64,000 bases of DNA from an uncultured Chloroflexia bacterium (GTDB taxonomy: Bacteria; Chloroflexota; Chloroflexia; Thermomicrobiales; UBA6265). Both the position numbers and the translations under genes were made by a program. A model generated the notes under the pieces. It made no database searches. It was not told the DNA's origin and saw only the letters and a list, made by a program, of their open reading frames with translations. Location of the stretch: the NCBI GenBank assembly GCA_963762985.1, contig CAVXMK010000014.1, positions 282,625 to 346,624 of the forward strand, read 5' to 3'. Positions 1 through 64,000 of this stretch are shown piece after piece. The first letter of the stretch is position 1; the number at the start of each line of letters is the position of its first letter.

Positions 1-1692
1 GCCCAGGGCGTCGCCGGGGCACCCGCCGAGGGCATGGATGGCCGCACCCGCGGCGAGGGCGGCGAGCTGAAACTGATCCAGTGGCAAGCCGCGAGCATGC
101 TCAGCCCCCACGTCTCCACCGGCGAGAAGGACTACCTCGCGGCGCAGCTTATCGTTGAGCCCTTGATGCACTACCTGCCCGACGGTTCGCTCATCCCGAA
201 CCTGGTGACCGAGGTGCCGTCGGTCGAAAACGGCATGCTCGCCGAGGACCTCACCAGCGTCACCTACACGCTGCTCGACGGCGTCCTCTGGTCCGACGGC
301 GAGCCGCTGACCGCCGAAGACGTCGTGTACACCTGGGAGTGGATCGTCGACCCGGCGAATGCGTCCGTGTCCTCCGGCGTCTACGGGGTCATCGAGTCGA
401 TGGAAATCATCGACGACATGACGGTGCAGGTCTTCTTCGCTGAGCCTAACGCCACCTGGTTCGTGCCGCATTCGGGTTCGGAATTCGGGTACGTCTATCC
501 CAAGCACGTGCTCGACGTCGAGGACGGGCAGGCCGCCAACGACGCGTTCCTCCTCAGCCCGATCGGCACCGGCCCGTACAAGATCACGTCCTTCTCGCCC
601 AACGACCAGGCCAGCTACGAAATCAACGAGAACTACCGCGACCCCAACAAGCCCTACTTCGCCACCGTGAACCTCAAAGGCGGCGGCGATGCGGCATCGG
701 CGGCCCGCGCCGTGCTGCAGACGGGCGACTACGACTTTGCCTGGAACCTGCAGGTCGAGCCTGAGGTTTTGCGCGAGCTGGAGCAGGGCGGCGCAGGCGT
801 CGTCAGCATCGCGCGCGGCAACTCGGTCGAGCGCATGATGCTCCAGTTTGCCGACTGGAAGACCGAAACCGACGGAGAGCTCGCGAGGCTGGGCACCACC
901 AACCCCATCATCGGGGACAAGGCCGTGCGCCAGGCGCTGAACCTGGCGGTGCAGCGCGACGTGATCTCCAACCAGTTGTACTCGGGCGAGGAGACCGAGC
1001 CGCCGACCGCCAACATCCTGACCGGCATGCCGACGATGGAATCGCCCAACACCTCGTGGGAGTTCAACGTCGAGGAGGCCAAGCGCATCCTGGACGAGGC
1101 CGGCTGGGTGATGGAGGGCGATGTTCGCGCCAAGGATGGCGTGGAGCTGAGCATCACCTACGTCACCTCGATCAACACGGTCCGCCAGAAGGAGCAGGCC
1201 ATCATCAAGCAGGCGCTCGACGAGATCGGGTTCCGCACCGAGCTGAAGCAAGTCGATGCCGCCGTCTACTTCGACAGCTCCGCGGGCAACGACCAGAACA
1301 TCAACCACTTCTTCAACGACATCGAGATGTATACCGACAATCCGACGAATCCCAACCCGATCGAGTACATGCTCAACTGGTACGCGGGACCAGACGGCGC
1401 GAACGTGGCTCAGGCGGGGAACGACTGGAGCCAGACGAACTACTCGCGCTACAGCAACCCCGCGTACGACGAGCTGTTCGATCAGGCGCGCCTGGAGACG
1501 GACCTCGAACTGCTGGCCGAGCTGTTCATCCAGCTCAACGACATCCTGATCGAGGACGTCGCGGTGATCCCCATCGTGAACCGCTCCTCCTCCACGCACG
1601 GCATCTCGACGACGCTGCAGGAGAACAACGTCGCCGCCAGCCCGTACGAGTACAACTACTGGAACATCGCGAACTGGAACCGCAAGGCGTAG
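1..1692 (+). CDS. ABC transporter substrate-binding protein, family 5 (DppA/OppA-like); 5' end lies outside the window
   Basis: ORF 34..1692 stays open back to base 1 and has no signal peptide, so the N-terminus is upstream. Family-5 SBP motifs are present (LTYTLLDGVLWSDGEPLTAEDVVYTWE, YSNPAYDELFDQA). Confidence 0.85.
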   Translation, partial: AQGVAGAPAEGMDGRTRGEGGELKLIQWQAASMLSPHVSTGEKDYLAAQLIVEPLMHYLPDGSLIPNLVTEVPSVENGMLAEDLTSVTYTLLDGVLWSDGEPLTAEDVVYTWEWIVDPANASVSSGVYGVIESMEIIDDMTVQVFFAEPNATWFVPHSGSEFGYVYPKHVLDVEDGQAANDAFLLSPIGTGPYKITSFSPNDQASYEINENYRDPNKPYFATVNLKGGGDAASAARAVLQTGDYDFAWNLQVEPEVLRELEQGGAGVVSIARGNSVERMMLQFADWKTETDGELARLGTTNPIIGDKAVRQALNLAVQRDVISNQLYSGEETEPPTANILTGMPTMESPNTSWEFNVEEAKRILDEAGWVMEGDVRAKDGVELSITYVTSINTVRQKEQAIIKQALDEIGFRTELKQVDAAVYFDSSAGNDQNINHFFNDIEMYTDNPTNPNPIEYMLNWYAGPDGANVAQAGNDWSQTNYSRYSNPAYDELFDQARLETDLELLAELFIQLNDILIEDVAVIPIVNRSSSTHGISTTLQENNVAASPYEYNYWNIANWNRKA

Positions 1693-1695
1693 CGG

Positions 1696-1736
1696 GCGAG
1701 ACGGCAAGACGGCAAGATGGCGAGACGGCGAGCAGG
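1696..1736. repeat. Tandem 8-nt array (GCGAGACG/GCAAGACG/GCAAGATG...), about 5 units
   Basis: Period-8 repeat read directly, starting 4 nt after the SBP stop. A 15-nt stretch (GGCAAGACGGCAAGA) recurs in reverse complement near 49745-49768. Confidence 0.7.
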
Positions 1737-1780
1737 GACGACAGCGACGTCGTCCGCCGTTTCCCCCTCACCGGAGACCA

Positions 1781-1812
1781 GCCCCCTCCCGGATCGCCGG
1801 GAGGGGGCTTTT
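1781..1812 (+). terminator. Rho-independent terminator
   Basis: Perfect 12-bp GC stem GCCCCCTCCCGG / CCGGGAGGGGGC with loop ATCG, followed by TTTT. It lies about 90 nt after the SBP stop. Confidence 0.8.
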
Positions 1813-1872
1813 CGCACGCATCCGCTCCATTCCCCACCGCCACCCCGATACCCTTTCACCCCTGATTCACTC

Positions 1873-1882
1873 GTGATACGAT
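1873..1882 (+). promoter_or_regulatory. Candidate extended -10 promoter box (GTGATACGAT)
   Basis: TG-n-TACGAT motif. The block CGTGATACGATGATGG-GGCCA is nearly identical upstream of the paralog at 5895-5904, and similarity between the two upstream regions begins exactly here. Confidence 0.4.
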
Positions 1883-2007
1883 GATGGTGGCCAGCCACCG
1901 CGAGCGCCTGCTCGCCGGGAAGAGAAGGAGTGCGGCCTGGGGGACGAGACGGCCCGGGTAGACCGCGGCGTCGTCTCCGTTGCCTCGGGCGGGGGAGCGC
2001 ATTTCAG

Positions 2008-3792
2008 ATGGACCAGTCGTCGTTCGACGAGTTAACACGTGTGCTTGGCGGAGCCGCATCGCGACGTCGTGCCCTGGGCGCGGTCATTGCCGCGGCGCTT
2101 GCCGGGAGAACGGCCGCGGAAATCATGGCCGCGCCCAGGAAGAAAGGCCGTGGCAAGGGCAAGGGTAAGGGCAAGAAAAAGAACAAGGGCCAGGGGAATA
2201 CTGGCAACGGGAATGACAATGGCAAGGGTAGCTGCGCCGGCTCGCCGCTGAGGCCCGGTCAGGACTTCCTGCGCTGCGATTTCTCCGGTCGAAACTTGCG
2301 GGGGCAGGATCTCCACTCCTCGTCGTTCAAGGATGTCGACTTTTCGTTCGCCGATCTCTGCGGCGTCGACTTTCACTCGGCGAGCTTCACCGAGACGGAC
2401 TTTATCGGAGCCAATCTCACCGACGCGAACTTCGACCAGTCCTCGCACGACGAAGTCAGCTTCGCCGAGGCGAATCTCGAAGGCGCCTCCTTCAAGGTGG
2501 CGACCTTCAGTGAGGTCGATTTCTCCGGGGCCAATCTCGCCCGCGCCAATTTCCGTGGCGCGACGCTCGACGAGGTCGATTTCTCCGGCGCTACCTTCTG
2601 CCAGACGATTCGGCCTGACGGCAGCACCGACAACCGCAATTGCGATATCTGCGACAACCTCTGCGGCACCTGCCAGAACTGCGACGAGGAGGACTGCGAA
2701 GCCCCCGACTGCTGCTCCGACCCGGAGACGGGCGACGGGGTATGCGTCGATACCGACACCGATCCACTGCACTGCGGAGCGTGCGGCGTGGCGTGCGGAG
2801 CCTCGTTGAACCCGTGCATCACCATCGAGTGCATCGATGCTGCATGCACCCCCGTCGAGGCCGCGGACGGCACGACCTGCGAGGAGGGCGAAGAGGCTGG
2901 CGTCTGCTGCGCCGCGGGCGATACGGTCACCTGCGTCGTCGGCGGCATCTGCTGCTCCAGCGCGCAGTGCGATGAGGGCGATACCTGCTGCAGCGGGCAG
3001 TGTGTCGATCTCCAGACCGATCCTGACAATTGCGGTGGCTGTGGCCCCGAGTTTGCCTGCGACGCAGGCGAAACCTGTTCCCAGGGCCAGTGCGTGTCGG
3101 ATGAGTGCGACAGCGGCGAAGTCCTCTGCGACAGCGTCTGCACGCCGGGCGTCTGCTGCGCGGATGACCAGTCCGGGCCGCAATGCCCCGCGGGGTTCAC
3201 CTGCATCGCCGGCGGCTGCGTCGGCGAGGGGCAGTTCCGCTTCGTGCTCAGGTGGGACGAGAACCCGCGGGATCTCGACACCCACGTCTGGTTGCCGCCA
3301 GCGACGCCGTACCACATCTATTTCGTCGACGAAGGCAGACTGGACCAGTTCCCCTTTGCGGAGCTGGACATCGACGACGTGACGAGTTTCGGTCCGGAAA
3401 CCGTCACGATCGCCCAATTGTTCGAGGGAACGTACCTCTACGCCGTGCACCTGTTCGCCGGCACGGGCACCATCGGCACGTCGGGCGCCGTGGTCGAGGT
3501 CTACGAGGGTGCGAACCTGGTCAACACCTTCCCTGTTCCCACGAACCTCTCCTGGGATCCGGACAACGGCCAGAACGTCTGGTGGAACGTCTTCAGCCTC
3601 ACCGTCGACGGGCAAGGGGACACGACGATCACCCCGATCAACACCGCCTCGGCGGATCCCGCGCCGTTCCCGGATACGCTGTCGCGTCGCGCCAGCGCCG
3701 AAAAATCCAAAAAGCCGGCCGATGGCGACCGCAACCGCAAGCGCGGCCGAGGCCGTGGCAAGGGCAAGAATCGGGGTCGTGCGCGGCGGTGA
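2008..3792 (+). CDS. Secreted multidomain protein: RR leader, polybasic tail, pentapeptide repeats, Stig1-like Cys modules, YfaP/DUF2135-like C-terminal domain, basic C-tail
   Basis: ATG at 2008 is preceded by GGGGGAG. Leader is MDQSSFDELTRVLGGAASRRRALGAVIAAALAG and the tail is KKGRGKGKGKGKKKNKG. A(D/N)LxG/F pentapeptide runs are present, along with the motif C-V-D-x-D-T-D-P-L-H-C-G-A-C-G-V-A-C. Start chosen inside track ORF 1930..3792. Confidence 0.85.
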   Translation: MDQSSFDELTRVLGGAASRRRALGAVIAAALAGRTAAEIMAAPRKKGRGKGKGKGKKKNKGQGNTGNGNDNGKGSCAGSPLRPGQDFLRCDFSGRNLRGQDLHSSSFKDVDFSFADLCGVDFHSASFTETDFIGANLTDANFDQSSHDEVSFAEANLEGASFKVATFSEVDFSGANLARANFRGATLDEVDFSGATFCQTIRPDGSTDNRNCDICDNLCGTCQNCDEEDCEAPDCCSDPETGDGVCVDTDTDPLHCGACGVACGASLNPCITIECIDAACTPVEAADGTTCEEGEEAGVCCAAGDTVTCVVGGICCSSAQCDEGDTCCSGQCVDLQTDPDNCGGCGPEFACDAGETCSQGQCVSDECDSGEVLCDSVCTPGVCCADDQSGPQCPAGFTCIAGGCVGEGQFRFVLRWDENPRDLDTHVWLPPATPYHIYFVDEGRLDQFPFAELDIDDVTSFGPETVTIAQLFEGTYLYAVHLFAGTGTIGTSGAVVEVYEGANLVNTFPVPTNLSWDPDNGQNVWWNVFSLTVDGQGDTTITPINTASADPAPFPDTLSRRASAEKSKKPADGDRNRKRGRGRGKGKNRGRARR

Positions 3793-3857
3793 GCCGACCG
3801 CGAGGCCATCGCCCCGCGCCTGCTCGATGACATAGCAGGAAGGCGACAGATCTGCCA

Positions 3858-3887
3858 CGAGGCCCGGGGAATGTTCCCCGGGCCTCG
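3858..3887 (+). terminator. Terminator-like hairpin shared with the paralog
   Basis: CGAGGCCCGGGGA-ATGT-TCCCCGGGCCTCG, a perfect 13-bp stem with no T-tract. An almost identical hairpin follows the paralog at 9097-9125. Confidence 0.6.
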
Positions 3888-3954
3888 GCGTGTTCGCGGA
3901 CAGGAGCCGTCGCGTTCAGCTCAATGGAATTCCGGGCCAGACTTCTGCCTGTCA

Positions 3955-4150
3955 GCAGCCCTTCTCCCCGCGCACTTGACAGGGGAGGTATCGAGTTGCC
4001 GGCGGCTGGCCCTCACCCCAACCGCCGAATGACCCTCACCCCAACCCCTCTCCCATTGCGATGGGAGAGGGGCTTTCGACGCTGAGTACCGGCGTCATAT
4101 AGCAATTACCTCTCCCTGTCAGCCCCGCGCACGGGAGAAGGGAGGGTTGA
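3955..4150. repeat. Mosaic of GC-rich palindromic intergenic elements
   Basis: Inverted copies of CCCTTCTCCC..TGACAGGG(G)AG(A)GGTA sit at about 3960-3992 and 4106-4141. Between them is the hairpin CCCTCTCCCA-TTGCGA-TGGGAGAGGG, part of a short variant of the CCCTCACCCCAACC element seen elsewhere. Confidence 0.6.
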
Positions 4151-4186
4151 CGTGGGGAGTGGTATGCAGAGGGAATGGAGACCGAT

Positions 4187-4213
4187 GGCGAAGGTTGCGA
4201 AGGTTGCGAAGGC
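4187..4213. repeat. 9-nt tandem repeat (GCGAAGGTT x about 3)
   Basis: GCGAAGGTTGCGAAGGTTGCGAAGGCT read directly. Confidence 0.6.
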
Positions 4214-4341
4214 TGGGGAACAGGGTGAGCGCGCAATCTTCGCACGAGGGCAAGGGGCGCCCCAGACCCGGTCCGCGTTTGCGGCACGGTTCATCCGCAT
4301 TCCGCGGTGCGCATTCGCGGGTTGACGCAGTGGCGATCCTT

Positions 4342-4349
4342 CCTGCGAA
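4342..4349. repeat. Target-site duplication, left copy (CCTGCGAA)
   Basis: The 8-bp direct repeat immediately flanks the IS left end. An identical octamer is at 5859-5866. Confidence 0.85.
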
Positions 4350-5858
4350 GTAAGAGTTCAGACCAAGGCAATTTGGGGAGATGGTCGTGGGGCGCGCAGG
4401 AGCGCGAGAAACTCCTCGACCGGGTCGAGGTCGCGCAGGGCCCAGGTGGCCACCAGCGAGTGCAAGAGCATGCGGGTGGTGCTGCCCGGCCCCGAGCGGG
4501 TGCCGCCGCTAATCTTGCGCGCCACCACCAGCGGGCGCAGGGCGCGCTCGGCGGCATTGTTGGTCGGGGGCACGGCCGGATCGGCGACGAAGGTGAACAA
4601 CTCGGCCTGATAGCGTTCGACGCGGGCGCACAGCACCGCCTGCGGGGTATCGGCCGGTTGCGCCCGGCAGTGGGCGACGAGCTCGGCCTGGAAGCGGTCG
4701 CGCGCCCGCTCGCGCAGGATGCCGTTCGTGCCCGCCGCCGTCGCCTCCGCCGCCCAGGCCACGGCGCGGTCGTAGACATCGCGCACCCCCGCCGCCCACG
4801 CCGCCACCCCCGGGTCGTCGGGATGGGCCAGGACCAGGTCATGGATGTCGCGCCACAGGTGCGCCCAGCACCGCTGCTGGACCCGCTCCAGCCGGTCGTA
4901 GGCCCCGAAAAAGTCGCTGACCACCACGCCCGTGCCCATCTCGCCCAGGAGGTCCTGCGCCACCGCCCCGGCGCGACTGCGCGCGAAGTGAAACACCTGG
5001 ATCGAGGGCGTGGTCAGCGTCCACACCCAGCCGGTGCGGCCGTTCTCGCGCCAACTCGTCTCATCGAGATGGACGACCGGGCTGGCCCGCGCCTCCCCCA
5101 GCAGCGCCTCGTAGGCCGGGCGTCCGGCCCGCGCCGCCTCCGCCAGCAGCGCGCTCAGCTCCCCCACCGACAGCCGCAGCCCCCAGACCCGCTGCAGCAG
5201 CCATTGCACCTGGGCCAGCGGCAGCCGCAGTTTGGTGCGCAGCGTCGCGACCCACGCCGCCACCGACCACCCCACCCGCCGGTGGGCGCCGGCCTGCTCC
5301 CCCAGATCCGGCATCGTCCCCCGGCTGCGCGTCCCGCAGCGGCGGCAGGTCCGCTCCAGCACCCGGTGCTCGACGACCGCAGCCCGCACCGGCGGCACCT
5401 CGATGAGCTGGCGGCGCCGCACCACCCGTCCCCGTGCCAGCGGGGCGGCACAGGCCGGACAGACCCTCGGCGCGTGCAGCACGATGCGGTCCGGACGCTC
5501 ACGGCGGCGCCCCGGCACGGGACGGCGCGGTCGCCGCGGCCGGCGCTGCTCGCGCACGACGACATTGGCCTTGACCCACGCGGGCGGACGTTTGGGCGGG
5601 GGAGCTGCGGGCGGCGACGGCCTCGCGCCCGCCTGGCCCCCCGCCGCGTGGTCGTCACCGCGCAGCGCGGCCACCTCGGCCCGCAGCGCGGCGTTCTCCG
5701 CGCTCAGTGCCTGCACCTGGGCCTGCAACTGCACCACCAGCTCCGCCAGTGCGTCGTAGCTGAGCCGCTCCGTGCCGCGGGTCATCTCCCGCCCCTTGCC
5801 CGTCCCTGCCGTGAGAACCGGCATTCTCCCACAATTTCGGGTCAGTCTGAACTCTTAC
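4350..5858 (-). mobile_element. IS66-family insertion sequence, single-ORF type, apparently intact (1509 bp)
   Basis: Perfect 14-bp terminal inverted repeats GTAAGAGTTCAGAC (4350-4363 and reverse complement 5845-5858). Subterminal similarity (..AATT.G.GGGAG), an 8-bp TSD and one complete transposase ORF. Confidence 0.9.
4358..5824 (-). CDS. IS66-family transposase
   Basis: N-terminal leucine-zipper-like LQAQVQALSAENAALRAEVAALR and zinc-finger CPACAAPL..CRRCG. Also HLDETSW, VVSDFFGAYD, QRCWAHLWRD and PPTNNAAERALRPLVVARK, all hallmark IS66 motifs recalled from memory. Confidence 0.9.
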   Translation of the reverse strand: MPVLTAGTGKGREMTRGTERLSYDALAELVVQLQAQVQALSAENAALRAEVAALRGDDHAAGGQAGARPSPPAAPPPKRPPAWVKANVVVREQRRPRRPRRPVPGRRRERPDRIVLHAPRVCPACAAPLARGRVVRRRQLIEVPPVRAAVVEHRVLERTCRRCGTRSRGTMPDLGEQAGAHRRVGWSVAAWVATLRTKLRLPLAQVQWLLQRVWGLRLSVGELSALLAEAARAGRPAYEALLGEARASPVVHLDETSWRENGRTGWVWTLTTPSIQVFHFARSRAGAVAQDLLGEMGTGVVVSDFFGAYDRLERVQQRCWAHLWRDIHDLVLAHPDDPGVAAWAAGVRDVYDRAVAWAAEATAAGTNGILRERARDRFQAELVAHCRAQPADTPQAVLCARVERYQAELFTFVADPAVPPTNNAAERALRPLVVARKISGGTRSGPGSTTRMLLHSLVATWALRDLDPVEEFLALLRAPRPSPQIALV

Positions 5859-5866
5859 CCTGCGAA
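5859..5866. repeat. Target-site duplication, right copy (CCTGCGAA)
   Basis: Identical to 4342-4349 and abuts the IS right end. Confidence 0.85.
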
Positions 5867-5894
5867 ATGGGCTGTCCTCAGTCCAGTGTTACCC

Positions 5895-5904
5895 GTGATA
5901 CGAT
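5895..5904 (+). promoter_or_regulatory. Candidate extended -10 promoter box (GTGATACGAT), paralog copy
   Basis: Same box and the same following GATGG-GGCCA..CACCGC.AGCGCC block as at 1873. The IS end lies only 37 nt upstream. Confidence 0.4.
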
Positions 5905-6034
5905 GATGGCGGCCATGCACCGCAAGCGCCGGGTCCGTGGGGAAGACGGACCGCGCGGCCAGGGGATGTGAGCCGGAATGTCGCGCGACGCGCGGCGCCG
6001 CCTCCGTTGGGACGGGTAGGGGGAGCGTATCCAG

Positions 6035-9000
6035 ATGGACAACGCTGCATTCGACCGGTTGGCGCGACTGCTGGGGAGCGGCGCGTCGCGGCGCCACACG
6101 TTGCGCGCGCTGATCACCGCGGCCCTGGTCGGGGGCACGGCCGACGAGCTGCTGGCCAAAGACAAGAAGAACCGCGCCAAGAACCGCAAGCAGGGCAACG
6201 ACCGGGACGGCAACAACGACAAAGACAAAGATAAGAACAAGGACCGGCGCAATGGCCGTGGCGGCCAGGCCAATGCCGAAGCGAAAAAGAAAAATCAGAA
6301 CAAGAACAAGCAGAAGCGCAAGAAGAAAAAGAAGAAGAACAGCAACGGCGGCAATAGCGGCGGCAACAGTTGCGCCGGAACCCCGCTGCAGCCCGGGCAG
6401 GACTTCGTCGATTGCGATTTCTCCGACGCCAATCTGCGCGGGGAGAATCTCAAAGGCTCCCTCTTCAAGAATGTCGACCTCACCGATGCCGATCTCTGCG
6501 GCGCCGATCTGGAATCGTCCAGCTTCGCCGACACTACACTGGTCGACGCCAATCTCACTGACGTCAACCTCGACTCGTCGTCGCACAGCAAGGGCGACTT
6601 CTCCGGCGCCAACCTCACCAACGCCACCTTCCGTGTCGCCACCTTCAGCAAGGTCGACTTCTCGGGAGCCGACCTCACCGGCGCCGACTTCACCGGCGCC
6701 ACCCTGGATGACACCGACTTCGCCGGCGCCGTCTTCTGCCGCACCATCCATCCCAACGGCAACGTCGACAACCGCGACTGCGACATCTGCGACAACGAGT
6801 GCGGTCTCTGCGAAGACTGCGACGACGAGGACTGCACCCCGCCCGACTGCTGCCCGAACCCGGAGGGACCAGGCGGCATCTGCGTCAATACCGACACCGA
6901 CCCGCTCAACTGCGGCGGCTGTGACGCCGCCTGCTTCACCAACCTGTCCAACGCCTGCGTCGATGGCGAGTGCGTCTGCGGCAACGAGCCGGAGTGCTCC
7001 GGTGGCGAGACCTGCTGCCGTGGCGAGGGCGGTGGCGCCACCCGCTGTATCGACACGGACACCGATCCCCTGCACTGCGGCGCCTGCGACGAGGCGTGCC
7101 TGATCCCCCTCAACCCATGCCTCTCCGTCGAGTGTCAGGGCGGTCAGTGCGTCGAAGTCGGCGCCGCGGACGGGACGCCCTGCGAACTCGAGGGCGACCC
7201 TGGCGTCTGCTGCGCCGCCGGCAGCTCCGTCACCTGCGTCGTCGGGACCGAATGCTGCTCCAACGCCCAGTGCGACTCCGGCGAGGCCTGCTGCGAAGGG
7301 CAGTGCATCGACGTCGAGGACGACCCCAACAACTGTGGCGGCTGCGACGTCATCTGCCTGACCCCGACAAACCCGTGCCTCACCAACGAGTGCATCGAGG
7401 GCGGATGCGTAGACGGGACGCTCTCGGACGGCACGGAGTGCGCGTTCGTTGACGACACCGGCGTCTGCTGCGCCTCGGGTGGGACCAGCACCTGCGTCTT
7501 CGGCGCTGAGTGCTGCACCGATGCGCAGTGCGGCACGGGCCAATCATGCTGTGGCGGCCAGTGTCTGAACACCCAGACCGACTTCGATCGCTGCGGGTCA
7601 TGCACCAACCAATGCCCGGCTACCAAGGCCGACGCCTGCGTTGGCGGGGACTGTGTCTGCGGCGAGGAGCCGGAGTGCAACGGCAACCAGACCTGTTGCC
7701 CCGGCGAGGGCGGCAATCCGGCCTCCTGCCTCAACCTCAATAACGACACCCTCAACTGCGGCGCCTGCGGATTCGCCTGCCTGATCCCAACGAACCCGTG
7801 CCTCGCCGTCGAGTGCCAGGAGGGCGGATGCGTCGAGGTGCCCGTACTGAATGGCTCGGCCTGCGCGGTGGGCGAAGTGGGGGGCATCTGCTGCGCCTCG
7901 GGCGAGACGTCCGCCTGCATCGTGGGGGCGGAATGCTGCGACAGCTCGGTCTGTGAGGCGACCGAAGCCTGCTGCGAAAATCAGTGCATCGACGTTCAGG
8001 ACAACTTCGACAACTGCGGTGAGTGCGGCAACAGTTGCACGGACTCGGTGAATCAATGTTTCCACCGCGACTGTGTCCAGGGCGAGTGCCAAACCCTCCC
8101 CGACGAGGATGGCGAGCCGTGCTTCGCGGGCGAAGAGGGCATCTGCTGCGCCTCGACCCCAACCACCTCCATCTGCATCGGCGGCGGCCAGTGCTGCACC
8201 GACCTCGAATGCCCGGAGGGCGATAGCTGCTGCGATAACACCTGCTTCGAGACCAGCTCCGATTTCGACCACTGCGGGGGCTGTGACGGCTGCGACCCCG
8301 ACTTGGCAGACACCTGCGTCGAGGGCACGTGCGTCTGCGGGACCACGGGAGCCGCATGCGGGGCCGGCGAGACCTGCTGCAACGGCCAGTGCGTCGACAC
8401 CGACACCGACACCGACAACTGCGGCACGTGCGGCAACGCCTGCGATCCCCCGTTGAACTCGTGCAATACCGTCCTGTGCCTCGAAGGTACGTGCAACAAC
8501 TTCGCGGACCCCGACGGCACGATCTGCGTGGAGGGTCAGGACGAGGGCGTCTGCTGCTTCGACGACAACGCCGCCGTCTGCCTGGCGGGCGCCCAGTGCT
8601 GCTCCGACTCCGGATGCGACGTCACCGAAGCCTGCTGCGACAACCAGTGCGTCAACCCCAATACCGACTTCGACCACTGCGGCATTTGCACGAACGCCTG
8701 CATAGAGGGGAAGGCCGACGCCTGCTTCAACGGCCAGTGCGTCTGCGGGTCCGAGTTCCAATGCTCGGAAACCGAGACCTGCTGCAACGGCCAGTGCGTG
8801 GACACCAGCAATGATCTTGAGAACTGCGGCTCCTGTGGCGAGACATGTGGTGCAAACGAAACGTGCGTCGAGAGCGGGTGCGTTTGCCCGGGCATCCCCT
8901 GCGAGGGTCAATGTCTGGCGGAAGGTCCCGACGTCTGCTGCCTCCTCGCCGACTGCGAGACTCGCCTCTGCTATTTGCTTCTCGGCTGCAACGGCAACGT

Positions 9001-9088
9001 CTGCGAATACCAACAGCTCGCCGACAACACCGATTGCGGCTTCGGCGGTACGTGTGAAGGCGGCGTGTGCATCGGGCAGTCTGAATAA
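6035..9088 (+). CDS. Giant secreted Cys-rich protein: RR leader, about 75-aa polybasic tail, pentapeptide repeats, about 10 Stig1-like Cys modules
   Basis: Leader MDNAAFDRLARLLGSGASRRHTLRALITAALVGG. Tail is KDKKNRAKNRKQG...KKKNQNKNKQKRKKKKKKNSNGG. The pentapeptide block is collinear with the 2008 paralog. The motif D-x-x-(N/H)-C-G-x-C-x-x-x-C occurs about 12 times. GGGGGAG precedes the ATG. Confidence 0.9.
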   Translation: MDNAAFDRLARLLGSGASRRHTLRALITAALVGGTADELLAKDKKNRAKNRKQGNDRDGNNDKDKDKNKDRRNGRGGQANAEAKKKNQNKNKQKRKKKKKKNSNGGNSGGNSCAGTPLQPGQDFVDCDFSDANLRGENLKGSLFKNVDLTDADLCGADLESSSFADTTLVDANLTDVNLDSSSHSKGDFSGANLTNATFRVATFSKVDFSGADLTGADFTGATLDDTDFAGAVFCRTIHPNGNVDNRDCDICDNECGLCEDCDDEDCTPPDCCPNPEGPGGICVNTDTDPLNCGGCDAACFTNLSNACVDGECVCGNEPECSGGETCCRGEGGGATRCIDTDTDPLHCGACDEACLIPLNPCLSVECQGGQCVEVGAADGTPCELEGDPGVCCAAGSSVTCVVGTECCSNAQCDSGEACCEGQCIDVEDDPNNCGGCDVICLTPTNPCLTNECIEGGCVDGTLSDGTECAFVDDTGVCCASGGTSTCVFGAECCTDAQCGTGQSCCGGQCLNTQTDFDRCGSCTNQCPATKADACVGGDCVCGEEPECNGNQTCCPGEGGNPASCLNLNNDTLNCGACGFACLIPTNPCLAVECQEGGCVEVPVLNGSACAVGEVGGICCASGETSACIVGAECCDSSVCEATEACCENQCIDVQDNFDNCGECGNSCTDSVNQCFHRDCVQGECQTLPDEDGEPCFAGEEGICCASTPTTSICIGGGQCCTDLECPEGDSCCDNTCFETSSDFDHCGGCDGCDPDLADTCVEGTCVCGTTGAACGAGETCCNGQCVDTDTDTDNCGTCGNACDPPLNSCNTVLCLEGTCNNFADPDGTICVEGQDEGVCCFDDNAAVCLAGAQCCSDSGCDVTEACCDNQCVNPNTDFDHCGICTNACIEGKADACFNGQCVCGSEFQCSETETCCNGQCVDTSNDLENCGSCGETCGANETCVESGCVCPGIPCEGQCLAEGPDVCCLLADCETRLCYLLLGCNGNVCEYQQLADNTDCGFGGTCEGGVCIGQSE

Positions 9089-9096
9089 CTCTCCAT

Positions 9097-9125
9097 CGAG
9101 GCCCGGGAATGTTTCCCGGGCCTCG
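9097..9125 (+). terminator. Terminator-like hairpin, paralog copy
   Basis: CGAGGCCCGGGAA-TGT-TTCCCGGGCCTCG, 9 nt after the stop. Near-identical to 3858-3887. Confidence 0.6.
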
Positions 9126-9212
9126 CTGCGTGAGTCGGGCGGTTCGGCATCGAGGACCTATCCAGCTCTTCATTGGAAGGGGACAGAAGGGCCAAAGCCC
9201 GCGCGCGGACAT

Positions 9213-9250
9213 CGTGTCATGCTGAGCGAAGCGAAGCATCTCGGCTCATG
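9213..9250. repeat. Half copy of the GTCATGCTGAGC...GCGAAGCATCTCGG palindromic element
   Basis: GTGTCATGCTGAGCGAAGCGAAGCATCTCGGCTC. Full palindromic copies are at 26829-26919 and 54568-54658. Confidence 0.65.
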
Positions 9251-9957
9251 GCCCCGCCCGTTCGCTGATGTCCAGATTCCCCCGGCTTTTCCTCCAGAGT
9301 GACACAACGCGGCACGACGCTGTAAGTAACTTCGGCGTACGTACGTCCAATATTTCTGAGGGTGTCCTATTTTGGCCTCCTCAATCCGTCTTTAGAGGTA
9401 GAGGGGGCAGCACACCGCGCCGGATCCCGTCGGCCCCCGGCGCCATCTGCCCCTGGCCCGCGCCTGACGCCCCAGGCGCGGTGCCCGCCGCGGTCCCCCG
9501 CACCCCGCCCCGAGATCGGCCATCTCGCTCCGGGCTCGCGGGCTTCCCCGCGCGGCCTGTCCGCTATCCGCGTCGACACGACCCTGCGCTGACCGTGCAG
9601 CACACCGGCACGACCGATCCTCCGCCAGCTCATCTCCGGCGTCGGCCGCACCCCCTGTGCGGCCCCGCACTCCCCGGCCTGTCGCGTACAGGCGCCGCCC
9701 AGGGCGTTGGGCAGCGGGGGGGTCCGGCGGTCCTGGCGGGGCCGGCGGCCCCGAACTGCATCCGAGGTCTGCCCCTCCTGGGCCCCGCTCCGCATGGAGT
9801 GGACCCAAGGGGGATCTCGTCATGCCCGCAAAACCTCACCCGAGCTCCGCCATCCCCTGGCCCGAACGGGAATGATGAGCGGCGGGTTGACGCCCACCGG
9901 CAGACTCCTTACTCTCCAGCACCATGCACCCCATCCACGCGGCAATACCACCCCCCA

Positions 9958-10020
9958 TCACCCTATGACCCCATCACCCTGTCACCCTAACACCCTAACA
10001 CCCTATCACCCTCCACCCCC
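9958..10020. repeat. Tandem 8-nt array (CACCCTNN, about 8 units) abutting a start codon
   Basis: CACCCTAT GACCCCAT CACCCTGT CACCCTAA CACCCTAA CACCCTAT CACCCTCC ACCCCC, then ATG at 10021. Confidence 0.75.
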
Positions 10021-10692
10021 ATGACTGACCGCCCCCCCCTCCAACCCGGCCTCGATGCCCTCGCCACCGTCGAGGCCGCCGCCGTCACCCTCCTCGGCGT
10101 CGCCCGCCAACGCGGCCTCGATGGCGACCTCGACGTCGGCGAAGACGCCGTCGTCGTCCTTCGCGCCGCCCAGTGCCAGGACGAGCAGCACTACCACGCT
10201 CTGCTCGCCGCCGGCGGCCTCCCCGTCGCGGAAAACTTCACCATCCCGGAGGAAACCGTCACCGACCGCACCCTGCTCCTCGTCGCCATCCTCGAGCTGA
10301 AGGCCATCGGCATCGCCGGCTACATGGCCCTCGCCCGCGCCTGGGCCGCGCGGCGCGAGACGGAGCAGGTCGAAATCGCCTACGCCATGGGCATCGTCGA
10401 GGCCCAGCACCTGACGCTGGCCCACGCCCTCGTCGGCGTCACCCCCGCCAACGACCGCGCCTTCGCCCGCTGGCTCTTCGCTGACCCCGCCGAAGCCCTC
10501 GCCGCCCTGCAAGCCCTCGCTTTGCTGGAAGGCCCCGGCGACCCCGTCCCCTTCCCCGGCCCCCTCGACCGCGTCTGCCGCGGCGTCTTCGGTCTCACCC
10601 CGGAGACCACCGCCACCATGACCCTGCCCCGACCCCCGGTTGGAGAAGCCGCCGTGCCCCAGGGACCGCGGGTGATAACCGGGGACGGCTAA
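10021..10692 (+). CDS. Hypothetical protein, possibly ferritin-like four-helix domain
   Basis: Codon-plausible 223-aa ORF. Helical segments (LLLVAILELKAIGIAGYMALA, IAYAMGIVEAQHLTLAHAL) loosely resemble ferritin-like/DUF4439-type proteins. No SD is visible because the octamer array sits directly upstream. Confidence 0.45.
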   Translation: MTDRPPLQPGLDALATVEAAAVTLLGVARQRGLDGDLDVGEDAVVVLRAAQCQDEQHYHALLAAGGLPVAENFTIPEETVTDRTLLLVAILELKAIGIAGYMALARAWAARRETEQVEIAYAMGIVEAQHLTLAHALVGVTPANDRAFARWLFADPAEALAALQALALLEGPGDPVPFPGPLDRVCRGVFGLTPETTATMTLPRPPVGEAAVPQGPRVITGDG

Positions 10693-10764
10693 TCGCCTCG
10701 ACCCCCCGGAACTTCAACATCTTCAACACCTTCCGACAACCACGCCAAAATCCGATACGAGTAA

Positions 10765-10826
10765 GCCCCCCTCGCCCTGCGCACAGGGCCGGGTGCCCTC
10801 TGGGCGGCGGGGTTGGGGGGTGAGGC
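10765..10826. repeat. Copy of the AAGCCCC..GGGCCGGGTGCCCTCTGGGCGGCGG..GGGGTGAGG element
   Basis: Core GGGTGCCCTCTGGGCGGCGG at 10791-10810. The same core occurs at 15668, 19729 and 57207, and in reverse complement at about 57106-57125. Confidence 0.7.
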
Positions 10827-10971
10827 CGATCCACCGGTCCCGAAGTCATCACCAGCGGAGACTGATTCCGCCGCCCCTATTGTGACGACGCGTTCCGCCC
10901 CCTACACTCTTGAACGAAAGAAGGCAGGACTCAGCGACTCGCGGCCGGGTCTCGCGGGGGTGGCTGGCGGC

Positions 10972-11715
10972 ATGACCCAACGCGGCGACTTCGACGACCA
11001 GAACGGCATTACCCGGGCCGACGAGCCCGGCCGCTTCGCGCCGCGCCGCCTGCTCGGCGGGCGCCCGCTCTCCATGTACGCCGTGCTCATCGCCGGCGTC
11101 GGCGTGCTGGCGGCCCTGCTCGGCATCCTCATCGTCACCACCCGCGGCGACGAACCCCCGCCCATCACCTGCCTGCCGGTCACCCTGGAAGAAGGCGAAT
11201 CCCTCGTCCGCGCCGGGGAGGTCGGCCGTATCAACGTCCTTACCGAGCGCGGCAAACCGCAGACCGGCCCCATCGCCGTCACCCTCGATCTGAACAACGG
11301 CAGTTGCCGCGAGCTGCCGAAAGGCGTCGCCGCCCAGCGCGATCTCTACGTCGCCGTCGGCGTCGTCACCGTCCACAACCAGACCCAACCGGCCGACAAC
11401 CGCGTGCGCATCGTCTGGGAAGAGCAGGCCAATATCCCCCTGCCCCTGCTCGCCACTAACACCCCCACCCCACTCCCCACGAATACCCCGCTCCCCACCG
11501 CGACACCGGCGCCCCCAACCCCGACGCCCATTCCGCCCACCCCCACCCCCGAGCCACCGACTCCGACACCCGAGCCCCCGACACCAACCCCGGAACCTCC
11601 GACCCCGACCCCCGAACCCCCGCCCGCCACGCCGATGGCGGCGGTCGACGCCTCCACCCCCGAGGCGACGCCCAGGCGCACGGCCGAAGAGGCCACGCCG
11701 CAGGGTGAGGGGTGA
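10972..11715 (+). CDS. Membrane-anchored protein with Pro/Thr-rich C-terminal linker
   Basis: ATG at 10972 inside track ORF 10813. One TM segment (MYAVLIAGVGVLAALLGILIV), a small extracytoplasmic domain, then a (PTPTPEP)n low-complexity region. Confidence 0.6.
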   Translation: MTQRGDFDDQNGITRADEPGRFAPRRLLGGRPLSMYAVLIAGVGVLAALLGILIVTTRGDEPPPITCLPVTLEEGESLVRAGEVGRINVLTERGKPQTGPIAVTLDLNNGSCRELPKGVAAQRDLYVAVGVVTVHNQTQPADNRVRIVWEEQANIPLPLLATNTPTPLPTNTPLPTATPAPPTPTPIPPTPTPEPPTPTPEPPTPTPEPPTPTPEPPPATPMAAVDASTPEATPRRTAEEATPQGEG

Positions 11716-11799
11716 CCGGTTTCGGGTAGTGGGGTCTCGCGCGTCGATGAGGCGAAGCCAGCGCCGGTTTTGCCCCTCTCCCACCGCTTTCGACCGCCG

Positions 11800-12138
11800 T
11801 CAATCCATCGTGCCGGGCACGCAGAATCCCCCGTCGCAGACGAGATCGTCTTCGCCGTCGCAGCAATCGCGCGTATCGAGGCAGCGCTTGCCCTGGGTGC
11901 TGCACCGGCAGCGGCCCTTCTTCTTGCCCCGGCGCGTGCGGCAGCGCCCGGAGCAGCATTGTCCGTTCCGCTTGCAGCGGCTGGTGACGCCCCGACACCC
12001 GTTGCTTTGCGCGGTCGATGGCGTCGCGTCGAGCGCACCGCCAGCGGCCGAGGCCACGGCCACGGCAGCGAGCATCTCTCGCCGGGTCCGCGCTCGAGCC
12101 AGCGCGGTCAGCATCGCGTCGAACCGGTCATTGCTCAC
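11800..12138 (-). CDS. Small secreted knottin-like Cys-rich protein with FD..L..RR leader
   Basis: GTG at 12138 is preceded by AGGAGG (12145-12150) at 6-nt spacing. Leader VSNDRFDAMLTALARARTRREMLAAVAVASAAGG. Cys pattern C-x6-C-x5-CC-x3-C-x10-C with a basic loop RTRRGKKKGR. Confidence 0.7.
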   Translation of the reverse strand: MSNDRFDAMLTALARARTRREMLAAVAVASAAGGALDATPSTAQSNGCRGVTSRCKRNGQCCSGRCRTRRGKKKGRCRCSTQGKRCLDTRDCCDGEDDLVCDGGFCVPGTMD

Positions 12139-12392
12139 GTGAGACCTCCTCGCCAGGCGACTCCGGTAACGAAAAACCAGCCAATTTTGCCCCAATCCCC
12201 AAATTGGGCTCTATTATGACTTGCTGAAACGCTGCGTAAGTGTCACTATGCCACTGACCCGCGTATCGCCGCGCATCGGCCCCATCTGGGCCGGAGGAGC
12301 AGTGGAGGTAAACAGCGCCAGGTGGGCGCGAATTGCTACGCCGTTCGCGGGTAAACACGACACCCCTCGTGGTGGAGGGAGGGAGCAGCACG

Positions 12393-12641
12393 ATGGACAA
12401 CCGCTATCCGGATCGACTTGCCACCCCGCGGCTGCCGCGCCGTCCCACGCGCCGCGCGCTGATCGCCGGCGCGGCCGGGCTCCTGCTCGCCGCGGGTTCC
12501 GCCGCCGGGTTCCTCATCGAGGATGCCGAGGCGCGCCGCGTTCGCAAGCGGCACCGCAACCGCAACCACAATCGAAGCCAGGAAAACAGTATCAGCATCC
12601 CCGGCCAGCCTGGGGAACCCGGCGAGGATGGCGAGCCGTAG
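12393..12641 (+). CDS. Small RR-leader protein with polybasic tail and short collagen-like end
   Basis: ATG preceded by GGAGGGAGGGAG. RRPTRRALIAGAAGLLLAAG leader, AEA|RRVRKRHRNRNHNRSQEN tail, C-terminal GQPGEPGEDGEP. Confidence 0.65.
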   Translation: MDNRYPDRLATPRLPRRPTRRALIAGAAGLLLAAGSAAGFLIEDAEARRVRKRHRNRNHNRSQENSISIPGQPGEPGEDGEP

Positions 12642-12711
12642 CGCGGCTGGGGTGACAGGCGCTGGGTAGCCGGCCATGGCCCGGACAGCGCAGGAGCAAG
12701 GGGGCGTAACC

Positions 12712-13815
12712 ATGGATGAGCAGCACGCGGACGACACAGCGCAGCGCGGCACGACCCGACGCGGCATCATCGCCGGCACCGCCGCCGCCCTCGTCGGGGC
12801 CATCGGGGCCACGGTGACCGGCGAGCCATCGTCCACTCAGGCGGCCAAGGGCCGCAATCGCCGCCGTCGCGACCGGGACCGGAATCGCAAAGAGAGCAAC
12901 GCCAACGCCACCGGAACCGGCGATGACGCGGGCAAGTCCGAGGCGAACGGTGAGGCCTCCCTCACCGCGGGCGAGACCGGCTCAAGCAACGCCGGGCAGG
13001 ACGGCACCTCCGGTGACGGAGGCCCTACCGGTCAATCCGGAACCAGCGGCGCCGGCGAAGGCGGTGCCAGCGGCTCCAGCACGCCTGGGTCCGGTGGCTC
13101 CGGTGGATCGAGCGCTGCCGGCGAGGGCGGATCGGCCGGAGCGGCGGGCGCGGGCGGAAGCAGCGACGGGGAGAGCGGAGCCGCCGGCGCGGCGGGCACG
13201 AGCGGCGTCGGTCAGGACGGCGCTCCCGGAACGGACGGCCAGGGCGGCGCCGGCGAAGGCGGTCAAGGGACGCCAAGCGGCGCGGGCCAGGCGGGGACCG
13301 GCGGCCAAGGCGAAGTCAGCACCGTCGTCCAGAGCGGCTCCGGTGAAGGTGGCGAGCCGGGCGCAACCGGCGCACCGGGCGCCAGCCAGACCAGCACCGG
13401 TGACAGCGGCACGGGCGAGGCCGGAGCCACCGGTCAACCTGGTGAGAGCCAAAGCAGCACCGGGGCCAGCGGCACGAGCCAGAGCGGCTCGTCCCAGAGC
13501 AGCACCGGCACCGCAGGCACGAGCCAAAGCAGCACCGGCCAGGGCGGCAGCGGCGCCAGCGGCTCCAGCCAGGGCAGCAGCGGCTCAGCGGGGCTGGGCG
13601 GAACCAGCCAGAGCGGCGCGAGCCAGGGCAGCTCCGGCTCCAGTGGCCAGGCGGGACAGGGCGGGCAATCGGGGACGAGCAACGGCAGCAGCACCAGCCA
13701 GAGCGGTGTCGGCACGCCCGGCGAGCCGGGCCAATCAGGCGACGCTGGCTCCAGCCAAGCGGGCGAACCCGGCCAATCGGGCAGCCAGGCGGGCGAATCC
13801 GGCACATCGGGCTAG
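12712..13815 (+). CDS. RR-leader protein with polybasic tail and about 290 aa of Gly/Ser/Thr/Ala/Gln-rich, partly G-x-x periodic sequence
   Basis: ATG at 12712 inside track ORF 12676. TTRRGIIAGTAAALVGAIGA leader and QAA|KGRNRRRRDRDRNRKESN tail. Stretches such as GEPGATGAPGAS, GEAGATGQPGES and GTPGEPGQSGDAGS follow. Confidence 0.65.
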   Translation: MDEQHADDTAQRGTTRRGIIAGTAAALVGAIGATVTGEPSSTQAAKGRNRRRRDRDRNRKESNANATGTGDDAGKSEANGEASLTAGETGSSNAGQDGTSGDGGPTGQSGTSGAGEGGASGSSTPGSGGSGGSSAAGEGGSAGAAGAGGSSDGESGAAGAAGTSGVGQDGAPGTDGQGGAGEGGQGTPSGAGQAGTGGQGEVSTVVQSGSGEGGEPGATGAPGASQTSTGDSGTGEAGATGQPGESQSSTGASGTSQSGSSQSSTGTAGTSQSSTGQGGSGASGSSQGSSGSAGLGGTSQSGASQGSSGSSGQAGQGGQSGTSNGSSTSQSGVGTPGEPGQSGDAGSSQAGEPGQSGSQAGESGTSG

Positions 13816-13910
13816 ACCTCGCGGCCAGGACCTGTCATAGTCCGCACCAGGGAGAAACGGGGACAACCGAAATCGGGCGCAGGGGCATCGGGATGGGGGG
13901 GATCACCGAC

Positions 13911-14201
13911 ATGGACGCGTGCGACGCGGACATCGAGCAGAGTCAGCGCACACGGCCAGGCAACTCGCGCCGCGCCGTCATCGCGGCCACGGCGGCGGCG
14001 TTGCTGGGGACTATGGGCGTTGTCGCCACCAGTGACATGACCGACGCCAGACGACGCGGCCGTAAGAGCAAGAATCGCAACAACAACCAGAGCAACGCCG
14101 TCAGCGTTGGCCAGGGTGGACCGGGCGGCGCCGGCGGCGCCGGTGGCAATGTCATCGTCAACTGCGACCCCGGCTTCACGAATTGCGAGATCGTTGATTG
14201 A
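13911..14201 (+). CDS. Small RR-leader protein with polybasic tail, Gly run and C-terminal two-Cys motif
   Basis: NSRRAVIAATAAALLG leader, TDA|RRRGRKSKNRNNNQSN tail, then GQGGPGGAGGAGGNVIVNCDPGFTNCEIVD. An alternative ATG at 13893 is equally possible. Confidence 0.6.
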   Translation: MDACDADIEQSQRTRPGNSRRAVIAATAAALLGTMGVVATSDMTDARRRGRKSKNRNNNQSNAVSVGQGGPGGAGGAGGNVIVNCDPGFTNCEIVD

Positions 14202-14248
14202 CCGCGCGGCCACGATGCCGTGACCCGCGCCAGACAAGGAACACCACG

Positions 14249-14677
14249 ATGAGCACCCGCACGCACCAACCCAACCCGCGGCCATCCGCCGCGCCGAGCA
14301 TCACCCGGCGCGGCCTCGTCGTTGCCGCGTCATCCAGTCTCGTCGCCCTGCTGGGTATTGCTGCCGATTCCGCAGGGACCGAAGCCCGGCGGCGGCGCGG
14401 CCGCAAAGGCAAAGGCCGCCACTCGTCCAGCTCGGCCACGGGCGGCTCCGGTGGCAGCGCCGGGCATGGCGGGACCAGCATCCCAGGGCTCCCAGGCAGC
14501 GGCGGATCGAACGGCTCCAGCGGTTCGTCCGGAACGAGCAACCCAGGCAGTCCGGGGGGCGGCGGCACCAACCCCGGCGGTGGGGGGACCCCTGGCGGTG
14601 CCCAGACCGGCACGCCCGGCGCGAACGGTCAATCGGACACCACCCCGACCGTTGGCACCCCGGGCGCTAGCGGCTGA
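14249..14677 (+). CDS. Small RR-leader protein with polybasic tail and Gly/Ser/Pro-rich body
   Basis: ATG at 14249 preceded by AAGGAA. ITRRGLVVAASSSLVALLG leader, TEA|RRRRGRKGKGRHSSSS tail, then GGSGGSAGHGGTSIPGLPGSGGSNGSSGSSGTSNPGSPGGGG... Confidence 0.65.
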   Translation: MSTRTHQPNPRPSAAPSITRRGLVVAASSSLVALLGIAADSAGTEARRRRGRKGKGRHSSSSATGGSGGSAGHGGTSIPGLPGSGGSNGSSGSSGTSNPGSPGGGGTNPGGGGTPGGAQTGTPGANGQSDTTPTVGTPGASG

Positions 14678-14729
14678 GGCCGGTTCTAACCGGATGCCCA
14701 TGGCAACCCGGCCCCATGCCCCAACGCCC

Positions 14730-14832
14730 GTAGGGGCGCCGCTTGCTGCGCCCGTGGCCCGGAGGGCCACAACCGGTTGCGGCCGCATCTTGTCGGCCTG
14801 CGGCCGACGGGCGCAGCAAGCGGCGCCCCTAC
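14730..14832. repeat. Long perfect inverted repeat (26-nt arms, 51-nt spacer) between convergent genes; likely bidirectional terminator
   Basis: GTAGGGGCGCCGCTTGCTGCGCCCGT (14730-14755) pairs with ACGGGCGCAGCAAGCGGCGCCCCTAC (14807-14832). The spacer holds the smaller hairpin GGCCC-GGA-GGGCC. Confidence 0.7.
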
Positions 14833-14856
14833 AACCCGGTCGACGCTCCCGACGCC

Positions 14857-15333
14857 TCATCCAATCTCGAACGCAAACTCCCACTGCGGACTCTCGGCCG
14901 TGCTGCTCTTCGCCGCCGTCAGGCTCATCTGCCCGCTGGCCCCGGCGTAATCCCCGGTCCCCCCGGTGATGGCGAAGGCCCCCGTACCGTCGTCGTAAAA
15001 CGGCCCGGTCACCACCAACGAGCCGTGCTCCAGCGTGTTCGTGAACGTGCAGTCCCACGATTCGCCCACCACGGTGCGCATGCACGACCCATGGCTGCGC
15101 CCGACCAGATTGACGTTCTGATCGTCGTACAACTCGTTACTGAAAACCAGCGTGTCGCCCACCGAGTCGCCCTCGTCGCTGAGGTCGACCACCTGTTCAT
15201 CCGTGACGTGCTCGATCAAGACCAGCGTCTCCTGCGCCGCCGCGGGCACACCGCCGCGCACGCTGGTGAAGTAGCCCGCGAGCAGCAGGGCAAGCGTGGC
15301 GGCAACGGCGAGGAGCGCGCTATTCCGGGCCAT
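14857..15333 (-). CDS. Secreted dirigent / allene-oxide-cyclase-like beta-barrel protein
   Basis: ATG at 15333 preceded by GGGAGGGGAGG. Sec-type signal MARNSALLAVAATLALLLAG. Pattern D..GDS.GD.LVF...LYD....NLVG...G.C......W.C..T..L..GSL...G......G..AITGGTGDYAGA.G is typical of this fold, recalled from memory. Confidence 0.6.
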   Translation of the reverse strand: MARNSALLAVAATLALLLAGYFTSVRGGVPAAAQETLVLIEHVTDEQVVDLSDEGDSVGDTLVFSNELYDDQNVNLVGRSHGSCMRTVVGESWDCTFTNTLEHGSLVVTGPFYDDGTGAFAITGGTGDYAGASGQMSLTAAKSSTAESPQWEFAFEIG

Positions 15334-15539
15334 GATGACCTCCCCTCCCAGCCCAGGCTGGGAACGCATGCGCCGCGGACCTGGCACCGGTCGAATCTGC
15401 ACCGGGGTCCGGTGGCGTGCGCATCGTACGCCCAACATTGGTGCTGTCAAGTGGCGAATGGATTGGTAGTTCCATCCCGGAACCGATCTCGCCCCGACAA
15501 CGCCCCCTCATTCCCGGCTCCTCTCCCCTGGGACAACGG

Positions 15540-15805
15540 CGCGGGGAGCGCACCGCGGGCGCGGGACATACTCCCCCTCTCCCGGCTCGACCTGACAGGG
15601 GGAGGAATTGGGCTATGGCAACGTCGCGCGAGGCCAACAAGCCCCTCTCAGCCATCGCAATGGGCCGGGTGCCCTCTGGGCGGCGGTTGGGGTGAGGGTC
15701 GTTGGGGAGAGGGCTAGCCGCCGAGGACACGATACCTTCCCTTGTCAGCCGGGTCGACGGGCCGGGTGGCCTTTGGGCGGCGGGGCAGGGGGGTGAGGGT
15801 GGGGC
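15540..15805. repeat. Intergenic block built almost entirely of nested GC-rich palindromic elements
   Basis: Hairpin CTCCCCCT..AGGGGGAG. One full copy of CAACAAGCCCCTCTC..GGGCCGGGTGCCCTCTGGGCGGCGGTTGGGGTGAGGG at 15636-15698 and a diverged copy at about 15759-15802. Confidence 0.7.
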
Positions 15806-15841
15806 GCCGATCACTCACTTCATGACGCAACTTGGACTGGC

Positions 15842-16912
15842 TTACGCCGGACGGCTGTCCCAGCGGAAAAAACGCACCGCGATCACCATGGCGATGACGA
15901 ACGTCGCTAGCAGTGCCAGCAGATCGGTCCAGATGGCCGCCAGCCCGTTGCCGAACGTCATCGCCTCGCGCAACGCGTCGACCAGGTACGTCAGCGGCAA
16001 CACCCGCGTGATCGGTTGCAGCCAGACCGGGGCGTTCTCCATGCTGAAGAAAATCCCCGACAGGAACATCATGGGGAACGTCACCAGATTGGCGTAGCTG
16101 GCGGCGGTCTCGGCATTGGGCGCAATCCCGGAGATGGCAAACCCGATCGCGAGAAACGCCAACGCACCGGCGATGATTGCCACCAGCACGACGAGCAGAT
16201 TCCCGCGCAGATGCAGCCCGAACAGTCCCCACGCCATCCCTATGAGAGTCACCGCCTGCAAGCCAGCGATCAGCAACTGCGACAGCACCCGCGCCAGGAT
16301 GAACGAGGTCAGCGGAAACGGCGTCACCCGAATACGCCGCAGTATGCCCCGCTCGCGGTACGTGACAAACGCCGTGGCCAGCCCGATCACCCCGGAGTTC
16401 ATCAGGCTCATGGCCAGGATGCCGGGGGCGAATACATCCATGAACGACACTTCTTGCGCCGTCACCGGCCGCTGCTCGATGGCCAGCGGCGGCGGCCCCC
16501 CCGCCACGTCGAGCAGCGTCTGCCGCACCGCCCCGACCGCGATTTGCGCGGTCGGGCCCACCGTCGCGTTGTAATAGAGCACCACCGTGGGGAAGCCCTG
16601 TGCGTTCTGGTCCGCCCCGAACACGGCCACCACCCCGCGGTTGCCATCCTCCAACGCCCGCAGCTCGTCCGCCTCCTCCCCCTCGGCAACGCTAAAGCTC
16701 GGGTTCTCCCGCAGCGCGGCGACGACCCCCTCCCGATACGCTGACTCCGGACCCGCCACCCCGACATCGAACTCGACGCTCTGGCCCCGGCCGAAGATGA
16801 CGCCAAAAATCGCGATGAACAACGCCGGAAACGCCAGATTCCAGAAGAGCGCCGCGCGGTTGCGCAGACTCATCAGCACATTGGCGCGGACCATGGCGAA
16901 CAGGGGCGTCAT
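15842..16912 (-). CDS. ABC-2 type exporter permease
   Basis: Six-TM ABC-2 architecture with a large first extracytoplasmic loop (NRAALFWNLAFPALFIAIFGVIFG...). The start ATG at 16912 lies 1 nt after the ATPase stop. ATG at 16927 is also possible. Confidence 0.8.
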   Translation of the reverse strand: MTPLFAMVRANVLMSLRNRAALFWNLAFPALFIAIFGVIFGRGQSVEFDVGVAGPESAYREGVVAALRENPSFSVAEGEEADELRALEDGNRGVVAVFGADQNAQGFPTVVLYYNATVGPTAQIAVGAVRQTLLDVAGGPPPLAIEQRPVTAQEVSFMDVFAPGILAMSLMNSGVIGLATAFVTYRERGILRRIRVTPFPLTSFILARVLSQLLIAGLQAVTLIGMAWGLFGLHLRGNLLVVLVAIIAGALAFLAIGFAISGIAPNAETAASYANLVTFPMMFLSGIFFSMENAPVWLQPITRVLPLTYLVDALREAMTFGNGLAAIWTDLLALLATFVIAMVIAVRFFRWDSRPA

Positions 16913-16913
16913 G

Positions 16914-17909
16914 TCAATCAGCCACATCGTCGCCGTCGTAGCGATGCCCCGTGCGCGCCAGAAAGACATCTTCCAGGGTGGCTTGGGCGGTGCTGAGCCC
17001 TGACAGGGTAGCGTTCTGGCGGCTGGCCAGGCCGAGCAGGTCGATCAACGTGGCCTGGGCGTCAGTGGTGCGCAGTGCGATCGCGTCCCGGCCATCCCGA
17101 GCCTGGACCTCAGCAGAGACAACCCCGGTGAGTGCTTCCAACCGCGCCAGGGCGAACTCCCCTCCTTCCACCACCGCCCGCACCGACGCATCCGCCCCCA
17201 GATCGAGGATCAGCTCCCGCGGCGTGTCGCAGGCCACTACCCGCCCCCGGTCCATGATGGCGATGCGGTCGCAGAGTTGCTCGGCCTCCTCCATGTAGTG
17301 GGTGGTCAGTACCACGGTGGCGCCGGCATCGCGAATGTCGCGGATCGTCTGCCACAGGGTCCGCCGCGCGGCAGGGTCCAGCCCGGTGGTCGGCTCGTCG
17401 AAGAAGACGATGCGCGGGGTGTTGACCAGGGCCAGCGCCACCGCCAGCCGCTGCTGCTGACCCCCGGAGAGGGTGTTGATGCGAGAGCCTCCTTTCTCCA
17501 CCAGCCCGACCAGGGCCAGCAGCGATTCGACCCGCTCCGAGGAGGCATCGGCTCGGTAGAGCGAGGCAAACAGCCTCAGAATCTCGGCGCAGGTGAGGTA
17601 GTCGAACAGCGCCGTCGTCTGCAACTGCACCCCCATAACCTGGTGTACCCGCTCCGGCTCGCGCACCGGATCGAACCCCGCCACCTGCATCGTCCCGCTG
17701 TCCGGGGCGCGTAACCCCTCCAGCATCTCGAGCGTCGTCGTTTTACCGGCCCCGTTCGGGCCGAGGATGCCGAAGATTTCGCCCGGCCAGACGACGAGGT
17801 CGAGCCCGGCCACGGCGGTCGTCCCTCCGTAGCGCTTCACCACGTCGCGGGCGGCGATGATCGGTTCGTCGCCGCGCCCCCCGGTTGGCGGGGACGTGTC
17901 GCGGGTCAT
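16914..17909 (-). CDS. ABC transporter ATP-binding protein (DrrA-like)
   Basis: Walker A GPNGAGKTT, signature LSGGQQQRL, Walker B IVFFDEPTTGLD. Start chosen at MTRDTSPP, since the long upstream extension of the track ORF is not protein-like. Confidence 0.9.
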   Translation of the reverse strand: MTRDTSPPTGGRGDEPIIAARDVVKRYGGTTAVAGLDLVVWPGEIFGILGPNGAGKTTTLEMLEGLRAPDSGTMQVAGFDPVREPERVHQVMGVQLQTTALFDYLTCAEILRLFASLYRADASSERVESLLALVGLVEKGGSRINTLSGGQQQRLAVALALVNTPRIVFFDEPTTGLDPAARRTLWQTIRDIRDAGATVVLTTHYMEEAEQLCDRIAIMDRGRVVACDTPRELILDLGADASVRAVVEGGEFALARLEALTGVVSAEVQARDGRDAIALRTTDAQATLIDLLGLASRQNATLSGLSTAQATLEDVFLARTGHRYDGDDVAD

Positions 17910-18104
17910 TGGGGCGTGCGGCGCGTGCAGGTGCAGGGTCGGTGCGCTCCTCGTGGCCCGGTGCGTGCGGGCAGTACTCTTGGTCGCGACTATAGCGGCC
18001 GGGCGGTCGTGATGACGAATGGCACGGCTTTTGCCGCAATCGTCCCGAACGCCGATGCGATGCCGGGACCAACGAGCAATGGGTCTGATGAAGGAGTTGT
18101 CCTG

Positions 18105-19622
18105 ATGCCAGAATCTCGAACGGGAGCAGCGCCGGGTGGCAATCGGCAGCAAGATCCGCGCTGGCGAGCGCTGCTGGTCTCGCTCGCGGTGGTGCTGGTC
18201 GTCGCGTCGGTCCCGGCCGCCGCCTGGGCCATCCCCGCGCTCGTCCCGCCCACGCAGGAGGAGAACGCGGATGAGACGGGTGCCGGCGAGGTAATCGCCG
18301 ACGGGCGCGCACGGTTGCCCCGCGGCGAGATCGTCTGGACGATTCGCCAGGTCGACGTGCCGAGCGGCGAGGGCGTCGCGGTGGAGGAGTTCCCGCTCGG
18401 TTTCATCCTGGTCGAAGAGGGCACGGTCGCCCTGCGCGCCGAAGACGACGAGACCCCGACCGAGCTCACCACGGGCGAGGCCGCTTTCCTCCCAGATCGC
18501 AAATCCGGCTCGCTGGCGAGCGTGGGGGCTGACGCGGCGAGTCTCGTTGAGGTTGCCCTCGTTTCGCGGCGGGACGCCGAATCCGCAACCGAAGCTGATG
18601 CCGGCGAGGAGACCGGCGTCGTCGTGGGAGAGCCCTTCCCGGCTCCTGCGGGCGCGGCCCCATCTGCAGCCACGCCGACGCCGGAAGGCGAGGAGCAGGC
18701 GGCCGCCTCGTTCGAGATGGCATTGGTCCGCAACACGCTGAGCGGCCAGGACGAGGCCACCATCCCGGTCTCGGGCTCCGGAGCGCCGGTGTTCTACCTG
18801 ACCACGGACGGCACGGCCCAGTTGCAGGCAGGCGAACAGGTCGTCGATCTCGCCGCGGGGCAGTTTGCCCTGCTCGCCGGTGAGGTGCAGGTCCGCGCCG
18901 CCACCGATGCGCCGGCGACGTTCGTGGTGGCGTCAATCGACGAAGAGGCAGAGGAACGAGAACGCGGCGACCGCGCGGAGCGGACGGAGCGTCAACGCGA
19001 ACCGCGCGAACGCGCCGGTGGCGGAGGCGGCGGCCGTCAGGGCAATGCTTCGTCAGGCGGCCAGGGCCAGTCGGATCGTGGCGCGCGGCGCGCGGCGCGG
19101 CAGGCCGCCCGCCAGGCGCAAGGTGGCGGTGGCGGTGGTGGTGGCCGCGGCGGCCAGTCCCAGCAACAGGGTACGGGCGACACAGGCGGCGCCCCGGTGA
19201 CTGGCGGCGCCGATGCGACCGCCACCGTGCCCGCCCCCGCGGGAACGCCGGGCGTCGAGCCGACTCCGGAACCGACCCTGCCCACCGATCCGACTGTTCC
19301 CGCCGACGGCACGCCGCCTGCGGTCGAAACACCACCGGTCGAAACGCCATCAGTGGACGAAACCGCCGTGCCCACGGCCACTGTCCCCGCTGCCGAGACC
19401 CCGACCCCCGAACCGACCGTCCCGGTGGTGCCGACCAACCCGCCGGTGCCGGAGGTCCCCGAGGTCCCGGGTCTGCCGACGGTCCCGGCCGAAGAGACAG
19501 TGGCCGCGGAATCGGTGCCGGCAGCGGAAGCACCCGCGCCGGAGGCAACGCTTCCTGTTGAGGAGGTGCCCGCCGCGCCCGTGGAGGAGGAGCAAGACAC
19601 GGAGTCCGCGCCGGTAGAATAA
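18105..19622 (+). CDS. Signal-anchored hypothetical protein with RGG/Gly-rich and Pro/Thr/Glu/Val-rich low-complexity C-terminal half
   Basis: ATG at 18105 preceded by GAAGGAG. N-terminal RWRALLVSLAVVLVVASVPAAAWA. A folded-looking domain of about 280 aa, then RERGDRAERTERQREPRERAGGGGGG... and PTPEPTVPVVPTNPPVPEVPEVP. Confidence 0.6.
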   Translation: MPESRTGAAPGGNRQQDPRWRALLVSLAVVLVVASVPAAAWAIPALVPPTQEENADETGAGEVIADGRARLPRGEIVWTIRQVDVPSGEGVAVEEFPLGFILVEEGTVALRAEDDETPTELTTGEAAFLPDRKSGSLASVGADAASLVEVALVSRRDAESATEADAGEETGVVVGEPFPAPAGAAPSAATPTPEGEEQAAASFEMALVRNTLSGQDEATIPVSGSGAPVFYLTTDGTAQLQAGEQVVDLAAGQFALLAGEVQVRAATDAPATFVVASIDEEAEERERGDRAERTERQREPRERAGGGGGGRQGNASSGGQGQSDRGARRAARQAARQAQGGGGGGGGRGGQSQQQGTGDTGGAPVTGGADATATVPAPAGTPGVEPTPEPTLPTDPTVPADGTPPAVETPPVETPSVDETAVPTATVPAAETPTPEPTVPVVPTNPPVPEVPEVPGLPTVPAEETVAAESVPAAEAPAPEATLPVEEVPAAPVEEEQDTESAPVE

Positions 19623-19702
19623 GATCGGCACCTGAGCCTCGCGCCCGGCCCTTGCTCCCCTCGGGGAGTTGGGCTGGTCCTCGCGCCCCGTTACGGCGTC
19701 AA

Positions 19703-19762
19703 CAAGCCCCTCTCCCACCGCGGTAGCCCGGTGCCCTCTGGGCGGCGGTTGGGTTGAGGGGC
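19703..19762. repeat. Copy of the CAACAAGCCCCTCTCCC..CCGGTGCCCTCTGGGCGGCGGTTGGGTTGAGGGG element
   Basis: Near-identical to 15636-15698. Confidence 0.7.
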
Positions 19763-19810
19763 GTTCGGCGGCGGAAGCCATCAACTGGAATCCGTACTGC
19801 CCATCCGTAA

Positions 19811-19854
19811 CACCGACACCCGCACCCCGTCACCCCGTCACCCCGTCACCCCGT
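19811..19854. repeat. Tandem 8-nt array (CACCCCGT x4 plus degenerate units)
   Basis: CACCGACA CCCG CACCCCGT CACCCCGT CACCCCGT CACCCCGT, 38 nt upstream of the ATG at 19892. Confidence 0.75.
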
Positions 19855-19891
19855 ATACTCCAACGCCGTCCCGCCCCGAGGGGATGTCTGC

Positions 19892-20899
19892 ATGAGCGAT
19901 GACCCGGAACCCGTAGCGCCGCCTCCGAGGCCGGGGCCACGGGCACACCTCTGGCCCCGGCTCGGTCTGCTGCAGGCGGTGTTGCTGCTGGCCGCCGTGG
20001 TCATCGCCCTGCCGGTGGCGTTTCGCAGCATGAGCATTTTGCTCACCGATGGGCAGGCGCGCACCCTCTACGCCTTCCCCAGCGGCCAACCCCTGACCGG
20101 ACCCGCCAGCGAGGCGGAAACCGACGCGGTGAATTTCTTCAACATCGCCGCCATCGACCTCAACGAAGAGCAAGGGAGCATCACCCTCGCCATCTCCGGC
20201 CACCGCATCTGCCCGGATGCCTGCGCCACCATCAACTTCACCCTGGTCTCCCTCGATGACGACGCCGACGTGCGCCGCGCGCTGCCGCCCTCGGCGCCGC
20301 TGATTCTCAAGCCCGATGAACCGATCTTCAGCCAGACCGTCCAACTCCCGATTCGCGGGCAACCCAGCCAGTACCCGTTTGATGACTATCTCCTCTGGCT
20401 GGGGCTGACCGGGTCGGTCGTTCAGGATGGTGATACACAGCCGTTGATGGTGGAAATGCTCAGCGAGCGCGCGGTCATCACCACGCAAAACCAGTTGCGT
20501 GACTACCTGATGGTTCCGCCGGCCGAAATCGATCCGGCACGGGTGTCCACCCCGACCGATCCGCAGGAGTTCCTGGGCGTGCAGCAGTTGCGCTTCGAGC
20601 GCCCAGCCCACCAGGAGATCCTGGCCGTGCTGCTGATCGCGCTGATCGCCGTCTCGGCGACCATGGCGGTGGCCCTGCGCACCATGAGCGATCTGCTCAT
20701 CGGCGTCGGCAGCCTCATCCTGGGCATCTGGGGCGTGCGCTCGGTCCTGGTCCCCTCGTCGCTGTCGGTCGTCTCCAGCATCGACTTGGCCCTCTCGGTC
20801 ATCATTCTCTTCGTCCTGCTCGGGCTCTCCTTGCGCGTCGCCCGCCATTTCCAGCAGCAAAGCGAGCTGCCGCCGGTGAAGTTGCGAAAACGAAGGTGA
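19892..20899 (+). CDS. Integral membrane protein of unknown function
   Basis: GAGGGGA precedes the ATG. One N-terminal TM, an extracytoplasmic domain of about 200 aa, and three C-terminal TM segments. The architecture recalls DUF4436 but I cannot confirm that. Confidence 0.6.
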   Translation: MSDDPEPVAPPPRPGPRAHLWPRLGLLQAVLLLAAVVIALPVAFRSMSILLTDGQARTLYAFPSGQPLTGPASEAETDAVNFFNIAAIDLNEEQGSITLAISGHRICPDACATINFTLVSLDDDADVRRALPPSAPLILKPDEPIFSQTVQLPIRGQPSQYPFDDYLLWLGLTGSVVQDGDTQPLMVEMLSERAVITTQNQLRDYLMVPPAEIDPARVSTPTDPQEFLGVQQLRFERPAHQEILAVLLIALIAVSATMAVALRTMSDLLIGVGSLILGIWGVRSVLVPSSLSVVSSIDLALSVIILFVLLGLSLRVARHFQQQSELPPVKLRKRR

Positions 20900-20988
20900 C
20901 AGGGTGTCAGGGTGTCAGGGTGTGGATGACGATCACGTCGTTCGCGCATCGCGCAGGAACCCCGTCACTCCGTCACCCCGTCACCCTC
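20897..20988. repeat. Opposed 8-nt arrays (CAGGGTGT x3 ... CACYCCGT x3) between convergent genes, overlapping both stop codons
   Basis: GTGACAGGGTGTCAGGGTGTCAGGGTGTGG contains the TGA of the 19892 gene. CCCCGTCACTCCGTCACCCCGTCACCC encodes the last 6 codons and stop of the TopIB gene on the other strand. Confidence 0.75.
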
Positions 20989-22017
20989 GGTGGCTTTCAG
21001 GAACCCCAGCGCCCACTGTTCGTCGGCATCCAGACCGGGAAAATCGTCATCGCACGTGAAGCGGCAGAGTTCACCCTGTTCGTAGCCCAGAAGAATGGCG
21101 GGGTGAATGTAAGCGGCGCGGCAGACGGCGCGCGTGTTGCCCAGGCGCGCCGCCACCGTATCGACCGCCGCGACGATGTTGGCATTCATAGCCGTCTCGG
21201 TTTCGAACGGACCGAGGTCGCGCAGGCATCGCGCGGTCAGCACGGTGCCGGCCCAGGTTCGGAAATCCTTGGCGGTGAACCCCTCCCCCGCGATCTCGTG
21301 CAGATAGGCGTTGACGTCCTCGGAGTCGATCGCCTGCGCTTCCCCCTCTTCGTCCAGGTACTGAAACAAGTGCTGGCCGGGGAGATCCTGTAGCCGCTTG
21401 ACCGTGCGCGCCACGCGCCGGTCGCGCACGTCGACCTCGTGCAGCTTGCCGCCCTTGCCGCGAAAGGTGAAGTGCATCGTCGTGCCATCGACGTCGACGT
21501 GTTTGTTGCGCATGGTGGTCAACCCGTAGGACGCGTTGTCACGAGCGTACTCTGCGTTGCCGACCCGGATCAGCGACTCGTCGAGCAGGCGCACGACGAC
21601 GGCGACGGTCTTCTGCCGGGACAGACCCGGCTGGCCGAGATCCGCGCCAACGCGCTCCCGGATGCCCGGCAGCGCCGTACCGAAGGCGACCATGCGCGAG
21701 AACTTGGTATCGTCCCGGCTGGCGCGCCACGTCGGATGGTAGCGGTACTGCTTGCGGCCGCGGGCGTCGCGCCCGGTGGCCTGGATATGACCGCGGGCGT
21801 TGGGGTTGATCCAGACGTCGGTCCAGGCGGGCGGGATGACGATGCCACGGATGCGCTCGAGTTGCTCCGGGTCGCGGATGATCACGCCGTCCTGGTCGCG
21901 GTAGCTCCACCCCGTGCCGGCGCGGCGCCGGGTGATGCCGGGGCCATCGTCCGGGGTGTAGCGCAGCCCGGCGGCCCGCGCCGCGGCTTTCGGGTCGTCG
22001 GGCTCCATTGCGGACAA
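20965..22017 (-). CDS. DNA topoisomerase IB (poxvirus-like bacterial type)
   Basis: N-terminal GLRYTPDDGPGITRRRAGTGWSYRD, IPPAWTDVWI, GRDARGRKQYRYHP, and a C-terminal catalytic-Tyr context CRAAYIHP. Confidence 0.9.
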   Translation of the reverse strand: MSAMEPDDPKAAARAAGLRYTPDDGPGITRRRAGTGWSYRDQDGVIIRDPEQLERIRGIVIPPAWTDVWINPNARGHIQATGRDARGRKQYRYHPTWRASRDDTKFSRMVAFGTALPGIRERVGADLGQPGLSRQKTVAVVVRLLDESLIRVGNAEYARDNASYGLTTMRNKHVDVDGTTMHFTFRGKGGKLHEVDVRDRRVARTVKRLQDLPGQHLFQYLDEEGEAQAIDSEDVNAYLHEIAGEGFTAKDFRTWAGTVLTARCLRDLGPFETETAMNANIVAAVDTVAARLGNTRAVCRAAYIHPAILLGYEQGELCRFTCDDDFPGLDADEQWALGFLKATEGDGVTE

Positions 22018-22065
22018 GCGGGATCCTGTCGGGGCAATCCGGACGGCGTTGCGCCCGACCCTGCC

Positions 22066-22455
22066 TTACGCGGAGTGCCGGGCCAATAGGGACGCCTCGC
22101 CGTCACCTCTGCCGTGCGCGTGCCAATCGGCGTTGAGAACCGTAGTGTCTCCGTGAGCAAGCGAGACGGGCTTGGGCGCGATGGCCTCGATCGCCAGCAA
22201 GCCGCTGACGTCGACCCGTGCTGGGGCCGCGCTCTGCACCGCTAAGTGGGTTACGGTCTCTGCCAGCACGACATCGTCCACCGGCGCCGCCTCCGCCCCA
22301 ACCTCGATGACAACGTCGATATCGTCGTGCAGTGCGTCTGTAGCTGGGCAGAGTTCGTCTTGCCGAAATCCGCGCCGCCGCGACCCCTCGCGATTGCCGA
22401 ACCACGCGCGGCGCGGTCGCCAGGGCCGTTTTCTGATGTAGGTCACCGAATCCAT
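22066..22455 (-). CDS. Hypothetical protein
   Basis: Open frame co-directional with neighbours, ATG at 22455 (MDSVTYIRKRPW...). No recognisable motif. Confidence 0.3.
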   Translation of the reverse strand: MDSVTYIRKRPWRPRRAWFGNREGSRRRGFRQDELCPATDALHDDIDVVIEVGAEAAPVDDVVLAETVTHLAVQSAAPARVDVSGLLAIEAIAPKPVSLAHGDTTVLNADWHAHGRGDGEASLLARHSA

Positions 22456-22524
22456 CCCTTTGCCAGAACCTTGCGGGGCTCCGGGGTGGGAAACGCAAGA
22501 TTCGTGCCAAGGAGGCACAGTCAG

Positions 22525-22980
22525 TCACCCGGTTTCCCCCGGTTTGGGAATGACGGAGACGCCGCCGCTGCGCTCCAGAACCGCGTACTTGATCTGGTCC
22601 ATTCGCTCCAGCCCTTGCAGCTCGCGCGCCGCCGTTAGCACATCCGACTCGTCGATCCGCGCCTTGTCCATCCGCTCCTTGAGCGGCCGACCGTTCTCCA
22701 CGATGATGAGCGGGGTATCGTCGAGCAGTAGCTCGATCTTGGGCGAGCGCTGCTTCAGCAACGACAGCGCGATATCGAGCCCGAGCAGGGTGAGGATGAC
22801 GATGAAGGCGTTGGTCATCGAGAAATCGTCCCCGAGCAGCGCCTGCTGGGTCGCCTCGCCAATGACTAGCAGCAGCACGAAATCGAACGTCGTGATCTGC
22901 GCCAGGGAGCGCTTGCCGCTGATACGGAAGATGATCAACAGGATGGCGTAGATGGCGAGCGCGCGAACAACGGAGTCCAT
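22525..22980 (-). CDS. DUF421 (YetF-like) membrane protein
   Basis: [37 protein letters not shown]...[53 protein letters not shown] matches the DUF421 pattern from memory. Confidence 0.8.
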
Positions 22981-23024
22981 GCTTTCCTCCGCCGGAATGC
23001 CTGCCGCCGATGCGACGGCGCGAC

Positions 23025-23537
23025 CTACGGATAGACGAGTTGGCCGAACTCGAGCGCCGGCCCTTCCGCCAGCGCGATCTGGCCCGACTTGGCGCCGAAG
23101 CTGGTGTGCCGCAGCTCGAAGGAGACGGTGACCGGCTGCCCCGGCTCATCGACGGCGAAGACATAGAGCAGGCCGTCCGCCGCGCTGCGCACCTCCTGGG
23201 GCTCGGGAACGACCCTCTCGATCAGGACGCCTTGGATATAGTCCCGGTCGATCAACACGTCGATCTGCTCACCCTCGACCGCATCCCCGGCAATCTGGAC
23301 CTCGAGGGTCGAGGGCGATTCCATGCGGTCGAACCGCGCGTACTCGAGCCGCAACGGGTCCGCGGGGTCACCGGCGGTCGCCCGGGCCAGCACGCCGTTT
23401 CCCGTCAGGCCGACCAGCGCCGCCAGCGCGATCAGCGCCATCACCACCCACCCGATTCGCTGCGCCTGCCATTCCTTGCGCTGAAAGTCGAGATCCTGCC
23501 CGATTTCGAGCGACCCGACCCCCTTGGGCTGCGGCAT
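23025..23537 (-). CDS. Membrane-anchored hypothetical protein
   Basis: Single TM ([17 protein letters not shown]), then a soluble domain of about 110 aa. Co-oriented with DUF421 with a 44-nt gap. Confidence 0.55.
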
Positions 23538-23786
23538 CTCGCACCTCGCTACGAACCATTACCGTCTCTGGCACGACGAAAAGCAGAAGCCGTGCCAGGA
23601 TTCGGCACACGTCCGCGGGTTCGGAAGCGATCTGGGACGAGTGGGTCTATCAGGGCCACGTATTCGCGGCGGGAGAGGCAAGTCGTTGGCCGTCCTGAGG
23701 CGCAACGCCAGCCGCTACAATGCGGCGGCCTGACGGAAATGCGGAGCGATCGCCCGGTTCGAACCTGACCGAAAGGGAGCAGACCC

Positions 23787-24377
23787 ATGACGGCTACAAA
23801 CCATCCACCTGTCGCGTTGAGCCGGACAAGTTCACGTCGGGCTGCCCTTGGCGGCAGCGCGCTGGCGGCTGCATTGGGAACGCTCTCGTTCCATCTGGGC
23901 GTCGCGGCCCAGGCAACGCCCGAAGCTACTGCCATGTCAGCCGGCACGCTTCTCGTGCAGAGTTTCGGCCAGGGCAACTTGTTCCCGACCCAGGGCGACG
24001 TAGGAGTCTTGCCCTACACCGTCATCCTCTGGGACGCCGCCGACCGCGGGTTCTTCGTCCTCGATCCCACGGGTGGTTCAGCGGGTGTCGCCTCCACGGA
24101 AATCGTTCTCTCCGCCCTTGCGGCCGCGGACGAGCCGCCTTCCGCGGTGCTGCTGTCGCTGTCGGGCGGCGATAGCGCCACCGGCGCCATCTGGGCGCTG
24201 CGGCTGGTTTCCGGATCGCTCGGTTCCGACCCCGGTGCCGTCACCTACCAGGGCGAACCGCTCTCCGGCGACGACACCCCGTTCTGGCTGGGGACCGCGC
24301 CACCCGAGTTGCCCGATAGCCCGCAGGATCTGGGGGCCGGGTATCTCATCATCTCGGGTCTGGCCGGGCTTGAATAG
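23787..24377 (+). CDS. RR-leader secreted hypothetical protein (no polybasic tail)
   Basis: GGGAG precedes the ATG. TSSRRAALGGSALAAALGTLSF...AAQATPEA leader. Confidence 0.6.
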   Translation: MTATNHPPVALSRTSSRRAALGGSALAAALGTLSFHLGVAAQATPEATAMSAGTLLVQSFGQGNLFPTQGDVGVLPYTVILWDAADRGFFVLDPTGGSAGVASTEIVLSALAAADEPPSAVLLSLSGGDSATGAIWALRLVSGSLGSDPGAVTYQGEPLSGDDTPFWLGTAPPELPDSPQDLGAGYLIISGLAGLE

Positions 24378-24593
24378 TGCCGATTCCGACGACCGCATGC
24401 CCCACGGGGTTGTCGGATCAGGCACTAAGTTGGCGGGTCTGTGCGGCTGAATCCGCCATCGAGGAGCCCAGGTAGGTGTGGGCTCAGGGATGTATCGAAC
24501 GAGCGCGCCAAGTCTATTGGACCTGATCTTCCCGCCCATCGTTCGTCGCTCGCACTGACCTGGAATGAGTCGCGATCGCGAGGGAGCCTCACG

Positions 24594-25430
24594 ATGAATC
24601 AGCGCGACGCCGAATCGGTGTTCAACTCCGGTTTCGCGAACATCGACGCCACGGCACAGCCCAAAGTTCTTGTCTCGCACCAGGACCGGGTGAATTCCCA
24701 GGTGGCGATCCAGGCTTACAAACAGCAGGCGTACGCCTTCCTCGAGCTGCGCCCGGGCGATCACGACCTTGACGTCGGCCGCGGCGCCGGAGACGACGCG
24801 CGGGTATTGGCCCACATGGTGGGGCCCACCGGGAAGGCCACCGGAATCGACATCAGCGAGACGATGGTGGCCCAGGCCAAGGCCCGCGCAGAGGGACTGG
24901 ATGCGCCGGTGGAGTTTCAGGTGGGAGACATCAATCGGCTCGATTTCCCCGACGGCGCCTTCGCTGCCGCCCGCGCCGACCGCGTGCTGCACCACCTCGA
25001 CGACCCCGGCCGGGCGCTGAGCGAGCTGGCGCGCGTGGTGCGCCCGGGCGGCCGCGTGGTAGTCAGCGAACCGGACTTCGATACGTTTATCATCGATCAC
25101 CCCGACCAGGAGTTGACCCGCCGCATTCTCACCGTCTATGCCACTGGTGGCGCGCGCAATGGCCGCCTCGGACGTCACCTGTATGCCCTGTTCGGCGAGC
25201 ACGATTTTCAGGACATCGAGGTGGCGCCGGTCCCGATCTTGATGACCGATCTCCGCCATGCGCAGGATGTGATGTGGATCGGGCCAACCCTGGAGCGGGC
25301 GCGGGCCATGGGCGCGATCTCGGCAGCCGAGGCAACCTCATGGCTTGCCGACCTGGAATCCGCCAGCCGGGCGGGGCGCTTCTTCGCGGCGGGATTTGGT
25401 TTTACCGTCGGCGGGCGCCGGCCGCGATGA
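24594..25430 (+). CDS. Class I SAM-dependent methyltransferase
   Basis: ATG at 24594 preceded by GAGGGAG. SAM motif [12 protein letters not shown], followed by [16 protein letters not shown] and [13 protein letters not shown]. Confidence 0.85.
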
Positions 25431-25530
25431 CGCCGACCCGGCCGCGCAAACCCAGGGCTGGCGCGCGGCGGCAACCTCTCATACCATGCCCGTACCGTCG
25501 CGACCGCCTCGCGCCGGGAGGAGGATGGGC

Positions 25531-25872
25531 ATGCTCTTCTATTGCGCCTACACCTGGTTCCCCAAGACAAAGCCCGAGGAAGTCTGGGAGCGGGTCATCG
25601 TCCAGCACGAGCGCGGGGCCAACGCCCCCGAGCTGATCCGCGGCTGGTACGACCTGGCCGGCGGCGGCGCGGGCTTCCTCATCGTCGAGACCGAAGATTT
25701 GCGTGAGCTCACCTCGTTGCTGCGCCCCTACATGGATCTGATGGCCTGGGATGTGCGCGCCCTCTCCGAAAACCACTACGACCAGACGATCCGGGAGATC
25801 CGGGACGCCCTGGCCCAGATGGGCCGCCTCACCCACGCCGAGTCGTCCGCGCCGGTGGGGGTCGAATCCTGA
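25531..25872 (+). CDS. Small DUF3303-like protein
   Basis: GGGAGGAGG lies 6-7 nt upstream of ATG 25531. MLFYCAYTWFPK...IRGWYDLAGGGAGFLIVETEDLRELTSLLRPYMDLMAWDVRAL resembles DUF3303, from memory. Confidence 0.5.
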   Translation: MLFYCAYTWFPKTKPEEVWERVIVQHERGANAPELIRGWYDLAGGGAGFLIVETEDLRELTSLLRPYMDLMAWDVRALSENHYDQTIREIRDALAQMGRLTHAESSAPVGVES

Positions 25873-25940
25873 GCGACGATCCCTTCCCCCGGTGTTCAGT
25901 ATCGCGCGCGGCGCTCCCGCTCCTGTGGCGGGTGCGCTAG

Positions 25941-26801
25941 ATGCTGCCTGTCGCCCTCGGACTCAGCGCGGCCCTGTCGATAGGCGTCTCGAACATCGCG
26001 GCTGGGCTGGCTTCGCGCCGCTTGACGCCCCTTATCGTCGGGTTCTGGGCGCAGGCGACCGGCATGGTCCTCTGCTCCCTTCTCCTCCTGCTTTTGCGGC
26101 CTCCATTGATCGCCGGTCAAATCCCGTGGGGGCTGATCGCGGGGCTGGCCGGGGGCGGTGGCATGGTGCTCTTCTACCGGGCCATGGCCGCCGGCGCCAT
26201 CTCGCTGTTGTCGCCGATCACCGCCTGCGCCATCATTTTCCCGGTTCTCTACTCGGTGGCGTCCGGCGAGAACCCGACGCCCCTGGCCACCGCCGGCATC
26301 GTGGCCATCATCGGCGGCATCGTGTTGGCCTCGCTACAACCAGCGCCGGTGCCGGGCGACCCCACCGATACCGGACCCGCCGGGGATCGCCGCGCGATCG
26401 GCCTCGCCGTCCTCGCCGCGATAGCCTTTGGCGCCTTCTTCATCCTGATCGATTTGGCGCCCTCCGCAACCGGCTGGGGCACGTTGTGGACGGCCGCCGC
26501 CGTGCGTTGCAGCGGTTTCAGCGTGCAACTCCTCCTCGTATTGCTTGGCCCACGCCGTCTGACAAGTCCCGGTCGCTACGCCCCGGCCGTGGTCCTGGCG
26601 GGCACGCTCGACCTGCTCTCGCTGATCCTGATCAACTTCGGCTCCACGACCGACTCCTACGGCATCGTCACCGCCCTCGTCGGCCTCTACCCCGTGGTAG
26701 CCATGCTCCTCGGCGTCGTGGCCCTACGCGAGCGCCTGACCCGCATCCAGACCAGCGGCGCCGTGCTGGCCATGGCAGGAGTGCTGCTGGTCAGTGTCTA
26801 G
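25941..26801 (+). CDS. EamA/DMT-family transporter, copy 1
   Basis: 10-TM drug/metabolite transporter architecture, 286 aa. About two-thirds identical by eye to the next gene. Confidence 0.85.
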   Translation: MLPVALGLSAALSIGVSNIAAGLASRRLTPLIVGFWAQATGMVLCSLLLLLLRPPLIAGQIPWGLIAGLAGGGGMVLFYRAMAAGAISLLSPITACAIIFPVLYSVASGENPTPLATAGIVAIIGGIVLASLQPAPVPGDPTDTGPAGDRRAIGLAVLAAIAFGAFFILIDLAPSATGWGTLWTAAAVRCSGFSVQLLLVLLGPRRLTSPGRYAPAVVLAGTLDLLSLILINFGSTTDSYGIVTALVGLYPVVAMLLGVVALRERLTRIQTSGAVLAMAGVLLVSV

Positions 26802-26828
26802 TCAGTGTTTAGGGCGACGTGTCCAAGG

Positions 26829-26919
26829 GGTGTCATGCTGTGCCCGCAGGCGAAGCATCTCGTGCTCCATGGACGAACGCGCCCTGAGCGCCGAGATGCC
26901 TCGTGCCTCAGCATGACGC
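26829..26919. repeat. Full palindromic GTCATGCTG..GCGAAGCATCTCG / CGAGATGCCTCG..CAGCATGAC element
   Basis: Arms at 26829-26861 and 26892-26919, between the two DMT paralogs. Confidence 0.75.
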
Positions 26920-26936
26920 GACCTGGCGGCCACTAG

Positions 26937-27797
26937 ATGCTCCCCATCGCCCTCGGTCTCGGCGCCGCCGCCTGCATCGGCGTCGCCGATTTCGCCGCTG
27001 GACTCGCCTCCCGCCGCGTCTCGTCGCTGCTGGTCGGCTTCTGGTCGCAGGCCAGCGCGCTCATCATGGCCGTGGTCTTGCTGCTGCTCCTGCGGCCGGA
27101 GATGACGCCGGGACAAATCCCCTGGGGGCTGGCGGCGGGGCTCGGCACCGGGGTCGGGCTGGCGTTGCTCTACCGGGCCATGAGCTACGGCGCAATCTCC
27201 CTCGTCGGCCCCATCACCGCCTGCTCCGTCGTCTTTCCCGTCGTCTTCGCCTTGGTCACCGGCGAGACCGTCGCTCCGCTGGCCGCCGCCGGCATCGTCT
27301 CCATCATCGTCGGCGTGGTGCTGGCCTCGTTGCAACCGGCCCCGGTCGTCGGCGATCCCACCGACACCGGTGTGGCCGGCGACCGGCGCGCGACCACCCT
27401 CGCCATCTTCGCCGCCGTCGCCTTCGGCGCCTTTTTCATCCTCATCGACCTCGCCCCGCAGGCCAGCGGCTGGGGCACCCTCTGGACGGCCGGCGCGGCG
27501 CGGGTCACCGCCTTTGGCGTGCAGGCAGCCCTGGTCCTCGCCGGACCGCGACGCGTCTCCTGGCCGGGGCGGCAGGGCGTCATCATTGCGGGCGCCGGCA
27601 TCATCGACCAGATGTCGCTGGTGCTCGTCAGCCTCGGGGCCATGACCGACTCCTACGGCATCGTCACCGCCCTGGTCGGCCTCTACCCGGTGGTAATGAT
27701 CCTGCTCGGGGTTGTCTTTCTCGGTGAGCGGCTGACCCGCATTCAGGCCATTGGTGCTGCGCTGGCCGTCTCTGGCGTGCTACTGGTCAGCGTCTGA
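26937..27797 (+). CDS. EamA/DMT-family transporter, copy 2
   Basis: Same length (286 aa) and collinear with copy 1. Both start in the context CTAGATGCT. Confidence 0.85.
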   Translation: MLPIALGLGAAACIGVADFAAGLASRRVSSLLVGFWSQASALIMAVVLLLLLRPEMTPGQIPWGLAAGLGTGVGLALLYRAMSYGAISLVGPITACSVVFPVVFALVTGETVAPLAAAGIVSIIVGVVLASLQPAPVVGDPTDTGVAGDRRATTLAIFAAVAFGAFFILIDLAPQASGWGTLWTAGAARVTAFGVQAALVLAGPRRVSWPGRQGVIIAGAGIIDQMSLVLVSLGAMTDSYGIVTALVGLYPVVMILLGVVFLGERLTRIQAIGAALAVSGVLLVSV

Positions 27798-27809
27798 ACC
27801 TCCTGCTTG

Positions 27810-27968
27810 TCAGGTGCCCGACGAGTTGCGGGCGAGCAATTCACCCAGACCAACCCCGATGGCCAATCCGACCGCGATACCAACCGCAATATTGTCCTGA
27901 GCCACCCCGATCGCCACGCCGATGGCAATCCCCATGGCGATGCCGACACCGCGCCGATCCCCGTTCAC
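27810..27968 (-). CDS. Glycine-zipper small membrane protein (52 aa), below the ORF-track size cutoff
   Basis: GTG at 27968 overlaps the TGA of the upstream hydrolase gene (GTGA). Hand translation: VNGDRRGVGIAMGIAIGVAIGVAQDNIAVGIAVGLAIGVGLGELLARNSSGT, i.e. two GxxxG-zipper helices. Confidence 0.45.
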   Translation of the reverse strand: MNGDRRGVGIAMGIAIGVAIGVAQDNIAVGIAVGLAIGVGLGELLARNSSGT

Positions 27969-29557
27969 GCCGCCACCTTCGGAACGAGGCGCAAGCCAGC
28001 AGAGATCCAGCCGATCGCCCCGTCGTCATTGCGCACGAAGACGAGCAGCAGCGGCAACCCCGCAATGGTCACCAGCGCCACATCCTCGGCGACGAACTGG
28101 ACCGGAACTTCCGGCGGCACGTCGGGGATGAGCGTGGGTTGGACCTGCGCCGGAAGCGGGTGCAGTTCATACGACAGGACGAGAGACCCGTCCACCACGT
28201 CGAGGTGGTAGGTGGCATCCGGCGTCGCGTAGCTCCCCGTGTATTGCGCCAGATCGTCAGGAGACGGCGCGGCAGGAGGGGGTGAAGCAACCGGGGTGGC
28301 CACCGGGGTTGCCATCTGGGCAGCCTCGGGACCAATTCCGAAGTACTGGTTCAAGACCTCGGCCAGGGCTGCCTGTGCCACCATGGCCCCGGCGGGCATG
28401 GCATTGACGAGCAGCGCCACGGCAAAGTCTTGATCCGGCGCCAGCCAGAGTTGGGCGTGCTGGCCAAAGGTGCCCCCGTCGTGCAGGACAAACCGCTGAC
28501 CCGGCAGATCGACGATGAACCAGGGCAACCCCAGCACAGAGATCGGATCGCCAACGATGGATTGCTGCGGCGTCTGCATCATCTCCAGCGTTTCCGGGGA
28601 AAGGATCCGTGCCCCGTCGGCGGTGCCGTCGCCCATGTGGAAGCGCGCGAAGCGAAGCAGTTCCTGCGTCGTGGACCAGAGCCCCCCCGCCGGATCGGTG
28701 GAGCGAGGCAAGAAAAGCGGCTCCTGGATCTGGGTGACACCCTCCTCGGCAAAGTGCCCCAACGCGTGCGGGCGCGCCAGCACCTCCTCCGGCGCGAAGA
28801 CCGAGCCGACCATGCCCAGAGGCCCTAGCACCAATTCGTCAATGGCCGCGCGATACTCCTGGCCGGTCACGTCTTCGATCAGCCGGCCGAGCAGAATGAA
28901 CCCGGCGTTGTTGTAGCTGAAATACTCCCCCAGCGGAGAAAGCTGGGGCAGCTCCGGAAACCAACGCGCCACGTATTCCTCGATGGCTCCGTCGCCATCC
29001 CCGGTGTCCGCGAAGAGATCGCCCCACCAGCCGCCGGTGTGCGACAGCAGATGGCGCACCGTGACCCGCTCCGCGACATCCTCGTCCTCGAGCTGGAAAT
29101 CGGGGAGGTACGTCCGTACCGTCGCATCGAGGTCGAGCGTGCCATCTTCAACCAGGCGCATCACGGCCGTGCCGGTGAACGGCTTGGTGATCGACCCGAT
29201 CTGTAACAGCGTGTCGACCGTGACCGGATCGCCGACATCGATGCTTGTGAATCCAAAGGACGCGTGCTCTTCCCGCCCATCGGCCAGGATGCCGAGCGCC
29301 GCGCCAGGCGTTCCCGTGGTCTGCATCGCCGCCATCAGCGCCTCGGCCACGGCGCGAAACTCCGGCGAGGCGTCGGCCGCGAGCGTGCTTGGCAGGGCGG
29401 AGCCCGGCGTCGCGACCGGGGTCTGGGCCAGGGATCGCCTGCCGGGGGTCAGGACCGGCGCCAGCAGGGCGGCGCTCGTGGCGGCGGTCAGCCTGAAAAG
29501 CAGATAGCGTCGCGACACCGTCGCCGTGCGCAGATGCATCTCCGAAGAAAACGTCAT
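27965..29557 (-). CDS. Serine hydrolase (beta-lactamase / class C PBP family) with RR leader and extra C-terminal domain
   Basis: ATG at 29557 preceded by GGGAGGAA. Leader VSRRYLLFRLTAATSAALLA. Active-site SITK (SxxK) and YSYNN (YxN) motifs. Confidence 0.85.
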   Translation of the reverse strand: MTFSSEMHLRTATVSRRYLLFRLTAATSAALLAPVLTPGRRSLAQTPVATPGSALPSTLAADASPEFRAVAEALMAAMQTTGTPGAALGILADGREEHASFGFTSIDVGDPVTVDTLLQIGSITKPFTGTAVMRLVEDGTLDLDATVRTYLPDFQLEDEDVAERVTVRHLLSHTGGWWGDLFADTGDGDGAIEEYVARWFPELPQLSPLGEYFSYNNAGFILLGRLIEDVTGQEYRAAIDELVLGPLGMVGSVFAPEEVLARPHALGHFAEEGVTQIQEPLFLPRSTDPAGGLWSTTQELLRFARFHMGDGTADGARILSPETLEMMQTPQQSIVGDPISVLGLPWFIVDLPGQRFVLHDGGTFGQHAQLWLAPDQDFAVALLVNAMPAGAMVAQAALAEVLNQYFGIGPEAAQMATPVATPVASPPPAAPSPDDLAQYTGSYATPDATYHLDVVDGSLVLSYELHPLPAQVQPTLIPDVPPEVPVQFVAEDVALVTIAGLPLLLVFVRNDDGAIGWISAGLRLVPKVAA

Positions 29558-29617
29558 GCGGAATTCCTCCCATGCGGTGGACATGCGTCGTGGTGGCTGG
29601 TCTAGTCGAAAACGCCG

Positions 29618-31350
29618 CTACCCCTGCGGCGGAGAGGCGCCGGTCGTGGTATCGAGTCCGCCCCTCGAAGCACCCGGTGACGCGACCGGCGAGGCTCCCG
29701 AATCCGCGCGGTCAAGCCGGAACGCCAGCAACTCTGGTTTTGCTGTCGCTCCTCGGCCGCCGATCAGGCCAGCCCCTGCGGGAACGAAAAGCATGTCGCC
29801 CGCGATCGCCGGCGCCGCATTCACCCCGGCGTCGGACAGAAACCGCCAGCGCTCCTCTCCTGTAGTGCAGTCGAACGCACGGATCATGCCGTCGAGCCCG
29901 GCGCCGAAGACGACATCGCTCGCCACCGTCGCCCCGCCACTGAAAAACGTGTCGACCTCCGTCCGCCAGCGCACCGAGCCACCGCTCGCGCGCAGGGCGA
30001 CCATTTCGCCCGTAGCGGAAGCCAGATCGAACTCGGAGCTGGTGTCGGTGTAGACCAGTGGCAGGTTGATGACGGGGACGAAGACTGTCTCCTGGGCAAA
30101 CGCCATCGGCGTCAGCACGCCCCCGAAGAACCCCGGCGCCACCGTCACCGGCGTGGCCGAGGGCGCTGGCATCTCGGCGCCGTCCCCGTAGGCGTTATGC
30201 TCCCCGACACTCGCCTCCCAGATGACCGCGCCGCTGTCACGGTCGGCGGCGATGACCGTCCCCGTCTTGCCGCCGCCAATGGCGAGCCGTCGCGTCTCCC
30301 CGTCGATATCGACATCGGCCAACATCGGGGTGAGCTGAAAGTCGTGGTCGAGCTGGTCGTGCGCGACGGCCTGCACGAACCAACGCAGTGCGCCACGGAT
30401 GGGATCGAGCGACACCATCGAGCTGGTGTAGAGATTCGGCCCCGGACGGGTGCTTTGCGACGGATCGGGTTCCGGCCACGGCGCGGGGTTTCCGGTGCCG
30501 AAATAGAGGTTCCCGCGCTCATCGACCGACGGCGAATACCAGACGCCTCCCCCGGCGTTCAGCCGCGCATTCCCCCACAGGTTGTCGACCGTGGTGTCCC
30601 ACTGCCAGAGCACCGCTCCGCTGGCGGCGTCGAGCGCGAAAAAAATACCCCGCGTCCCGCCGATGTACGCGCCGGGCGACGTCGCGACGTAGACCACGTT
30701 GTCGTAGACCAGCGGTTGAATGAACAGGAACTCGCCCGGGTTGGCCGAAAGTTGCGTTCGCCAAACCTCGTCGCCGCTGTCGGCGCGCAGGGCGAAGACC
30801 TCCGCCCCGATGCCGATCACCCCGAAGACGAGCCCGTACCCGACGGCGACGCCATTGCCGCCCGCTGTCGGCCGCCCGTAGTCGCGCGCCGCCAGCGCGG
30901 CGCGCCGCGCTCGCGGTCGATGGCGAGGACATTGCTCTCCATGTCCTGAAAGTAGACGGTGTCACCGATCACGATCGGGGTTGCCGTGGCCGCGCCATAA
31001 CCGCTTTCGGCCGTCAATGGCAGGCGCCAGGCGATCTCGAGCCGATCGACGGAGGCCACGGAGATCGCGGAGTTTCCGGAGGCCCGGTGTCCGGCCAGAT
31101 TCCCCTGCGCCGTTGGCCAGTCGTCCGCGGCCTGGGCGATCTCTGGCGGGACAGCCGGCCCGAGGGGAGCGGGAGTCCCCGGGAGCTGCTCTTGCGCAGG
31201 GAGGGTTTCGCCCCTGGCGATCGCGGTGGTGGTCAGCGCACCCGCCGCGCCGCGGAGCAGGGCGCGGCGGGTCAGCGGGGCACGTCGTTGGCATGAGTTG
31301 GGCACACGATCTCCTTCGGTCGACGCTGTGCGTCGACTCGGAGCCACCAA
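29618..31350 (-). pseudogene. PQQ-like beta-propeller repeat protein with RR leader, interrupted by a 1-nt frame shift
   Basis: ORF 30817..31350 (LTRRALLRGAAG leader, ..DTVYFQDMESNVLAIDRERGA) continues in a different frame into ORF 29618..30820. Hand translation restores ..RWRRAARDYGRPTAGGNGVAVGYGLVFGVIGIGAEVFAL. The shift lies within about 30880-30897. Confidence 0.7.
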
Positions 31351-31661
31351 TTTGGACCGCGCGCCGCCAGTTTCATGCCAGCAAAGAGTGCACGCCTGGT
31401 AATGGCGTCGCTGTCGCGGAGTTGCCGCCGCCGACCGTCGGTGTGATCAGGTTCGAGCTCACGGGCGAGATCCCGCCGCTAGCGGAGGCGATACCGTATT
31501 TCGAGGCGCAGCAACCGAAGCCGCTCGGCACGGACGCGACCGGCGCCCGCCGCGATGCGCTCCCGTTCGGAGGCGACGTGGTGGCATTTCCCGCCATCGG
31601 GATCGCGTCGCGGCCGGCGATGCCTGTTCCCTGATCGCCCGCTCGTCCGGGCGTCACGGCC

Positions 31662-31919
31662 CTATGACCCGAGCGTGATTCCCTGCGATTCCGCCGCTTC
31701 CTGGATGCGACGTTCGATGCACTCCATGTCCACGCGAGAGTATTTGTCCTCGGACGAGTGCAGATGACTGAGACTCCAGGCGGCCTTGATGTGCTCCGGA
31801 GTATCGACCGGGTACTTGTTGTTCACCGGATCGGCGAAGAGCACGTCGCCATACTCGCGAATCCCCTCCTCGGGGTTGACGCCCTCGCGGGGCACGATGT
31901 TCATGCCGCAGTCGTCCAT
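31662..31919 (-). CDS. Small conserved protein (DUF6582-like)
   Basis: AAGGAGG lies 8 nt upstream of ATG 31919. YGDVLFADPVNNKYPVDTPEHIKAAWSL motif recalled from memory. Confidence 0.55.
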   Translation of the reverse strand: MDDCGMNIVPREGVNPEEGIREYGDVLFADPVNNKYPVDTPEHIKAAWSLSHLHSSEDKYSRVDMECIERRIQEAAESQGITLGS

Positions 31920-32078
31920 AATTTCTTCCTCCTTCATTGTCAGCGGCGGCCCGGCTGCCGGGGCATTCGAACATACGGCATGATGGCACGCTCTATGCAC
32001 CGTTTGAGCCCGGGCACGGCGGTGCATCTTGGTGATTTCTGGATGGCAGACGCGCACCGTCGGCGAAAGGCGGTGTTT

Positions 32079-32947
32079 ATGGACCGAACCACGAGCGTGA
32101 CGATGACCCGCGAACGTACGTGGACATTGACGGTATTCAGCGCGGCACTTTTCATCGTCCTCAGCCTGGTCTTTGCCGAGGGCCTGTTCACCGCTCCGTT
32201 GTGGAACGGCGACGACTGGCCTTCCTCACCGCTGATCACGTACGTTTTCATCTTGGTGATCGTGCTGGCCGGCTGGTACCAAGCGCGAGGGATTCCCGAG
32301 GGCGGCATCCCGTTGCGCGTTGAAAACACCCTGACGCCCGGGCAGGTGAACGACCTGGTCGGCTGGCGGTTGCTTATGGGCAATGTCTATTTCGCGCTCT
32401 TTTGGCTGCCGTTGCGCTTTTTGTCGGGCGCGAATGGTTCACCGAGGGCGCGCGCAAGGTTTCTAATCCGGAGTGGATGGACAGTGGTGCGGCGTTGCGC
32501 GGGTTCTGGGAGCAAGCCGTCGTCGTTCCGGAGGGTGAGCGCCCTCCCATCACCTACGCCTGGTTTCGCGACTTCCTGCAGTACATGCTCTACAACGGCT
32601 GGTACACCTGGTTCGCCAAGCTCATCGTCTGGGGTGAAATCCTGGTTGCTTTAGGCCTGATCCTGGGCGGGTTGGTCGGGATCGCGGCCTTCGTCGGCGG
32701 CTTCATGAACTGGAACTACATGCTCGCCGGCTCGGCCTCGACCAACCCGGTCCTCTTCCCGCTGAGTGTCTTCCTCGTCCTGGCCTGGACCGTGGCCGGG
32801 TACTGGGGACTCGACCGATGGCTGCTGCCGGCGCTCGGAACCCGCTGGGCGCGCGCCAAAGAACAGGTCGAGGCGGTCAGCGCGGTGGCGGAGCGGGGGA
32901 CGGATACCAGGAGAACCCGAGCCGAACCGCGACCGGGAGCACCCTGA
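32079..32947 (+). pseudogene. DoxX-like membrane protein split by a frame shift in a T-run
   Basis: ORF 31758..32654 (real start about 32079) and ORF 32402..32947 join into ..NVYFALFLAAVALFVGREWFTEG.. if the T4 run at 32400-32403 is T5. Confidence 0.55.
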
Positions 32948-33146
32948 CCCGTATCTGCCCGGAACGGAACCCTGCCACCGTGGCCGGAGCACGTTGATGA
33001 CCCGCCTTGGGCGTGGTGGGCAGTCGAGCAGTTAGAAACGGAGGTGAAACGAGATTGACACGTGTACGCCAGGATGGCTTGCACGCTCGCGAAGATAACG
33101 GAGGGAAGGTGACACGCATCGCATACACCATCACGGAGGAACAGCA

Positions 33147-34013
33147 ATGAACCGCCAGGCATTCATGACCGACCGTCGCCACATCATCAAGGGGGTAGCT
33201 GCCCTCGGGACCGCGGCGGCACTCACCGCTAGCGCGCCAATCACGCGGCTGGCCGCGGCCCAGGTCGACGACGACGCGATCTTCAACTTCGCGCTCAACC
33301 TCGAATATCTGGAGACGGAGTATTACCTGCGGGGCACCACCGGCGAAGGCATCGACGCCGCCGACTTCGGCGCCAACCCGGGCGAAGTTACGGGCGGCAG
33401 CCCGGTGCCCTTTGCCACCGAGGCCTTCCGCCAGTTTGCCGAGGAATTGGCCGCCAATGAGCTGGCCCACGTCCGCTACTACCGAGAGAGCCTGGGGGAC
33501 ATGGCGGTTGACCGCCCGGCCATCGACCTGGCAGGCGGTTTCGCCGCCGTGGGTCAGGCGGCCGGGTTCGGCGACAACTTCGATCCCTTCTCCGACGAGC
33601 TCAACTTCTTCCTCGGGGGAATGCTCTTCGAGGACGTGGGCGTGACGGGGTACAAAGGCGCCGTGCCGCTGATTCAGGACAAGACCAAACAAGGAGACAT
33701 CGCCGGGATCCTCGCCGTCGAGGCCTACCACATGGGCATGGCGCGCTCGCTCCTCTTCCTGGCCGGCCCGACCGCGCAGCAGGCCGCCAACGCGGTCACC
33801 GCCGCCCGCGGCGAGTTGAACGGCATGCCGGAGATCGAACAGGGCATCGCCGTCGAAGGGCGCGCCAACTTTGTCCCGTCCGACGAGCGAGGCATCGCCT
33901 TTACCCGCACGCCGGAGCAAGTGCTGCAGATCGTGTATCTCACCCCTGAAACTGGCGTGAGCAGTGGTGGCTTCTTCCCCGACGGCGTCAACGGCGACCT
34001 CGCCTCGACCTAA
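33147..34013 (+). CDS. Ferritin-like domain protein (desiccation-related type) with RR leader
   Basis: Leader TDRRHIIKGVAALGTAAALTA. DDAIFNFALNLEYLETEYYL and ILAVEAYHMGMARSLL are typical of the Ferritin_2 family. Confidence 0.8.
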   Translation: MNRQAFMTDRRHIIKGVAALGTAAALTASAPITRLAAAQVDDDAIFNFALNLEYLETEYYLRGTTGEGIDAADFGANPGEVTGGSPVPFATEAFRQFAEELAANELAHVRYYRESLGDMAVDRPAIDLAGGFAAVGQAAGFGDNFDPFSDELNFFLGGMLFEDVGVTGYKGAVPLIQDKTKQGDIAGILAVEAYHMGMARSLLFLAGPTAQQAANAVTAARGELNGMPEIEQGIAVEGRANFVPSDERGIAFTRTPEQVLQIVYLTPETGVSSGGFFPDGVNGDLAST

Positions 34014-34387
34014 GAGGACGTAGTTCTGTCGGAAACGCCTGTCATCCGCATGTCCGCCCCGGCGCCAACCGGGGCGGACGCGCGTCCGGCTGCGAAGGGC
34101 CGCTTCGGTGATGTCCGCTCCTTCTGCCCGGACGCTGTGCGTGCGGTCATGACCCGGCGATGGCATGCGGCGTGCGGCGGGCGAGGCGGAGCTAGCGGGA
34201 GCAGGCGAAGGCCGCAGCCTAGTACAAGCCACCGCCGTGGGGGAGTCCAACGCCCGCCCGCTTAGCCCACGTTAACGAGAGCGAGTCTGGGACTCACCAC
34301 GTCCTGCGGAGTTGATTAGTATTCGCATGAATGCTAATCTTCGGCTGAGCGTCGGCTCCTGGCTCGCTTCGCAGAAAGCGATGCCGC

Positions 34388-35044
34388 ATGACTGACCAGC
34401 TTTCCCCTCCGGGCGACGGCGCCCAGGTTCTCCGTTTCGCGTGTGCCTGCGCCTCCGCCGCCCCCATCGCGGAGGACCCCTGGGTGGCTATCTCCCAGCA
34501 GCGCAAGCTCAACGACGGCGCCAAGGAGTTGATCCTCAACAGCCTCTACCGGCGTCCCCGTACCATCGCGCAGTTGGCCCAAGTCCTGGATCTCTCGGCA
34601 CCGACCGTCCACCGGCACGTCGCAGGGCTGCTCGCCAGTGAGCTGATCCGGGAGGTCGACGCGCCGGGGGATGGGCGTCGATCGCCCCTTGAGCGGTATT
34701 ACGTACCCAACTTTCCGGTCGTCCTCGCCGCCGATCGCGCCGCACTCCAGCCCGTCCTCAATGACCTGGCCAACGCGATTGTCGCGGCCTTTCGGCAACG
34801 GCACGGTGCGCTCTCCGACGCCTTCGCCCGCTCGAGTTTGCCCGGACGTGGGGAACCCTTGGAGGCGCTGCTGCACTACCTCTACGCGACCGCCGCGCGC
34901 CTGGCGCGGGCGCGACTCGAAGCCGAGGGCGTGCTGCCTCCGTGGCCAGAGCACGCGGACGGCTCGCGCTGGGTGTGGTGGGCGGAGGAGCCGCTGGAAA
35001 CGGAGGTGGCATCACCACGACGCGTGCACGGTGAGACGTTGTGA
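34388..35044 (+). CDS. ArsR-family winged-helix transcriptional regulator
   Basis: ELILNSLYRRPRTIAQLAQVLDLSAPTVHRHVAGLLASELIREV HTH. The start codon is uncertain. Confidence 0.7.
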   Translation: MTDQLSPPGDGAQVLRFACACASAAPIAEDPWVAISQQRKLNDGAKELILNSLYRRPRTIAQLAQVLDLSAPTVHRHVAGLLASELIREVDAPGDGRRSPLERYYVPNFPVVLAADRAALQPVLNDLANAIVAAFRQRHGALSDAFARSSLPGRGEPLEALLHYLYATAARLARARLEAEGVLPPWPEHADGSRWVWWAEEPLETEVASPRRVHGETL

Positions 35045-35107
35045 ACGCCTGCGATACGTAAGGCTGATGAGGAGATGCATCCATCTCAGCTCCACGGAGG
35101 ATCCACC

Positions 35108-35635
35108 ATGGCCGGCAAAGCAACACGGATCAATCGTCGTCGGACGCTGAAAGGCATTGCTGCCGCCGGTGCCGGCGCGGCGCTCGCCGCTGGCGGACCG
35201 ATCACGCCGGTGGGCGCAGCGAAGAAAAAGCCGAGCGGGAAGAAAAAGCCGAGCCTGTACGAACGGCTCGGTGGCATCTTCGCCATCGCCGCGGTCGTCG
35301 ACCGCTTCAGCGACGAGATCATCACCAACCCCAAGCTCAACGTCAACCCCGCCCTCAAGGCGTGGAACGAAACGGAGGCGGCGACCCGATTGCCGGGTCT
35401 GAAGGTGATGCGCACCATCTGGATCGCGTCAATGGCCGGCGGCCCGTTCAAGTACACCGGCTTGCCGCTGGAGGATGCCCACCAAGAGTTCAACCTCACG
35501 CCCGACGAGTTCGCGGAGGTCGGCGCCGAGATTGTCCGCGCGCTCGAGTTCTTCCAGGTGCCGGAACGTGAAATCCAGGAACTCGTGGCCACCTATCAGC
35601 AGTCCATGTCCGATGTGGTGAGTTCGTCTCCCTAG
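35108..35635 (+). CDS. Group-I truncated hemoglobin with RR leader and short polybasic tail
   Basis: GGAGGA precedes the ATG. Leader RINRRRTLKGIAAAGAGAALAAG and GAA|KKKPSGKKKPS tail, then SLYERLGG...VVDRF...GGPFKYTGLPLEDAHQEFNLTPDEF (trHb motifs). Confidence 0.8.
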   Translation: MAGKATRINRRRTLKGIAAAGAGAALAAGGPITPVGAAKKKPSGKKKPSLYERLGGIFAIAAVVDRFSDEIITNPKLNVNPALKAWNETEAATRLPGLKVMRTIWIASMAGGPFKYTGLPLEDAHQEFNLTPDEFAEVGAEIVRALEFFQVPEREIQELVATYQQSMSDVVSSSP

Positions 35636-35743
35636 GGCCGCGCGAAACGGCGGCGGCATGAGGACGATACGCGCACGCCGAGATGCCCTGGACATCGCGG
35701 CGATACGGAGGGAGGAAGTGAGGAAGATACGCGACCATCACAG

Positions 35744-35941
35744 CACGGCGTCGGCAACGTGGTGGTCGTCGTGCTCTTCGCCGCGAGCTGGTTCTTGCGG
35801 CGCGATGCTCCCCTCGATCCCGGGCCCCTACCGTTCCTCGCCCTCGTCGGCGTGGCGTTCGCCCTCGTGACGGGCTGGTTGGGAGGCGAGCTGGTCGACC
35901 GGCTGGGGGTGGGCGTGGACCGCGGCGCGAATCTCCACTGA
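35744..35941 (+). pseudogene. 3' remnant of a DUF2231-like membrane protein gene
   Basis: HGVGNVVVVVLFAASWFLRR...LVGVAFALVTGWLGGELVDRLGVGV resembles the C-terminus of DUF2231 proteins. The frame opens after a stop at 35633-35635 with no plausible start or N-terminal part. Confidence 0.4.
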
Positions 35942-35942
35942 A

Positions 35943-36466
35943 TTGGCACGCGCCGAGCAATACTTTGCCGCGAAGTTCGGTCTCGACTTCGCCGGCGTCG
36001 AGGTCGCCGACGGCCTCAAGATGATCGACAACACCAGCCTCGATACCCGCGGCTTCATGCTCGACCCGGAGCTGCAGTACCGCGCCTACACCATCTCGGA
36101 TCGGACCGTGCCCAGCCGGGGCTGGCTCGTCCGCGACGGCGGTTGGCAGGTCATGATCGGCGAGGGGGCACCACCCTCCACGGCGAATGGGGGGGCGACG
36201 AGGGCGCCGAGGTCCCGGCCGAGTCGATGATGGTGTTCGGCGGCTACAACATCGACGCCGAGGAGGAGCCGATCCTCATCCATTATCAGTCGGGCTCACC
36301 GATCCTGCCCCCGGCGGTCCACGGCATCCAGGTATTCTCGTGCGAGCTGACCCACCCCGAGTGGGGCGAGGGGGTCGCCAACGGCATCATCCTGCCGCCC
36401 GAAGACAGCGGCGACGGCGCCGTCAAGGTCGCCGTCCGCAACGTCCTGACGTTCCCCGGCTACTAA
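35943..36466 (+). pseudogene. Hypothetical protein split by a frame shift in a G-run
   Basis: ORFs 35943..36230 and 36143..36466 fuse into ..GWQVMIGEGGTTLHGEWGGDEGAEVPAESMMVFGGYNID.. if the G5 run at 36164-36168 is G6. The family was not recognised and the start (TTG) is doubtful. Confidence 0.4.
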
Positions 36467-36725
36467 CCGCCCAGGATCGCCGCTCCACCTGCCACGCACG
36501 GGCCGAGCGGCAGAACCGCCTACGCGGGTCCCGGCGTTGCGGGCCCGCGATCGTGGGAGGCGTTCCGCATCGGTGCGGAGGCGGTCGTCGCCTCGGCTAC
36601 GCTGTTGCGCTTCTTGTCCCTGCCACGCCGCCCGGCGCCCCACGAGCGCGTGCAGCGGCGCAGGGGGACGCCATCGCCGCGCGGATGATGCGGGCGTCGC
36701 GTCGCTCTCACGTCCAGGAACTCAC

Positions 36726-38162
36726 TTGACCGTCGCCGCCAACACGGCCATCATCCCCGTATCCGCCCCGGACACTCCGGGGCGGGTTCATGTCCGCTCA
36801 CGTGGAAGGTGTTTGCCATTGACGACCGCGCCGACTGTGACCAACCTCTCCGTGCGGCCCATCCGCCGGGCGCGCCAAGAAGGGCTGCTGGAAGCCGTCA
36901 TCGCCGCACCGGTCGACGGCGACGTGAGCGGCGCCTGGGCCGTGCGGGTGCGCGGCCACGTCCTTTCCGCGACGAGCCCAGTGCAATCGGTGGAGGCGGT
37001 CGTGCCCGGCACGATCCTGGACGACGCCGTTCCCGACCTGCCCACCCCGGAGGTCGCCGCCCGGCATCCCGGTGTGCCGGGCGCCGAGGCGTGCGGATTC
37101 ACCTTGCTAGTCAATACCCTTGGCCTACGCCCGGATTTCGAGTTCCGACTGCGCGCCACGCTCGCCGACGGCACGCGCGCCAAAGTCGCCGTCATCCGTG
37201 GCAAGCGCCGTTCGCTGCAGACGGGATACACGCCGCGTTTGCGGCCGCTGATGGTGAACTCCCTCGGCCGCACAGGCACGACGCTACTCATGCGGATGCT
37301 GACGGCGCACCCGGCCGTAATCGCTTACGCCCGCCCGCCATATGAGGCACGGGGCGGCAAATACTGGCTGCATGTGTGGAAGATCCTGAGCGCTCCGACC
37401 GACGTGCGCAAGCGGGTCGGGGCGCCGATGGAGTTTCACCAGGAGCCCCTGGCCGCGGGCGGCAACCCGTTCTACTCCTCCGCGTTCGCGGCCTGGCCGG
37501 AGGTCGAGACCTGGTCCGGATCGGCCTACGTCGAAGAGCTGGCCGCGTTCTGCCAGCGCAGTATCGACGGCTGGTACCTGGCGACCGCGGCGGCGCAGGG
37601 TCAGGCGATCGAACCGCTCGTGTACTTCGCGGAGAAGCACCTCCCCGACGTTTACCCCCGGCTCATGCGCGAACTGTACCCGGACGCGCGCGAGATTTTC
37701 CTGGTGCGCGACTTCCGCGACATGGTGGCCTCGATGATCGCCTACAACGCGCGCAAGGGGTTCGACGATTTCGGGCGGAACAAGGCGGAAAACGACGAGG
37801 CCTGGCTGGACTACCTGCGCCAGACCTTTCTCGCCCTGCGCAACGCGTGGCGGGACCGCGGCGAGCCGGGAAGTCTCGTCCGCTACGAAGACCTGGTGCG
37901 CGACCCGGAGGGAAGATTGCTCCCGCTTCTGCACTACCTGGGTCTGGACGCGGACCCGCCCACGGTGGCCCGCCTCATCACCGCCGCCGCGCCCGACAGC
38001 CCGGAACTGCGCGGCCACGGCACGACCGATTCCCCCGAGTCCTCAATCGGTCGCTGGCAGCGCGATTTGCCGCCCGAGCTGCGAGCGCTGACGGAGGAGG
38101 CCTTCGGCGAGTTGCTGCGGGACTTCGGCTACGAGCCGGCCCCGGCTGGCCGCGATGACTGA
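36726..38162 (+). CDS. Sulfotransferase-family protein with an unassigned N-terminal region of about 190 aa
   Basis: PAPS 5'-PSB-like NSLGRTGTTLLMRML and 3'-PB-like LVRDFRDMVASMIAYN motifs. A TTG start at 36726 after AGGAA is my choice; the track ORF begins at 36537. Confidence 0.7.
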   Translation: MTVAANTAIIPVSAPDTPGRVHVRSRGRCLPLTTAPTVTNLSVRPIRRARQEGLLEAVIAAPVDGDVSGAWAVRVRGHVLSATSPVQSVEAVVPGTILDDAVPDLPTPEVAARHPGVPGAEACGFTLLVNTLGLRPDFEFRLRATLADGTRAKVAVIRGKRRSLQTGYTPRLRPLMVNSLGRTGTTLLMRMLTAHPAVIAYARPPYEARGGKYWLHVWKILSAPTDVRKRVGAPMEFHQEPLAAGGNPFYSSAFAAWPEVETWSGSAYVEELAAFCQRSIDGWYLATAAAQGQAIEPLVYFAEKHLPDVYPRLMRELYPDAREIFLVRDFRDMVASMIAYNARKGFDDFGRNKAENDEAWLDYLRQTFLALRNAWRDRGEPGSLVRYEDLVRDPEGRLLPLLHYLGLDADPPTVARLITAAAPDSPELRGHGTTDSPESSIGRWQRDLPPELRALTEEAFGELLRDFGYEPAPAGRDD

Positions 38163-38245
38163 ACTTCCTGAACTTCCTGAACTTTTGGGGGATCAACTCG
38201 CACGGAAGTTCCGCATGAGCACTCATGATCACCGCAGCGCCTGTT

Positions 38246-39214
38246 TCATCCACGCAGCCGGGGTAGCACCCGCTCGCCGAATACCTCAATAAACCGCTCC
38301 TGCTCGGCGCGGCAGACGTTGTGCAGATTGATCTCGGCGAACCCAAGTTCCAGATCCTGCTCCAGCCAGCGCACGTGCTGCTCCGGATCCGACGAGACGC
38401 GCAACCTTCGTCGCACGTCCTCCCGCGACAACGCGGCCCCCGCGGCAGCAAACTGGGCGGGGGTGCGCAACTCGGGCAGCGCATCGCTGCCGAGCAGCGG
38501 CGTGCGCCACTGCTCCCAGGCGCCCTGCATGGCGGCTTCGTCCGTGCCGGCGAACGCGAGCTGCGCTTGCAGATAGAGCGGCTTGCCTTCCCCGCCCCCG
38601 CGGCGAAAGGCATCGACGATCGCCTCCATCGTGGCGCGATCGCTCGCCGTGGTGATCAACCCGTCGGCCCAGTCCCCCATCCACCCCGCCGTCTCGGGGC
38701 TGAGGGCCGCGCCGACGATCCGCGGCGGCGTCTCCGGCAGCGAATAGAGTTTCGCCTCTTCCACCTGGAGCAATCCGGCGTGGGTCACCGTCTCCCCGGC
38801 CCACAGGCGGCGGATGATCTGTACCGCCTCCAGTAGTCGCGCGTTGCGCTCCGCCTTGGCTGGCCAGCGCTGGGCCACGATGTGCTCGTTGAGCAGCTCG
38901 CCGCTGCCGGGGGCGATCCAGAAGCGTCCGGGGTACATCTCGCCCAGCGTGGCTGCCGCCTGGGCGATGATGGCCGGGGGATACCGCCAGCCACCGGGCA
39001 CGGTGACGACCCCGAACGACAGCGGCGTCGCCTCCAGCGCCGCGCCCAGCCACGACCAGGCGAACCCGCTGTGCCCCTGCTCGTCGGTCCAGGGGTGGAA
39101 ATGGTCCGAGCACATCGCGCTCTGAAACCCCGCGTCCGCGGCGAGACGGACCAGCCGCAGCAATGCGCTCGGCGGGTACTGTTCGTGAGAAGCGTGATAC
39201 CCAATCCGCGTCAT
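38246..39214 (-). CDS. LLM-class (luciferase-like) flavin/F420-dependent oxidoreductase
   Basis: IGYHASHEQYPPSALL..., CSDHFHPW, GRFWIAPGSGELLNEH. These are typical of the G6PDH-like / non-F420 flavinoid branch of LLM enzymes. Confidence 0.8.
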   Translation of the reverse strand: MTRIGYHASHEQYPPSALLRLVRLAADAGFQSAMCSDHFHPWTDEQGHSGFAWSWLGAALEATPLSFGVVTVPGGWRYPPAIIAQAAATLGEMYPGRFWIAPGSGELLNEHIVAQRWPAKAERNARLLEAVQIIRRLWAGETVTHAGLLQVEEAKLYSLPETPPRIVGAALSPETAGWMGDWADGLITTASDRATMEAIVDAFRRGGGEGKPLYLQAQLAFAGTDEAAMQGAWEQWRTPLLGSDALPELRTPAQFAAAGAALSREDVRRRLRVSSDPEQHVRWLEQDLELGFAEINLHNVCRAEQERFIEVFGERVLPRLRG

Positions 39215-39248
39215 GGAGCCGTACAGGGGCAATTCCCGTGCCAGAGGG

Positions 39249-39368
39249 GCTATGGGCTATGAGCTATGGGCCATCAGTCCTTGGCTCTCGACTACCGGTT
39301 CGCTGGGTCCTTGTCGCCGCGCTGTCTGAATCCGTAAGCTAATAGCCAATAGCCCATAGCTCATAGCT
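39249..39368. repeat. Opposed 7-nt arrays (GCTATGG/GCTATGA)n ... (AGCCCAT/AGCTCAT)n with a spacer of about 65 nt
   Basis: Left array 39249-39272 and right array 39337-39368. At least 15 nt are perfectly complementary (GCTATGAGCTATGGG / CCCATAGCTCATAGC). Lies in a divergent promoter region. Confidence 0.75.
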
Positions 39369-39384
39369 CGTCCCGAGGCATCCC

Positions 39385-41823
39385 GTGTCGCGTAAACCGC
39401 GTGCCCATTCCCAGGATCCGCAGGCAGCCCCGGCTCCGGACCAGGCGGCCCTGGCGCCGGCCGCACCGTTGCCAGCGCCACTCGCGCCCCTCGTCGGCCG
39501 GGACGGTGACATCGCGGCCGTGCGGGACTTGCTGCGGCGCGACACCGTACGCCTGGTGACGCTGACCGGTCCCGGCGGTGTTGGCAAGTCGCGCCTCGCC
39601 CTGGCCGTCGGCGCGGCGGTGGCGGATGCGTTCGCCGACGGGGTGCGCCTGGTGCGGCTGGCGGCCATCACCGATTCCAATCTGGTCGTGCCCACCATCG
39701 CCTCCACACTCGGCTTGCGCGACCCGGGCGGTCAGCCATCGCTGGCGGCCCTGCAAACCGCGTTGCGCGACCGCGAGATGCTGCTGATCCTGGACAACTT
39801 CGAGCAGGTTCTCGCCGCGGGCGCAGACCTGGCCGATCTGCTGCGCGCCTGCCCCGGCCTCAAGGCGCTGGTCTCCAGCCGCGCCCGGTTGCGGCTGCGC
39901 GGCGAGCACGTCGTCCCGGTCGCGCCCCTGGCCGTCCCTGAGGCGGATGCGGTCCTCGATAGCGTCACCGCTCTCGCCTACCCCGCGGTCGACCTGTTCG
40001 TGCAACGGGGGCACGAAGCGCGTGTCGACCCCCTGCGCTCGCCGGAGGACATCGCCGCCGTGGCCGGCATCTGCCGTCGCCTGGACGGTCTCCCCCTCGC
40101 CCTCGAGCTGGCGGCGGCGCGGCTGGACATCCTCCCCCCGCCCGCGTTGCTGGAGCGGCTCGGCCTCACATTGCCCCTCCTGGTGGACGGTCCCCGCGAC
40201 CTGCCCGACCGCCTGCGCACGATGCGCGACGCCATCGCCTGGAGCTACGACCTGCTCGAACCGGAAGATCAAACCATCTTTCGCCAACTGGCCATCTTCG
40301 CCGGCGGGTTCACCCTGGACGCGGCCGAGTGGGTGTCGGGGCTCGGGTCTGAGGTATCAGGGATGGCCCCGCACAGCCAAGCCCCATACCCCGACACCCG
40401 GCACCCGGCACCCGAGACCCTCGATGGCGTCGCGGCACTGGCGGAAGCGGCCCTGCTGCGGGTCGACACGCCCAGCGACGCCGCGCCGCGCTACCTGATG
40501 CTCGAAACCGTCCGCGAGTTTGGCCTGGAGCAACTGATCGTCAGCGGTGAAGACGATGATGTTCGCCGCGCGGCACGCGGCCTGGTGTCTGTCCCTGGCC
40601 AAGCGGGCCGAACCCGAGTTGCTCGGCCCGGAGCAGCGCTCGTGGACCGAGCGACTGGAGCAGGAGCACGCCAATTTCCGCGCCGCGCACGCCTGGCTCA
40701 CCCAGCAGGGCGACGCCGAATCGGCGCTACGGCTGGCCGGCGCCCTGTGGGTCTTCTGGTTCCTGCGCGGCCACCTGCGCGAAGGCTACGAATGGCTGAT
40801 GCAGGCGCTGGCCATCGACGGCGAGGCGCCACCGGCCGACCGCGTCCAGGCGCTCTGGGGGGCCGGTATGCTGGCCTGGGCCCAGGGCGATTTCGGACGC
40901 GCCGAAGCACTCGGCCGGCAGACACGGGCGCTCGCCGAGCAGCATCAGCTTGTCTTCGGTACGGCGTCGGCGCTCTATCTCCTCTTCCTCGCCATCGAGA
41001 TGCAGGGCCGCTCGGAGGAAGCCATCGCCCTGGGCGAAGCGAGCGCGGCGCGCATGCGGGAGGCGGGAGCCCGCGCCTGGCTGGCCTACGTCCTCGGCGA
41101 TGTGGGGACGCGCCTGCTGGTGGAGGGGAGGCGCGAGCAGGGCGAGGCCTGGATCGAGGAAGGTCTTGCCCTCCATCGGCGAGCTCGGCAACAAACAGGG
41201 GATCGGCAACAAGCTCAACGACCTCGGGGTGGTCAGCCAGCAAGCGGGCGACGTGCAGACCGCGGCGCGGCAGTTCGCGGAGAGTCTGCGCTGGTTGGTC
41301 GAGGGTGGCGACGCCTGGTTCCTGGTCAGCCCCATCGAAGGACTCGCCGCCATCGCCGTCCATGCTGGCCAGGCGAGACCCGCGGCGCGGCTGCTGGGAG
41401 CGGCCTCCGCGCTGCGGGAATGGAGCGGCGGCGCTTTCTGGCCGTTCGAGCGCGAGCGCCTCGATCGGTCCGTGACCGCCGCGCGGGCCGTCCTGGGCGA
41501 CGAGATCTACACCCGCGAGGTCGCCGCCGGCCGCGCCCTCCCCATCGCCGACGTGGTGGAAGAGGCAACCGCGCTTGCGGACCTGCCTCTGACTGCCGAG
41601 GCCGTCGCTGCCGCCCCCGCCCACCGATCCCTTCGGCCTGTCGCCCCGCGAGCTGGACGTGCTGCGGCAGCTCGCCGCCGGCAAATCGAACCCCGAGATC
41701 GCCGAGGCCCTCTACATCGGCCGCGGCACCGTACGCACCCACGTCTCCAACATCCTGACCAAGCTCGACGCCCGCACCCGCACCGAAGCCGCCCTCATCG
41801 CCCGCGACCGCGGCCTGGTGTAG
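39385..41823 (+). pseudogene. LuxR-family regulator (AAA ATPase - TPR - LuxR HTH) carrying three +1 frame disruptions
   Basis: Frame A holds Walker [12 protein letters not shown] through ..[12 protein letters not shown]. Frame B (ORF 40547) covers [32 protein letters not shown]. Frame C (ORF 40950) covers [25 protein letters not shown]. Frame A resumes with [47 protein letters not shown], stop at 41821-41823. Confidence 0.75.
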
Positions 41824-42333
41824 CGTCGGGCGAGTCGAAAGTCGAAAGTCGGACGCGTCGTTCTCTGTCACCTGACAGAGGAACCTGCCAAACCCTGCCC
41901 CCGAAATCTGCCACCCCGATTCTGCCTCTTGCCAGAAGTCAGCGCCGCGCGCGCCCGGCATCATCGAACCGTGCCACCGCTGTCTGGCCCGAACCCGGCA
42001 CACGGGCAACGAGAGAGGATGAAACGGGGATGGTCAACCAGTTGCCCATGCACCTTTCCCTCGTGGAGCGCGAACGCGAGCTGCGAGCGTGGCAAAAGGA
42101 ATCCGAAACGCTGCGCGCGCTGGGCGACCGCCCGGCGCGACTGACCGGCCTCCGACGTTGGATCGCCGCGGCCGGCGACCAGATCGCTCGCGTGGTCTGG
42201 ACTCGGAAACCACCGCCGGCACTGGCCGGCGGTGGCCGCGGCCGCACGGAACTTGGCTCCTCGGCGGCTGCATAACCAATCCGGACGAACCGGCGAGGAT
42301 CTGCCCGCCGGCAAACAGGAAAGGACGTGAATC

Positions 42334-43449
42334 ATGGTCGCCGTCATTGCACCGCTCGAACTTCAGGCCGATGCCGTGGCCCGCCGCGATGCGCTGGCGG
42401 AACGCCTCTTTCAGGCGACGCTCGCCACCTGGGATATCGCCACCGTTTTCCTCGGTCACCGCCTCGGGCTCTACCAGGCGCTCTCCGAGGTGGAACCCGC
42501 CACCTCGGCCGAGGTCGCCGCGGCGGCCGGTCTGGCCGAGCGCTACACCCGCGAATGGCTGGAGCAGCAGGTCGTGACCGGCATCCTCACCTGCGAAAAC
42601 CCGAGCGCCCCGGCCGCCGATCGCCGCTACGTTATCCCGGCAGGCCACGAGGTGGTCCTCATCGACGTCGACGATGCGAACTACCTCGCCCCGCTGCCGC
42701 AGATCGTCGTCGGCGCCCTGCACCCGCTACCAGCGCTGCTCGGCGCGTTCCGCACCGGGGCCGGGGTCCCCTACGCCGACTACGGACTCGACCTGCGCGA
42801 CGGCCAGGCGGGGATGAACCGCAACCTGTTCCTGCAATCGCTCGGCAACGAGTACCTGCCGGCCATCGACGACCTGCACGACCGCCTCCTGGCCGATCCC
42901 CCCGCCCGCGTCGCCGACATCGGCTGCGGCGTCGGCTGGTCTTGCGTCGGCATCGCCCGGGCCTACCCGAACGTCATCGTCGACGGGTTCGACCTGGACG
43001 AGGCTTCCGTCGCCGCGGCCCAGGATGTCATCCGCGAAGCGGGCGTGGCCGATCGCGTCGACGTGCTCCTGCGCGACGCCGCCGCTCCCGACCTGGCCGG
43101 CCGCTACGACCTGGTCACCGCCTTCGAATGCGTCCACGACATGAGCGACCCCGTCGGCGCGCTGCGCACCATGCGCCGCCTCGCCGGCGAGAATGGCACG
43201 GTCCTCGTCATGGACGAGCGGGTCGCCGATACCTTCGACCCGGAGGCCGGCGACGTGGAGCGCTTCATGTACGGCTTCAGCGTGCTGCACTGCCTCCCGG
43301 TTGGCCTGGAAGAGCGCCCTTCGGCGGCGACAGGCACCGTCATGCGCGCCGGCACCCTGCTGGGCTATGCCGCGGAGGCCGGCTTCCAGCAGGCGGACGT
43401 TTTGCCCTTGGAGCACCCCTTCTTCCGCTTCTACCGCCTGAGCGGGTAG
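42334..43449 (+). CDS. SAM-dependent methyltransferase with N-terminal winged-helix-like domain
   Basis: VADIGCGVGWSCVGIARAY (motif I), DLDEASV, DLVTAFECVHDMSDP, NGTVLVMDE. Confidence 0.85.
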   Translation: MVAVIAPLELQADAVARRDALAERLFQATLATWDIATVFLGHRLGLYQALSEVEPATSAEVAAAAGLAERYTREWLEQQVVTGILTCENPSAPAADRRYVIPAGHEVVLIDVDDANYLAPLPQIVVGALHPLPALLGAFRTGAGVPYADYGLDLRDGQAGMNRNLFLQSLGNEYLPAIDDLHDRLLADPPARVADIGCGVGWSCVGIARAYPNVIVDGFDLDEASVAAAQDVIREAGVADRVDVLLRDAAAPDLAGRYDLVTAFECVHDMSDPVGALRTMRRLAGENGTVLVMDERVADTFDPEAGDVERFMYGFSVLHCLPVGLEERPSAATGTVMRAGTLLGYAAEAGFQQADVLPLEHPFFRFYRLSG

Positions 43450-43462
43450 TTCGCCGACCCGT

Positions 43463-43487
43463 TGGGCGGCGGTGAACCCGCCGCCCA
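43463..43487 (+). terminator. Terminator-like hairpin
   Basis: TGGGCGGCGG-TGAAC-CCGCCGCCCA, 14 nt after the methyltransferase stop. No T-tract. Confidence 0.5.
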
Positions 43488-43619
43488 CGGCCGACCGGCT
43501 ACCGCGGGCAGAACTGATTGCGCTGATTTCTCGCGCGATTGCGCGTGGGCTGGGGATTCGTGCGCTCGACAGAACCGCGTTCCAGCGTGGCACCGAATCG
43601 CCCATGGGAAGGAATACCG

Positions 43620-44807
43620 ATGAACGACGCACGTTTCGCCACCCTCATCCGCGCCCTGACGGGTGGGGCGGTGACCAGGCGTACGCTTGGCCAGGGCCTC
43701 GCGGGTGGCGCCATCGCGGCCGGTCTTGCCCAGTTCAGGTTGGACACCATCGGCGCCAGGCGCCGGAAAAAGAAGCGAAAGAAAGGCAAGGGCAAGAAGC
43801 GGCGCGGCGGCGGCAATGGCGGCGGGAACAGCGATCGTTGCCAGTTCGAGATCTGCGAAGGGGCGTGCGTCGATCTCGACACTGACGCGAACAACTGCGG
43901 CGCCTGCGGCGACGCCTGCCCGGACGGTTCGCCCTGCGTTGGTGGCTTGTGCGCGTTCGCCGCCGGCGGGGAAGGCGACGGAGAAGGCGAGTTCGACCGG
44001 CCATTCGGCATCGCATTCGACAGCAACGGATTCGGCTACGTCGCCGACGCCAACAACCGGCGTGTCCACCGATATTTGGTTGGCGATTTCTTTGGAACGT
44101 TCGGCGAGTTCGGTGAAGGCGACGGGCAATTCTTGCGGCCAATCGGCGTGGCGGTCGTGAACGAGACCGGCGAAGTCTTCGTTAGCGACTCCGATCTCAG
44201 CCGGATCCAGAAGTTCGACGCGAACGGCGACTTCCTGCTCGGCTTCGGGAACTTCGGCAACGGCTCCGGTCAGTTCAAGAACCCGCTCGCGCTGGCCTTC
44301 GACCAACAGGCGAACCAAGTGTTCGTGGCCGACACGAACAACCACCGCATCTCTCGCCTCAGCGCCACGCTCTTCCCCCTGGAGCGGTTCGGGCAATTCG
44401 GCAGCGGCGAGGGCCAGTTCAACGGCCCGCAAGGCATCGCCATCGACGCGAATCGAAACATCTTCGTGGCCGACACCGGGAACAACCGCATCCAGGTCTT
44501 CGACCTGCGGCGGGAATTCGTGCGGGCGTTCGGCGAGCAGGGCGCCGGGCCGGGGCAGTTCAACGGGCCGACCGGCGTGGCGGTCGATGACCAGGGGAAT
44601 CTCTTCGTCGTCGACACCGGGAACAACCGCATCCAGCAGTTCTCGGTCGATGGGACGTTCCGCAAAACCTTTGGCCGCGCCGGCACCGGGCTCGGCGAGT
44701 TCGACGAGCCGTTCGGCATCGGGATCGACGGCAGCGGGTTCCTCAATGTCGTCGATACGAGGAATGAGCGCGTGCAGTTCTTCATCCCGGCGCGATTCCT
44801 CGACTGA
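43620..44807 (+). CDS. Secreted NHL-repeat beta-propeller protein 1 (RR leader, polybasic tail, one Stig1-like Cys module, six NHL blades)
   Basis: GGAAGGA precedes the ATG. MNDARFATLIRALTGGAVTRRTLGQGLAGGAIAAGLA, then IGA|RRRKKKRKKGKGKKRRGGGNGGGN, then CVDLDTDANNCGACGDAC. Blades such as FNGPQGIAIDANRNIFVADTGNNRIQVF. Confidence 0.9.
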   Translation: MNDARFATLIRALTGGAVTRRTLGQGLAGGAIAAGLAQFRLDTIGARRRKKKRKKGKGKKRRGGGNGGGNSDRCQFEICEGACVDLDTDANNCGACGDACPDGSPCVGGLCAFAAGGEGDGEGEFDRPFGIAFDSNGFGYVADANNRRVHRYLVGDFFGTFGEFGEGDGQFLRPIGVAVVNETGEVFVSDSDLSRIQKFDANGDFLLGFGNFGNGSGQFKNPLALAFDQQANQVFVADTNNHRISRLSATLFPLERFGQFGSGEGQFNGPQGIAIDANRNIFVADTGNNRIQVFDLRREFVRAFGEQGAGPGQFNGPTGVAVDDQGNLFVVDTGNNRIQQFSVDGTFRKTFGRAGTGLGEFDEPFGIGIDGSGFLNVVDTRNERVQFFIPARFLD

Positions 44808-44862
44808 TCGCGGTTGGAGGCGCCCACGGGCGCCCCGATGTCGGAAGCCTCAGGAGGACATT

Positions 44863-46095
44863 GTGGAGACAACGCCATTAGCCAATCTCGTGCGCGTCGT
44901 CATGGATGGCGTCTATACGCGGCGCGGCCTTGGTCAGCGGTTCAGCTCTGCTGCGCTCGCTTCCGCGCTTGCCCTGACGGTGGAAGACATCGACGCCCGC
45001 CAGCGCGGCGGCAAGAAGCGTCGCCGAAAAAGGAAGAAGCGCGGCGGCAACAACGGCGGTGGGAACGACCGCTGCCCATTCGAGCGCTGCGGAGGGCAAT
45101 GTCTCGACCTCGACAACGACCCAACCAACTGCGGAGCGTGCGGGCGCGCATGCGACATGGACGCCGTCTGCGTCGCCGGCTTCTGCGCGGTCGCCGCTGG
45201 CAGCCGCGGCAGCGGCGGCAAGCAATTCGATGGGCCGTTCGGCGCCGGCGTCACAAGCGACGGTCTCGTCCTCGTTGCGGACTCGAACAACCGGCGCATT
45301 CAGATCACCGGCGGCGGCAGCTTCTTCGGTTCGTTTGGCGAGTCCGGCGAAGGCGACGGGCAGTTTCTGGACCCGGCGGGCGTGGCGGTCGGCCCGGGGA
45401 CGGAAATCTACGTGACCGACATTGCGCGCCACGACATTCAGCGTTTCGGCTCCGGTCAACGATTCGATGTCGGGACGGGCGGGTTCGGCTCCGAACTGGG
45501 CCAATTCAACACCCCGACAGGCGTCGCCGTCGACCAAGCCACCGGCGAGGTGTGGGTCGCCGACAGAAACAACCACAGCCTTCAGGTGCTCAGCGCCGAC
45601 CTCGTCGCGCGCCGGCGGATCGGTCGTCTCGGGAGCGGCGACGGCGAGTTCAACGAGCCGTTCGGGGTCGCATTCGACGACGTCAACGGTCACGTCGTCG
45701 TGGCCGACAGCGCGAACAACCGCATCCAGATCCTCGACCGGGAGGGGCGCTTCGTCCGCGCGTTCGGCCGCCAGGGGACCGGGAACGGCGAGTTCGACAT
45801 CCCGGTGGCGCTCGCGCTCGACACGGCCGGGGACATCTTCGTGGTGGACCTCTTGAATGACCGGGTCCAACAGTTTTCCCCCGAGGGAACGTTTCGCAAG
45901 GCGTTCGGCCGAACCGGGAGCGGAATCGGCGAGTTCAGCCTGCCGGTCGGCATCGCCATCAGCTCGCGGGACGTCATCACCGTCGTCGATCAAGGCAACG
46001 ACCGCATCCAGGTCTTCGTCCCGGCGGGGTCGGACTTCGAAGCCCAGTCTCGCGCGAAGCGTCGGTGCCAAGGGCGCCAAGGAGTTGAGAGATGA
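44863..46095 (+). CDS. Secreted NHL-repeat beta-propeller protein 2
   Basis: GTG at 44863 lies 5 nt after AGGAGG. VETTPLANLVRVVMDGVYTRRGLGQRF.., then IDA|RQRGGKKRRRKRKKRGGNNGGGN, then CLDLDNDPTNCGACGRAC, then six NHL blades. Confidence 0.85.
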   Translation: METTPLANLVRVVMDGVYTRRGLGQRFSSAALASALALTVEDIDARQRGGKKRRRKRKKRGGNNGGGNDRCPFERCGGQCLDLDNDPTNCGACGRACDMDAVCVAGFCAVAAGSRGSGGKQFDGPFGAGVTSDGLVLVADSNNRRIQITGGGSFFGSFGESGEGDGQFLDPAGVAVGPGTEIYVTDIARHDIQRFGSGQRFDVGTGGFGSELGQFNTPTGVAVDQATGEVWVADRNNHSLQVLSADLVARRRIGRLGSGDGEFNEPFGVAFDDVNGHVVVADSANNRIQILDREGRFVRAFGRQGTGNGEFDIPVALALDTAGDIFVVDLLNDRVQQFSPEGTFRKAFGRTGSGIGEFSLPVGIAISSRDVITVVDQGNDRIQVFVPAGSDFEAQSRAKRRCQGRQGVER

Positions 46096-47345
46096 GACAT
46101 GCACGGTTCGATTCGCTGGTCCGTGAGTTGGCGGCTGGTTCGCTCACGCGCCGCGGCGTCGCTCAGGGGTTCGGCGGAGCGGTGTTGGCCTCCACACTTG
46201 CCCTGACTGGCTTGGCCGAGACCGAGGCCAAGCGGCGTCGTGGGAAGAAGCGTCGCAAAAAGAGAGGCAGCACGCGCCGCGGCGGCAACGACCGTTGTCA
46301 GTTCACTCGCTGCGACGGGCGGTGCGTCAACTTCGAAACCGACCCGGACAACTGCGGCGCCTGCGGCGACGCCTGCCCGGACGATCTGCCGTGCGTCGCC
46401 GGCCTCTGCGTGCTCGCGCTCGGCGGTCCCGACGATGATTTCGCCGGCCTCGGTAGCCCGGGCGGCGTCGCCGTGAACGCCGATGGGGTCGGCGTGGTCG
46501 CGGACAGAACCAACGAGCGCATCTTGCGCTTCCAGCGCGGCGAGCGGATCGAGTTCCTCGGCTCGTTCGGCGAGCGCGGCGAGGAAGACGGCCAGTTCCT
46601 GGAGCCGTCCGGCGTGGCGATCGACGGCGACGCCATCTTCGTGACCGACGCCGACCGGCACCGCATCCAGCGCTTCGACCTCCAGGGGAATTTTGAAGCA
46701 GCGGGCGGGAGCTTTGGCTCCGGGCTCGGGCAATTCGATTCCCCGCAGGGCATCGCCATCGATCCCCCGACCGGTGAGCTGTTCGTGGTCGATACGTTCA
46801 ACCACAGCGTGCAGCGGCTCGCCGCCGACTTCTCGCCGCTGAGCCGGATCGGACGCGAGGGCAACGGGAACGGCGAGTTCAGCTTTCCGTCCGGGATCGC
46901 CATCGACGGCGACGGCGACCTGGTCGTGGCCGATGTCCTCAACCACCGCATCCAGGTGCTCGACCGCGACGGGAACTTCATTCGCGCCTTCGGCCGCCGA
47001 GGGGACGGCGCCGGCGAGTTCAACGAGCCGCTCTCCGTGGCGGTCGACGCGGCCGGCGACATCTTCGTCGTCGATAACCAGAACCGCGGCATCCAGCGCT
47101 TCACCGGCGACGGGCAGTTCGTCAAGACGTTCGGCCGCCAGGGAACGGGGGTGGGTGAGTTCGAGTTTCCGTTCGGCATCGCCGTCGATTCCCTGGGGAT
47201 CATCACCGTCACCGATGTGGGAAGCCACCCCCTCCAATTGTTCTTCCCGGCGAACGTCTTCGCGGCGGGAGAAGGGATCGCAACCGCGAAAGATGAACTG
47301 CTCGGGGACCGTCCCGCGAGGAAGCAACGAAGGAGGACATCGTGA
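46092..47345 (+). CDS. Secreted NHL-repeat beta-propeller protein 3
   Basis: ATGA start/stop overlap with the previous gene. MRHARFDSLVRELAAGSLTRRGVAQGF.., then TEA|KRRRGKKRRKKRGSTRRGGN, then CVNFETDPDNCGACGDAC, then six NHL blades. Confidence 0.9.
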   Translation: MRHARFDSLVRELAAGSLTRRGVAQGFGGAVLASTLALTGLAETEAKRRRGKKRRKKRGSTRRGGNDRCQFTRCDGRCVNFETDPDNCGACGDACPDDLPCVAGLCVLALGGPDDDFAGLGSPGGVAVNADGVGVVADRTNERILRFQRGERIEFLGSFGERGEEDGQFLEPSGVAIDGDAIFVTDADRHRIQRFDLQGNFEAAGGSFGSGLGQFDSPQGIAIDPPTGELFVVDTFNHSVQRLAADFSPLSRIGREGNGNGEFSFPSGIAIDGDGDLVVADVLNHRIQVLDRDGNFIRAFGRRGDGAGEFNEPLSVAVDAAGDIFVVDNQNRGIQRFTGDGQFVKTFGRQGTGVGEFEFPFGIAVDSLGIITVTDVGSHPLQLFFPANVFAAGEGIATAKDELLGDRPARKQRRRTS

Positions 47346-47914
47346 ACGCATCCCATTTCGGCGATTTTGCTCGGGTGCTGACGGACGGCGCGATCACGCG
47401 GCGGGCGGTCATGCGGGGCATGGCCGGGGCGCTTGGCGCGGCTGGGCTATCGCATGCGGGATTGACCAGTCTCCAAGCCAAAAAGGGTAAGCGGCGCAAG
47501 CAACCATCGCCGGTGAACCGGTTCGGCTGCCGCAACGTCGGTGTCGCGTGCTCGAGCGCCAATCAGTGCTGCTCCGGCATCTGCGAGGGCGGGCGCGGTA
47601 AGGACAAGAACGGCAAGAAGCGGAGAAGGACGTGCCGGGCGCACGACACGGGGGGCTGCAAGGTTTCCCAGGATTCCTGCTCGACGAGCACGAACTTCAC
47701 CTGCACCACGATCACCGGTGAGGCAGGATTCTGCCACCTGACCACCGGCAACGCCCCCTACTGTGCGTTCGATGGGATTGATTCGGAGTGCACGAGGGAC
47801 GAGGACTGCATTGACCTTTGCGGCCCCCAGGCGGCCTGCAGCGTCTGCGCCGAGCCGGGGTTGGCGGCGTTCCGCTTCTGCGCCGGTCCCAGCAGATGCG
47901 AAGGTTTTGCATGA
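47342..47914 (+). CDS. Secreted knottin-like Cys-rich protein with the same leader and polybasic tail
   Basis: GTGA overlap with the previous gene, with GGAGG upstream. VNASHFGDFARVLTDGAITRRAVMRGMAGALGAAGLS, then LQA|KKGKRRKQPS. Pattern C-x6-C-x5-CC-x3-C-x16-C with basic loop RGKDKNGKKRRRT, then a second Cys-rich half. Confidence 0.8.
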   Translation: MNASHFGDFARVLTDGAITRRAVMRGMAGALGAAGLSHAGLTSLQAKKGKRRKQPSPVNRFGCRNVGVACSSANQCCSGICEGGRGKDKNGKKRRRTCRAHDTGGCKVSQDSCSTSTNFTCTTITGEAGFCHLTTGNAPYCAFDGIDSECTRDEDCIDLCGPQAACSVCAEPGLAAFRFCAGPSRCEGFA

Positions 47915-47999
47915 CAGCAGCGCACACGGTCGGGGCGCGGCAAGCCGCGCCCCGACCACGGACACAGGCTCCGAAAAGAGCGAGAGGAGGTTTTCCATC

Positions 48000-48875
48000 A
48001 TGGTGACGTTGCACTCTGCACACGCAAAGGCGGGGCTGGACATGACAAGCGGCACCGTAAAGCGCGTCGCATTACCGAGCGGCCTGACGCTCCCCTACGT
48101 CGAGCAGGGCGACTCCAATGGTCTGCCCGTGGTGCTGCTGCACGGCTTCTCCGACTCCTGGTGGTCCTGGGCGTCCGTCCTGCCGCATCTGCCCGGATCG
48201 ATCCATACCTACGCCCCCTCGCAACGGGGACACGGCGACGCGGATCGACCCGCAATGGGCTACCGCTTCGAGGACTTCGCCGCCGATTTGACCGCGTTCA
48301 TGGACACCCTCGATATCGAGCGCGCCGTCATCGGTGGCCATTCGATGGGCAGCTACGTCGCTCAACGGTTCGCCATGGAACATCCTGAGCGCGTCCTGGG
48401 GCTGGTGCTCGTCGGTTCGGCCACGACCTGGCGGGGCAACCCGGCCATCACGGAGGTCTGGGAGTCCGGCATCGCGACGATGACGGACCCGATCGATCCG
48501 CAATTCGTGACCGAGTTTCAGACCAGCCCGCGGACGCCCCGGACATTCCTTGGCATCGCCATCCGGGAGAGCCTCAAAGCCCCGGCCCGCGTCTGGCGAG
48601 AGGCCTGGCAAGCCATCATGACCACCGATTTTTCGGCCGACCTGGGCAAGATCGCGGCCCCCACGCTCATCATCTGGGGCGACGAGGACCCCCTTTGCCC
48701 TCGCCCCGAGCAAGAGGCCCTGACCGCCGCGATTGCGTCTTCCCGCCTCATCGTCTACCCCGGCGGCGGCCACAACCTGCATTGGGAGGAACCTGAGCGC
48801 TTCGCCGACGACCTCCTGACGTTCGTCAACCAACTAGACTTCCGCATCCCCACGATGCCATCGCAGGAAGGATGA
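48000..48875 (+). CDS. Alpha/beta hydrolase, copy 1
   Basis: GAGAGGAGG upstream of ATG 48000. HGFSDSWWSW, nucleophile elbow GHSMGS, C-terminal GGGHNLHWEEPERF. Confidence 0.85.
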   Translation: MVTLHSAHAKAGLDMTSGTVKRVALPSGLTLPYVEQGDSNGLPVVLLHGFSDSWWSWASVLPHLPGSIHTYAPSQRGHGDADRPAMGYRFEDFAADLTAFMDTLDIERAVIGGHSMGSYVAQRFAMEHPERVLGLVLVGSATTWRGNPAITEVWESGIATMTDPIDPQFVTEFQTSPRTPRTFLGIAIRESLKAPARVWREAWQAIMTTDFSADLGKIAAPTLIIWGDEDPLCPRPEQEALTAAIASSRLIVYPGGGHNLHWEEPERFADDLLTFVNQLDFRIPTMPSQEG

Positions 48876-48878
48876 ACG

Positions 48879-49697
48879 ATGCCGACCGCTCCATCACCCG
48901 CAATCCACTCGACCGCGCTGACCACCGGCGTCCGTCTGCCATACGTCGAGCAGGGCGATCCGGCCGGCGTACCCGTGCTCCTCCTGCACGGCTACACCGA
49001 CTCCTGGCGATCCTGGAAGCCGGTGCTCCCCTACCTCCCCGCCACCATCCACGCCTTTGTCCCGACGCAACGGGGCCACGGCGACGCCGACCGCCCCGCA
49101 ACGGGCTACGGCCCGCGCGACTTCGCTGCGGACGCGGCAGCGTTCATGGACGCCGTCGGCATCGGACCGGCCGTCGTCGTCGGCACGTCGATGGGCAGCA
49201 TCGTCGCGCAGCGGTTTGCGCTCGACTACCCGGCGCGCACCAAGGGACTGGTGCTCGTGGCCGCGGCCACCACGTGGCGCACCCCGGCGGCGTTGGAGCT
49301 CTGGGACGTCGTCGCGACCCTCGAAGACCCGATCGATCCGGGCTTCGTGCGCGAATTTCAGGAGAGCACCCTCGCCCAGCCGGTGGCGCCAGCGTTCATC
49401 GACACCGTGGTCGCGGAGAGCCTGAAGGTTCCCGCGCGAGTGTGGCGCGCGGCGCTGCGCGAGGGCCACCTGGAGGCCAATCTCGCGACCGAACTCGGCG
49501 CGATCCAGGCGCCCACCTTGATCGTCTCTGGCGATCGGGACGCGATCCATCTCCGGAGCGAGCAGGCGTCCCTGGTACGAGCGATCCCCGACGCGCGCCT
49601 CGTCGTGTACCCCAACGCCGGTCACGCCATCCACTGGGAAGAGCCCACCCGCTTCGCCGCCGACCTGCTGGCCTTCACCGAGCGCCACGCCGCTTGA
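48879..49697 (+). CDS. Alpha/beta hydrolase, copy 2 (tandem paralog)
   Basis: Collinear with copy 1 (LPYVEQGD..LLHGYTDSWRSW, GTSMGS, AGHAIHWEEPTRF) with a 3-nt gap between them. Confidence 0.85.
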   Translation: MPTAPSPAIHSTALTTGVRLPYVEQGDPAGVPVLLLHGYTDSWRSWKPVLPYLPATIHAFVPTQRGHGDADRPATGYGPRDFAADAAAFMDAVGIGPAVVVGTSMGSIVAQRFALDYPARTKGLVLVAAATTWRTPAALELWDVVATLEDPIDPGFVREFQESTLAQPVAPAFIDTVVAESLKVPARVWRAALREGHLEANLATELGAIQAPTLIVSGDRDAIHLRSEQASLVRAIPDARLVVYPNAGHAIHWEEPTRFAADLLAFTERHAA

Positions 49698-49698
49698 A

Positions 49699-49806
49699 GC
49701 TATGGGCTATGGGCTATGGGCTATCGGCTCTTGGTTGGTGGCGTCCGCTCGCTCTTGCCGTCTTGCCGCCATTGACTCATAGCTCATAGCTCATAGCCCA
49801 AAGCCG
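49699..49806. repeat. Opposed 7-nt arrays (GCTATGG x3-4 ... AGCTCAT x3) filling the gap between two convergent stop codons
   Basis: The left array starts 2 nt after the TGA at 49695-49697. The right array ends 1 nt before the TAA (reverse complement) at 49807-49809. The spacer carries TTGCCGTCTTGCCGCC, the reverse complement of the 8-mer at 1700-1717. Confidence 0.8.
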
Positions 49807-50628
49807 TTACCCCAGCGCGACGTCCAGCGTCATCATCACCGCGAACCCAAAGAGCAGCGCCACGGTCGCCAGGTCGGCGTGGCCGCCGGCCTGCGACTCG
49901 GGGATCAACTCCTCTACCACGACGAAGATCATGGCGCCCGCGGCAAAGGCGAGGGCGTAAGGTAGGATCGGCGTGGCGACGGTCACCGCCGCTACACCGA
50001 GCAACGCCGCCGGTGGCTCGACCGCGGCCGAGAGCTGCCCCCAGAAAAACGCGCGGCCACGCGGCATCCCCACCCGCCGCAGGGGAAAGGAGACCGCGGC
50101 CCCCTCCGGGAAATTCTGCAAGCCGATACCGATGGCCAGCGCGACCGCCGCCGCGACGGTCGCCTCTGGATACCCCATGGCCGCGCTGCCAAACGCGACC
50201 CCGACCGCCAGCCCTTCCGGGAAGTTGTGCAATGTGATGGCCGACACCAGCAGCACGCTGCGCCGCCAGGTCGTCGGTAGCCCCTCTGCCTCGGCCAGCG
50301 GCTGCCGCGGGTGCAGGTGGGGCAGGATGCTGTCCACCAGCCGCATGAACAACCCCCCGGCGAGGAACCCGACCACCGCCGGCATCCACGGCGCGCCGCT
50401 CCCCCGCTCCTCGCTCAGGGCGATAGCCGGCGCCAGCAGCGAGAAGTACGACGCGGCGATCATCACCCCCGCCGCGGCCCCGAGCATGGCATCGAAGACG
50501 CGGCGGTCGATGGTACGCGTGAAGAAGACGAGTCCCGCCCCGGCCGCCGTCAGCCCCCAGGTGAAGAGGGTGGCCAGCAGCGCCTGCCACAGCGGATCGA
50601 GCGCCAGGAACCAGTCGTATATCGGCAT
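49807..50628 (-). CDS. ZIP-family divalent metal transporter (ZupT-like)
   Basis: [14 protein letters not shown] and [11 protein letters not shown] motifs with 8 TM segments. Confidence 0.85.
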
Positions 50629-50666
50629 CGCTCACCGCGGCGCAAGAAGTTGGCCAACCCCGCGAA

Positions 50667-51676
50667 TCAATCGACCTCTTCGGCGATCACCATCACCACT
50701 TCGCCCTGCTCGGTCGCGGCGCGGAACTTGCGGCACATGACATACCCATCGCTATCGGCGACGATCTCGACCGGTGGTTCATCAATGCGCTCGAAGTCGT
50801 GGATGCGCGTCACCGGCTGGCCCGCGCGCACGAACTCCCCGACCGGCGCCAGTGGTTCGCTGATGCCACTCACCGGGGCGGTCACGTAGCGGTCGATGTC
50901 AGTTGCGGACAGCACCCGCTGCCGATCGAGACCCGGCGCCGTCAAATCTTCGAGCGGTTCGTCGAGCAGCCCGAAGCGGCGCATCGCGTTGCGCACCCCG
51001 CCGCTGGCCCAGCGCACCCCCTTGAGATCGGTCGAGGCCCCGTAGCCCAGTTCGCTGCCGATGGTGATCTTGCCCAACGCCTCGGCTTCCTCGGTCAGCA
51101 GCCCGGTGCCCATCCCGCTCGTGTAGATCATGACGAAGGGCGTGCCGAACAGCAGCGCCGTCTCCCGGAACTCGGCGTAACGCGCCGGGTCGTCCACCTG
51201 GTGAAACGACATGCAGCGGACGATCTCGAAACCGGCCCCACCGAATGGAGGTCGATGACCACGTCGGCGCGGGTCAGCACCTCGTCGGTGACGAAACGCG
51301 CGATACGCTCCGTGATCGTGCCGGCTGAATCACCGGGAAACGCACGGTTCATGTTGCCGCCGTCCAGCGGCGACGCCCGCCGCGCGGCACGAAACGCCGG
51401 CACATTGAGCACCGGAATGACGATGAGCCGCCCTGCGGCGAGTCGTTCCGGGTTCAGCCCCTGGACGAGGTTCTTCAACCCCACCGGCCCTTCGTACTCG
51501 TCCCCATGCGTCCCCCCGATGGCCACGATCGTCGCCCCTGGCTGCTTCGCGCAGGCGACGTAAAGCGGCACGCGCACGCGCCCCCATGTACCATCGAGCG
51601 TAAACGGAACGTGATACCAGCGGGCGCCGGGGGCATCCCAATCTACGTCGCGGATGGGGGTGATGTCGGGGATCAT
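50667..51676 (-). pseudogene. Succinylglutamate desuccinylase/aspartoacylase (AstE/AspA) family deacylase with a 1-nt deletion
   Basis: GAAGGAG precedes ATG 51676. GGTHGDEYEG and NRAFPG motifs. After VVIDLHS the frame breaks near 51240-51247. Shifting by one nt restores HSGGAGFEIVRCMSFHQVDDP and runs into ORF 50667..51212. Confidence 0.75.
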
Positions 51677-51891
51677 TGGGTGCTCCTTCTCACGCTCACA
51701 TTGCCCACGCGTCGCGCTCCAGCCCCGTTCACGGGGCTTCCGTTGAGGCAGCCTGATTCCTTTAGGGTCAGGCGGCGGGGCAGCGGCGGTCGCGAATGGC
51801 AACCATGACCGTCGCTGCCCCTGCGCCGGAGGCTAAAGCCATTCGGCTGACCCACACGGAAAGCCCCATAAACGGGGCTGGAGGCCGTTGC

Positions 51892-53311
51892 TCAGTGAGT
51901 CGTGCTCCTGACTTCACGCTCCAGCTCGCGCAACGTGGTAAGTGTCTCCCCCACCAGCCGCCCTGCAGCCTCAGGGGCAAACGGCGAGGTATCGACCTCG
52001 TACCCGCCCAGGGGATAGGCATCGGCAGTCGGGATATAGCCCGCCCAGCCGCCGGTGTACCCCCCGAACCATGTCGCGGGGAACGGCGACCCGGCTTTGA
52101 TCGCCATGCCGATCTCCGCGAACGGTTCGCCCTCCGTGCCGGCGAACACCGCCGGGCCAATCTGAAGCACATGGAGTTCGGCGGGAAACGACTCCTTGTC
52201 CCCGTAAGTTTCGGCACGCGAGAGCGCCATGTTGGCCCGCTTCGTGGCAAACGTGGCCGCCTCGATGTCGGCTGCGGCCGCCCCACGCTGCTTCAACTCA
52301 TCCAGATGCGCTTGCGCCTCCCGCACACGCGCCCGCGCCTCGTCCAGCGGTGGCTGGGCGATCAGCGGCAAAGCGATGTCCCGTGTCATGACCCGCACCA
52401 CGGGATCAGCTTCGGGCAGCTTCTCGCGCGTCCACTTCCCCAACGGCGCCCCCGACTCCCAGACCCGCTCGTGGCGATGCCGCACCGCGGGCAGCGCGAG
52501 CCCGAGGTAGACCCGAGCCGCCTCGCAGCCGACCTGCGTGCCAAGCCTCCGCACGACCTCGACGTCGTCGGTGAACCCATCGGGCCCGGGGCCGACGTTG
52601 CCGGTCGCGCCCTGGGCGAAGAGGCAGGTGGCCCCGGTCAGCGTCTCCACCGTCCGCTTTAGATACCCGGGCCAGTCCGGGCTGATCAGCCGGTTGGTGG
52701 GACCGAGCGTGGTCGGGTGCATGGTGTAGCCGACCACCGCGGCGAGTGGCCCGCCCTTCATATCATCGATGCGCAGGACGAACACCTCGGGATCGATGAC
52801 GCCCTCGGCATTGACCCCCGTCACCGGCCGTCCACCCGGCGCGATCTCCCGCCGGTTCACCGCCACCCGGCTCTCGCCCGACGCCACGCCAACCCGCGCC
52901 GGGCGCATCCCCTGCCGCGCCAACCGGGCCGCCCCCGCCGCGTACTCCGGCAGCAGCGCGTAGTACCCGTCCAACGCCTCCTGCCCCTGCCTCGTCCAGT
53001 TCCAGGCGCTGGGTGGCGGGCCAGCATGGTTGTGGGTCACGGAAACGCGAACGTTCCGCGGCGGGATATCGAGCGCCGCGGCGACCGCGGCCCGGATGGC
53101 GTCGCTCTCCGCGCCGCGAGACGATCACCACATCGAGATCGATCCACGCCGCGGCTGCTTCCCCGTCGCTGACGACCAGTGCCGTCGCCCAGAGATCGGC
53201 CTCGACGCCGTCCGGCAGGACGTGAACCTGCGCCCCCCAGCTCGCGTGCGGCGCGCTCAAAGGGGGTGTGATGATGACCCGGCCGACGCCGGCGTGAAAG
53301 ACATCTGTCAT
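51892..53311 (-). pseudogene. Neutral ceramidase-like hydrolase (N-terminal domain family) with a frame shift
   Basis: MTDVFHAGVGRVIITPPL..WIDLDVVIVS (ORF 52763..53362) must shift near 53106-53120. That gives ..AESDAIRAAVAAALDIPPRNVRVSVTHNHAGPPPS and joins ORF 51892..53040. Confidence 0.7.
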
Positions 53312-53355
53312 GTTGGGTTCTCCGTTGAGTTCTTGGAGTTCGTTTCTCCGTGAAA

Positions 53356-53404
53356 CCCTCACCCCAACCCTGTGCGCAGGGAGAGGGGGCCAGGGGGGTG
53401 AGGG
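53356..53404. repeat. Palindromic CCCTCACCCC ... GGGGGGTGAGGG element
   Basis: CCCTCACCCCAACCCTGTGCGCAGGGAGAGGGGGCCAGGGGGGTGAGGG, between two genes of the same operon. Confidence 0.65.
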
Positions 53405-53406
53405 AC

Positions 53407-54526
53407 CTACACCGCATACCTAGCCACCACCTCTTCATCAATCTCGATCCCCAACCCCGGCCCCTCCGGCAGCGCCACCATCCCATCGACAACCGGAAAC
53501 CGCTCCACCGTCAGCAATTGGTTGAGCGCCGTCTCCTGCACGCAGTATTCGAGGAAAGTCGCGTGCGGCATGGCCCCGATGACGTGCAGCGACGCCGCCT
53601 TGATGATCCCGGTGCTCCAAGAGTGGGGCACCATCTGTACGCCCCGCAACTCGGCGAGCTGGGCGATGCGGACACACTCGGAGATGCCGCCGGCGCGGGT
53701 GACGTCCGGCTGGATGACGTCGACGCGGGCGCGTTCCATGAGCTGATCGAATCCCCAGCGCGTGGCATCCTCTTCGCCGCAGGCGATGCGCGTCTCGACG
53801 GCGTCGGCCAGCTTGCGGTAGCCCGCCACGTCGTCCGGCCAGAGCGGTTCCTCTACCCAGTACGGGCGGTACGGCTCGAAGCGGCGCACCTGCCGGATGG
53901 CGTGGTCGGCGTTCGGCCAGCCGAGCCCGATATCGAACATGAGGTCGACGTCGTCGCCGGCCGCCTCCCGCGCCGCCCGCACCAGCGCCACGTCGAGATC
54001 GGCATCCCGCCCGAACGGCCCCCAGCCAAGTTTCACCGCCGTGAAACCGCGCTCCACCAGCCCAGCGACGACCTTGCCATGTCTCTTCCGGGGTGTCCGG
54101 CATGAGCGTGCTGGCATAGGCCCGGATCGCCGTACGGTGCGGCCCGCCCAGCAGACGATGGATCGGCTGCCCCAGCGCCTTGCCCTTGATGTCCCACAGC
54201 GCGATGTCGATCCCGCTGATCGCGTGGATCGCCGGACCCTGGCGACCGTAGTAGATCGAGCCGCGGTAGAGCTTGTGCCACAGCCGGTCGATCTCCATCG
54301 GGTTCTCGCCGATCAGCAAATGGCGCAACCCGCTGGCGATGGCGTGCGACGGCGGCGCCTCCACGATGGCTTTCACCACCGGCGGCAGCGAATCGACCTC
54401 GCCGACGCCGGTGATCCCCTCATCCGTCTCGATGCGGATCAGCAACGCGTCCTGGCTGCCGTCCGCCTTGGACACGTCCATCGTCGGCTGCCGCAGGACG
54501 ATGGCCTGCACGTCCGTGATTATCAC
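53407..54526 (-). pseudogene. Enolase-superfamily enzyme (mandelate racemase/muconate lactonizing family) with a frame shift
   Basis: GTG 54526 after GGAG. DIALWDIKGKALGQPIHRLLGG in ORF 53438..54574. The frame breaks near 54073-54089 (GAAGAGACATGGCAAGG). It continues as HGKVVAGLVERGFTAVKLGWG..WVEEP..IACGEED..IQPDVTRAGGISE in ORF 53407..54117. Confidence 0.75.
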
Positions 54527-54567
54527 TGGTTCGCTCCGTCTGGGAGTGCAATCGCGTCTCACGATCC

Positions 54568-54658
54568 GTGTCATGCTGAGCCCGCGGGCGAAGCATCTCG
54601 GCTCAGGAGAACGACCGTTCCTCGTGACCGAGATGCTTCACTTCGTTCAGCATGACAC
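54568..54658. repeat. Full palindromic GTCATGCTGAGC..GCGAAGCATCTCGG / CCGAGATGCTTC..GTTCAGCATGAC element
   Basis: Arms at 54568-54601 and 54628-54658, between the RraA-like and enolase-family genes. Confidence 0.75.
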
Positions 54659-54699
54659 CGAGGTGGCGTCCCGGCACGCGGCATGCCACGTGGCGACCT

Positions 54700-55419
54700 C
54701 TAAAGAACGCCGAACCGGTCATACACATCCCGCAACAAATACCCCTCCTCCAACATCTGCCGGCTCGAATTCTCGGCCTGCACCTTCTCCAGTGCGGCCT
54801 GCACCGTCTCCTCCAGCCGATCCTGGGGGATGACCACCACCCCGTCGATGTCCGCGAAGATCACGTCGCCGGGGTACACCATCACCCCGCCGCACAACAC
54901 CGGGCAGTCGTAGTCGACGACGATGGAGCGAGACGAGGAATCGACCGGGCGAAACCCGGTGCAAAAGAGGGGAAACCCCATCTCCAGGATGCGTGCCACG
55001 TCGCGCGTGTGCCCGTCGATGAGGGCGCCCGCCGCGCCGCGCGCCCGCGCCGCCGTGGAGAGGAGTTCACCCCACAGGCAGGTCCGCTCCGACCCGTTCG
55101 TGGCCGCCACCATGACGTCCCCGGGTTTGAGCGAATCGACCGAGGCGATCTCTTTTTCGTACGGGTTCGCCGGCCGCTGGTAGATATCCGCGGTCAGCAC
55201 CGTGTGCGCCCGGCCAATCAGCCGCATGCGCGGCTCCAGCGGCCGGATGCGCGCGCTCATCGCCTGCTCCAGCAACCCCTGCCGATCGAGCACGTCCGAA
55301 ACGACCGCGGTGTAGAGCCGATCGCGCAGGATCTGGTGCCGGTCGTCTGATGGCTGCGAGGGCACGGCATGCCGTGCCCCTACCGACGGTTCTCCGCGAC
55401 TCTCCGTATCAGGCGGCAT
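54700..55419 (-). CDS. RraA-family protein (HMG/CHA aldolase-like)
   Basis: LYTAVVSDVLDRQG..., GDVMVAATNG, LWGELLSTAARARGAAGALIDGHTRD, GDVIFADIDGVVVIP. Start ATG 55419 overlaps the IclR stop by 11 nt. Confidence 0.8.
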   Translation of the reverse strand: MPPDTESRGEPSVGARHAVPSQPSDDRHQILRDRLYTAVVSDVLDRQGLLEQAMSARIRPLEPRMRLIGRAHTVLTADIYQRPANPYEKEIASVDSLKPGDVMVAATNGSERTCLWGELLSTAARARGAAGALIDGHTRDVARILEMGFPLFCTGFRPVDSSSRSIVVDYDCPVLCGGVMVYPGDVIFADIDGVVVIPQDRLEETVQAALEKVQAENSSRQMLEEGYLLRDVYDRFGVL

Positions 55420-56236
55420 TGTGGGCTCCCTCTTCTCTCTCGCGAATGCCGGCGGCTCGCTCGCCGCCAAAACGGTGCGACAACTCGTCGGCGACGGACA
55501 TCAGCGGTGGCGCCATGCGCGCGCAGGCCGGCAACGTGAAGCGGGGCGACGGGCCGGTGATGCTGATGGCGAAGAGCGGGTGGTTCCCCACCCCACGCAC
55601 GGCCACCCCCAGGCAACGCACCCCGATCGAGTCCTCCTCGTCGTCCAGGCTGTAGCCGCATCGTCGCGTTTGGCGCACCGCGTCCCAGATCGCATCCGGC
55701 GTGTTCACGGTGTAGGGCGGCTTCCGCTGCGTCCCCTGCTCGATGTAGGCGGCGACGAACGCATCGGGGCTGGCGGCCAGCATCGCCTTGCCCAGCGCCG
55801 TGCGGTGGGTGACGCCGCGGGTGCCGATGCGGGAAGAGACACCGACGTGCTCCAGACTCTCGATCTTGTCGACGTGGACGATGTCGAACCCGTCCAGCAC
55901 CCCGACGTGGACCGTTTCCCGCGATAGCTCGGAGAGGGGCACGAGCGCGGGCCGAATCTCGTCGAACAGCCCCCGCACCTGTACCGAGACGTGCGCCAAG
56001 CCCAGGAACTTGGTCGAGAGCCGATATCCCCCCTCCCCGGCGCGCTCCACCCACCCGTGCCGGATCAGCGTGTTGAGCAGGCGGTGCGCCGTGGTGCGGT
56101 TGACCCCACTGCGCGCGCCGATCTCCCGCGCCGACAGGGGCCGCGGCGTCAGCAGCAGCGTCTCGACGATGGCGAGCGCCTTGCCGACCGAGAGCACGGC
56201 CGAGGCGTCCTGAGGATCGCGGATCAATATCGCCAC
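55409..56236 (-). CDS. IclR-family transcriptional regulator
   Basis: N-terminal wHTH (SVGKALAIVETLLLTPRPLSAREIGARSGVNRTTAHRLLNTLIRHGWV) and a C-terminal IclR effector domain. Confidence 0.9.
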   Translation of the reverse strand: MAILIRDPQDASAVLSVGKALAIVETLLLTPRPLSAREIGARSGVNRTTAHRLLNTLIRHGWVERAGEGGYRLSTKFLGLAHVSVQVRGLFDEIRPALVPLSELSRETVHVGVLDGFDIVHVDKIESLEHVGVSSRIGTRGVTHRTALGKAMLAASPDAFVAAYIEQGTQRKPPYTVNTPDAIWDAVRQTRRCGYSLDDEEDSIGVRCLGVAVRGVGNHPLFAISITGPSPRFTLPACARMAPPLMSVADELSHRFGGERAAGIREREEGAHNAA

Positions 56237-56239
56237 CCT

Positions 56240-57253
56240 TCAACTCTCCCGCAGCCGGGGATCGAGCACGTCGCGCAGACCGTCGCCGAGGAAATTGAAC
56301 CCGAGCACCACGATCATGATGGCCAGCCCGGGGAAGATCGCCATCCAGGGCGAGATTTCCATGTAGGGGCGGGCCAGGTTGAGCATGCCGCCCCAGGCCG
56401 GCTCCGGCGGTTGTGTGCCGAGCCCGAGGAAGCTCAACGCCGCCTCGCTCAGGATTGCGCTCGACAAATAGACGCTGACCATCACGATCAGCGGGGCGAC
56501 GATGTTCGGCGCCACGTAGTGGCGCACCAGCCGCGCATTCGTGGCCCCGACCACCCGCCCGGCCTCGACGTACGGTTCGCTCATCACGGAGAGAACCGAC
56601 CCGCGCACGACCCGAGCGAACGCGGGGGCGAAGACGAAGCCGATGGCGATCATGGCGTTGGTGCGGCTGGCCCCCAGCAACCCGGCGATGACGATGGCCA
56701 GCACCAGCCCCGGAAAGGCGAACATGATGTCCACCCCCCGCATCAGCCAGGAATCGACCCGCCCCCCGAAAAACCCGGCGGCGATTCCGAAAACGCCGCC
56801 CACGAGCAAGGCGATGAAGACCGAGATGATCCCCACCTGCAACGACACCCGCGCCCCGAAGACGATGCGCGAGTAGGTGTCCCGTCCCAACTCGTCGGTC
56901 CCCATCAGGTTGGCCGGGTTCGGCGGCAGGAGCCGCTCGCTCTCCTGAGCGTCCGGGTCGTACGGGGCGATCAGCGGCGCGGCAATCGCCACGACGATGG
57001 TCACCAGCACGACAACCGCGCCGACGATGCCGATCGGGTTGCGCCAGCGGGGTGGCAGGATCCACCAGGGGCGATCGGGGCGAGCGACTAATCCCTCACC
57101 CCTCAACCGCCGCCCAGAGGGCACCCGGCTCCCGTGGGGCACGGGAGAGGGGGGCTTGTCGTACGCCGCAAACGGCGCACTCCCCTCTCCCCGCTCCGAG
57201 GGGCCGGGTGCCCTCTGGGCGGCGGCTGGGGGTGAGGGGCGTAACCTGCTCAT
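56240..57253 (-). CDS. ABC peptide/opine-type permease (DppC/OppC-like) with a repeat-encoded N-terminal extension
   Basis: Core LIAPYDP...LMGTDELGRDTYSRIVFGARVSL...EAALSFLGLG. The only canonical start upstream of TM1 is ATG 57253, in an ATGA overlap with the DppB-like stop. This places the repeat at 57093-57240 inside the ORF. Confidence 0.75.
   Translation of the reverse strand: MSRLRPSPPAAAQRAPGPSERGEGSAPFAAYDKPPSPVPHGSRVPSGRRLRGEGLVARPDRPWWILPPRWRNPIGIVGAVVVLVTIVVAIAAPLIAPYDPDAQESERLLPPNPANLMGTDELGRDTYSRIVFGARVSLQVGIISVFIALLVGGVFGIAAGFFGGRVDSWLMRGVDIMFAFPGLVLAIVIAGLLGASRTNAMIAIGFVFAPAFARVVRGSVLSVMSEPYVEAGRVVGATNARLVRHYVAPNIVAPLIVMVSVYLSSAILSEAALSFLGLGTQPPEPAWGGMLNLARPYMEISPWMAIFPGLAIMIVVLGFNFLGDGLRDVLDPRLRES
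57093..57240. repeat. Inverted pair of the GGGTGCCCTCTGGGCGGCGG-core element lying inside a coding frame
   Basis: CCCTCACCCCTCAACCGCCGCCCAGAGGGCACCCGG (reverse-complement copy) ... GGGCCGGGTGCCCTCTGGGCGGCGGCTGGGGGTGAGGGG (forward copy). Confidence 0.8.
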
Positions 57254-58200
57254 CCCTGCTTGATCCGCGGATCGAGGTACGCATACAGCACGTCGACACC
57301 AAGGTTGATCAACACAAACGCGGTCGCCAGATACAGCGTGGCCGCCTGCACCAGCGGGTAATCCCGATTGAAGATCGCTTGCAGCAAGGTGTACCCGACG
57401 CCATTGAGCCCGAAGATCACTTCCACGATCGCCGAGGCGCCCATCAGCGCCCCGAGCTGGAACCCGACGACGGTGATGACCGGGATGAGCGCGTTGCGCA
57501 GCCCGTGGCGGAAGACCACGGCCTGCTGGCGCAGCCCTTTTGCGCGCGCGGTGCGCACGAAATCCTGTCCGAGCACTTCGAGCATCGTCGTGCGCGTCAT
57601 GCGCATCTCGATGGCCATCAATGGGATGGCCAGGGCCAGCGCGGGCAGAAGCATCTGTTGCAGGTTGGCGACGGGATCCTCGAAGGGGGAGATGTAGCGC
57701 GTCCTGGGCACCCACCCGAACGCCTTCGAGGTGAACAGCAACATCAGGGTAGCGATCCAGAAACTCGGCAGCGACAACCCGATTAGCCCACCGACGCGGG
57801 CCGCAAAATCGAGTCCCGTATCCCGCTTGACCGCCGACACGACCCCGAGGGGGATGGCCACCAGGGTCGCCATCAGCGTGGCCAGCAGCGCCAACTCGAC
57901 CGTGACCGGCAGGCTCGCCACCAGCAGCTCCGCCACGGGCTGGCCCGAGCGCAAGGACGTGCCGGGGTCGCCTCGCAGCAGATTGCCCACCCAGCGGACG
58001 TACTGCACCGGAATGGGGTCGGCAAGACCCATCGCCTCCCGCAACCGTTCGCGGGCGGCCTCGCCGGCTTGGGGATCGGCCCCGACCATGATGTCGACGA
58101 TGTCGCCGGGCAGCAGCCGCAGCATGAGGAAGATGACCAGGCTCATGCCGATCAGGGTCGGGACGAGCAGCCCCAGCCGGCCCAGGATGTACTTGGCCAC
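57250..58200 (-). CDS. ABC peptide/opine-type permease (DppB/OppB-like)
   Basis: MAKYILGRLGLLVPTLIGMSLVIF..., ..RTARAKGL.., C-terminal YAYLDPRIKQG. Confidence 0.9.
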   Translation of the reverse strand: MAKYILGRLGLLVPTLIGMSLVIFLMLRLLPGDIVDIMVGADPQAGEAARERLREAMGLADPIPVQYVRWVGNLLRGDPGTSLRSGQPVAELLVASLPVTVELALLATLMATLVAIPLGVVSAVKRDTGLDFAARVGGLIGLSLPSFWIATLMLLFTSKAFGWVPRTRYISPFEDPVANLQQMLLPALALAIPLMAIEMRMTRTTMLEVLGQDFVRTARAKGLRQQAVVFRHGLRNALIPVITVVGFQLGALMGASAIVEVIFGLNGVGYTLLQAIFNRDYPLVQAATLYLATAFVLINLGVDVLYAYLDPRIKQG

Positions 58201-58226
58201 GAATCGCGACTCCGTCGCTGGGTGTC

Positions 58227-58306
58227 GGGGTAACAGGGTCTCAGGGTGTCAGGGGAACGAGTGTCGAACCCCCAGTCACCCTGACACCCTGAGACCCTGT
58301 TACCCC
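58227..58306. repeat. Perfect 28-bp-stem hairpin built from 8-nt units, between the SBP and permease genes
   Basis: GGGGTAACAGGGTCTCAGGGTGTCAGGG (58227-58254) pairs with CCCTGACACCCTGAGACCCTGTTACCCC (58279-58306), with a 24-nt loop. The right arm contains the SBP stop codon (58300-58302). Confidence 0.85.
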
Positions 58307-59943
58307 TCGCTCACGCACGCCGTGCGCAGGCCCGGGTTGAAGTCGGTGTAGGAGACGTACATGCCGTCAACGCGCTGGTTGGCGACCTGGAACTTCAACG
58401 GCTGCACGGTGTAGAGGTGCGCAACCTCCTCGGCGATGATCTGCTGGATGCGCTTGTAGGCTTCCATGCGCGCGGCCTGGTCCGCCGTCGCCAGCGCCTC
58501 GTCGTAGAGGCGGTCGATCTCCTCGTTGATCCAGCCGTCGCCGAACCACGTCACGTTGTTGGCGGTGCCGGAGCGGAAGTCGACCACGAAGCCGCTCGGA
58601 TCGCCGCGCATGCCGCGGCCGGTCGAGGCCCACTGGTAGGTCCCGGCGCCAATGTTCTCGGCGAAGGTGCCGATCTCCAGTGGCTCGACCGTGACGTTGA
58701 TGTTGAGTGGCCGCAGCCGCTCACGCACGATCTCCGCGATCTGGGTGAACTCGCGGGGTGCGGCGATCGCCTGCAACGTCACGTCGAACCCGTCGCCGAA
58801 ACCGGCTTCCTGCATCAAGGCCGTCGCTTGCTCGAGGTTCGGTGTGTAGTACTCGGCCAGCTCGTCCGCGGAGAGTGGCCACTCGCCGTAGCCCGGCGGA
58901 ATGGCGCCGGTCAGCTCGGCACTGCCGCCGTAGACATTGTCGATGATCTCCTGGCGGTCGACCGCCAGGTTGATCGCCTGCCGCACCCGCGCATCCCGCC
59001 ACGGAACGTCCTCGACGGTGTTGAACTGAATGACGCGCGGCGCGGCGAAGAGACCGGTCAGGATTTGCAGCGACTCATCGCCCTCCAGCGTGCTCGCCAC
59101 GTCTGGCGTCAAGGTCCCGCCGTCGATCTCGCCGGAGCGGAGCGCGGCCACGCGGGACTGCTCGTCGGGTAGGACCTTCAGGGTGACGTCGCGGATGCAC
59201 GGCACGCCCGCATTCCAGTGCTCCTCGTAGCAGGTGTAGACGACGCGGTCGTTTGGCACGTACTCGACCAGCCGGTAGGGACCGGTGCCGATCCCCTCGC
59301 TGAGCCAGTTGATCTCGTCGCCGATCCCGGCCGGCACGATGGGGGTGTAGCGTGTCCAGGCGATGACCCCCGGCAGCGTGGGATCGGGTTTCGACATGGT
59401 GATGGTGACGGTGTAGTCGTCGGTCGCCTCGACGCTGGCGATGTTGACAAAGTAGGGACCTTTGACACCTGGAGCCGGTGGCTCCATCGCCGTCTCAAAG
59501 GAGTAGACGACGTCGGCGGCGGTCATCTCCTGGCCGTTGTGGAACAGCACCCCTTGGCGCAGGGTGAAGACGTATTCCGTGGCATCCTCATTGACCTCGA
59601 ACGATTCGGCGAGCGCAGGTTGGATGGCCAGATCGCTGTCCCACGCCAGCAGCGAGTCGTACATCAGCTCCTTGCCCCACATGTTGGACGTGGAGACACC
59701 GCCGTAGGGGATGAGGTTGGCCGGGTCCGAATCGAGCGCCCAAGTGATCGATCCCGTGCACATCGCGCCCGCCGTCGGGGTGCTCTCCTGGTGTGCCCCG
59801 GCCGGCGATGCCGCGCCGAGGAGCGCTGACCCGGCTGGGATGGCGATACCCAGCGCGGCGGCTCGCCGCAGGAGTGTGCGCCGATCCACGTGCCCCCGGA
59901 GGAACGCGCTGAGCAAGGCCATCCCGTCGTCGCGATGGATCAT
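58300..59943 (-). CDS. ABC transporter substrate-binding protein, family 5, with RR leader
   Basis: AAGGGAG precedes ATG 59943. Leader VDRRTLLRRAAALGIAIPAGSALLGAASPAGA. Family-5 SBP core (ATEYVFTLRQGVLFHNGQEMTAADVVYSFE). Confidence 0.9.
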   Translation of the reverse strand: MIHRDDGMALLSAFLRGHVDRRTLLRRAAALGIAIPAGSALLGAASPAGAHQESTPTAGAMCTGSITWALDSDPANLIPYGGVSTSNMWGKELMYDSLLAWDSDLAIQPALAESFEVNEDATEYVFTLRQGVLFHNGQEMTAADVVYSFETAMEPPAPGVKGPYFVNIASVEATDDYTVTITMSKPDPTLPGVIAWTRYTPIVPAGIGDEINWLSEGIGTGPYRLVEYVPNDRVVYTCYEEHWNAGVPCIRDVTLKVLPDEQSRVAALRSGEIDGGTLTPDVASTLEGDESLQILTGLFAAPRVIQFNTVEDVPWRDARVRQAINLAVDRQEIIDNVYGGSAELTGAIPPGYGEWPLSADELAEYYTPNLEQATALMQEAGFGDGFDVTLQAIAAPREFTQIAEIVRERLRPLNINVTVEPLEIGTFAENIGAGTYQWASTGRGMRGDPSGFVVDFRSGTANNVTWFGDGWINEEIDRLYDEALATADQAARMEAYKRIQQIIAEEVAHLYTVQPLKFQVANQRVDGMYVSYTDFNPGLRTACVSEG

Positions 59944-60202
59944 GGGGTCTCCCTTCTTCGCCGAATGGATCGCTCCCGACCCCGAGCAGGGCCGGTGTCG
60001 TCTGAGGCTCACACCGCTTCGTGTTCACGACGTGGACACACCGCGGCATTTTGTACCGATCGTGGACAGCTTACGGGGAGGCGTGCTGGGTGTCAACAGT
60101 CACGTCTCCGCACCCAAACACGGTGTCATGCCGACCGCCGCGAGGCACCTCGTCCCATAGCGCATCAGCGTATCGAAAAAACCGGCGGCCACTGGCCCTG
60201 CG

Positions 60203-62662
60203 CTAGCGCAGTCCCTGCTCAGTAGCGATCGCCGCAAGTTGGACGCGGCTGTCGACCCCCAGTTTGTTGAGGAGCGAGGCGACGTGGGTCTTGACGGTGT
60301 TCGGCGAGACGAAGAGCGCCTCGGCGATCGCTTTGTTCGTCCGCCCCTCCGCCACCAGCGCCAGCACTTCCCGTTCCCGGGGACTCAGGAGACTGGCGGG
60401 CTGCCAGGCATGGTCTCCACCCAGTGCCGGCGGAGTGAGGGCGAGGTGTCCATCGTCGAGCGCGGTCAGGAGCTCGTCGACGATCTCGGCCCCGGTGAGC
60501 GCCCGTCCCGTGGCCTCGGCAGCCGCGAAGGCGGTCTAACCCAACGTCTCGTGGGCCGCGGCGACCGCCTCTTCAAGGACGGCTCGGTCCTGGGAGGTGC
60601 TGGACCGGGCGATAAAACTGCGTCCGCCGAGCTCGATCGACCGCGCCTCCAGGGTGGTGATGCCGGCCCCCAGGCGCGCGGCCTGCTCCGCGGGGAGCTG
60701 CTTCGCCAGGAGCACCGCCGCTATCCAGGGCACAACGCTGATGATCACCGGGTCGGTGGACAGCTCACGTGCCAGCACGAGCGCCTCCCGCAGGACGGCC
60801 GCCGCGGCCGGGGCGTCGACTTCGACAAGCAACCGCGCACGGCCAGCGAGCAGCACGGCCAAGCCGCGCTGAAACTCCGCCGCCCGCAGCCGCGCTACCG
60901 GTTCCTCGAGTTCGCCCAGTAGATGTTCCCGCTCCCGCGGGCTGCCGTGCGGTCCGATGGCGAACTGGACGCGGTGAATGAAGGCGTAGCCAATCAGCCG
61001 CCCATCGTCAGCCGCGCGGGCCAGGGCGAGTTCCTCGGCCACGAGCGCGTGAGCGCGGGCGACGTCGCCGTGGGCGTAGACCAAGGTGCCCAACTGGCCG
61101 AGCACGCGCGCCGCCAGGGTGGTGTCCCCTGCTGCCTTGGCGGCTGCCAGACTCTCCTCGTAATGGGTGATCGCGCCATCGTCGTCGGACCAGTGCCCAA
61201 TGAGTCCCGCTGCCGCGAGGAGCCGCGCCCGCAGCGCCGGGGCGAGCTCGGACGAGCGCGGCAGCGCCGCTGCGATCCGCCGTGCTCCCTCCCGCAGGTA
61301 GCCGCGGAACAGCCAGAAGAGCGCCAGTGCCGCCACCAACCGCCCCTCGGCTTCGGCATCGCCGCGGGTGATCGCCCAGTCGTGGGCCAGGCGCAGGTTG
61401 TCGATCTCACGACCCAGCAGGTCGAGCCAGACTTCCTCGTCCGGGCCCCACATGGCGCGCTCCGCCCGCTCCGCCAGCGCCACGTAATAGGTCAGATGGA
61501 GGTCCTGCGTTGCCTCCGCTTCGCCACTCGCGGTGAGCCGCTCCAGCGCGTACTCGCGAATGGTCCGCAAGTGCCCGAAGCGAGCCTCTTCGCCCGTTCC
61601 CCGCGGCACGCTCACCAGGTGCTTATCCACGAGCCCCTGCAAGACCTCCAGCGGGTCAGCCTCGAGCTCGTTCGTCGCGGCCACGACGGTGGCTGCTTCC
61701 AGGGTGAATCCCCCGGCGAAGACGCCAAGCCGGCGGAAGACCGCTTGCTCCACTGGGCTCAACAAGGCAAGGCTTCCGTCGAGCGTGGCGCGCAGCGTCC
61801 GCTGGCGTGGGGGCAGGTCGGGGGAATCCCACCGCAGCACGGCGAGACCGTGCTCCACCCGCGCCGCGAGCGCCGCCGGGTCCAGGAGCCGGGTCCGCGC
61901 GGCGGCGAGCTCCAATGCCAGCGGCAGCCCGTCCAGCCGGCGGCAGAGCTCGCTCACGGCGTCCGCGTTGCCAGGCTCCAGGGCGAAGGAGGCGTCGGCG
62001 GCGCTGGCGCGCTCCACGAACAGGGCGACTGCCGGCGACTTCGCTATCTCCGCGACCCCCCGCGCCGAGTCTCGGATGCCTACCGGGGGCTCGGCAACGG
62101 CCAAGGGCGGCACCACGACGATGTGCTCCCGCCGCAAGTGGAGCGGCTCCCGGCTGGTGGTCAGCACCGTCAGGTTCGCACAGGCAGCGATGAGCGCGTC
62201 GACGGCCGGGGCGGCACTGAGGAGATGCTCGCAGTTATCGAGGATCAGCAGCACGGAGCGGCCGTCAAGGTGGGCCCGCAGCGCCCCAGGCGGCTCCAGC
62301 GCGGGATCCTCGCGGATCCCGAGCGTGGCCGCGACCGTTGGCAGGACGAGTCCGGCGTCGGCGAGGGGAGCGAAGTCGACGAACCAGATCCCATCGGGAA
62401 AGGCGTCGAGCGCCGCCTCCGCCGCGGCCAGTGCCAGCCGGGTCTTGCCGACGCCGCCGGGCCCGGTCAACGTCAGGAGGCGAACGTCCCCACGCCGCAG
62501 GAGGTCAACGACGAGCGCGATCTCCCCCTCCCGGCCGATCAGGCGGGTCGGTTGAGGGGGGAGGTTGTGGCGGGCAGGCGTCTGGGCCGACCAGACGATG
62601 GCCGCCAGGGCGGGAGCTTGCCGGGCGCCGGGCGCGGCGGCAGACGTGCTGGGCAAGTCCAT
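60203..62662 (-). pseudogene. LuxR-family regulator (AAA ATPase - TPR - LuxR HTH) with an in-frame TAG separating the HTH
   Basis: ORF 60536..62662 (Walker A GPGGVGKTRLA, TPR region) ends ..AAAHETLG-TAG. The same frame continues without stops for 110 codons. It encodes TAFAAAEATGRAL...LSPREREVLALVAEGRTNKAIAEALFVSPNTVKTHVASLLNKLGV, stop at 60203-60205. Confidence 0.8.
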
Positions 62663-62805
62663 CTCGGACCTCGACCCCGGTCTTGCCGCGCGGCCGGGGC
62701 GCCGTGATGCGCGGCTGACGCGGGAGGGAAGTCTACCCTTTTTCCGCGAGATGTTCGTTTGTTGAGCATCACTGCCGCCGGCGTGGTCCGCGTCGAGGCG
62801 AAGGA

Positions 62806-63258
62806 TCAGGTGTCGTGCGTGGGAACCACAACGACCGGCGCCGGCGCTCGCCCCACGACGCCGTCGGCCACGCTCCCCAGAGCCTCGTGCGGGCCGTGAC
62901 GGCCGGCGGCGGCAATCACGACGAGGTCGCCGGGACGAATGGCCATGAGAAGCTGGCGGCGGGCATCCCCAACGCGGATTTCAGTCGTGACCGTCAGATC
63001 CTGTTTGCTCAAGTGCGCGTCAACCCGCTCCAGATACTCGCGCGCCATCGTCTCTGCCGCCACGAACTCTCGCGCGATCGGCTCGATTCCCGCCGCTTGG
63101 GGCAGGTCGGGCAGGTCCGCGGCGTCGACGATGCGGACGAGATGGAGCGGCAGCGCGAACCGGCGGGCCAACTCCGCTCCAAGCGGCAGCGCCCGCTCTG
63201 CTGCTTCGGAACCATCCAACGGCGCCACGATACGTCGGTAGCTGGGCGCACGTTTCAT
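62806..63258 (-). CDS. Universal stress protein (UspA family)
   Basis: AAGGAGAGG precedes ATG 63258. YRRIVAPLDGSEAAERAL..., C-terminal GSVADGVVGRAPAPVVVV. Confidence 0.85.
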   Translation of the reverse strand: MKRAPSYRRIVAPLDGSEAAERALPLGAELARRFALPLHLVRIVDAADLPDLPQAAGIEPIAREFVAAETMAREYLERVDAHLSKQDLTVTTEIRVGDARRQLLMAIRPGDLVVIAAAGRHGPHEALGSVADGVVGRAPAPVVVVPTHDT

Positions 63259-63599
63259 CTGCTGCCTCTCCTTGCGCCGTCGTTCTGGGGGAGGGTCCGC
63301 GGATCCGGGAACCTGGCAGACCGCGCGAGTCCTTGGCTCCACTCTGACGAACGCTCACCGCGCTGACCTCGTCCGGATGGGTGATCTCGGTGGGTGATTC
63401 CGGTGCGATTCGCGAACCAGTTGCTTCGGTGCTGACGAGGACCGCGGAGAGGGTCCGGAACCGGCACGTCGCCGGGACGGGAGCCTGCAAACTCGACGGC
63501 GTCGTCGCATCCGGCGCCGTCCGCGGCGGTAAACTGCCGCGGGCTATCGCCGCCGCGTCGCCCGATCCTTCCGATTACCGCGCTTGTCAGGAGACGAGC

Positions 63600-64000
63600 A
63601 TGACCGTGGGCGACACAACGACCGAACTCCCCCTCAATCTCCACGAGTACGAGGCGGCGGCGCGCATGCTGCTCGCCCCCATGACACTCGACTACATCAA
63701 CGGCGGCTCCTGCGACGAGGTGACGGTGCGCGCCAACCGCACCGCGTTCGACCGTTGGCGGTTCGTGCCCAGGGTGCTGCGTGGCCTTCGCGACGTGTCG
63801 ACGGCGACCACGGTACTCGGGCAGGAGATTTCCCTGCCGGTACTGATCGCTCCCTCCGGCATGCACCGCCTGGCCCACGACGCGGGCGAACGCGCCACCT
63901 CCCACGGCGCCTGGGGCGCGGGCACGATCTACACAATGAGCACTGCCGCCACCGTCCCCATGGAGGAGATCGGACGGGAAGGCGGGCCGTGGTGGTTCCA
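63600..64000 (+). CDS. FMN-dependent alpha-hydroxy-acid oxidase/dehydrogenase (glycolate/lactate oxidase family); 3' end outside the window
   Basis: Absent from the ORF track because there is no stop in the window. Hand translation from ATG 63600 (after GGAGA): ..LNLHEYEAAARMLLAPMTLDYINGGSCDEVTVRANRTAFDRWRFVPRVLRG..ISLPVLIAPSGMHRLAH. Confidence 0.85.
   Translation, partial: MTVGDTTTELPLNLHEYEAAARMLLAPMTLDYINGGSCDEVTVRANRTAFDRWRFVPRVLRGLRDVSTATTVLGQEISLPVLIAPSGMHRLAHDAGERATSHGAWGAGTIYTMSTAATVPMEEIGREGGPWWF

Follow-up and report, generated by a model that had tools for sequence, protein, structure and literature searches.

A polycationic tail behind twin-arginine leaders in a Thermomicrobiales-like Chloroflexota genome

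Genes with a leader and a cationic tail

The window analyzed, a stretch of 64,000 nucleotides (68% GC) from a Thermomicrobiales-like Chloroflexota genome of soil, harbors eleven forward-strand genes whose products begin with a twin-arginine (RR) leader followed by a small-x-Ala site and a Lys/Arg (K/R) tract. Translation from the start positions of an earlier note on this DNA reproduced all eleven junctions quoted there. Each start is preceded by a GGAGG-like Shine-Dalgarno sequence at a distance of 6-12 nt (30 nt upstream read by eye).

The gene 2008..3792 encodes a pentapeptide-repeat and Cys-rich protein with a leader (2008-2130), a K/R tail (2131-2190; APRKKGRGKGKGKGKKKNKG) and a second K/R tail at the C-terminus (3703-3789, forward strand). 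The product of 6035..9088, a pentapeptide-repeat protein containing 150 Cys, possesses a leader (6035-6157) and a K/R/N/D tail (6158-6340) with a net charge of +20, while its remainder amounts to -143. On the reverse strand, at about 11803..12195, lies a twelfth gene of the leader family. It encodes a small ICK-like Cys-rich protein without a discrete tail, the positive charge being sited within the Cys domain. The region 12393-14677 is a single tandem cluster of four genes for Gly-rich proteins. A short Gly/Pro (collagen-like GXY) protein is encoded by 12393..12641 (leader 12393-12533; tail 12534-12575, RRVRKRHRNRNHNR), a Gly/Ser/Ala-rich acidic protein by 12712..13815 (leader 12712-12846; tail 12847-12894), a small Gly-rich protein by 13911..14201 (leader 13911-14048; tail 14049-14078, RRRGRKSKNR) and a Gly/Ser-rich protein by 14249..14677 (leader 14249-14386; tail 14387-14422, RRRRGRKGKGRH). 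Beyond their tails, these Gly-rich bodies are almost devoid of K/R (one in 306 aa of the 12712 protein, none in 84 aa of the 14249 protein). A truncated hemoglobin of group I is the product of 35108..35635. Behind its classical Tat leader (35108-35221), it has a K-rich linker (35222-35254, KKKPSGKKKPS), which is present as quoted in the note but weak (six K in 11 aa; seven K/R in 20).

Three paralogous NHL propeller proteins are encoded by 43620..44807 (leader 43620-43757; tail 43758-43811), 44863..46095 (leader 44863-44997; tail 44998-45045) and 46092..47345 (leader 46092-46229; tail 46230-46292), the latter two with a mildly basic C-terminus. In the first paralog, the tail is succeeded by a GGGNGGGN spacer, a Cys knot and a six-bladed propeller. 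AlphaFold modeled the tail as coil with a pLDDT below 50, and the Cys knot and propeller downstream of it confidently. The last gene, 47342..47914, encodes a Cys-rich, knottin-like protein (CX6CX6CCSGIC) with a leader (47342-47479), a tail (47480-47506, KKGKRRKQP) and a second K/R tract within the domain (~47579-47662, forward strand).

The eleven proteins had been regarded as unrelated, which turned out to be overstated. One homologous leader (MDxxRFDxLxRxL...SRRxLLKGL...L[DE][DE]AxA) is common to 2008, 6035, 43620, 44863, 46092 and 47342, and all six proteins contain Cys-rich modules. Stig1/MXAN_6577-like HMM matches cover five of them, the 46092 protein by alignment with its NHL paralogs, and 47342 gave no family match. 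Due to this shared group and the tandem Gly-rich cluster, with the hemoglobin as the remaining protein, the tails represent about three independent cases and not eleven.

Association of the tail with RR leaders

The window was scanned for an RR motif plus h-region in high-GC3 reading frames, and the best K+R count per 15 aa was recorded; 2008 and 6035 were recovered at an h-region threshold of 12 residues but not of 13. The counts behind RR leaders are bimodal, 7-13 in the best 15 aa of tailed proteins versus 0-2 in untailed ones. The latter are encoded at 23787, 27965-29584 (reverse strand, beta-lactamase), 33147 (ferritin-like) and 58300-60012 (reverse strand, SBP_bac_5). They make up four of the five tail-less RR proteins named before, whereas the fifth, the product of the PQQ-like gene 29618-30820 (reverse strand), has an N-terminus (...PRARRAALAARDYG...) without a convincing leader.

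K-containing polycationic tracts in high-GC3 frames are essentially confined to leader-bearing proteins (hand triage, off-frame noise set aside). Eleven lie directly behind a leader. A further tract is C-terminal in the 2008 protein, and another lies inside the 47342 protein. According to a rough binomial estimate based on a hand count of about 14 tracts, the probability that at least 11 of them lie by chance within 15 aa of about 15 RR h-regions is ~2e-19. Net charges of the tails range from +6 to +20. Their K:R ratio is 65:59, compared to 49:260 in a set of ten ordinary window genes, and this Lys richness opposes the GC bias. Because of the bimodal counts and the deviating K:R ratio, the tail represents a specific addition instead of a compositional habit, as the earlier note had stated. 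The polycationic tail behind RR leaders is thereby confirmed for this window.

A lineage-specific family of Tat-type leaders

The homologous leader belongs to a family of Tat-type signal peptides that is specific to the lineage. Its n-region is extended and conserved (M-D-x-x-R-F-D-x-L-x-R-x-L). The twin arginine is invariant and lies within S-R-R-x-L-L-K-G-L, the Ala/Gly/Leu core is weakly hydrophobic, and the acidic c-region ends with L-[DE]-[DE]-A-x-A. With Tat signal peptides (Pfam PF10518, TIGR01409), including those in which the c-region or the early mature region is basic for Sec-avoidance, the leaders have in common the twin arginine in S/T-R-R-x-hydrophobic-L-K, the weakly hydrophobic Ala/Gly-rich core, the small-x-Ala site and positive charge right past the core, a known Sec block (PMC7317946). 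What separates them is the conserved n-region motif, the acidic c-region and the high charge, which resides in a discrete disordered tract between the cleavage site and a spacer. On the window leaders, curated Tat HMMs stayed below cutoff, the Pfam TAT_signal model matching 35108 only. Neither Pfam nor NCBIfam gave a match on leader or tail (ten window proteins and ten family members), and a description of the module was not found in the literature searched, in agreement with the previous view that no named sorting or anchoring signal has this layout.

As the flank C-terminal to the core is much more positive than the n-region, it might act as a positive-inside determinant of a reversed signal anchor (N-out, C-in). 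The payload would then stay in the cytoplasm, where pentapeptide proteins and hemoglobins often occur. Such a topology is highly improbable in view of the invariant twin arginine in its SRRxLLK context, the short cores (12-21 Ala/Gly/Leu residues, weakly hydrophobic), the conservation of the predicted cleavage Ala (A46 in the NHL family) and the 8-150 Cys per payload in Stig1/knottin-like modules, which are typically extracytoplasmic. Moreover, in orthologs of the truncated hemoglobin, the leader is the same but no basic flank follows it.

A leader-only profile detected 673 protein clusters at E<=1e-3, and the module recurs in hundreds of related proteins from metagenomes. The net charge of the 20 residues at the mature N-terminus is at least +7 in 51 (~45%) of 114 usable family members and at least +3 in 85; in 60, the +1 residue is K/R. 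Of the 51 highly charged members, 35 possess a Cys-free tract and then a spacer with 25% Gly and 15% Pro, usually ahead of a Cys-rich domain, an arrangement resembling an anchor plus a wall-spanning tether. In the other 16, the charge is located within the Cys-rich domain, so that N-terminal positive charge could be selected for another reason. The order of signal peptide, +1 anchor, flexible linker and folded domain is reminiscent of lipoproteins, in which a lipobox Cys is joined to a disordered linker. However, Cys occupies +1 in none of the eleven window proteins and in only seven of the 114 family members, and the anchor would be charge instead of lipid.

The position of the tract between leader and spacer is also the usual one of a pro-peptide, and K/R runs are classical protease sites. 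That a protease resembling trypsin or kexin cuts the exported proteins there in order to activate or release them is nevertheless very unlikely, since one dibasic site would be sufficient, tracts at C-termini and within domains are left unexplained, and no protease gene conserved beside the tailed genes was found.

Payloads of the family are mostly small Cys-rich proteins, often with CX6CX5-6CCSGXC and K/R-rich domains, and their genes form multi-copy tandem arrays (L097). In sequence, they resemble cationic Cys-rich antimicrobial peptides and knottins as well as MXAN_6577-like (NF041328) and Stig1-like (PF04885) modules, but NCBIfam matches on the Cys-rich payloads stayed below cutoff and the Pfam cutoff was reached by some only. 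It is conceivable that the tract is an effector part steering defensin/knottin-like proteins to anionic surfaces of other cells. A secreted toxin that homes electrostatically by means of a cationic segment provides a precedent (bioRxiv 10.1101/2025.07.24.666436). This role is rather unlikely, as the same tail precedes NHL propellers, pentapeptide proteins, collagen-like Gly-rich proteins and a hemoglobin, among them payloads that are not Cys-rich, the bodies are mostly net acidic, and toxin or immunity genes were not recognised near the tailed genes.

Conservation of the tail and a possible electrostatic anchor

Leader and K/R tract were retained in 17 of 17 NHL homologs (43-55% identity), in which A46, R49 and K51 are nearly invariant. 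In nine of ten homologs of 47342 (34-68% identity), a K/R tract separates AxA from the first Cys, while its sequence is not conserved. Hence, absence of the tail from orthologs, which the earlier note had considered as a counterargument, does not apply to these two families. The tail looks conserved by charge rather than by sequence and appears to be selected. For the hemoglobin, the outcome was mixed: in orthologs at 76-84% identity, the leader is preserved and the linker neutral or acidic, and K-rich linkers are limited to the closest relatives (88-100% identity) and a second clade. The K-rich tail was gained recently and twice in this family, and its independent recurrence speaks against drift and in favor of selection specific to the lineage. 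A functionless expansion of a disordered linker by replication slippage could account for the missing hemoglobin tails, the freely varying length and sequence of tails among homologs and the partly microsatellite DNA (short tandem repeats) of two tails. It is the least probable explanation, given that charge and position are kept down to 34% identity, that Lys is enriched despite the strong GC/Arg bias, that synonymous codons are mixed without a pure repeat, that partly microsatellite DNA is confined to these two tails, and that the distribution is bimodal and strictly tied to RR leaders. Furthermore, the tail is restricted to the lineage: 80 control loci (1.28 Mb, many phyla) contained no credible case of leader plus tail.

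Past the tails, the bodies have net charges of -1 to -143, with the exception of 47342 (+1). All RR-exported proteins of the window carry about -8 to -10 charges per 100 aa.

Export by Tat and cleavage at AxA are predicted from the leaders, and the tract could mainly serve to stop Sec threading, so that folded or cofactor-loaded cargo uses Tat only. In known cases of Sec-avoidance, one to three charges are enough. According to the literature, Sec transport is prevented by basic residues in the c-region or at the mature N-terminus, with 'at least one' such residue named for the c-region, and a weakly hydrophobic helix is released by Sec when numerous positive charges follow it (PMC7317946). The tails occur behind RR leaders only, beginning at position +1/+2 relative to the predicted cleavage, most family members are at least mildly positive there (the 85 of 114 mentioned above), and within the window, hydrophobicity is slightly higher in tailed than in untailed leaders (~2.0 vs 1.77, tiny n), as Sec-avoidance would predict. 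On the other hand, charges of +6 to +20 go beyond those of known cases, the c-region itself is acidic, and tail charge and h-region hydrophobicity are uncorrelated in the 114 proteins (rho -0.06, p 0.54). [quoted passage not shown] As the main purpose of the tract, it is therefore unlikely. Of the three mechanisms proposed earlier (electrostatic retention, Sec-avoidance, processing), none is proven, but the evidence favors retention over pure Sec-avoidance.

Electrostatic retention on the surface by cationic segments is known for Gram-positive and mycobacterial proteins, examples being the Lys-rich C-terminal domain of HBHA in mycobacteria and the cationic cell-wall-binding regions of Lactobacillus S-layer proteins. 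There, a disordered Lys/Arg-rich segment likewise belongs to an otherwise acidic extracellular protein, often beside a Pro/Gly-rich spacer. In the present Chloroflexota host, by contrast, the putative surface-binding segment forms the very N-terminus of the mature protein as predicted and is coupled to a Tat-type leader.

With less than even confidence, we tentatively prefer a reading in which the tract anchors strongly acidic exoproteins electrostatically by their N-terminus. In about half of the leader family, AxA cleavage would leave a Lys/Arg tract of 10-30 residues as mature N-terminus, and some proteins of this genome with ordinary Tat leaders would acquire the same terminus once cleaved. 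Past the tract, a flexible Gly/Pro/Asn/Asp spacer would lead to a strongly acidic folded or low-complexity domain. Since four other acidic RR-exported proteins have no tail, retention would be needed by a subset only. For this subset, the tract may hold anionic exoproteins on an anionic envelope layer, be it the head groups of the membrane, a polymer of the wall or sheath, or the matrix. A charge block right after the signal peptide being incompatible with Sec, the tailed proteins would also be obliged to use Tat, and Sec exclusion would be a by-product of the tract and not its purpose.

Polycationic tracts behind twin-arginine leaders

All 11 leader/tail junctions quoted in the earlier note were reproduced by translation from the respective starts (2008, 6035, 12393, 12712, 13911, 14249, 35108, 43620, 44863, 46092 and 47342), each of which has a GGAGG-like ribosome-binding site, read by eye, 6-12 nt upstream. 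Due to the high GC content of the window (65-70%), Arg-rich off-frame ORFs are common, and counts were therefore limited to high-GC3 frames and Lys-containing tracts. Manual triage, with off-frame noise set aside, left the 11 listed tracts, one at the C-terminus of 2008 and one within the Cys-rich protein 47342. An off-frame artefact as the source of the tails was ruled out since the frames have high GC3, and a wrong start codon since the leaders are kept at the protein level down to 34% identity. To score the tails, the window was scanned for RR followed by an uncharged hydrophobic core, and the best K/R count per 15 residues just after the core was recorded. The counts were bimodal, 7-13 in the 11 proteins and 0-2 in the other credible RR-leader proteins. 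The latter, correctly listed as tail-less in the earlier note, are the protein at 23787, a beta-lactamase-family protein (27965-29584, minus strand), a ferritin-like protein with a Tat-type leader (33147) and an SBP_bac_5 protein (58300-60012, minus strand). The RR leader that had also been ascribed to a PQQ-like gene was not confirmed on inspection. By a rough binomial estimate, the chance that 11 of about 14 tracts (our count) fall directly behind RR cores is P ~2e-19.

The view of the earlier note that the tails are not a compositional habit was supported, since they contain 65 Lys and 59 Arg compared to 49 Lys and 260 Arg in ten ordinary genes of the window. Synonymous codons are mixed in them, and 2008 and 6035 are the only proteins whose tails overlap short tandem DNA repeats; with two of 11 tails showing such repeats, a simple DNA microsatellite origin was rejected. 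Short perfect or near-perfect tandem repeats with units of 7-8 bp (e.g. CCCTATCA x7.5, CCCGTCAC x4.6, GCTATGG x4.4) also occur at gene boundaries, the repeats being located at 9953-10019, 19819-19854, 20895-20923, 20959-20986, 39247-39271, 40390-40420, 49699-49729 and 49776-49797. Other features of the window are an IS66-family transposase gene (4358-5824, minus strand) between the pentapeptide and Cys-rich genes 2008 and 6035, and a gene for a bacterial type IB topoisomerase (Topoisom_I and Top1B_N_bact; 20965-22017, minus strand).

The 11 proteins had been described as unrelated, but they represent only about three independent cases, because six share a leader, four form a tandem cluster and one is a hemoglobin. 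The alignable leader M-(D/N)-x-x-x-F-D-x-L-x-R-x-L-x-x-G-x-x-(S/T)-R-R is common to 2008, 6035, 47342 and the NHL propeller paralogs 43620, 44863 and 46092, all six of which carry Cys-rich modules behind the tail. Stig1/MXAN_6577-like matches were assigned to five of them, including 46092, which was unscanned and counted by alignment with its paralogs; 47342 gave no family match in the HMM scan. The proteins 12393, 12712, 13911 and 14249 are encoded by the tandem cluster and are Gly-rich and partly collagen-like. The remaining protein, 35108, belongs to the group I truncated hemoglobins (trHb) and has a classical Tat leader. A twelfth member of the leader family, missed in the first reading, was found at approximately 11803-12195 (minus strand). 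Behind an MDxxRFD...RR leader, this small ORF encodes an ICK-like domain rich in Cys and K/R (CRGVTSRCKRNGQCCSGRCRTRRGKKKGRC), the basic residues being placed inside the Cys domain. A Cys spacing reminiscent of knottins, CX6CX6CCSGIC, occurs both in this protein and in 47342.

Conservation of leader and tail

According to the earlier note, absence of the tail from orthologs in close relatives would indicate neutral low-complexity drift. Such an absence was not observed for the NHL and 47342 families, in which the tract is kept, but it was in part for the hemoglobin, whose orthologs with 76-84% identity lack the K-rich linker. The best database homologs of the NHL proteins show no more than 43-55% identity. 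In each of the 17 that are covered over the full length, the leader, an Ala just before the charge and the K/R tract (e.g. RKRKKKRKKKGKGK) are retained, as are a spacer of the GGNDGGG type, the Cys knot and the propeller; K/R-rich C-terminal extensions are present in several. In metagenomes, where homologs of 47342 were found on 11 mostly short contigs, AxA and the first Cys enclose a K/R tract in nine of ten homologs (34-68% identity), without conservation of its sequence. The order Rv2258c-like HTH_65 methyltransferase, NHL propeller, 47342-like Cys-rich protein and alpha/beta-hydrolase is conserved between the window (42334-48875), where the NHL gene is triplicated, and the loci L081 (6779-12314) and L082 (8714-12799). 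Orthologous loci on metagenome contigs of 129 and 138 kb show this synteny. There, the tract retained in the 47342 ortholog reads KNRRKRKRRH, and a pentapeptide and Cys protein carries AEKRRGKGKRNRRRGKG. It might be speculated that the cytoplasmic methyltransferase modifies the Lys-rich exported proteins encoded next to it.

Nearly all of 120 trHb homologs possess a Tat leader. The lineage assignment rests on named trHb matches, which come from a Thermomicrobiales bacterium (74% identity) and, at 70%, from a Chloroflexi bacterium. The K-rich linker is restricted to the four closest sequences (88-100% identity) and a separate second clade (HKPGKKRKPGKKPS), so the tail has been gained recently and twice in this family. 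In the orthologs with 76-84% identity, the linker is of similar length and neutral or acidic. That more than 100 trHbs form an exported family seems unusual on its own. The trHb gene adjoins genes for a MarR regulator and the Tat-leader ferritin-like protein (33147-35635), a trio kept in a relative (L085, 9266-11550). Neutral low complexity is, in our judgement, a highly improbable explanation of the tails.

When the leader was used as a 46-position profile, with the tail left out, 673 clusters out of 1.84 billion representatives matched at E<=1e-3. For a word-indexed search through 5.8e9 sequences, the leader by itself was too short a query and returned four matches only. The best 150 of the 673 clusters yielded the consensus MDxxRFDxLTRxLAxGxSRRxLLKGLxGxAxGGLLAxxGL-[DE]-[DE]-A-x-A, and their payloads are overwhelmingly Cys-rich. 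Charge statistics were calculated for those 114 of the best 150 members that have at least 40 mature residues. Within the first 20 mature residues, the net charge is at least +7 in 51 and at least +3 in 85 of the 114, and position +1 is K or R in 60. In 35 of the 51 highly charged members, the tract is discrete, contains no Cys and leads into a spacer 2-32 residues long (25% Gly, 15% Pro); in the other 16, the charge lies inside the Cys domain. The 23-kb metagenome contig L097 (GC 0.66) harbors five leader and tail Cys-rich genes within 14.5 kb (1281-1670; 5275-6555, minus strand; 9540-10914), three of which, arranged in tandem, are paralogs that share the junction EADAKRRKKNKRRRKKKKHK...PFCAGK. 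Many small unannotated ORFs and one HTH_17/MerR-like gene surround the five. No credible leader and tail was found in 80 control loci (1.28 Mb, many phyla), which were matches of a scan of genome contigs with the full NHL alignment, driven by NHL-repeat patterns, and were all generic propellers without the leader. A tblastn search against plasmids gave nothing relevant. The statement that no named signal is known to have this layout was borne out, as no Pfam or NCBIfam model covered leader or tail in the ten window proteins and ten family members scanned, and the literature searched contained nothing on the combination. The leader and tail module is genuine and conserved; it is unannotated, occurs widely within one lineage, and any function assigned to it is putative.

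Comparison with known export and anchoring signals

By sequence, the leaders share the definition of Tat signals (RR motif, weak core, AxA) without reaching the curated HMM cutoffs. The twin arginine is present in all 11 window proteins (e.g. SRRRALG, TRRTLGQ, NRRRTLKG); R20 and R21 are invariant in an alignment of 20 NHL sequences and in the leader alignment A6, and the leader-family consensus around them is SRRxLLKGL. The h-regions are moderately hydrophobic, with 12-23 uncharged residues and a maximum 11-residue Kyte-Doolittle mean of 1.4-2.4. That the hydrophobic segment acts as a reversed N-out/C-in anchor is improbable, only a little less so than neutral low complexity. Position -3 of the predicted cleavage site is A, V, T, G or L, in keeping with a small-x-small site, and the Ala at -1 (A46) is nearly invariant in the NHL alignment; in the leader-family statistics, the -1 Ala count was fixed by the search regex and is not independent. 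A function of the tail as a polybasic pro-region has slightly better prospects than the reversed anchor and is still improbable. The trHb 35108 scored 18.8 bits against PF10518, below the cutoff of 22.7, and the other nine window proteins scanned did not match this model at E<=0.01, a weak negative given how short the curated Tat models (PF10518, TIGR01409) are. A scan of about 30 window ORFs revealed no recognisable tat gene.

The leader and tail proteins are neither lipoproteins nor sortase substrates nor PEP-CTERM proteins, and they contain no known wall-binding domain. None of the 11 window proteins has a Cys at or near the cleavage site, and a Cys at +1 was found in only seven of the 114 leader-family members. 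LPXTG and PEP-CTERM motifs and terminal hydrophobic segments are absent from the inspected C-termini of the window, a scyF_NHL_VPEP match being below cutoff and confined to the propeller part. LysM, SLH, GW, CWB2 and choline-binding domains gave no Pfam match in ten window proteins and ten family members. What the tail does resemble are the cationic segments that retain Gram-positive and mycobacterial proteins at the surface.

Possible role of the tail

The bodies behind the tails are acidic (net -1 to -143), with 47342 (+1) as the sole exception. Basic residues are nearly absent from Gly-rich ones, with one K/R in the 306 residues of 12712 and none in the 84 of 14249. All RR-exported proteins of the window carry a net charge of about -8 to -10 per 100 residues; most cytoplasmic ones are near neutral. 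Among them, 23787, 27965-29584, 33147, 58300-60012 and 34-1692 exemplify the strongly acidic, almost Lys-free composition that is uniform across the RR-exported proteins. The exoproteome of the source organism is markedly acidic. AlphaFold2 modelling on the NHL alignment gave two leader helices followed by coil across the tail (residues 1-71, pLDDT <50); the Cys knot and the propeller, which come next, were modelled with confidence.

Sec transport is blocked when a precursor carries positive charge in the c-region or at its mature N-terminus, and Sec releases a weakly hydrophobic helix if many charges follow (PMC7317946). Since such charge blocks Sec, a tract of +6 to +20 starting at +1, as in the window tails, is Sec-incompatible, which explains why tails were found only behind RR leaders. 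In this respect, leader and tail act like an exaggerated version of a Sec-incompatible early mature region. That Sec-avoidance is the main purpose of the tail is nevertheless unlikely. The charge is far above need, the c-region proper is acidic, similar tracts exist at C-termini and within domains, a tail is dispensed with in the orthologous hemoglobins as well as in four further RR proteins, tail charge and core hydrophobicity are uncorrelated (rho -0.06, n=114; an indirect test), and the tract leads into a Gly/Pro spacer of the kind also present behind known surface anchors. For these reasons, Sec-avoidance was judged not to be the selected function. Cationic homing by Cys-rich effectors is less likely again; electrostatic homing has a described precedent (bioRxiv 10.1101/2025.07.24.666436).

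We tentatively favor, at somewhat less than even confidence, that the tail is an N-terminal electrostatic anchor by which acidic exoproteins are kept at an anionic envelope or matrix. The use of Tat would then be a consequence of the charge tract. A sulfotransferase-family protein is encoded at 36537-38162 (plus strand); it could hint at sulfated, i.e. anionic, envelope or matrix polymers, a speculative link to the anchor idea. It is conceivable, with more doubt, that leader, tract and Gly/Pro spacer constitute a hitherto unrecognised signal dedicated to surface display in Thermomicrobiales-like Chloroflexota. Such a signal would be the charge-based equivalent, coupled to Tat, of lipoprotein or sortase anchoring and would equip the envelope with acidic proteins of the Cys-rich, propeller and collagen-like types.

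Chloroflexota abound in soils, and to our knowledge, little is understood of how they attach proteins to envelopes as unusual as theirs. The searchable family defined by the leader profile comprises at least 673 clusters of small, unannotated, Cys-rich proteins that are predicted to be secreted and that signal-peptide predictors and genome annotation currently leave unlabelled. Leader and tail could act as a surface-display or Sec-excluding export tag. If the anchor reading is true, an N-terminal charge anchor forcing Tat export would be a new way to sort exoproteins, and Tat would routinely carry charge blocks of +10 to +20 and Cys-rich cargo.

Follow-up and report, generated by a model that had tools for sequence, protein, structure and literature searches.

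Leaders with a twin arginine (RR) followed by a lysine/arginine-rich (K/R) tract are coupled to cysteine-rich cargo throughout a Thermomicrobiales genome, and on balance we favour the view that the Tat pathway exports this hydrophobic-poor cargo in the reduced state, with oxidation following outside the cell. The Tat pathway is taught as the route for folded, often cofactor-bearing proteins, and its need for folded cargo has been tested mostly with engineered constructs. The window analysed here, the whole stretch of 64 000 nucleotides, comes from a soil Thermomicrobiales bacterium. In the first-pass annotation of this window the combination of Tat-type leaders with disulfide-rich payloads was presented as a conflict, for which three alternatives were offered: that the leaders are not true Tat signals, that the Cys modules fold around metals in the cytoplasm, or that disulfides form in the cytoplasm. 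The conflict is real in sequence but its premise was overstated, since Tat tolerates unfolded hydrophilic cargo (PMC13673990, PMC6708511), and the three alternatives omit the best-supported reading, namely reduced, hydrophobic-poor Tat cargo that is oxidized outside.

Two giant genes on the forward strand of the window, ORF-A and ORF-B, show the design. Both are real genes with a GC3 of 0.81–0.86, and their products share a common start, MDxxxFDxLxRxLG..ASRR, which leads into a weak h-region, then an AxA-like site and finally a K/R tract. ORF-A (2008..3792) was assigned from its reading frame and translation and from full-length homologues of identical layout; GGGGGAG lies upstream of its ATG at 2008, and it encodes 594 residues with 42 cysteines (44 if the longer, stop-to-stop frame is taken). 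The product comprises, in order, a leader, a polybasic tract, a pentapeptide β-helix, Stig1-like Cys modules, a β-sandwich and a polybasic C-tail, and its N-terminus reads MDQSSFDELTRVLGGAASRRRALGAVIAAALAGRTAAEIMAAPRKKGRGKGKGKGKKK. The leader (2008..2130, residues 1–41) consists of the n-region MDQSSFDELTRVLGGAAS, an A/G-rich h-region with a KD10max (KD hydrophobicity of the best 10-residue window) of 2.49 and the c-region EIMA; it fits the genome-wide leader logo, is the best-scoring match of leader model A1 (C14:284632-284757) and has its twin arginine at residues 19–20 in the context SRRR. The polybasic tract (2131..2232, residues 42–75), defined by composition, has a net charge of +11 and no hydrophobic residue, and occupies the position of the family-wide tract, immediately C-terminal to the AxA-type site. 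The first folded domain beyond it is the pentapeptide-repeat β-helix (2233..2637, residues 76–210; PF00805, PF13599 and PF13576), which passes the cut-off of PF00805 (Pentapeptide) with 78.7 against 20.2 bits, is modelled by AF2 with a pLDDT of 86–95 and finds its best Foldseek match in the thylakoid-lumen pentapeptide protein 3n90 (r.m.s.d. 1.1 Å, 34% identity). The Cys-module region (2638..3222, residues 211–405; 195 residues) contains 19.5% Cys, 14% hydrophobic residues and a single His, carries a net charge of −39 and scores 38.8 bits with NF041328 and 17.0 bits with Stig1 (PF04885), the latter below the 24.1-bit cut-off. Its AF2 pLDDT of 25–74 is of low to moderate confidence, the model being trustworthy for the β-helix and the β-sandwich only. 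The β-sandwich (3223..3687, residues 406–560; pLDDT ~70–90) lacks Cys and is YfaP/TerD-like: a Pfam search gave no match, the Foldseek matches 2qz7 and 2qng are TerD-like, and the relative P0088 is labelled YfaP family in UniRef. The polybasic C-tail with the stop codon (3688..3792; net charge +13) ends in KNRGRARR and is kept in homologues.

ORF-B (6035..9088), assigned from its reading frame, translation and profile matches, encodes 1017 residues with 150 cysteines and comprises a leader, a 71-residue polybasic tract, a pentapeptide β-helix and a 769-residue array of Stig1-like modules. Its N-terminus reads MDNAAFDRLARLLGSGASRRHTLRALITAALVGGTADELLAKDKKNRAKNRK. The leader (6035..6157, residues 1–41) starts with MDNAAFDRLARLLGSGASRRH, has the h-region LRALITAALVGG and the c-region ELLA, and carries its twin arginine in the context SRRH; the leader model matches at C14:288659-288781, KD10max is 2.02, and the homologues P0007–P0012 have the identical leader type. 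The tract (6158..6370, residues 42–112) has a net charge of +20, and the pentapeptide-repeat domain (6371..6778, residues 113–248) scores 75.2 bits with PF00805 (cut-off 20.2). The Cys-module array (6779..9085, residues 249–1017) reaches 35.2 bits with PF04885, above the 24.1-bit cut-off, and 76.6 bits with NF041328; it is built of 135-residue super-repeats with 26 Cys each and contains 19% Cys, 15% hydrophobic residues and four His at a net charge of −128. Between both giant genes lies an IS66-family transposase (4358..5824, reverse strand; PF03050 147 bits, zf-IS66), which stands outside the export design. Elsewhere in the window, four RR-leader genes (43620..47914, forward strand) have the 18-residue n-region, the RR and the K/R tract of the giants and encode three NHL propellers with 8–10 Cys apiece and one 18-Cys mini-protein, and a knottin-like small protein with 12 Cys (11800..12195, reverse strand) has the leader FDxM/L..RTRR. 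The payloads of tens to about 150 cysteines that had been ascribed to all these proteins are thus found in the giants (42 and 150) but not in the NHL proteins (8–10), and the knottin-like proteins have 12 and 18.

The pairing of RR leaders with Cys-rich payloads noted at first pass is both real and systematic. Approximately 110–160 ORFs of the genome have the leader-and-tract design. Among the 143 Cys-dense ORFs genome-wide, an RR leader is present on at least 109 and a Sec-type leader on none, the Sec-like set and the ORF calls being heuristic; the coupling of leader and Cys-rich cargo is far above chance. The extended leader consensus is MDxxRFDxLxRxL-x5-[ST]RR. A leader HMM with the S-R-R columns masked retrieved 126 ORFs; 106 of them have RR exactly where it is expected, most of the remainder have it shifted by one or two residues (~117/126 in total), and three have RK instead. 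Judged from these alignments, the leader RR is under selection.

The h-region and what follows it are also Tat-like. A comparison of h-regions gave a KD10max of 2.10 ± 0.37 for the leader family, near the RR leaders of SBP_bac_5 paralogues (1.84 ± 0.31) and well under their non-RR, Sec-like leaders (3.08 ± 0.20; p = 5e-6); the non-RR comparison was made within SBP_bac_5 and with a stricter Sec-like set, a set containing cytoplasmic contaminants being left out. The A+G fraction is 0.49 in the family versus 0.34 in Sec-type SBP_bac_5 leaders. Lower h-region hydrophobicity is a known difference of Tat from Sec signals, and Sec is blocked by basic c-regions or basic early mature regions (PMC7317946). 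In the 20 residues past the h-region the net charge is +6.8 in the family (positive in 98% of members), −0.6 in plain RR cargo and −1.7 in Sec-like cargo. The K/R tract responsible spans 10–70 residues, with a median of 14 and a net charge of +9; it was left out of the first-pass annotation and matters for the choice of pathway. An AxA-type site lies immediately N-terminal to the tract in 64 of 102 ORFs and within three residues in 84 of 102, and the putative cleavage site has Ala (55%) or Gly (17%) at −1 and Ala, Thr, Gly or Val at −3.

The genome encodes the machinery that such leaders would require: the search for tat genes proposed at first pass returned, by profile, one tatC (184 bits, intact, 275 residues) and three tatA-family matches. 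RR leaders are present on ~29 of ~40 SBP_bac_5 paralogues (in an assembly with frameshifts, where ~10–15% of these paralogues appear split) and on multicopper oxidases, which served as Tat positive controls; molybdoenzymes were dropped as controls, leaders being missing in this genome's copies. On this evidence, Tat is predicted to be a general export route in the genome. The curated Tat models TIGR01409 and PF10518 do not match the extended leaders at E ≤ 10; these models are weak for the lineage, because plain RR leaders score below the cut-off too (12.4 bits against 16.7 for one from the window). The leaders resemble those of Class I Tat substrates (Escherichia coli TorA, SufI and AmiA; SRRxFLK-type) in having RR before a weak Gly/Ala-rich h-region, basic residues past it and an AxA-type site, and in the presence of TatA and TatC in the genome. 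They differ in a fixed 18-residue n-region with the conserved MDxxRFDxLxRxL, in remaining unscored by curated Tat HMMs, in a cargo of 10–19% Cys without a cofactor family signature and in the replacement of a single Sec-avoidance residue by a 10–70-residue K/R tract, which is predicted to stay on the mature protein. Literature searches gave no publication that describes, for Chloroflexota, a Tat leader joined to a polybasic tract or to Cys-rich cargo.

The Cys modules match Stig1 (PF04885) and the MXAN_6577-like model NF041328, with which they share the signature CxDxxxDxxNCGxCGxxC and the conservation of Cys and Gly alone; they differ from the MXAN_6577-like repeats in scoring below the 100-bit cut-off of NF041328 (76.6 for ORF-B and 38.8 for ORF-A). 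Two module types alternate, one of 86 residues with 16 Cys and one of 49–53 residues with 10 Cys; every one of the 16 Cys of the long module is invariant, and conservation beyond them is limited to Gly and Asn. The C-x2-C-x3-C spacing described at first pass as recurring is present, but each module has just one, the CGxCxxxC with which it opens (ten copies in ORF-B, 5.1 ± 2.2 in shuffles; two in ORF-A). ILVFMWY content is 14–15% in the modules versus 32% in ordinary RR cargo. Stig1-type repeat proteins of other lineages and phyla have Sec or lipoprotein leaders, unlike the RR leaders and K/R tracts of the window proteins, and therefore cytoplasmic loading is not needed by the module. Cys parity, determined by a published method (PMC2823432), is strongly even in the RR-leader-and-tract family (89 even to 17 odd; p = 6e-13) and in Sec-like cargo (49:16; p = 5e-5), and plain RR cargo has no even bias (129:138). 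Together with the composition, this points to disulfides and not to bound metal in the cargo. The module profile matched no PDB entry in a sequence search, and the AF2 model of the 135-residue super-repeat reached a pLDDT of only 59. The β-helix ahead of the modules resembles thylakoid-lumen pentapeptide proteins (Arabidopsis TL15, 3n90; Cyanothece Rfr, 2f3l and 2g0y), which are likewise extracytoplasmic; these, however, are single-domain proteins without the Cys arrays and K/R tracts of ORF-A and ORF-B.

Candidate oxidation enzymes are encoded outside the window. Two MauE genes exceed the PF07291 cut-off (110.8 bits, with CHCFG; 78.4 bits, with CGCFG); CXC-F-G is the MauE active-site motif, and MauE can replace DsbB in E. 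coli (preprint 10.64898/2026.03.05.709764). With these genes found, the reading of a genome without an outward-facing oxidase was dropped. MauE is present in all five relatives tested, two of which lack VKOR. DsbB was not found in this genome or in 25 relatives; VKOR, present in 16 of the 25, was not found in this genome and is also missing at the syntenic site, where the adjoining DsbA-like gene is frameshifted. The search for cytoplasmic disulfide-forming enzymes suggested at first pass had a mixed outcome: three DsbA-like proteins without signal peptides (CPHC and CPWC motifs), one adjoining a peroxiredoxin, were found, but Erv1/ALR gave no match in this genome and none in any control genome either. 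At C14:274357-276254, a mauE-like gene, a thioredoxin-fold CEPC gene and an RR-leader Cys-rich gene lie in a row, the product of the last having no Pfam match.

MauA of methylamine dehydrogenase has a long leader with a twin arginine. In a search of the open literature, no paper tied MauA to a twin-arginine signal. MauA is small, contains six disulfide bonds and requires MauE and the thioredoxin-like MauD for maturation (preprint 10.64898/2026.03.05.709764), an association resembled here by the adjacent mauE, thioredoxin-like and RR-leader Cys-rich genes. The giant proteins and modules, however, show no match to the MauA family, the TTQ/quinone context of the MauA system is absent, and the design is not confined to one enzyme subunit but covers over 100 unrelated cargoes.

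We propose that the RR leaders act as true Tat signals, extended in a manner specific to the lineage (MDxxRFDxLxRxL-x5-[ST]RR), and that Tat is a main export route of this bacterium. The Cys-rich proteins would be committed to Tat because the mature chain starts with a polycationic tract impassable for the Sec translocon. Their modules, which are very hydrophilic, acidic and nearly without a hydrophobic core, would probably be unfolded in the reducing cytoplasm yet offer no hydrophobic surface for Tat proofreading to reject, while the pentapeptide β-helix and the β-sandwich may fold before export. Once the protein has been transported and cut at the AxA-type site, its disulfides would form extracellularly, the likely catalyst being a MauE-type membrane oxidase with thioredoxin-fold partners; relatives encode VKOR and a DsbA-like protein in addition. 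The conflict of Tat with disulfides would then be mostly explained, because Tat accepts unfolded cargo that is water-soluble and a MauE-type enzyme facing outward is available. Tat is reported to reject exposed hydrophobic surface rather than a missing globular fold, and to let through small hydrophilic cargo that is unfolded, long linkers without structure and cargo of high pI (reviews; PMC13673990, PMC6708511). The E. coli Tat system becomes less tolerant of unstructured cargo past ~100–120 residues, and scFv and PhoA require oxidation before Tat export (PMC6708511). The Cys arrays of ORF-B (769 residues) and ORF-A (195 residues) exceed the known E. coli tolerance; they share with engineered unfolded Tat cargo a hydrophilic, hydrophobic-poor character, globularity not being required for passage, but the engineered constructs are of ~100–120 residues and the cargo here is natural, with more than 100 examples per genome and Cys modules of 195–769 residues.

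Export of cargo already folded, with the modules folding in the cytoplasm around metal or through cytoplasmic disulfides and crossing in a compact state, would agree with the classical Tat rule and with the large size of ORF-B. The C-x2-C-x3-C heading every module, the frequent CC doublets, the signal-less DsbA-like proteins (one beside the peroxiredoxin) and the absence of VKOR from the syntenic site next to a frameshifted DsbA-like gene all fit it. As metal options, all-Cys Zn sites or metallothionein-like clusters come into question, possibly as a temporary template. We nevertheless consider it unlikely. Metal loading is disfavoured by even Cys counts, by module invariants confined to Cys and Gly with His nearly absent, and by the occurrence of the same module type behind Sec or lipoprotein leaders in other phyla, the Pfam family Stig1 even taking its name from a plant stigma protein. 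The cytoplasmic-disulfide alternative keeps the signal-less DsbA-like proteins in its favour, but plain RR cargo has no even-Cys bias and therefore gives no sign of general cytoplasmic disulfide chemistry, and the MauE of the genome acts outward; the failure to find an Erv-type oxidase says little, since control genomes were also matchless.

Passage through Sec despite the twin arginine, as with many Bacillus RR signal peptides, followed by ordinary oxidation outside, would account for leaders that Tat HMMs leave unscored and for cargo of a type that usually takes Sec. This is quite improbable, and the doubt raised at first pass that the leaders are true Tat signals is accordingly disfavoured: RR is almost invariant even where the model was masked for it, and an early mature charge of +7 to +20 (~+7 on average) with a weak, Tat-like h-region is reported to abort Sec transport (PMC7317946). 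Sec-like leaders of the same genome, moreover, are clearly more hydrophobic, precede net negative charge and occur on no Cys-dense protein. The much more positive C-terminal flank of the h-region might instead suggest no export at all, the h-region forming an N-out/C-in anchor that leaves the polybasic tract cytoplasmic (positive-inside rule) and the modules binding metal there. We find this barely credible given the AxA-type site immediately N-terminal to the tract, the strongly even Cys counts and the presence of the same leader type on two extracytoplasmic families, solute-binding proteins and NHL propellers; a stable membrane anchor is unlikely because the uncharged stretch is too short (mean 16.8 residues), A/G-rich and too weak.

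Our preferred reading of reduced Tat cargo oxidized outside admits a broader and more tentative extension, in which Thermomicrobiales Tat may be a bulk exporter of natural non-globular reduced chains, including Cys arrays of 200–770 residues behind a polycationic tract, and the extended leader with its K/R head may serve specifically to target and retain disulfide-dependent surface proteins, which MauE-type enzymes would then oxidize outside. If this is true, these proteins would represent the first class of unfolded Tat cargo known from nature, with a size far above the tolerance measured in E. coli. The lineage offers more than 100 natural test substrates per genome that combine a Tat-type signal with cargo needing many disulfides for its final fold, with Sec-type and plain RR cargo as internal controls in the same genome. 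Should the leaders prove Tat-dependent, the natural cargo range of Tat would be wider, the extreme Sec-avoidance tract would gain a physiological rationale and Tat export would be tied to oxidative folding by the recently described MauE route. The leader and tract together are also a possible tag for secretion of cationic, disulfide-rich peptides.

The two giant Cys-rich proteins, ORF-A (2008-3792; 594 amino acids) and ORF-B (6035-9088; 1017 amino acids), are encoded by paralogous, co-oriented genes spanning 2008 to 9088, with an IS66-family transposase gene containing a zf-IS66 domain (4358-5824, minus strand) between them; the G+C content of the window (contig C14, 282625-346624) is approximately 68%. 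ORF-A comprises a leader (41 residues), a K/R/G tract (34 residues, net charge +11), a pentapeptide-repeat domain, a region of Cys modules (195 residues, 19.5% Cys, net charge -39), a β-sandwich devoid of Cys and a polybasic C-tail (3688-3792, ending in ...KNRGRARR). This tail is conserved in the protein homologues P0002-P0020, so that the acidic Cys-rich body has cationic tracts at both ends. ORF-B carries the same type of leader, followed by a polybasic tract (71 residues, net charge +20), a pentapeptide domain and 769 residues of Cys modules (19% Cys, net charge -128). The modules of both proteins match Stig1 (PF04885) and MXAN_6577-like (NF041328) families and alternate between two types, an 86-residue unit with 16 invariant Cys and a unit of 49-53 residues with ten Cys; the only other conserved residues are Gly and Asn. 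A relative of the module is present in a Thermomicrobiales MAG. In the AF2 models the pLDDT is 86-95 for the β-helix, about 70-90 for the β-sandwich and poor to moderate for the Cys region, and the best superposition of the β-helix is with 3n90, a pentapeptide protein of the thylakoid lumen. To the 3′ side of ORF-A, beyond a terminator-like hairpin (3860-3887), positions 4005-4076 hold one copy of a dispersed repeat with units of CCCTCACCCCAAC type, which has more than 40 similar copies genome-wide (blastn).

When the 6.7-Mb assembly was scanned in all six frames, 744 ORFs with RR and an h-region near the start were obtained; 162 of these have a K/R-rich stretch directly past the h-region (at least six K/R in a 12-residue window just after it). 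Heuristic criteria were used to call ORFs, to choose their starts and to define the Sec-like set. The assembly was scored as 75% complete and contains split genes, and frameshifts may represent assembly errors. The RR-anchored logo reads M-D-x-x-R-F-D-x-L-[AT]-R-x-L-x5-[ST]-R-R-x-[AL]-L-x-x-L-x-G, and its start codon is fixed because a translated Shine-Dalgarno sequence shows directly 5′ of the Met. Cys accounts for 10.3% of the cargo in the Cys-rich family (extended RR leader plus polybasic tract), compared with 0.9% in plain RR cargo and 1.3% genome-wide. The pairing of an RR leader with a Cys-rich payload proves to be a genome-wide rule: the RR definition is satisfied by 109 of the 143 Cys-dense ORFs (at least eight Cys and at least 6% Cys), and a Sec-type leader was found on none of the 143. 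The other ORFs have variant leaders (RK or TRLR), are truncated at the N terminus, represent wrong-frame artefacts or encode small cytoplasmic zinc or iron-sulfur proteins. Leader and tract are kept in all full-length metagenome homologues of ORF-A and ORF-B (40-95% identity). Within the order, 43 of 81 genomes contain matches to the leader model; high copy numbers (15-65 or more) are found mainly in the family to which the window belongs, and several closed genomes of the order have 3-8 copies. Elsewhere in the phylum the model matches in only six of 150 genomes, at one or two copies per genome.

The first-pass annotation had considered that these RR leaders might not be true Tat signals. Five independent sequence tests agree in saying that the leaders of the Cys-rich family would indeed be Tat signals. 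When S-R-R was masked in the leader HMM, RR still occurred at approximately 117 of 126 matches and RK at three. Tat and Sec leaders are known to differ in the hydrophobicity of the h-region (PMC7317946), and among the SBP_bac_5 paralogues of this genome the hydropathy of the best ten-residue window of the h-region is 1.84 for RR leaders (approximately 29 proteins) versus 3.08 for Sec-like leaders (eight proteins). The Cys-rich family, at 2.10 (ORF-A 2.49, ORF-B 2.02), lies near the RR type and below the Sec-like type. Over the 20 residues past the h-region, net charge averages +6.8 for the family, -0.6 for plain RR proteins and -1.7 for Sec-like ones, and an AxA-type site directly precedes the tract in 64 of 102 family members. 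The search for tat genes returned an intact tatC, whose product has its nearest named relatives in Thermomicrobiales MAGs (77-88% identity), and three tatA-family genes; multicopper oxidases, a classical cofactor cargo, also have RR leaders here. Curated Tat HMMs give no score to the family leaders and hardly any to plain RR leaders. About three quarters of the SBP_bac_5 paralogues carry RR leaders, with long n-regions, and some appear split, suggesting assembly indels or pseudogenes.

The even-Cys-bias logic of PMC2823432 was applied to three cargo classes. Even numbers of Cys prevail in the Cys-rich family (89 even, 17 odd; p = 6e-13) and in Sec-like cargo (49 even, 16 odd; p = 5e-5), whereas plain RR cargo is unbiased (129 even, 138 odd; not significant); similarly, Sec-type SBP_bac_5 paralogues contain two or six Cys, while RR-type paralogues show no pattern. 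These contrasts indicate that the organism makes disulfides outside the cell, that plain RR cargo resembles Tat cargo folded in the cytoplasm and that the Cys-rich family forms a distinct subclass that depends on disulfides and carries a Tat-type signal.

The conflict between leader and payload rested on the premise that Tat exports folded proteins. The RR leader on Cys-rich cargo is real, but the premise is too strict: Tat passes cargo that is small, unfolded and hydrophilic, cargo of high pI and long linkers that lack structure (PMC13673990; PMC6708511), and certain proteins are exported without disulfides having formed first (Alanen 2015, as cited in PMC6708511). Hydrophobic residues make up 14-15% of the Cys modules compared with 32% of ordinary RR cargo. 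Because the modules are hydrophobic-poor and the K/R head would make Sec unusable, the most economical reading of the sequences, and a moderately probable one, is that Tat would export the modules reduced, with oxidation following outside; two domains could fold before export. Cargo size has no explanation in this reading, as the Cys regions of ORF-A (195 residues) and ORF-B (769 residues) exceed the unstructured stretch of about 100-120 residues tolerated by Escherichia coli Tat (PMC6708511).

For this reason two rivals are kept. Folding before Tat export, by metal or by cytoplasmic oxidation, is unlikely. The C-x2-C-x3-C spacing proposed to ligate Zn or Fe does exist, as CGxCxxxC at the start of each module. 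His is nearly absent from the modules, only Cys and Gly are conserved in them and Stig1-type repeat proteins in other lineages have Sec or lipoprotein leaders, all of which speak against metal loading in the cytoplasm as a requirement. Routing of the RR leaders through Sec appears improbable, since a weak h-region and many positive charges on its C-terminal side form a combination at which Sec aborts (PMC7317946).

DsbB was found neither in this genome nor in 25 relatives; VKOR was not found in this genome and is present in 16 of the 25 relatives. The same-genus relative G088 has VKOR downstream of a gene for a membrane-anchored DsbA-like protein, in whose CxxC motif (WGDYT-U-PGC) the position of the first Cys is an in-frame TGA. 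The syntenic gene (C15:270476-271198; loci L006 and L019, outside the window) keeps the TGA and is spread over three frames; the corresponding gap contains no VKOR, the conserved flanks being 468 bp apart versus 809 bp in G088. As the in-frame TGA is conserved between the two genomes, the gene is a candidate selenocysteine DsbA. Aragorn detected a tRNA-Sec gene (anticodon TCA, C5:222373-222469), and a molybdopterin-enzyme match (C11:60784-62316) contains two in-frame TGA codons; both are compatible with selenoprotein use. The remaining three DsbA-like proteins lack signal peptides, so the cytoplasmic disulfide-forming enzymes suggested by the first-pass annotation have candidates, but the parity of plain RR cargo shows no corresponding bias. 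One of them (CPHC active site; C21:69761-70225), directly 3′ of a peroxiredoxin-like gene, could be a cytoplasmic thiol oxidoreductase.

MauE bearing a CXC-F-G motif substitutes for DsbB in E. coli (preprint 10.64898/2026.03.05.709764), and two MauE genes pass the Pfam cut-off here, one with CHCFG (C15:600322-600888) and one with CGCFG (C14:274357-274971, approximately 7.7 kb upstream of the window). MauE was found in all five relatives tested; two of these lack VKOR and have 26-40 or more copies of the leader. The C14 gene opens a three-gene row (C14:274357-276254, locus L022, some 6.4-8.3 kb before the window begins); next come a CEPC gene of the thioredoxin fold, which looks frameshifted, and a gene for a 202-residue protein with an RR leader and about 25 Cys, which matches no Pfam family.

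Follow-up and report, generated by a model that had tools for sequence, protein, structure and literature searches.

A 1,017-residue Thermomicrobiales protein with a tandem array of cysteine-rich, partly Stig1-like modules

The locus and its genes

The window, the whole stretch of DNA analyzed here, comprises 64,000 nucleotides from an uncultured bacterium of the order Thermomicrobiales. The gene under study is an open reading frame at 6035..9088 (+) encoding 1,017 amino acids, exactly as the initial annotation had it, and a database record exists for an identical protein. Its ATG is preceded by a GGGGGAG Shine-Dalgarno sequence 9 nt upstream, and GC content is 0.86 at third codon positions versus 0.53 at second positions. 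The earlier hand count of about 150 cysteines (some 15% of residues) proved accurate, the exact number being 150 (14.7%, and 18.9% within residues 256 to 1017). The protein comprises, in order, a leader, a linker, a pentapeptide block, a mini-module with 8 Cys, the nine modules of the tandem array, and a terminal knot with 18 Cys (Table 1). Module boundaries were set at the conserved first cysteine of each module, and these cuts bore out the view of a single protein of tandem cysteine modules.

Table 1. Features of the locus, with positions in the window
Feature	Nucleotides	Strand	Residues	Content or basis
Upstream paralogue, 594 aa from Met at nt 2008	2008..3792	+		Same leader, linker, pentapeptide block, and mini-module
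IS66-family insertion sequence, single ORF	4350..5858	-		Pfam DDE_Tnp_IS66, E = 9e-43
RR leader MDNAAFDRLARLLGSGASRRHTLRALITAALVGGTADELLA	6035..6157	+	1-41	S-R-R-x-x-L-R motif, then 12-residue hydrophobic stretch
Polybasic low-complexity linker	6158..6370	+	42-112	K/R/N/D/G-rich composition, net +20
Pentapeptide-repeat beta-helix (predicted)	6371..6778	+	113-248	~24 pentapeptides, six coils, 4 Cys; Pfam, PDB hits, AlphaFold
Acidic 8-Cys mini-module CDICDNECGLCEDCDDEDCTPPDCC...	6779..6880	+	249-282	Sequence; conserved in relatives
Module S1	6881..7045	+	283-337	55 aa, 10 Cys; spacing 10,3,4,8,5,2,6,6,1
Module L1	7046..7303	+	338-423	86 aa, 16 Cys; spacing 10,3,4,7,5,5,11,9,1,8,6,1,5,6,1,4
Module L2	7304..7561	+	424-509	86 aa, 16 Cys; module cut
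Module S2	7562..7726	+	510-564	55 aa, 10 Cys; module cut; mosaic central block begins
Module L3	7727..7984	+	565-650	86 aa, 16 Cys; module cut
Module L4	7985..8242	+	651-736	86 aa, 16 Cys, one displaced by one position; module cut
Module S3	8243..8389	+	737-785	49 aa, 10 Cys; module cut; mosaic central block ends
Module L5	8390..8647	+	786-871	86 aa, 16 Cys; module cut
Module S4	8648..8794	+	872-920	49 aa, 10 Cys; module cut
Terminal module T, with stop codon	8795..9088	+	921-1017	97 aa, 18 Cys; module cut
Stig1-type head, NHL protein 1 (gene ~43617..44807)	43866..43919	+		Motif scan; Stig1 31.3 bits, NHL repeats
Stig1-type head, NHL protein 2 (gene probably GTG 44863..46095)	45100..45153	+		Stig1 27.1 bits
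Stig1-type head, NHL protein 3 (gene 46092..47345)	46323..46376	+		Stig1 29.4 bits

The pentapeptide block, also proposed earlier, was recovered by Pfam (Pentapeptide, E = 2.8e-21; Pentapeptide_4, E = 3.3e-13) and matched designed and natural pentapeptide proteins among PDB sequences (E = 1e-18); the segment takes in a conserved “FCRTI-P-G-x-DN” junction. The mini-module is conserved in the upstream paralogue and in all relatives, and it falls inside a match to NCBIfam NF041328 (MXAN_6577-like) over residues 231 to 372 that scored 76.6, under the cut-off of 100. The linker differs in length among relatives, and its DNA contains short tandem repeats at 6213-6339. Module T combines a Stig1-type head with a distinct C-terminal knot.

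Past its mini-module, the upstream paralogue carries one L module, more cysteine-rich sequence, a C-terminal domain of about 150 residues with no sequence match in Pfam or the PDB, and a polybasic C-tail. It is 95% identical to its copy in L004, where it adjoins the orthologue of our gene. In the window, an IS66 element with perfect 14-bp terminal inverted repeats (4350-4363 and 5845-5858) sits between the two genes and ends 177 bp upstream of the ATG. Collinearity with L004 holds across the insertion point, where there is an overlap of about 7 bp, which is consistent with a target-site duplication.

Three NHL proteins encoded elsewhere in the window had been said to carry one Stig1-type module each after a polybasic stretch. 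All three do, and the head module is also common to the upstream paralogue. NHL protein 1 has a leader and a polybasic linker ahead of its head, the GTG of NHL protein 2 follows a GGAGG Shine-Dalgarno sequence by 6 nt, and the fusion in NHL protein 3 was seen again in about eight metagenomic relatives. The leader of our protein is of the same type as those of the upstream paralogue, the three NHL proteins, P0132, and P0162, and it is common to at least seven genes in the window. The remaining neighborhood (a peptide-binding protein, a Dirigent-like protein, and an ABC-2 exporter) offered no functional link.

Two module types in a variable array

The array contains two module types, S (49 to 55 residues, 10 Cys) and L (86 residues, 16 Cys), in the order S-L-L-S-L-L-S-L-S-T. 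The initial annotation had described three types arranged A-B-C-A-B-C-A-B-A plus a knot. Its module positions match ours, but types B and C are inseparable because B-C pairs are as alike as B-B pairs; the most similar pair of all is B1-C1, at 55% identity. Internal periodicity was far above chance, with 57 Cys-Cys coincidences at a lag of 86 residues (19.4 +/- 3.7 in shuffles) and 51 at a lag of 227 (14.4 +/- 3.2). With the cysteines held fixed, in-register L modules shared 27 to 44% of their other residues versus an expected value of about 9% (z = 5 to 10), L4 being the most divergent.

The higher-order series claimed earlier survives only in that the S-L-L spacing recurs once, at lag 227. 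A regular (A-B-C)n evolutionary unit is not supported, given module identities of at most 55%, the different orders in relatives, and the mosaic middle block. Within the gene, module DNA is 61 to 73% identical, and tandem repeat finder detected no arrays in it. The array is neither a recent nor a fixed higher-order repeat.

Comparison of modules across relatives showed that the six full-length ones carry different orders (e.g., S-L-L-S-S-L-S-L-T and S-S-S-S-L-X-L-L-T). For S1, each of the six has an orthologue at the corresponding position (75 to 95% identity), L1 (95 to 97%) and L2 (86 to 90%) have orthologues in P0002 and P0003, and L5 matches the sixth module of P0002 at 98% identity. S4 has orthologues in P0002-P0004 (82 to 84%), and T is 90% identical in P0002, with cysteine columns invariant in all seven relatives. 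The best match of S2 among relatives reaches only 62%; L3 is closest to the first L module of P0004/P0005 (63 to 65%) rather than to its positional neighbors, L4 to modules of P0006 and P0007 (58%), and S3 to part of a composite module of P0007 (71%). Relative to P0002/P0003, the flanking modules are 82 to 98% identical and the central block at most 58%, which marks residues 510 to 785 as a mosaic insert or replacement. Against L004, dS was 0.45 to 0.64 for the array, which may be partly inflated by mispairing of paralogous modules in the alignment, and 0.08 for the paralogue next to it; dN/dS was below 1, and between our gene and a relative it was 0.16 to 0.57.

Throughout this variation the cysteines are constant. 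All 10 columns are invariant in 26 S modules and all 16 in 23 L modules; variation is seen in most of the remaining columns. Cysteine counts are even in each module class (4, 8, 10, 16, 18, 20, 22, and 24), as are the totals of seven full-length proteins (150, 134, 150, 118, 158, 138, and 120). The fusion of a pentapeptide block to a disulfide-rich array of about 770 residues was found only in a small clade (P0001-P0012, P0128, and P0132), and P0012 and P0128 end with a C-terminus resembling module T.

Partial Stig1 homology and predicted fold

The modules had been likened to Stig1 repeats, and the Pfam search upheld this for the whole protein, which scored 35.2 bits against Stig1 (PF04885; cut-off, 24.1). 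The homology is, however, limited to the junction plus head, “CC-x3-C-[VIL]-[DN]-x3-D-x3-CGxC,” with the match spanning only positions ~42 to 82 of the 85 in the profile, about half the model. Alone, 2 of the 10 modules exceeded the cut-off (L5, 25.1 bits; S4, 27.8 bits); L2 scored 20.4 bits, again on junction and head. The 31-residue CC ladder forming the L tail had full matches in only a few clusters when 1.84 billion representatives were searched and is family specific.

Plant STIG1/GRIM REAPER proteins are likewise Cys-rich; they are secreted, as our protein is predicted to be, and STIG1 shares with it the core “CC-x3-C-[VIL]-D-x3-D-x2-[NH]-C-G-x-C-G-x2-C-x5-7-C-x4-C.” STIG1 is an extracellular ligand that binds the LePRK1/2 ectodomains and PI(3)P (PMC6275014). 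The plant proteins have a single domain and a mass of about 15 kDa, whereas the bacterial one repeats the partial match ten times within 1,017 residues and adds family-specific sequence; the receptor kinase context is absent in bacteria. Proteins from Myxococcota and allied bacteria (e.g., P0023/P0121 = MBK07743.1, P0119, P0134, and P0162; also NF041328) carry the same head unit in tandem, with as many as dozens of copies. These proteins are large and exported, and fusions to beta-propeller-type domains are common among them, as in the NHL proteins of the window. Their units (~43 residues, 8 Cys) lack the doubled cysteines (CVC, CC) of S and the L tail; they have lipoprotein or Sec signals instead of an RR leader and polybasic linker, and they have no pentapeptide domain. 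We found no experimental characterization of any bacterial Stig1-repeat member in the literature.

The best matches to the L-module profile outside the family were eukaryotic proteins with 16 to 38 Stig1-type units, all Stig1 positive in Pfam. Fungal CPL1-like proteins (PF21671, including Cryptococcus neoformans Cpl1) match only the head, at L-profile positions 1 to ~55, and finish with a CPL1-like domain that our protein lacks. Cpl1, a Cys-rich effector that is secreted, works through host receptor binding (bioRxiv 10.1101/2021.09.02.458767). In a Thermomicrobiales bacterium, which is free-living, nothing evidently corresponds to this host-effector biology.

An AlphaFold model of the S2-L3 di-module consisted entirely of beta-hairpins (pLDDT, 86.7), with S2 at 91 to 95, the head and middle of L3 at 85 to 94, and its tail at 70 to 82. 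The full-length model was of low confidence overall (pLDDT, 60) but had an identical hairpin series in each L module and a hairpin across every junction. Because each junction (“...CC-x3-C-x-D...”) is itself modeled as a hairpin, the modules would interlock rather than resemble beads on a string. The pentapeptide part (pLDDT, 78 to 89) showed strands every 20 residues; as in other PF00805 proteins (Np275/Np276, Rfr32, and TL15), residues 113 to 235 are predicted to form a canonical right-handed quadrilateral beta-helix. The linker (26 to 30) was without secondary structure. The mini-module (<50) was poorly modeled, as was module T over residues 954 to 1004, with values under 50 in part of the knot.

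A Foldseek search of solved structures with the di-module gave nothing similar (best E-value, 4); the only neighbors, all weak, were VWC, MUC2, MUC5AC, and a Notch EGF domain. Granulins, EGF arrays, and mucin/VWF C/CysD domains also stack disulfide-pinned beta-hairpins with doubled-Cys ladders. Such rods are extracellular and protease resistant. We regard the likeness as a functional analogy only, given no significant sequence similarity in Pfam and no fold similarity beyond that Foldseek value.

Proposed export and role, and alternatives

No segment of the protein is more conserved than the leader (28 of 41 positions invariant among seven relatives). The leader matched no TAT-signal HMM, so we infer the Tat label rather than assign it; the leader of one relative scored 15.1 bits, just under the cut-off of 16.7. 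Strongly basic regions such as the one after the hydrophobic core are known to disfavor Sec export. Tat cargo is normally folded and the cytoplasm is reducing, which poses a problem for a protein needing about 73 predicted disulfides. Distant Stig1-array homologues bear lipoprotein-type signals in Myxococcota and signal peptides in fungi, so the module type is extracytoplasmic elsewhere. The mature part has a net charge of -143 and only 6 His; the 638-residue array has only 6 Lys plus Arg. Exported proteins of this genome are acidic in general. Inspection for a binding partner, a sortase signal, or a wall-binding domain identified none.

On balance, we think it likely that the protein is an exported, envelope- or wall-associated, disulfide-stapled fiber with a variable, recombining module array. 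The conserved RR leader, with its short hydrophobic core and following basic region, would direct export, for which the twin-arginine route is the most likely. The ~70-residue linker (+20), disordered in the model, would be a flexible tether and may bind anionic wall or membrane components electrostatically. Homology and modeling show a pentapeptide beta-helix of six coils, which serves as a rigid base. In the model, the mini-module, nine S and L modules, and 18-Cys knot make up one uninterrupted all-beta rod built from small hairpins, which about 73 disulfides would staple. The rod is very acidic; its module content shifts between strains by block replacement and indels while the cysteines stay fixed. 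STIG1 and CPL1 offer an analogy for function: the exposed, variable loops of the array and the conserved terminal knot may bind an external macromolecule or a cation-coated surface.

It is unlikely, in our judgment, that the array is instead a metal- or cation-binding polyanion, whose Cys clusters (CC, CxC, CGxC) would load Zn, Cu, Cd, or Fe-S in the cytoplasm before folded Tat export, or whose D-x-D-x-D head loops would bind Ca2+, for sequestration, buffering, or a mineral- or ion-binding surface layer. Such loading would remove the conflict between Tat export and disulfides, and RR-type leaders are typical of cofactor-loaded cargo; cysteine makes up 19% of the array, in CC, CxC, and CxxC spacings like those of metallothioneins, and the acidic mature part has “DTDTDxxNC” head loops. 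However, cysteine parity is strictly even and neither the 10 of an S module nor the total of 150 is divisible by 4, so pairs fit better than tetrads. His is almost absent, the ordered hairpins are confidently predicted without metals, and metallothioneins lack regular structure and aromatics, of which our protein has 29. Homologous arrays bear Sec or lipoprotein signals, the acidity is shared with exported proteins of the genome, and Pfam and NCBIfam searches matched no metal-binding family.

Less probable still is a polyprotein precursor cut after export into small peptides rich in disulfides, which would serve as toxins, antimicrobials, or signals, as in plant STIG1/GRI; GRI acts as a processed peptide. 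Although the units are small, tandem, and Cys-knot-like and vary in number as is typical of multicopy precursors, they abut without linkers, spacers, or a conserved cleavage motif. Lys and Arg are scarce, and the modules are too dissimilar to be copies of one peptide. Cleavage would break the fold, since adjacent modules share each predicted junction hairpin. In favor of such processing, plant STIG1-family proteins work as processed peptides (PMC6275014).

We give very little credence to a cytoplasmic pentapeptide-repeat protein that mimics DNA as Qnr and MfpA do, with Cys arrays resembling zinc ribbons and a leader that is no signal. The best-characterized pentapeptide proteins are cytoplasmic (PDB matches included QnrB1, MfpA, and McbG-like proteins), the leader escaped the TAT HMM, and a +20 segment is hard to translocate. 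Yet the RR motif and hydrophobic stretch are conserved and common to the NHL propellers, and in P0162 the same leader type terminates in an Ala-x-Ala site (“ALA-S”) with Stig1 repeats directly after. Many pentapeptide proteins are extracytoplasmic, several PF00805 members being extracytoplasmic or lumenal (TL15, thylakoid lumen), and the top matches include large surface-type proteins with PEP-CTERM, cadherin, or Calx-beta domains; no zinc-ribbon family matched in Pfam. Finally, long false frames are frequent in high-GC DNA (several overlap this gene on both strands) and repeats are prone to misassembly, but a chance frame or assembly chimera is effectively refuted by the codon bias and Shine-Dalgarno sequence, by a start and Cys columns invariant across seven independent full-length relatives, by dN/dS below 1, and by inter-module DNA identity below what collapse would need, so that no collapse is expected.

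Taken together, the protein is an unusual, fast-reshuffling form within an uncharacterized protein class and not a new type of system. In cultured Thermomicrobium, the wall is protein dominated and outer-membrane machinery is absent (PMC2615216). If the binding role proposed for the disulfide-stapled fiber is true, it would be a heat- and protease-resistant adhesin or ligand-display fiber in the protein-rich wall typical of the order.

Module architecture of the cysteine-rich protein

The coordinates and length of the ORF (1017 codons from an ATG) were exactly those of the initial annotation, and a protein identical to its product is on record in the databases. The protein contains exactly 150 cysteines, or 14.7% of its residues and 18.9% over aa 256-1017, and is poor in His (7), Tyr (2), and Met (1). 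Against the 0-2% Cys in the rest of the window's proteins, this content makes it an outlier. Its parts and the other features discussed here are collected in the table.

Features of the cysteine-rich protein (aa) and of the window (nucleotides)
Feature	Position	Length	Cys	Description
Leader	aa 1-41			SRRHTLR + 12-residue hydrophobic core
Linker	aa 42-112			K/R/N/D/G-rich, net +20; model pLDDT 26-30, without secondary structure
Pentapeptide-repeat beta-helix	aa 113-248			Pfam E = 3e-21; model pLDDT 78-89, six coils
Acidic mini-module	aa 249-282		8
Nine modules + terminal knot	aa 283-1017			cut at first Cys
S1	from aa 283	55 aa	10
L1	from aa 338	86 aa	16
L2	from aa 424	86 aa	16
S2	from aa 510	55 aa	10
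L3	from aa 565	86 aa	16
L4	from aa 651	86 aa	16
S3	from aa 737	49 aa	10
L5	from aa 786	86 aa	16
S4	from aa 872	49 aa	10
T (terminal knot)	from aa 921	97 aa	18
Paralogue gene	2008..3792 (+)			cassette
Paralogue C-terminal domain	~3235..3700 (aa ~435-590 of ORF 1930..3792)	~150 aa		FRFVLRWDENPRDLDTHVW...LDIDDVTSFGPETVTI...
IS66-family insertion sequence	4350..5858	1509 bp		single ORF; DDE_Tnp_IS66 E = 9e-43
Cysteine-rich protein gene	6035..9088 (+)	1017 codons	150	cassette
Pro/Thr-tailed ORF	10813..11715 (+)	300 aa		one predicted transmembrane segment; long PTPEPPTPT-type Pro/Thr repeat tail
Low-complexity gene 1	12676..13815 (+)			cassette (RR leader + polybasic linker), then long G/S/T/Q/A-rich low-complexity sequence
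Low-complexity gene 2	14198..14677 (+)			as low-complexity gene 1
Three tandem NHL genes	43539..47345			six-bladed propellers, each leader + polybasic linker + one Stig1-type head
NHL gene 1	~43617..44807			cassette
NHL gene 2	~44863..46095			cassette
NHL gene 3	46092..47345			cassette
Regions syntenic with locus L005	34..1692; 14857..18152

The pentapeptide block belongs to the pentapeptide-repeat family. It scored above the cutoffs of PF00805, PF13599, and PF13576 (75.2, 49.9, and 37.2 bits), and its modeled strands recur with a 20-residue coil periodicity at residues 123, 143, 163, 183, 203, and 223. PDB pentapeptide proteins matched the block at E = 1e-18. In PDB sequence searches with the protein, only this part was matched, and the Cys modules were without a significant match.

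The region behind it was cut at the conserved first Cys of each unit and consists of two module types, short (S) and long (L), in the order S-L-L-S-L-L-S-L-S-T, where T is the terminal knot. The Cys-Cys spacing string is periodic by eye. Cys autocorrelation peaked at lag 86 (57 coincidences versus 19.4 +/- 3.7 in shuffles) and again at lag 227, which equals 55 + 86 + 86 (51 versus 14.4 +/- 3.2), and the proposed internal periodicity is thus significant. A tandem-repeat finder run on the Cys region returned no arrays. Among four L modules with their cysteines in register, non-Cys identity was 27-44% against ~9% expected with Cys held fixed (z = 5-10), which implies that the modules are true duplications and share more than a Cys pattern. 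Judged by module cuts and Cys counts, the layout A-B-C-A-B-C-A-B-A plus terminal knot, as first proposed, is right as a description, A being S. Its three module types were rejected, as B and C are one type, L: B modules resemble C modules as closely as they resemble each other, and the first B and first C are the closest pair of all (55%).

Asp and Glu (158) outnumber Lys and Arg (15) in the mature part (aa 113-1017), for a net charge of -143. Acidity is uniform among the exported proteins predicted in this genome (pI 4.2-4.5), e.g., peptide-binding proteins, a beta-lactamase-fold protein, and a PQQ propeller, and is not shared by cytoplasmic and membrane proteins. In charge, the protein is therefore the extreme of a trend and no outlier. 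This general acidity may reflect habitat or envelope chemistry.

Homology and predicted fold of the modules

Pfam Stig1 (PF04885) scored the whole protein at 35.2 bits (E = 1.7e-8; gathering cutoff, 24.1) over three stretches. Profile coverage was partial, from about position 36 to 83 of 85, for the whole protein and every single module. When the ten modules were scored singly, two passed the cutoff, four were sub-threshold, and four were silent. The idea that the modules are Stig1-like thus held for the whole-protein score and failed for full-domain coverage and single-domain architecture; the protein is a Stig1 member by score, not by coverage or architecture. Plant STIG1 and GRI are small secreted single-domain proteins that act as receptor or lipid ligands, whereas this protein has 1017 aa and ten heads. 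The signal is seated in the junction plus the module head, 'CC-x3-C-[VIL]-[DN]-x3-D-x3-C-G-x-C-x3-C...', and spans about profile positions 42-82 there. As the initial annotation had it, each of the three NHL proteins carries one such head (27-31 bits). Fusion of an NHL propeller to a Stig1 head recurs in about eight metagenomic relatives.

The NCBIfam model NF041328 (MXAN_6577-like Cys-rich proteins) matched aa 231-372 at 76.6 bits, under its cutoff of 100; the protein is a relative and not a member of that family. Granulin, EGF, and other Cys-rich Pfam families had no matches in the protein, and we found no relevant paper in the literature on bacterial Stig1 or on MXAN_6577.

A profile of 17 L modules was searched exhaustively against 1.84 billion cluster representatives, and 422 clusters matched at E <= 1e-3. 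Among the matches listed, the L module was complete or nearly so (profile 1-84 to 1-86) in only five clusters (P0006, P0128, P0008, P0132, and P0162), of which four are relatives of the pentapeptide or Thermomicrobiales type. In nearly all others, the match ran from position 1 to about 30-55, i.e., the head only. Ten of the best matches were rescanned, and all were Stig1 positive over the same profile region. The best matches outside the family (P0127, P0129, P0130, and P0131) are eukaryotic secreted proteins, apparently fungal; they contain 16-38 units of the Stig1 type and end in a CPL1-like domain (PF21671). A scan of the genome collection returned only distant loci from Myxococcota and proteobacterial MAGs and no close relatives. 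Large exported proteins of tandem Stig1 units are already in the databases (Myxococcota and fungi), uncharacterized. Judging from these alignments, the head is a cross-kingdom STIG1-type unit. Specific to this small family are the CVC and CC doublets that elaborate S and the CC ladder that forms the 31-aa tail of L. The plant STIG1 "domain" is then one unit of a repeat common to bacteria, fungi, and plants.

We modeled a di-module (aa 504-665, S2-L3 with both junctions) from an alignment of 11 S-L pairs. The predicted fold consists of beta-hairpins throughout. Its pLDDT averages 86.7, with 91-95 for S and for the head and middle of L and 70-82 for the L tail. The full-length model was weak (pLDDT 60; seven-sequence alignment), yet it placed an identical hairpin series in every L module and a hairpin over every module cut, e.g., strands 417-420 and 423-426 around C424. 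These junction hairpins imply that the modules would interlock as a continuous rod, and such interlocking would explain why the Pfam register straddles module boundaries. Foldseek gave no significant neighbor of the Cys modules, the best E values being 4 for the PDB and 0.37 for viral models.

The leader-linker cassette and mosaic evolution

The leader is the most conserved segment: 28 of its 41 positions do not vary in seven relatives whose identity to the protein is otherwise 55-88%. It forms part of a cassette: an 'F..L.R.L....(S/T)RR..L' leader with a short hydrophobic core, followed by a polybasic K/R/G/N linker. At least seven genes of the window carry this cassette (table), as do the relatives P0132 and P0162; in P0162, an 'ALA-S' end directly precedes the Stig1 repeats. 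The cargoes behind it are unrelated (pentapeptide block plus Cys modules, NHL propellers, and G/S-rich low-complexity sequence) and are less conserved than the leader. TAT-signal HMMs (TIGR01409 and PF10518) did not match the protein, its paralogue, or the two NHL-protein leaders tested, and the P0162 leader reached 15.1 bits against a cutoff of 16.7. Tat signal peptides have an S/T-R-R-x-F-L-K-type motif and a short, moderately hydrophobic core. We infer Tat export of the protein from the SRRHTLR motif, the core length, and the basic flank. The cassette may act as an export or anchoring signal particular to this lineage.

At 12-14 kb, the low-complexity genes account for an AT-skew peak of 0.34. 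A high content of Gly, Pro, Glu, and Ala has been reported for the major wall protein of Thermomicrobium roseum, and no gene has been matched to it (PMC2615216); the two low-complexity products could be wall-matrix candidates. For NHL gene 2, the start is most likely the GTG at 44863 (GGAGG 6 nt upstream) and not the long-ORF start at 44587.

We found six full-length relatives of the cysteine-rich protein, all metagenomic and 846-1050 aa long. Their module orders differ (S-L-L-S-S-L-S-L-T, S-L-L-S-S-L-S-S-X-T, S-L-L-S-S-L-S-T, S-S-S-S-L-X-L-L-T, and others). The relatives P0002 and P0003 carry orthologues of modules 1-3 and 8-10 at the corresponding positions, at 82-98% identity, while the central block (aa 510-785) is at most 58% identical to these two and has its best partners scattered at other positions in other relatives. 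DNA identity between the modules is 61-73%, and the best within-protein match is <=55% versus 82-98% for orthologous modules. Recent tandem amplification and concerted evolution were rejected on these DNA and protein identities and on the outcome of the tandem-repeat finder. By these comparisons, the gene is a mosaic of old modules.

The gene and its upstream paralogue form a conserved pair, which is adjacent in the locus L004. Between the two in the window sits a transposable element with perfect 14-bp terminal inverted repeats (GTAAGAGTTCAGAC), ending 177 bp 5' of the ATG. L004 is an empty site for it with a ~7-bp overlap, consistent with target-site duplication. The hallmarks of IS66 elements are a DDE_Tnp_IS66 transposase, terminal inverted repeats that begin with GTAA, and target-site duplications of ~8 bp, and this element belongs to that family. 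The insertion may part the gene from its native promoter. A promoter and terminator scan around the gene found nothing over shuffle expectation, and Rfam and tRNA scans of the window had no matches.

Between the window (1944..9088) and L004, the paralogue has a dS of 0.08 (95% amino acid identity), the leader plus pentapeptide part of the cysteine-rich protein has 0.16-0.22, and the module array has 0.45-0.64. Identity in the array is 64-67%, its alignment contains 199 gap columns, and dN/dS is 0.16-0.57. This five- to eightfold excess of silent divergence beside a slow gene implies module replacement or recombination; part of it may be non-orthologous pairing of modules, which leads to the same conclusion of replacement. 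In L005, an ENA metagenome contig, the syntenic position is occupied by a 367-aa relative that shares the front end and has a short Cys region plus a Pro/Thr linker. Together with the differing arrays, this indicates that the family keeps the leader, linker, and pentapeptide helix and varies the Cys-rich rear.

The gene order in L005 is SBP_bac_5, paralogue, 367-aa relative, several small ORFs, a Dirigent/allene-oxide-cyclase-like protein, an ABC-2 permease, and an ABC ATPase, so that the Dirigent-like gene adjoins the ABC-2 exporter. The Pro/Thr tail of the 367-aa relative is like that of the 300-aa ORF in the window. The C-terminal domain of the paralogue, which is followed by a polybasic tail, had no Pfam or PDB sequence match. 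The DUF2135/YfaP-type beta-sandwich resemblance that we had presumed for it was not confirmed and was dropped.

Cysteine pairing and function

Across 26 S and 23 L modules, none of the Cys columns varies, while most other columns do. The Cys count is even in every module class (4, 8, 10, 16, 18, 20, 22, or 24) and in total for all seven full-length family members (150, 134, 150, 118, 158, 138, and 120). A disulfide-rich extracellular repeat domain would be expected to combine invariant, even-numbered cysteines with an ordered fold and an extracytoplasmic location; the cysteines here are invariant and even in number, and the predicted beta fold is ordered. Taken with the near absence of His from the mature part, the prediction of that fold without ligands, and the lipoprotein-type signals (Myxococcota) and signal peptides (fungi) on distant Stig1 arrays, this indirect evidence favors disulfides over bound metal. 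We consider the protein, with fair probability, an exported, envelope-tethered, disulfide-stapled acidic fiber, whose variable loops and conserved terminal knot would bind an external partner and whose polybasic linker would serve as the tether. STIG1 is a ligand of LePRK ectodomains (PMC6275014), and Cpl1 is a secreted fungal effector acting on a receptor (bioRxiv 10.1101/2021.09.02.458767). By analogy, these would suggest how the fiber might work, and nothing beyond that.

That the protein instead binds metals or other cations is unlikely. Were the leader a Tat signal, folding should precede export, which is awkward with ~73 disulfides and speaks for metal. However, 10-Cys modules cannot be built from Cys4 sites, and Cys parity, column invariance, and the scarcity of His argue against this role, as do the fold and the signals of the distant arrays. 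The protein also does not fit a metallothionein-like or metal-thiolate class because it has predicted regular beta-hairpins, 29 aromatic residues in the mature part, and 10-Cys modules that are not divisible into tetrads. A polyprotein precursor of small peptides is quite improbable: the modules are joined without linkers or cleavage motifs, K and R number only 6 in the 638 aa of the array, and adjacent modules would share the predicted junction hairpins. Even less probable is a cytoplasmic, DNA-mimicking pentapeptide protein, as both the leader and its homologues suggest export. We give practically no weight to an artefactual ORF, given the ATG with a Shine-Dalgarno sequence (GGGGGAG, 9 nt 5') and position-specific GC usual for coding sequence in this genome (GC3 0.86, GC2 0.53); numerous ORFs that overlap the gene on the two strands are ordinary high-GC artefacts.

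Clusters at 90% identity or more that hold two proteins of the window also contain NCBI proteins labeled 'Thermomicrobiales bacterium', which assigns the window to this order. Cultured Thermomicrobium has a protein-dominated wall and lacks outer-membrane machinery (PMC2615216). A bolder and rather doubtful extension of the fiber model is that the cassette is a Thermomicrobiales device for export and anchoring into such a wall and that the array is a surface fiber made hypervariable by recombination. If so, cargo would be delivered already folded (perhaps oxidized in the cytoplasm or metal loaded) or very acidic, and a scaffold of ~73 disulfides would stay fixed while module cassettes were swapped between strains. 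The fiber would then be the bacterial equivalent of variable surface-antigen or receptor-binding arrays, with phages or predators perhaps exerting the pressure.

New here are the fusion of a pentapeptide helix to a Stig1 array, the two elaborated module types, a confidently predicted fold that no solved structure matches, the cassette of RR leader and polybasic linker, and the mosaic evolution. The protein is of moderate value and changes no major paradigm. It is an extreme case among the bacterial STIG1-type modules cataloged in Pfam, with ten heads and 150 cysteines, and it gives a clean, alignable definition of S and L. An RR-type leader on a cargo of ~73 disulfides would make it a test case for export and oxidation in monoderm-like Chloroflexota, and its frozen Cys scaffold, with fast module turnover beside a slow paralogue, would offer a tractable example of surface-protein cassette evolution.
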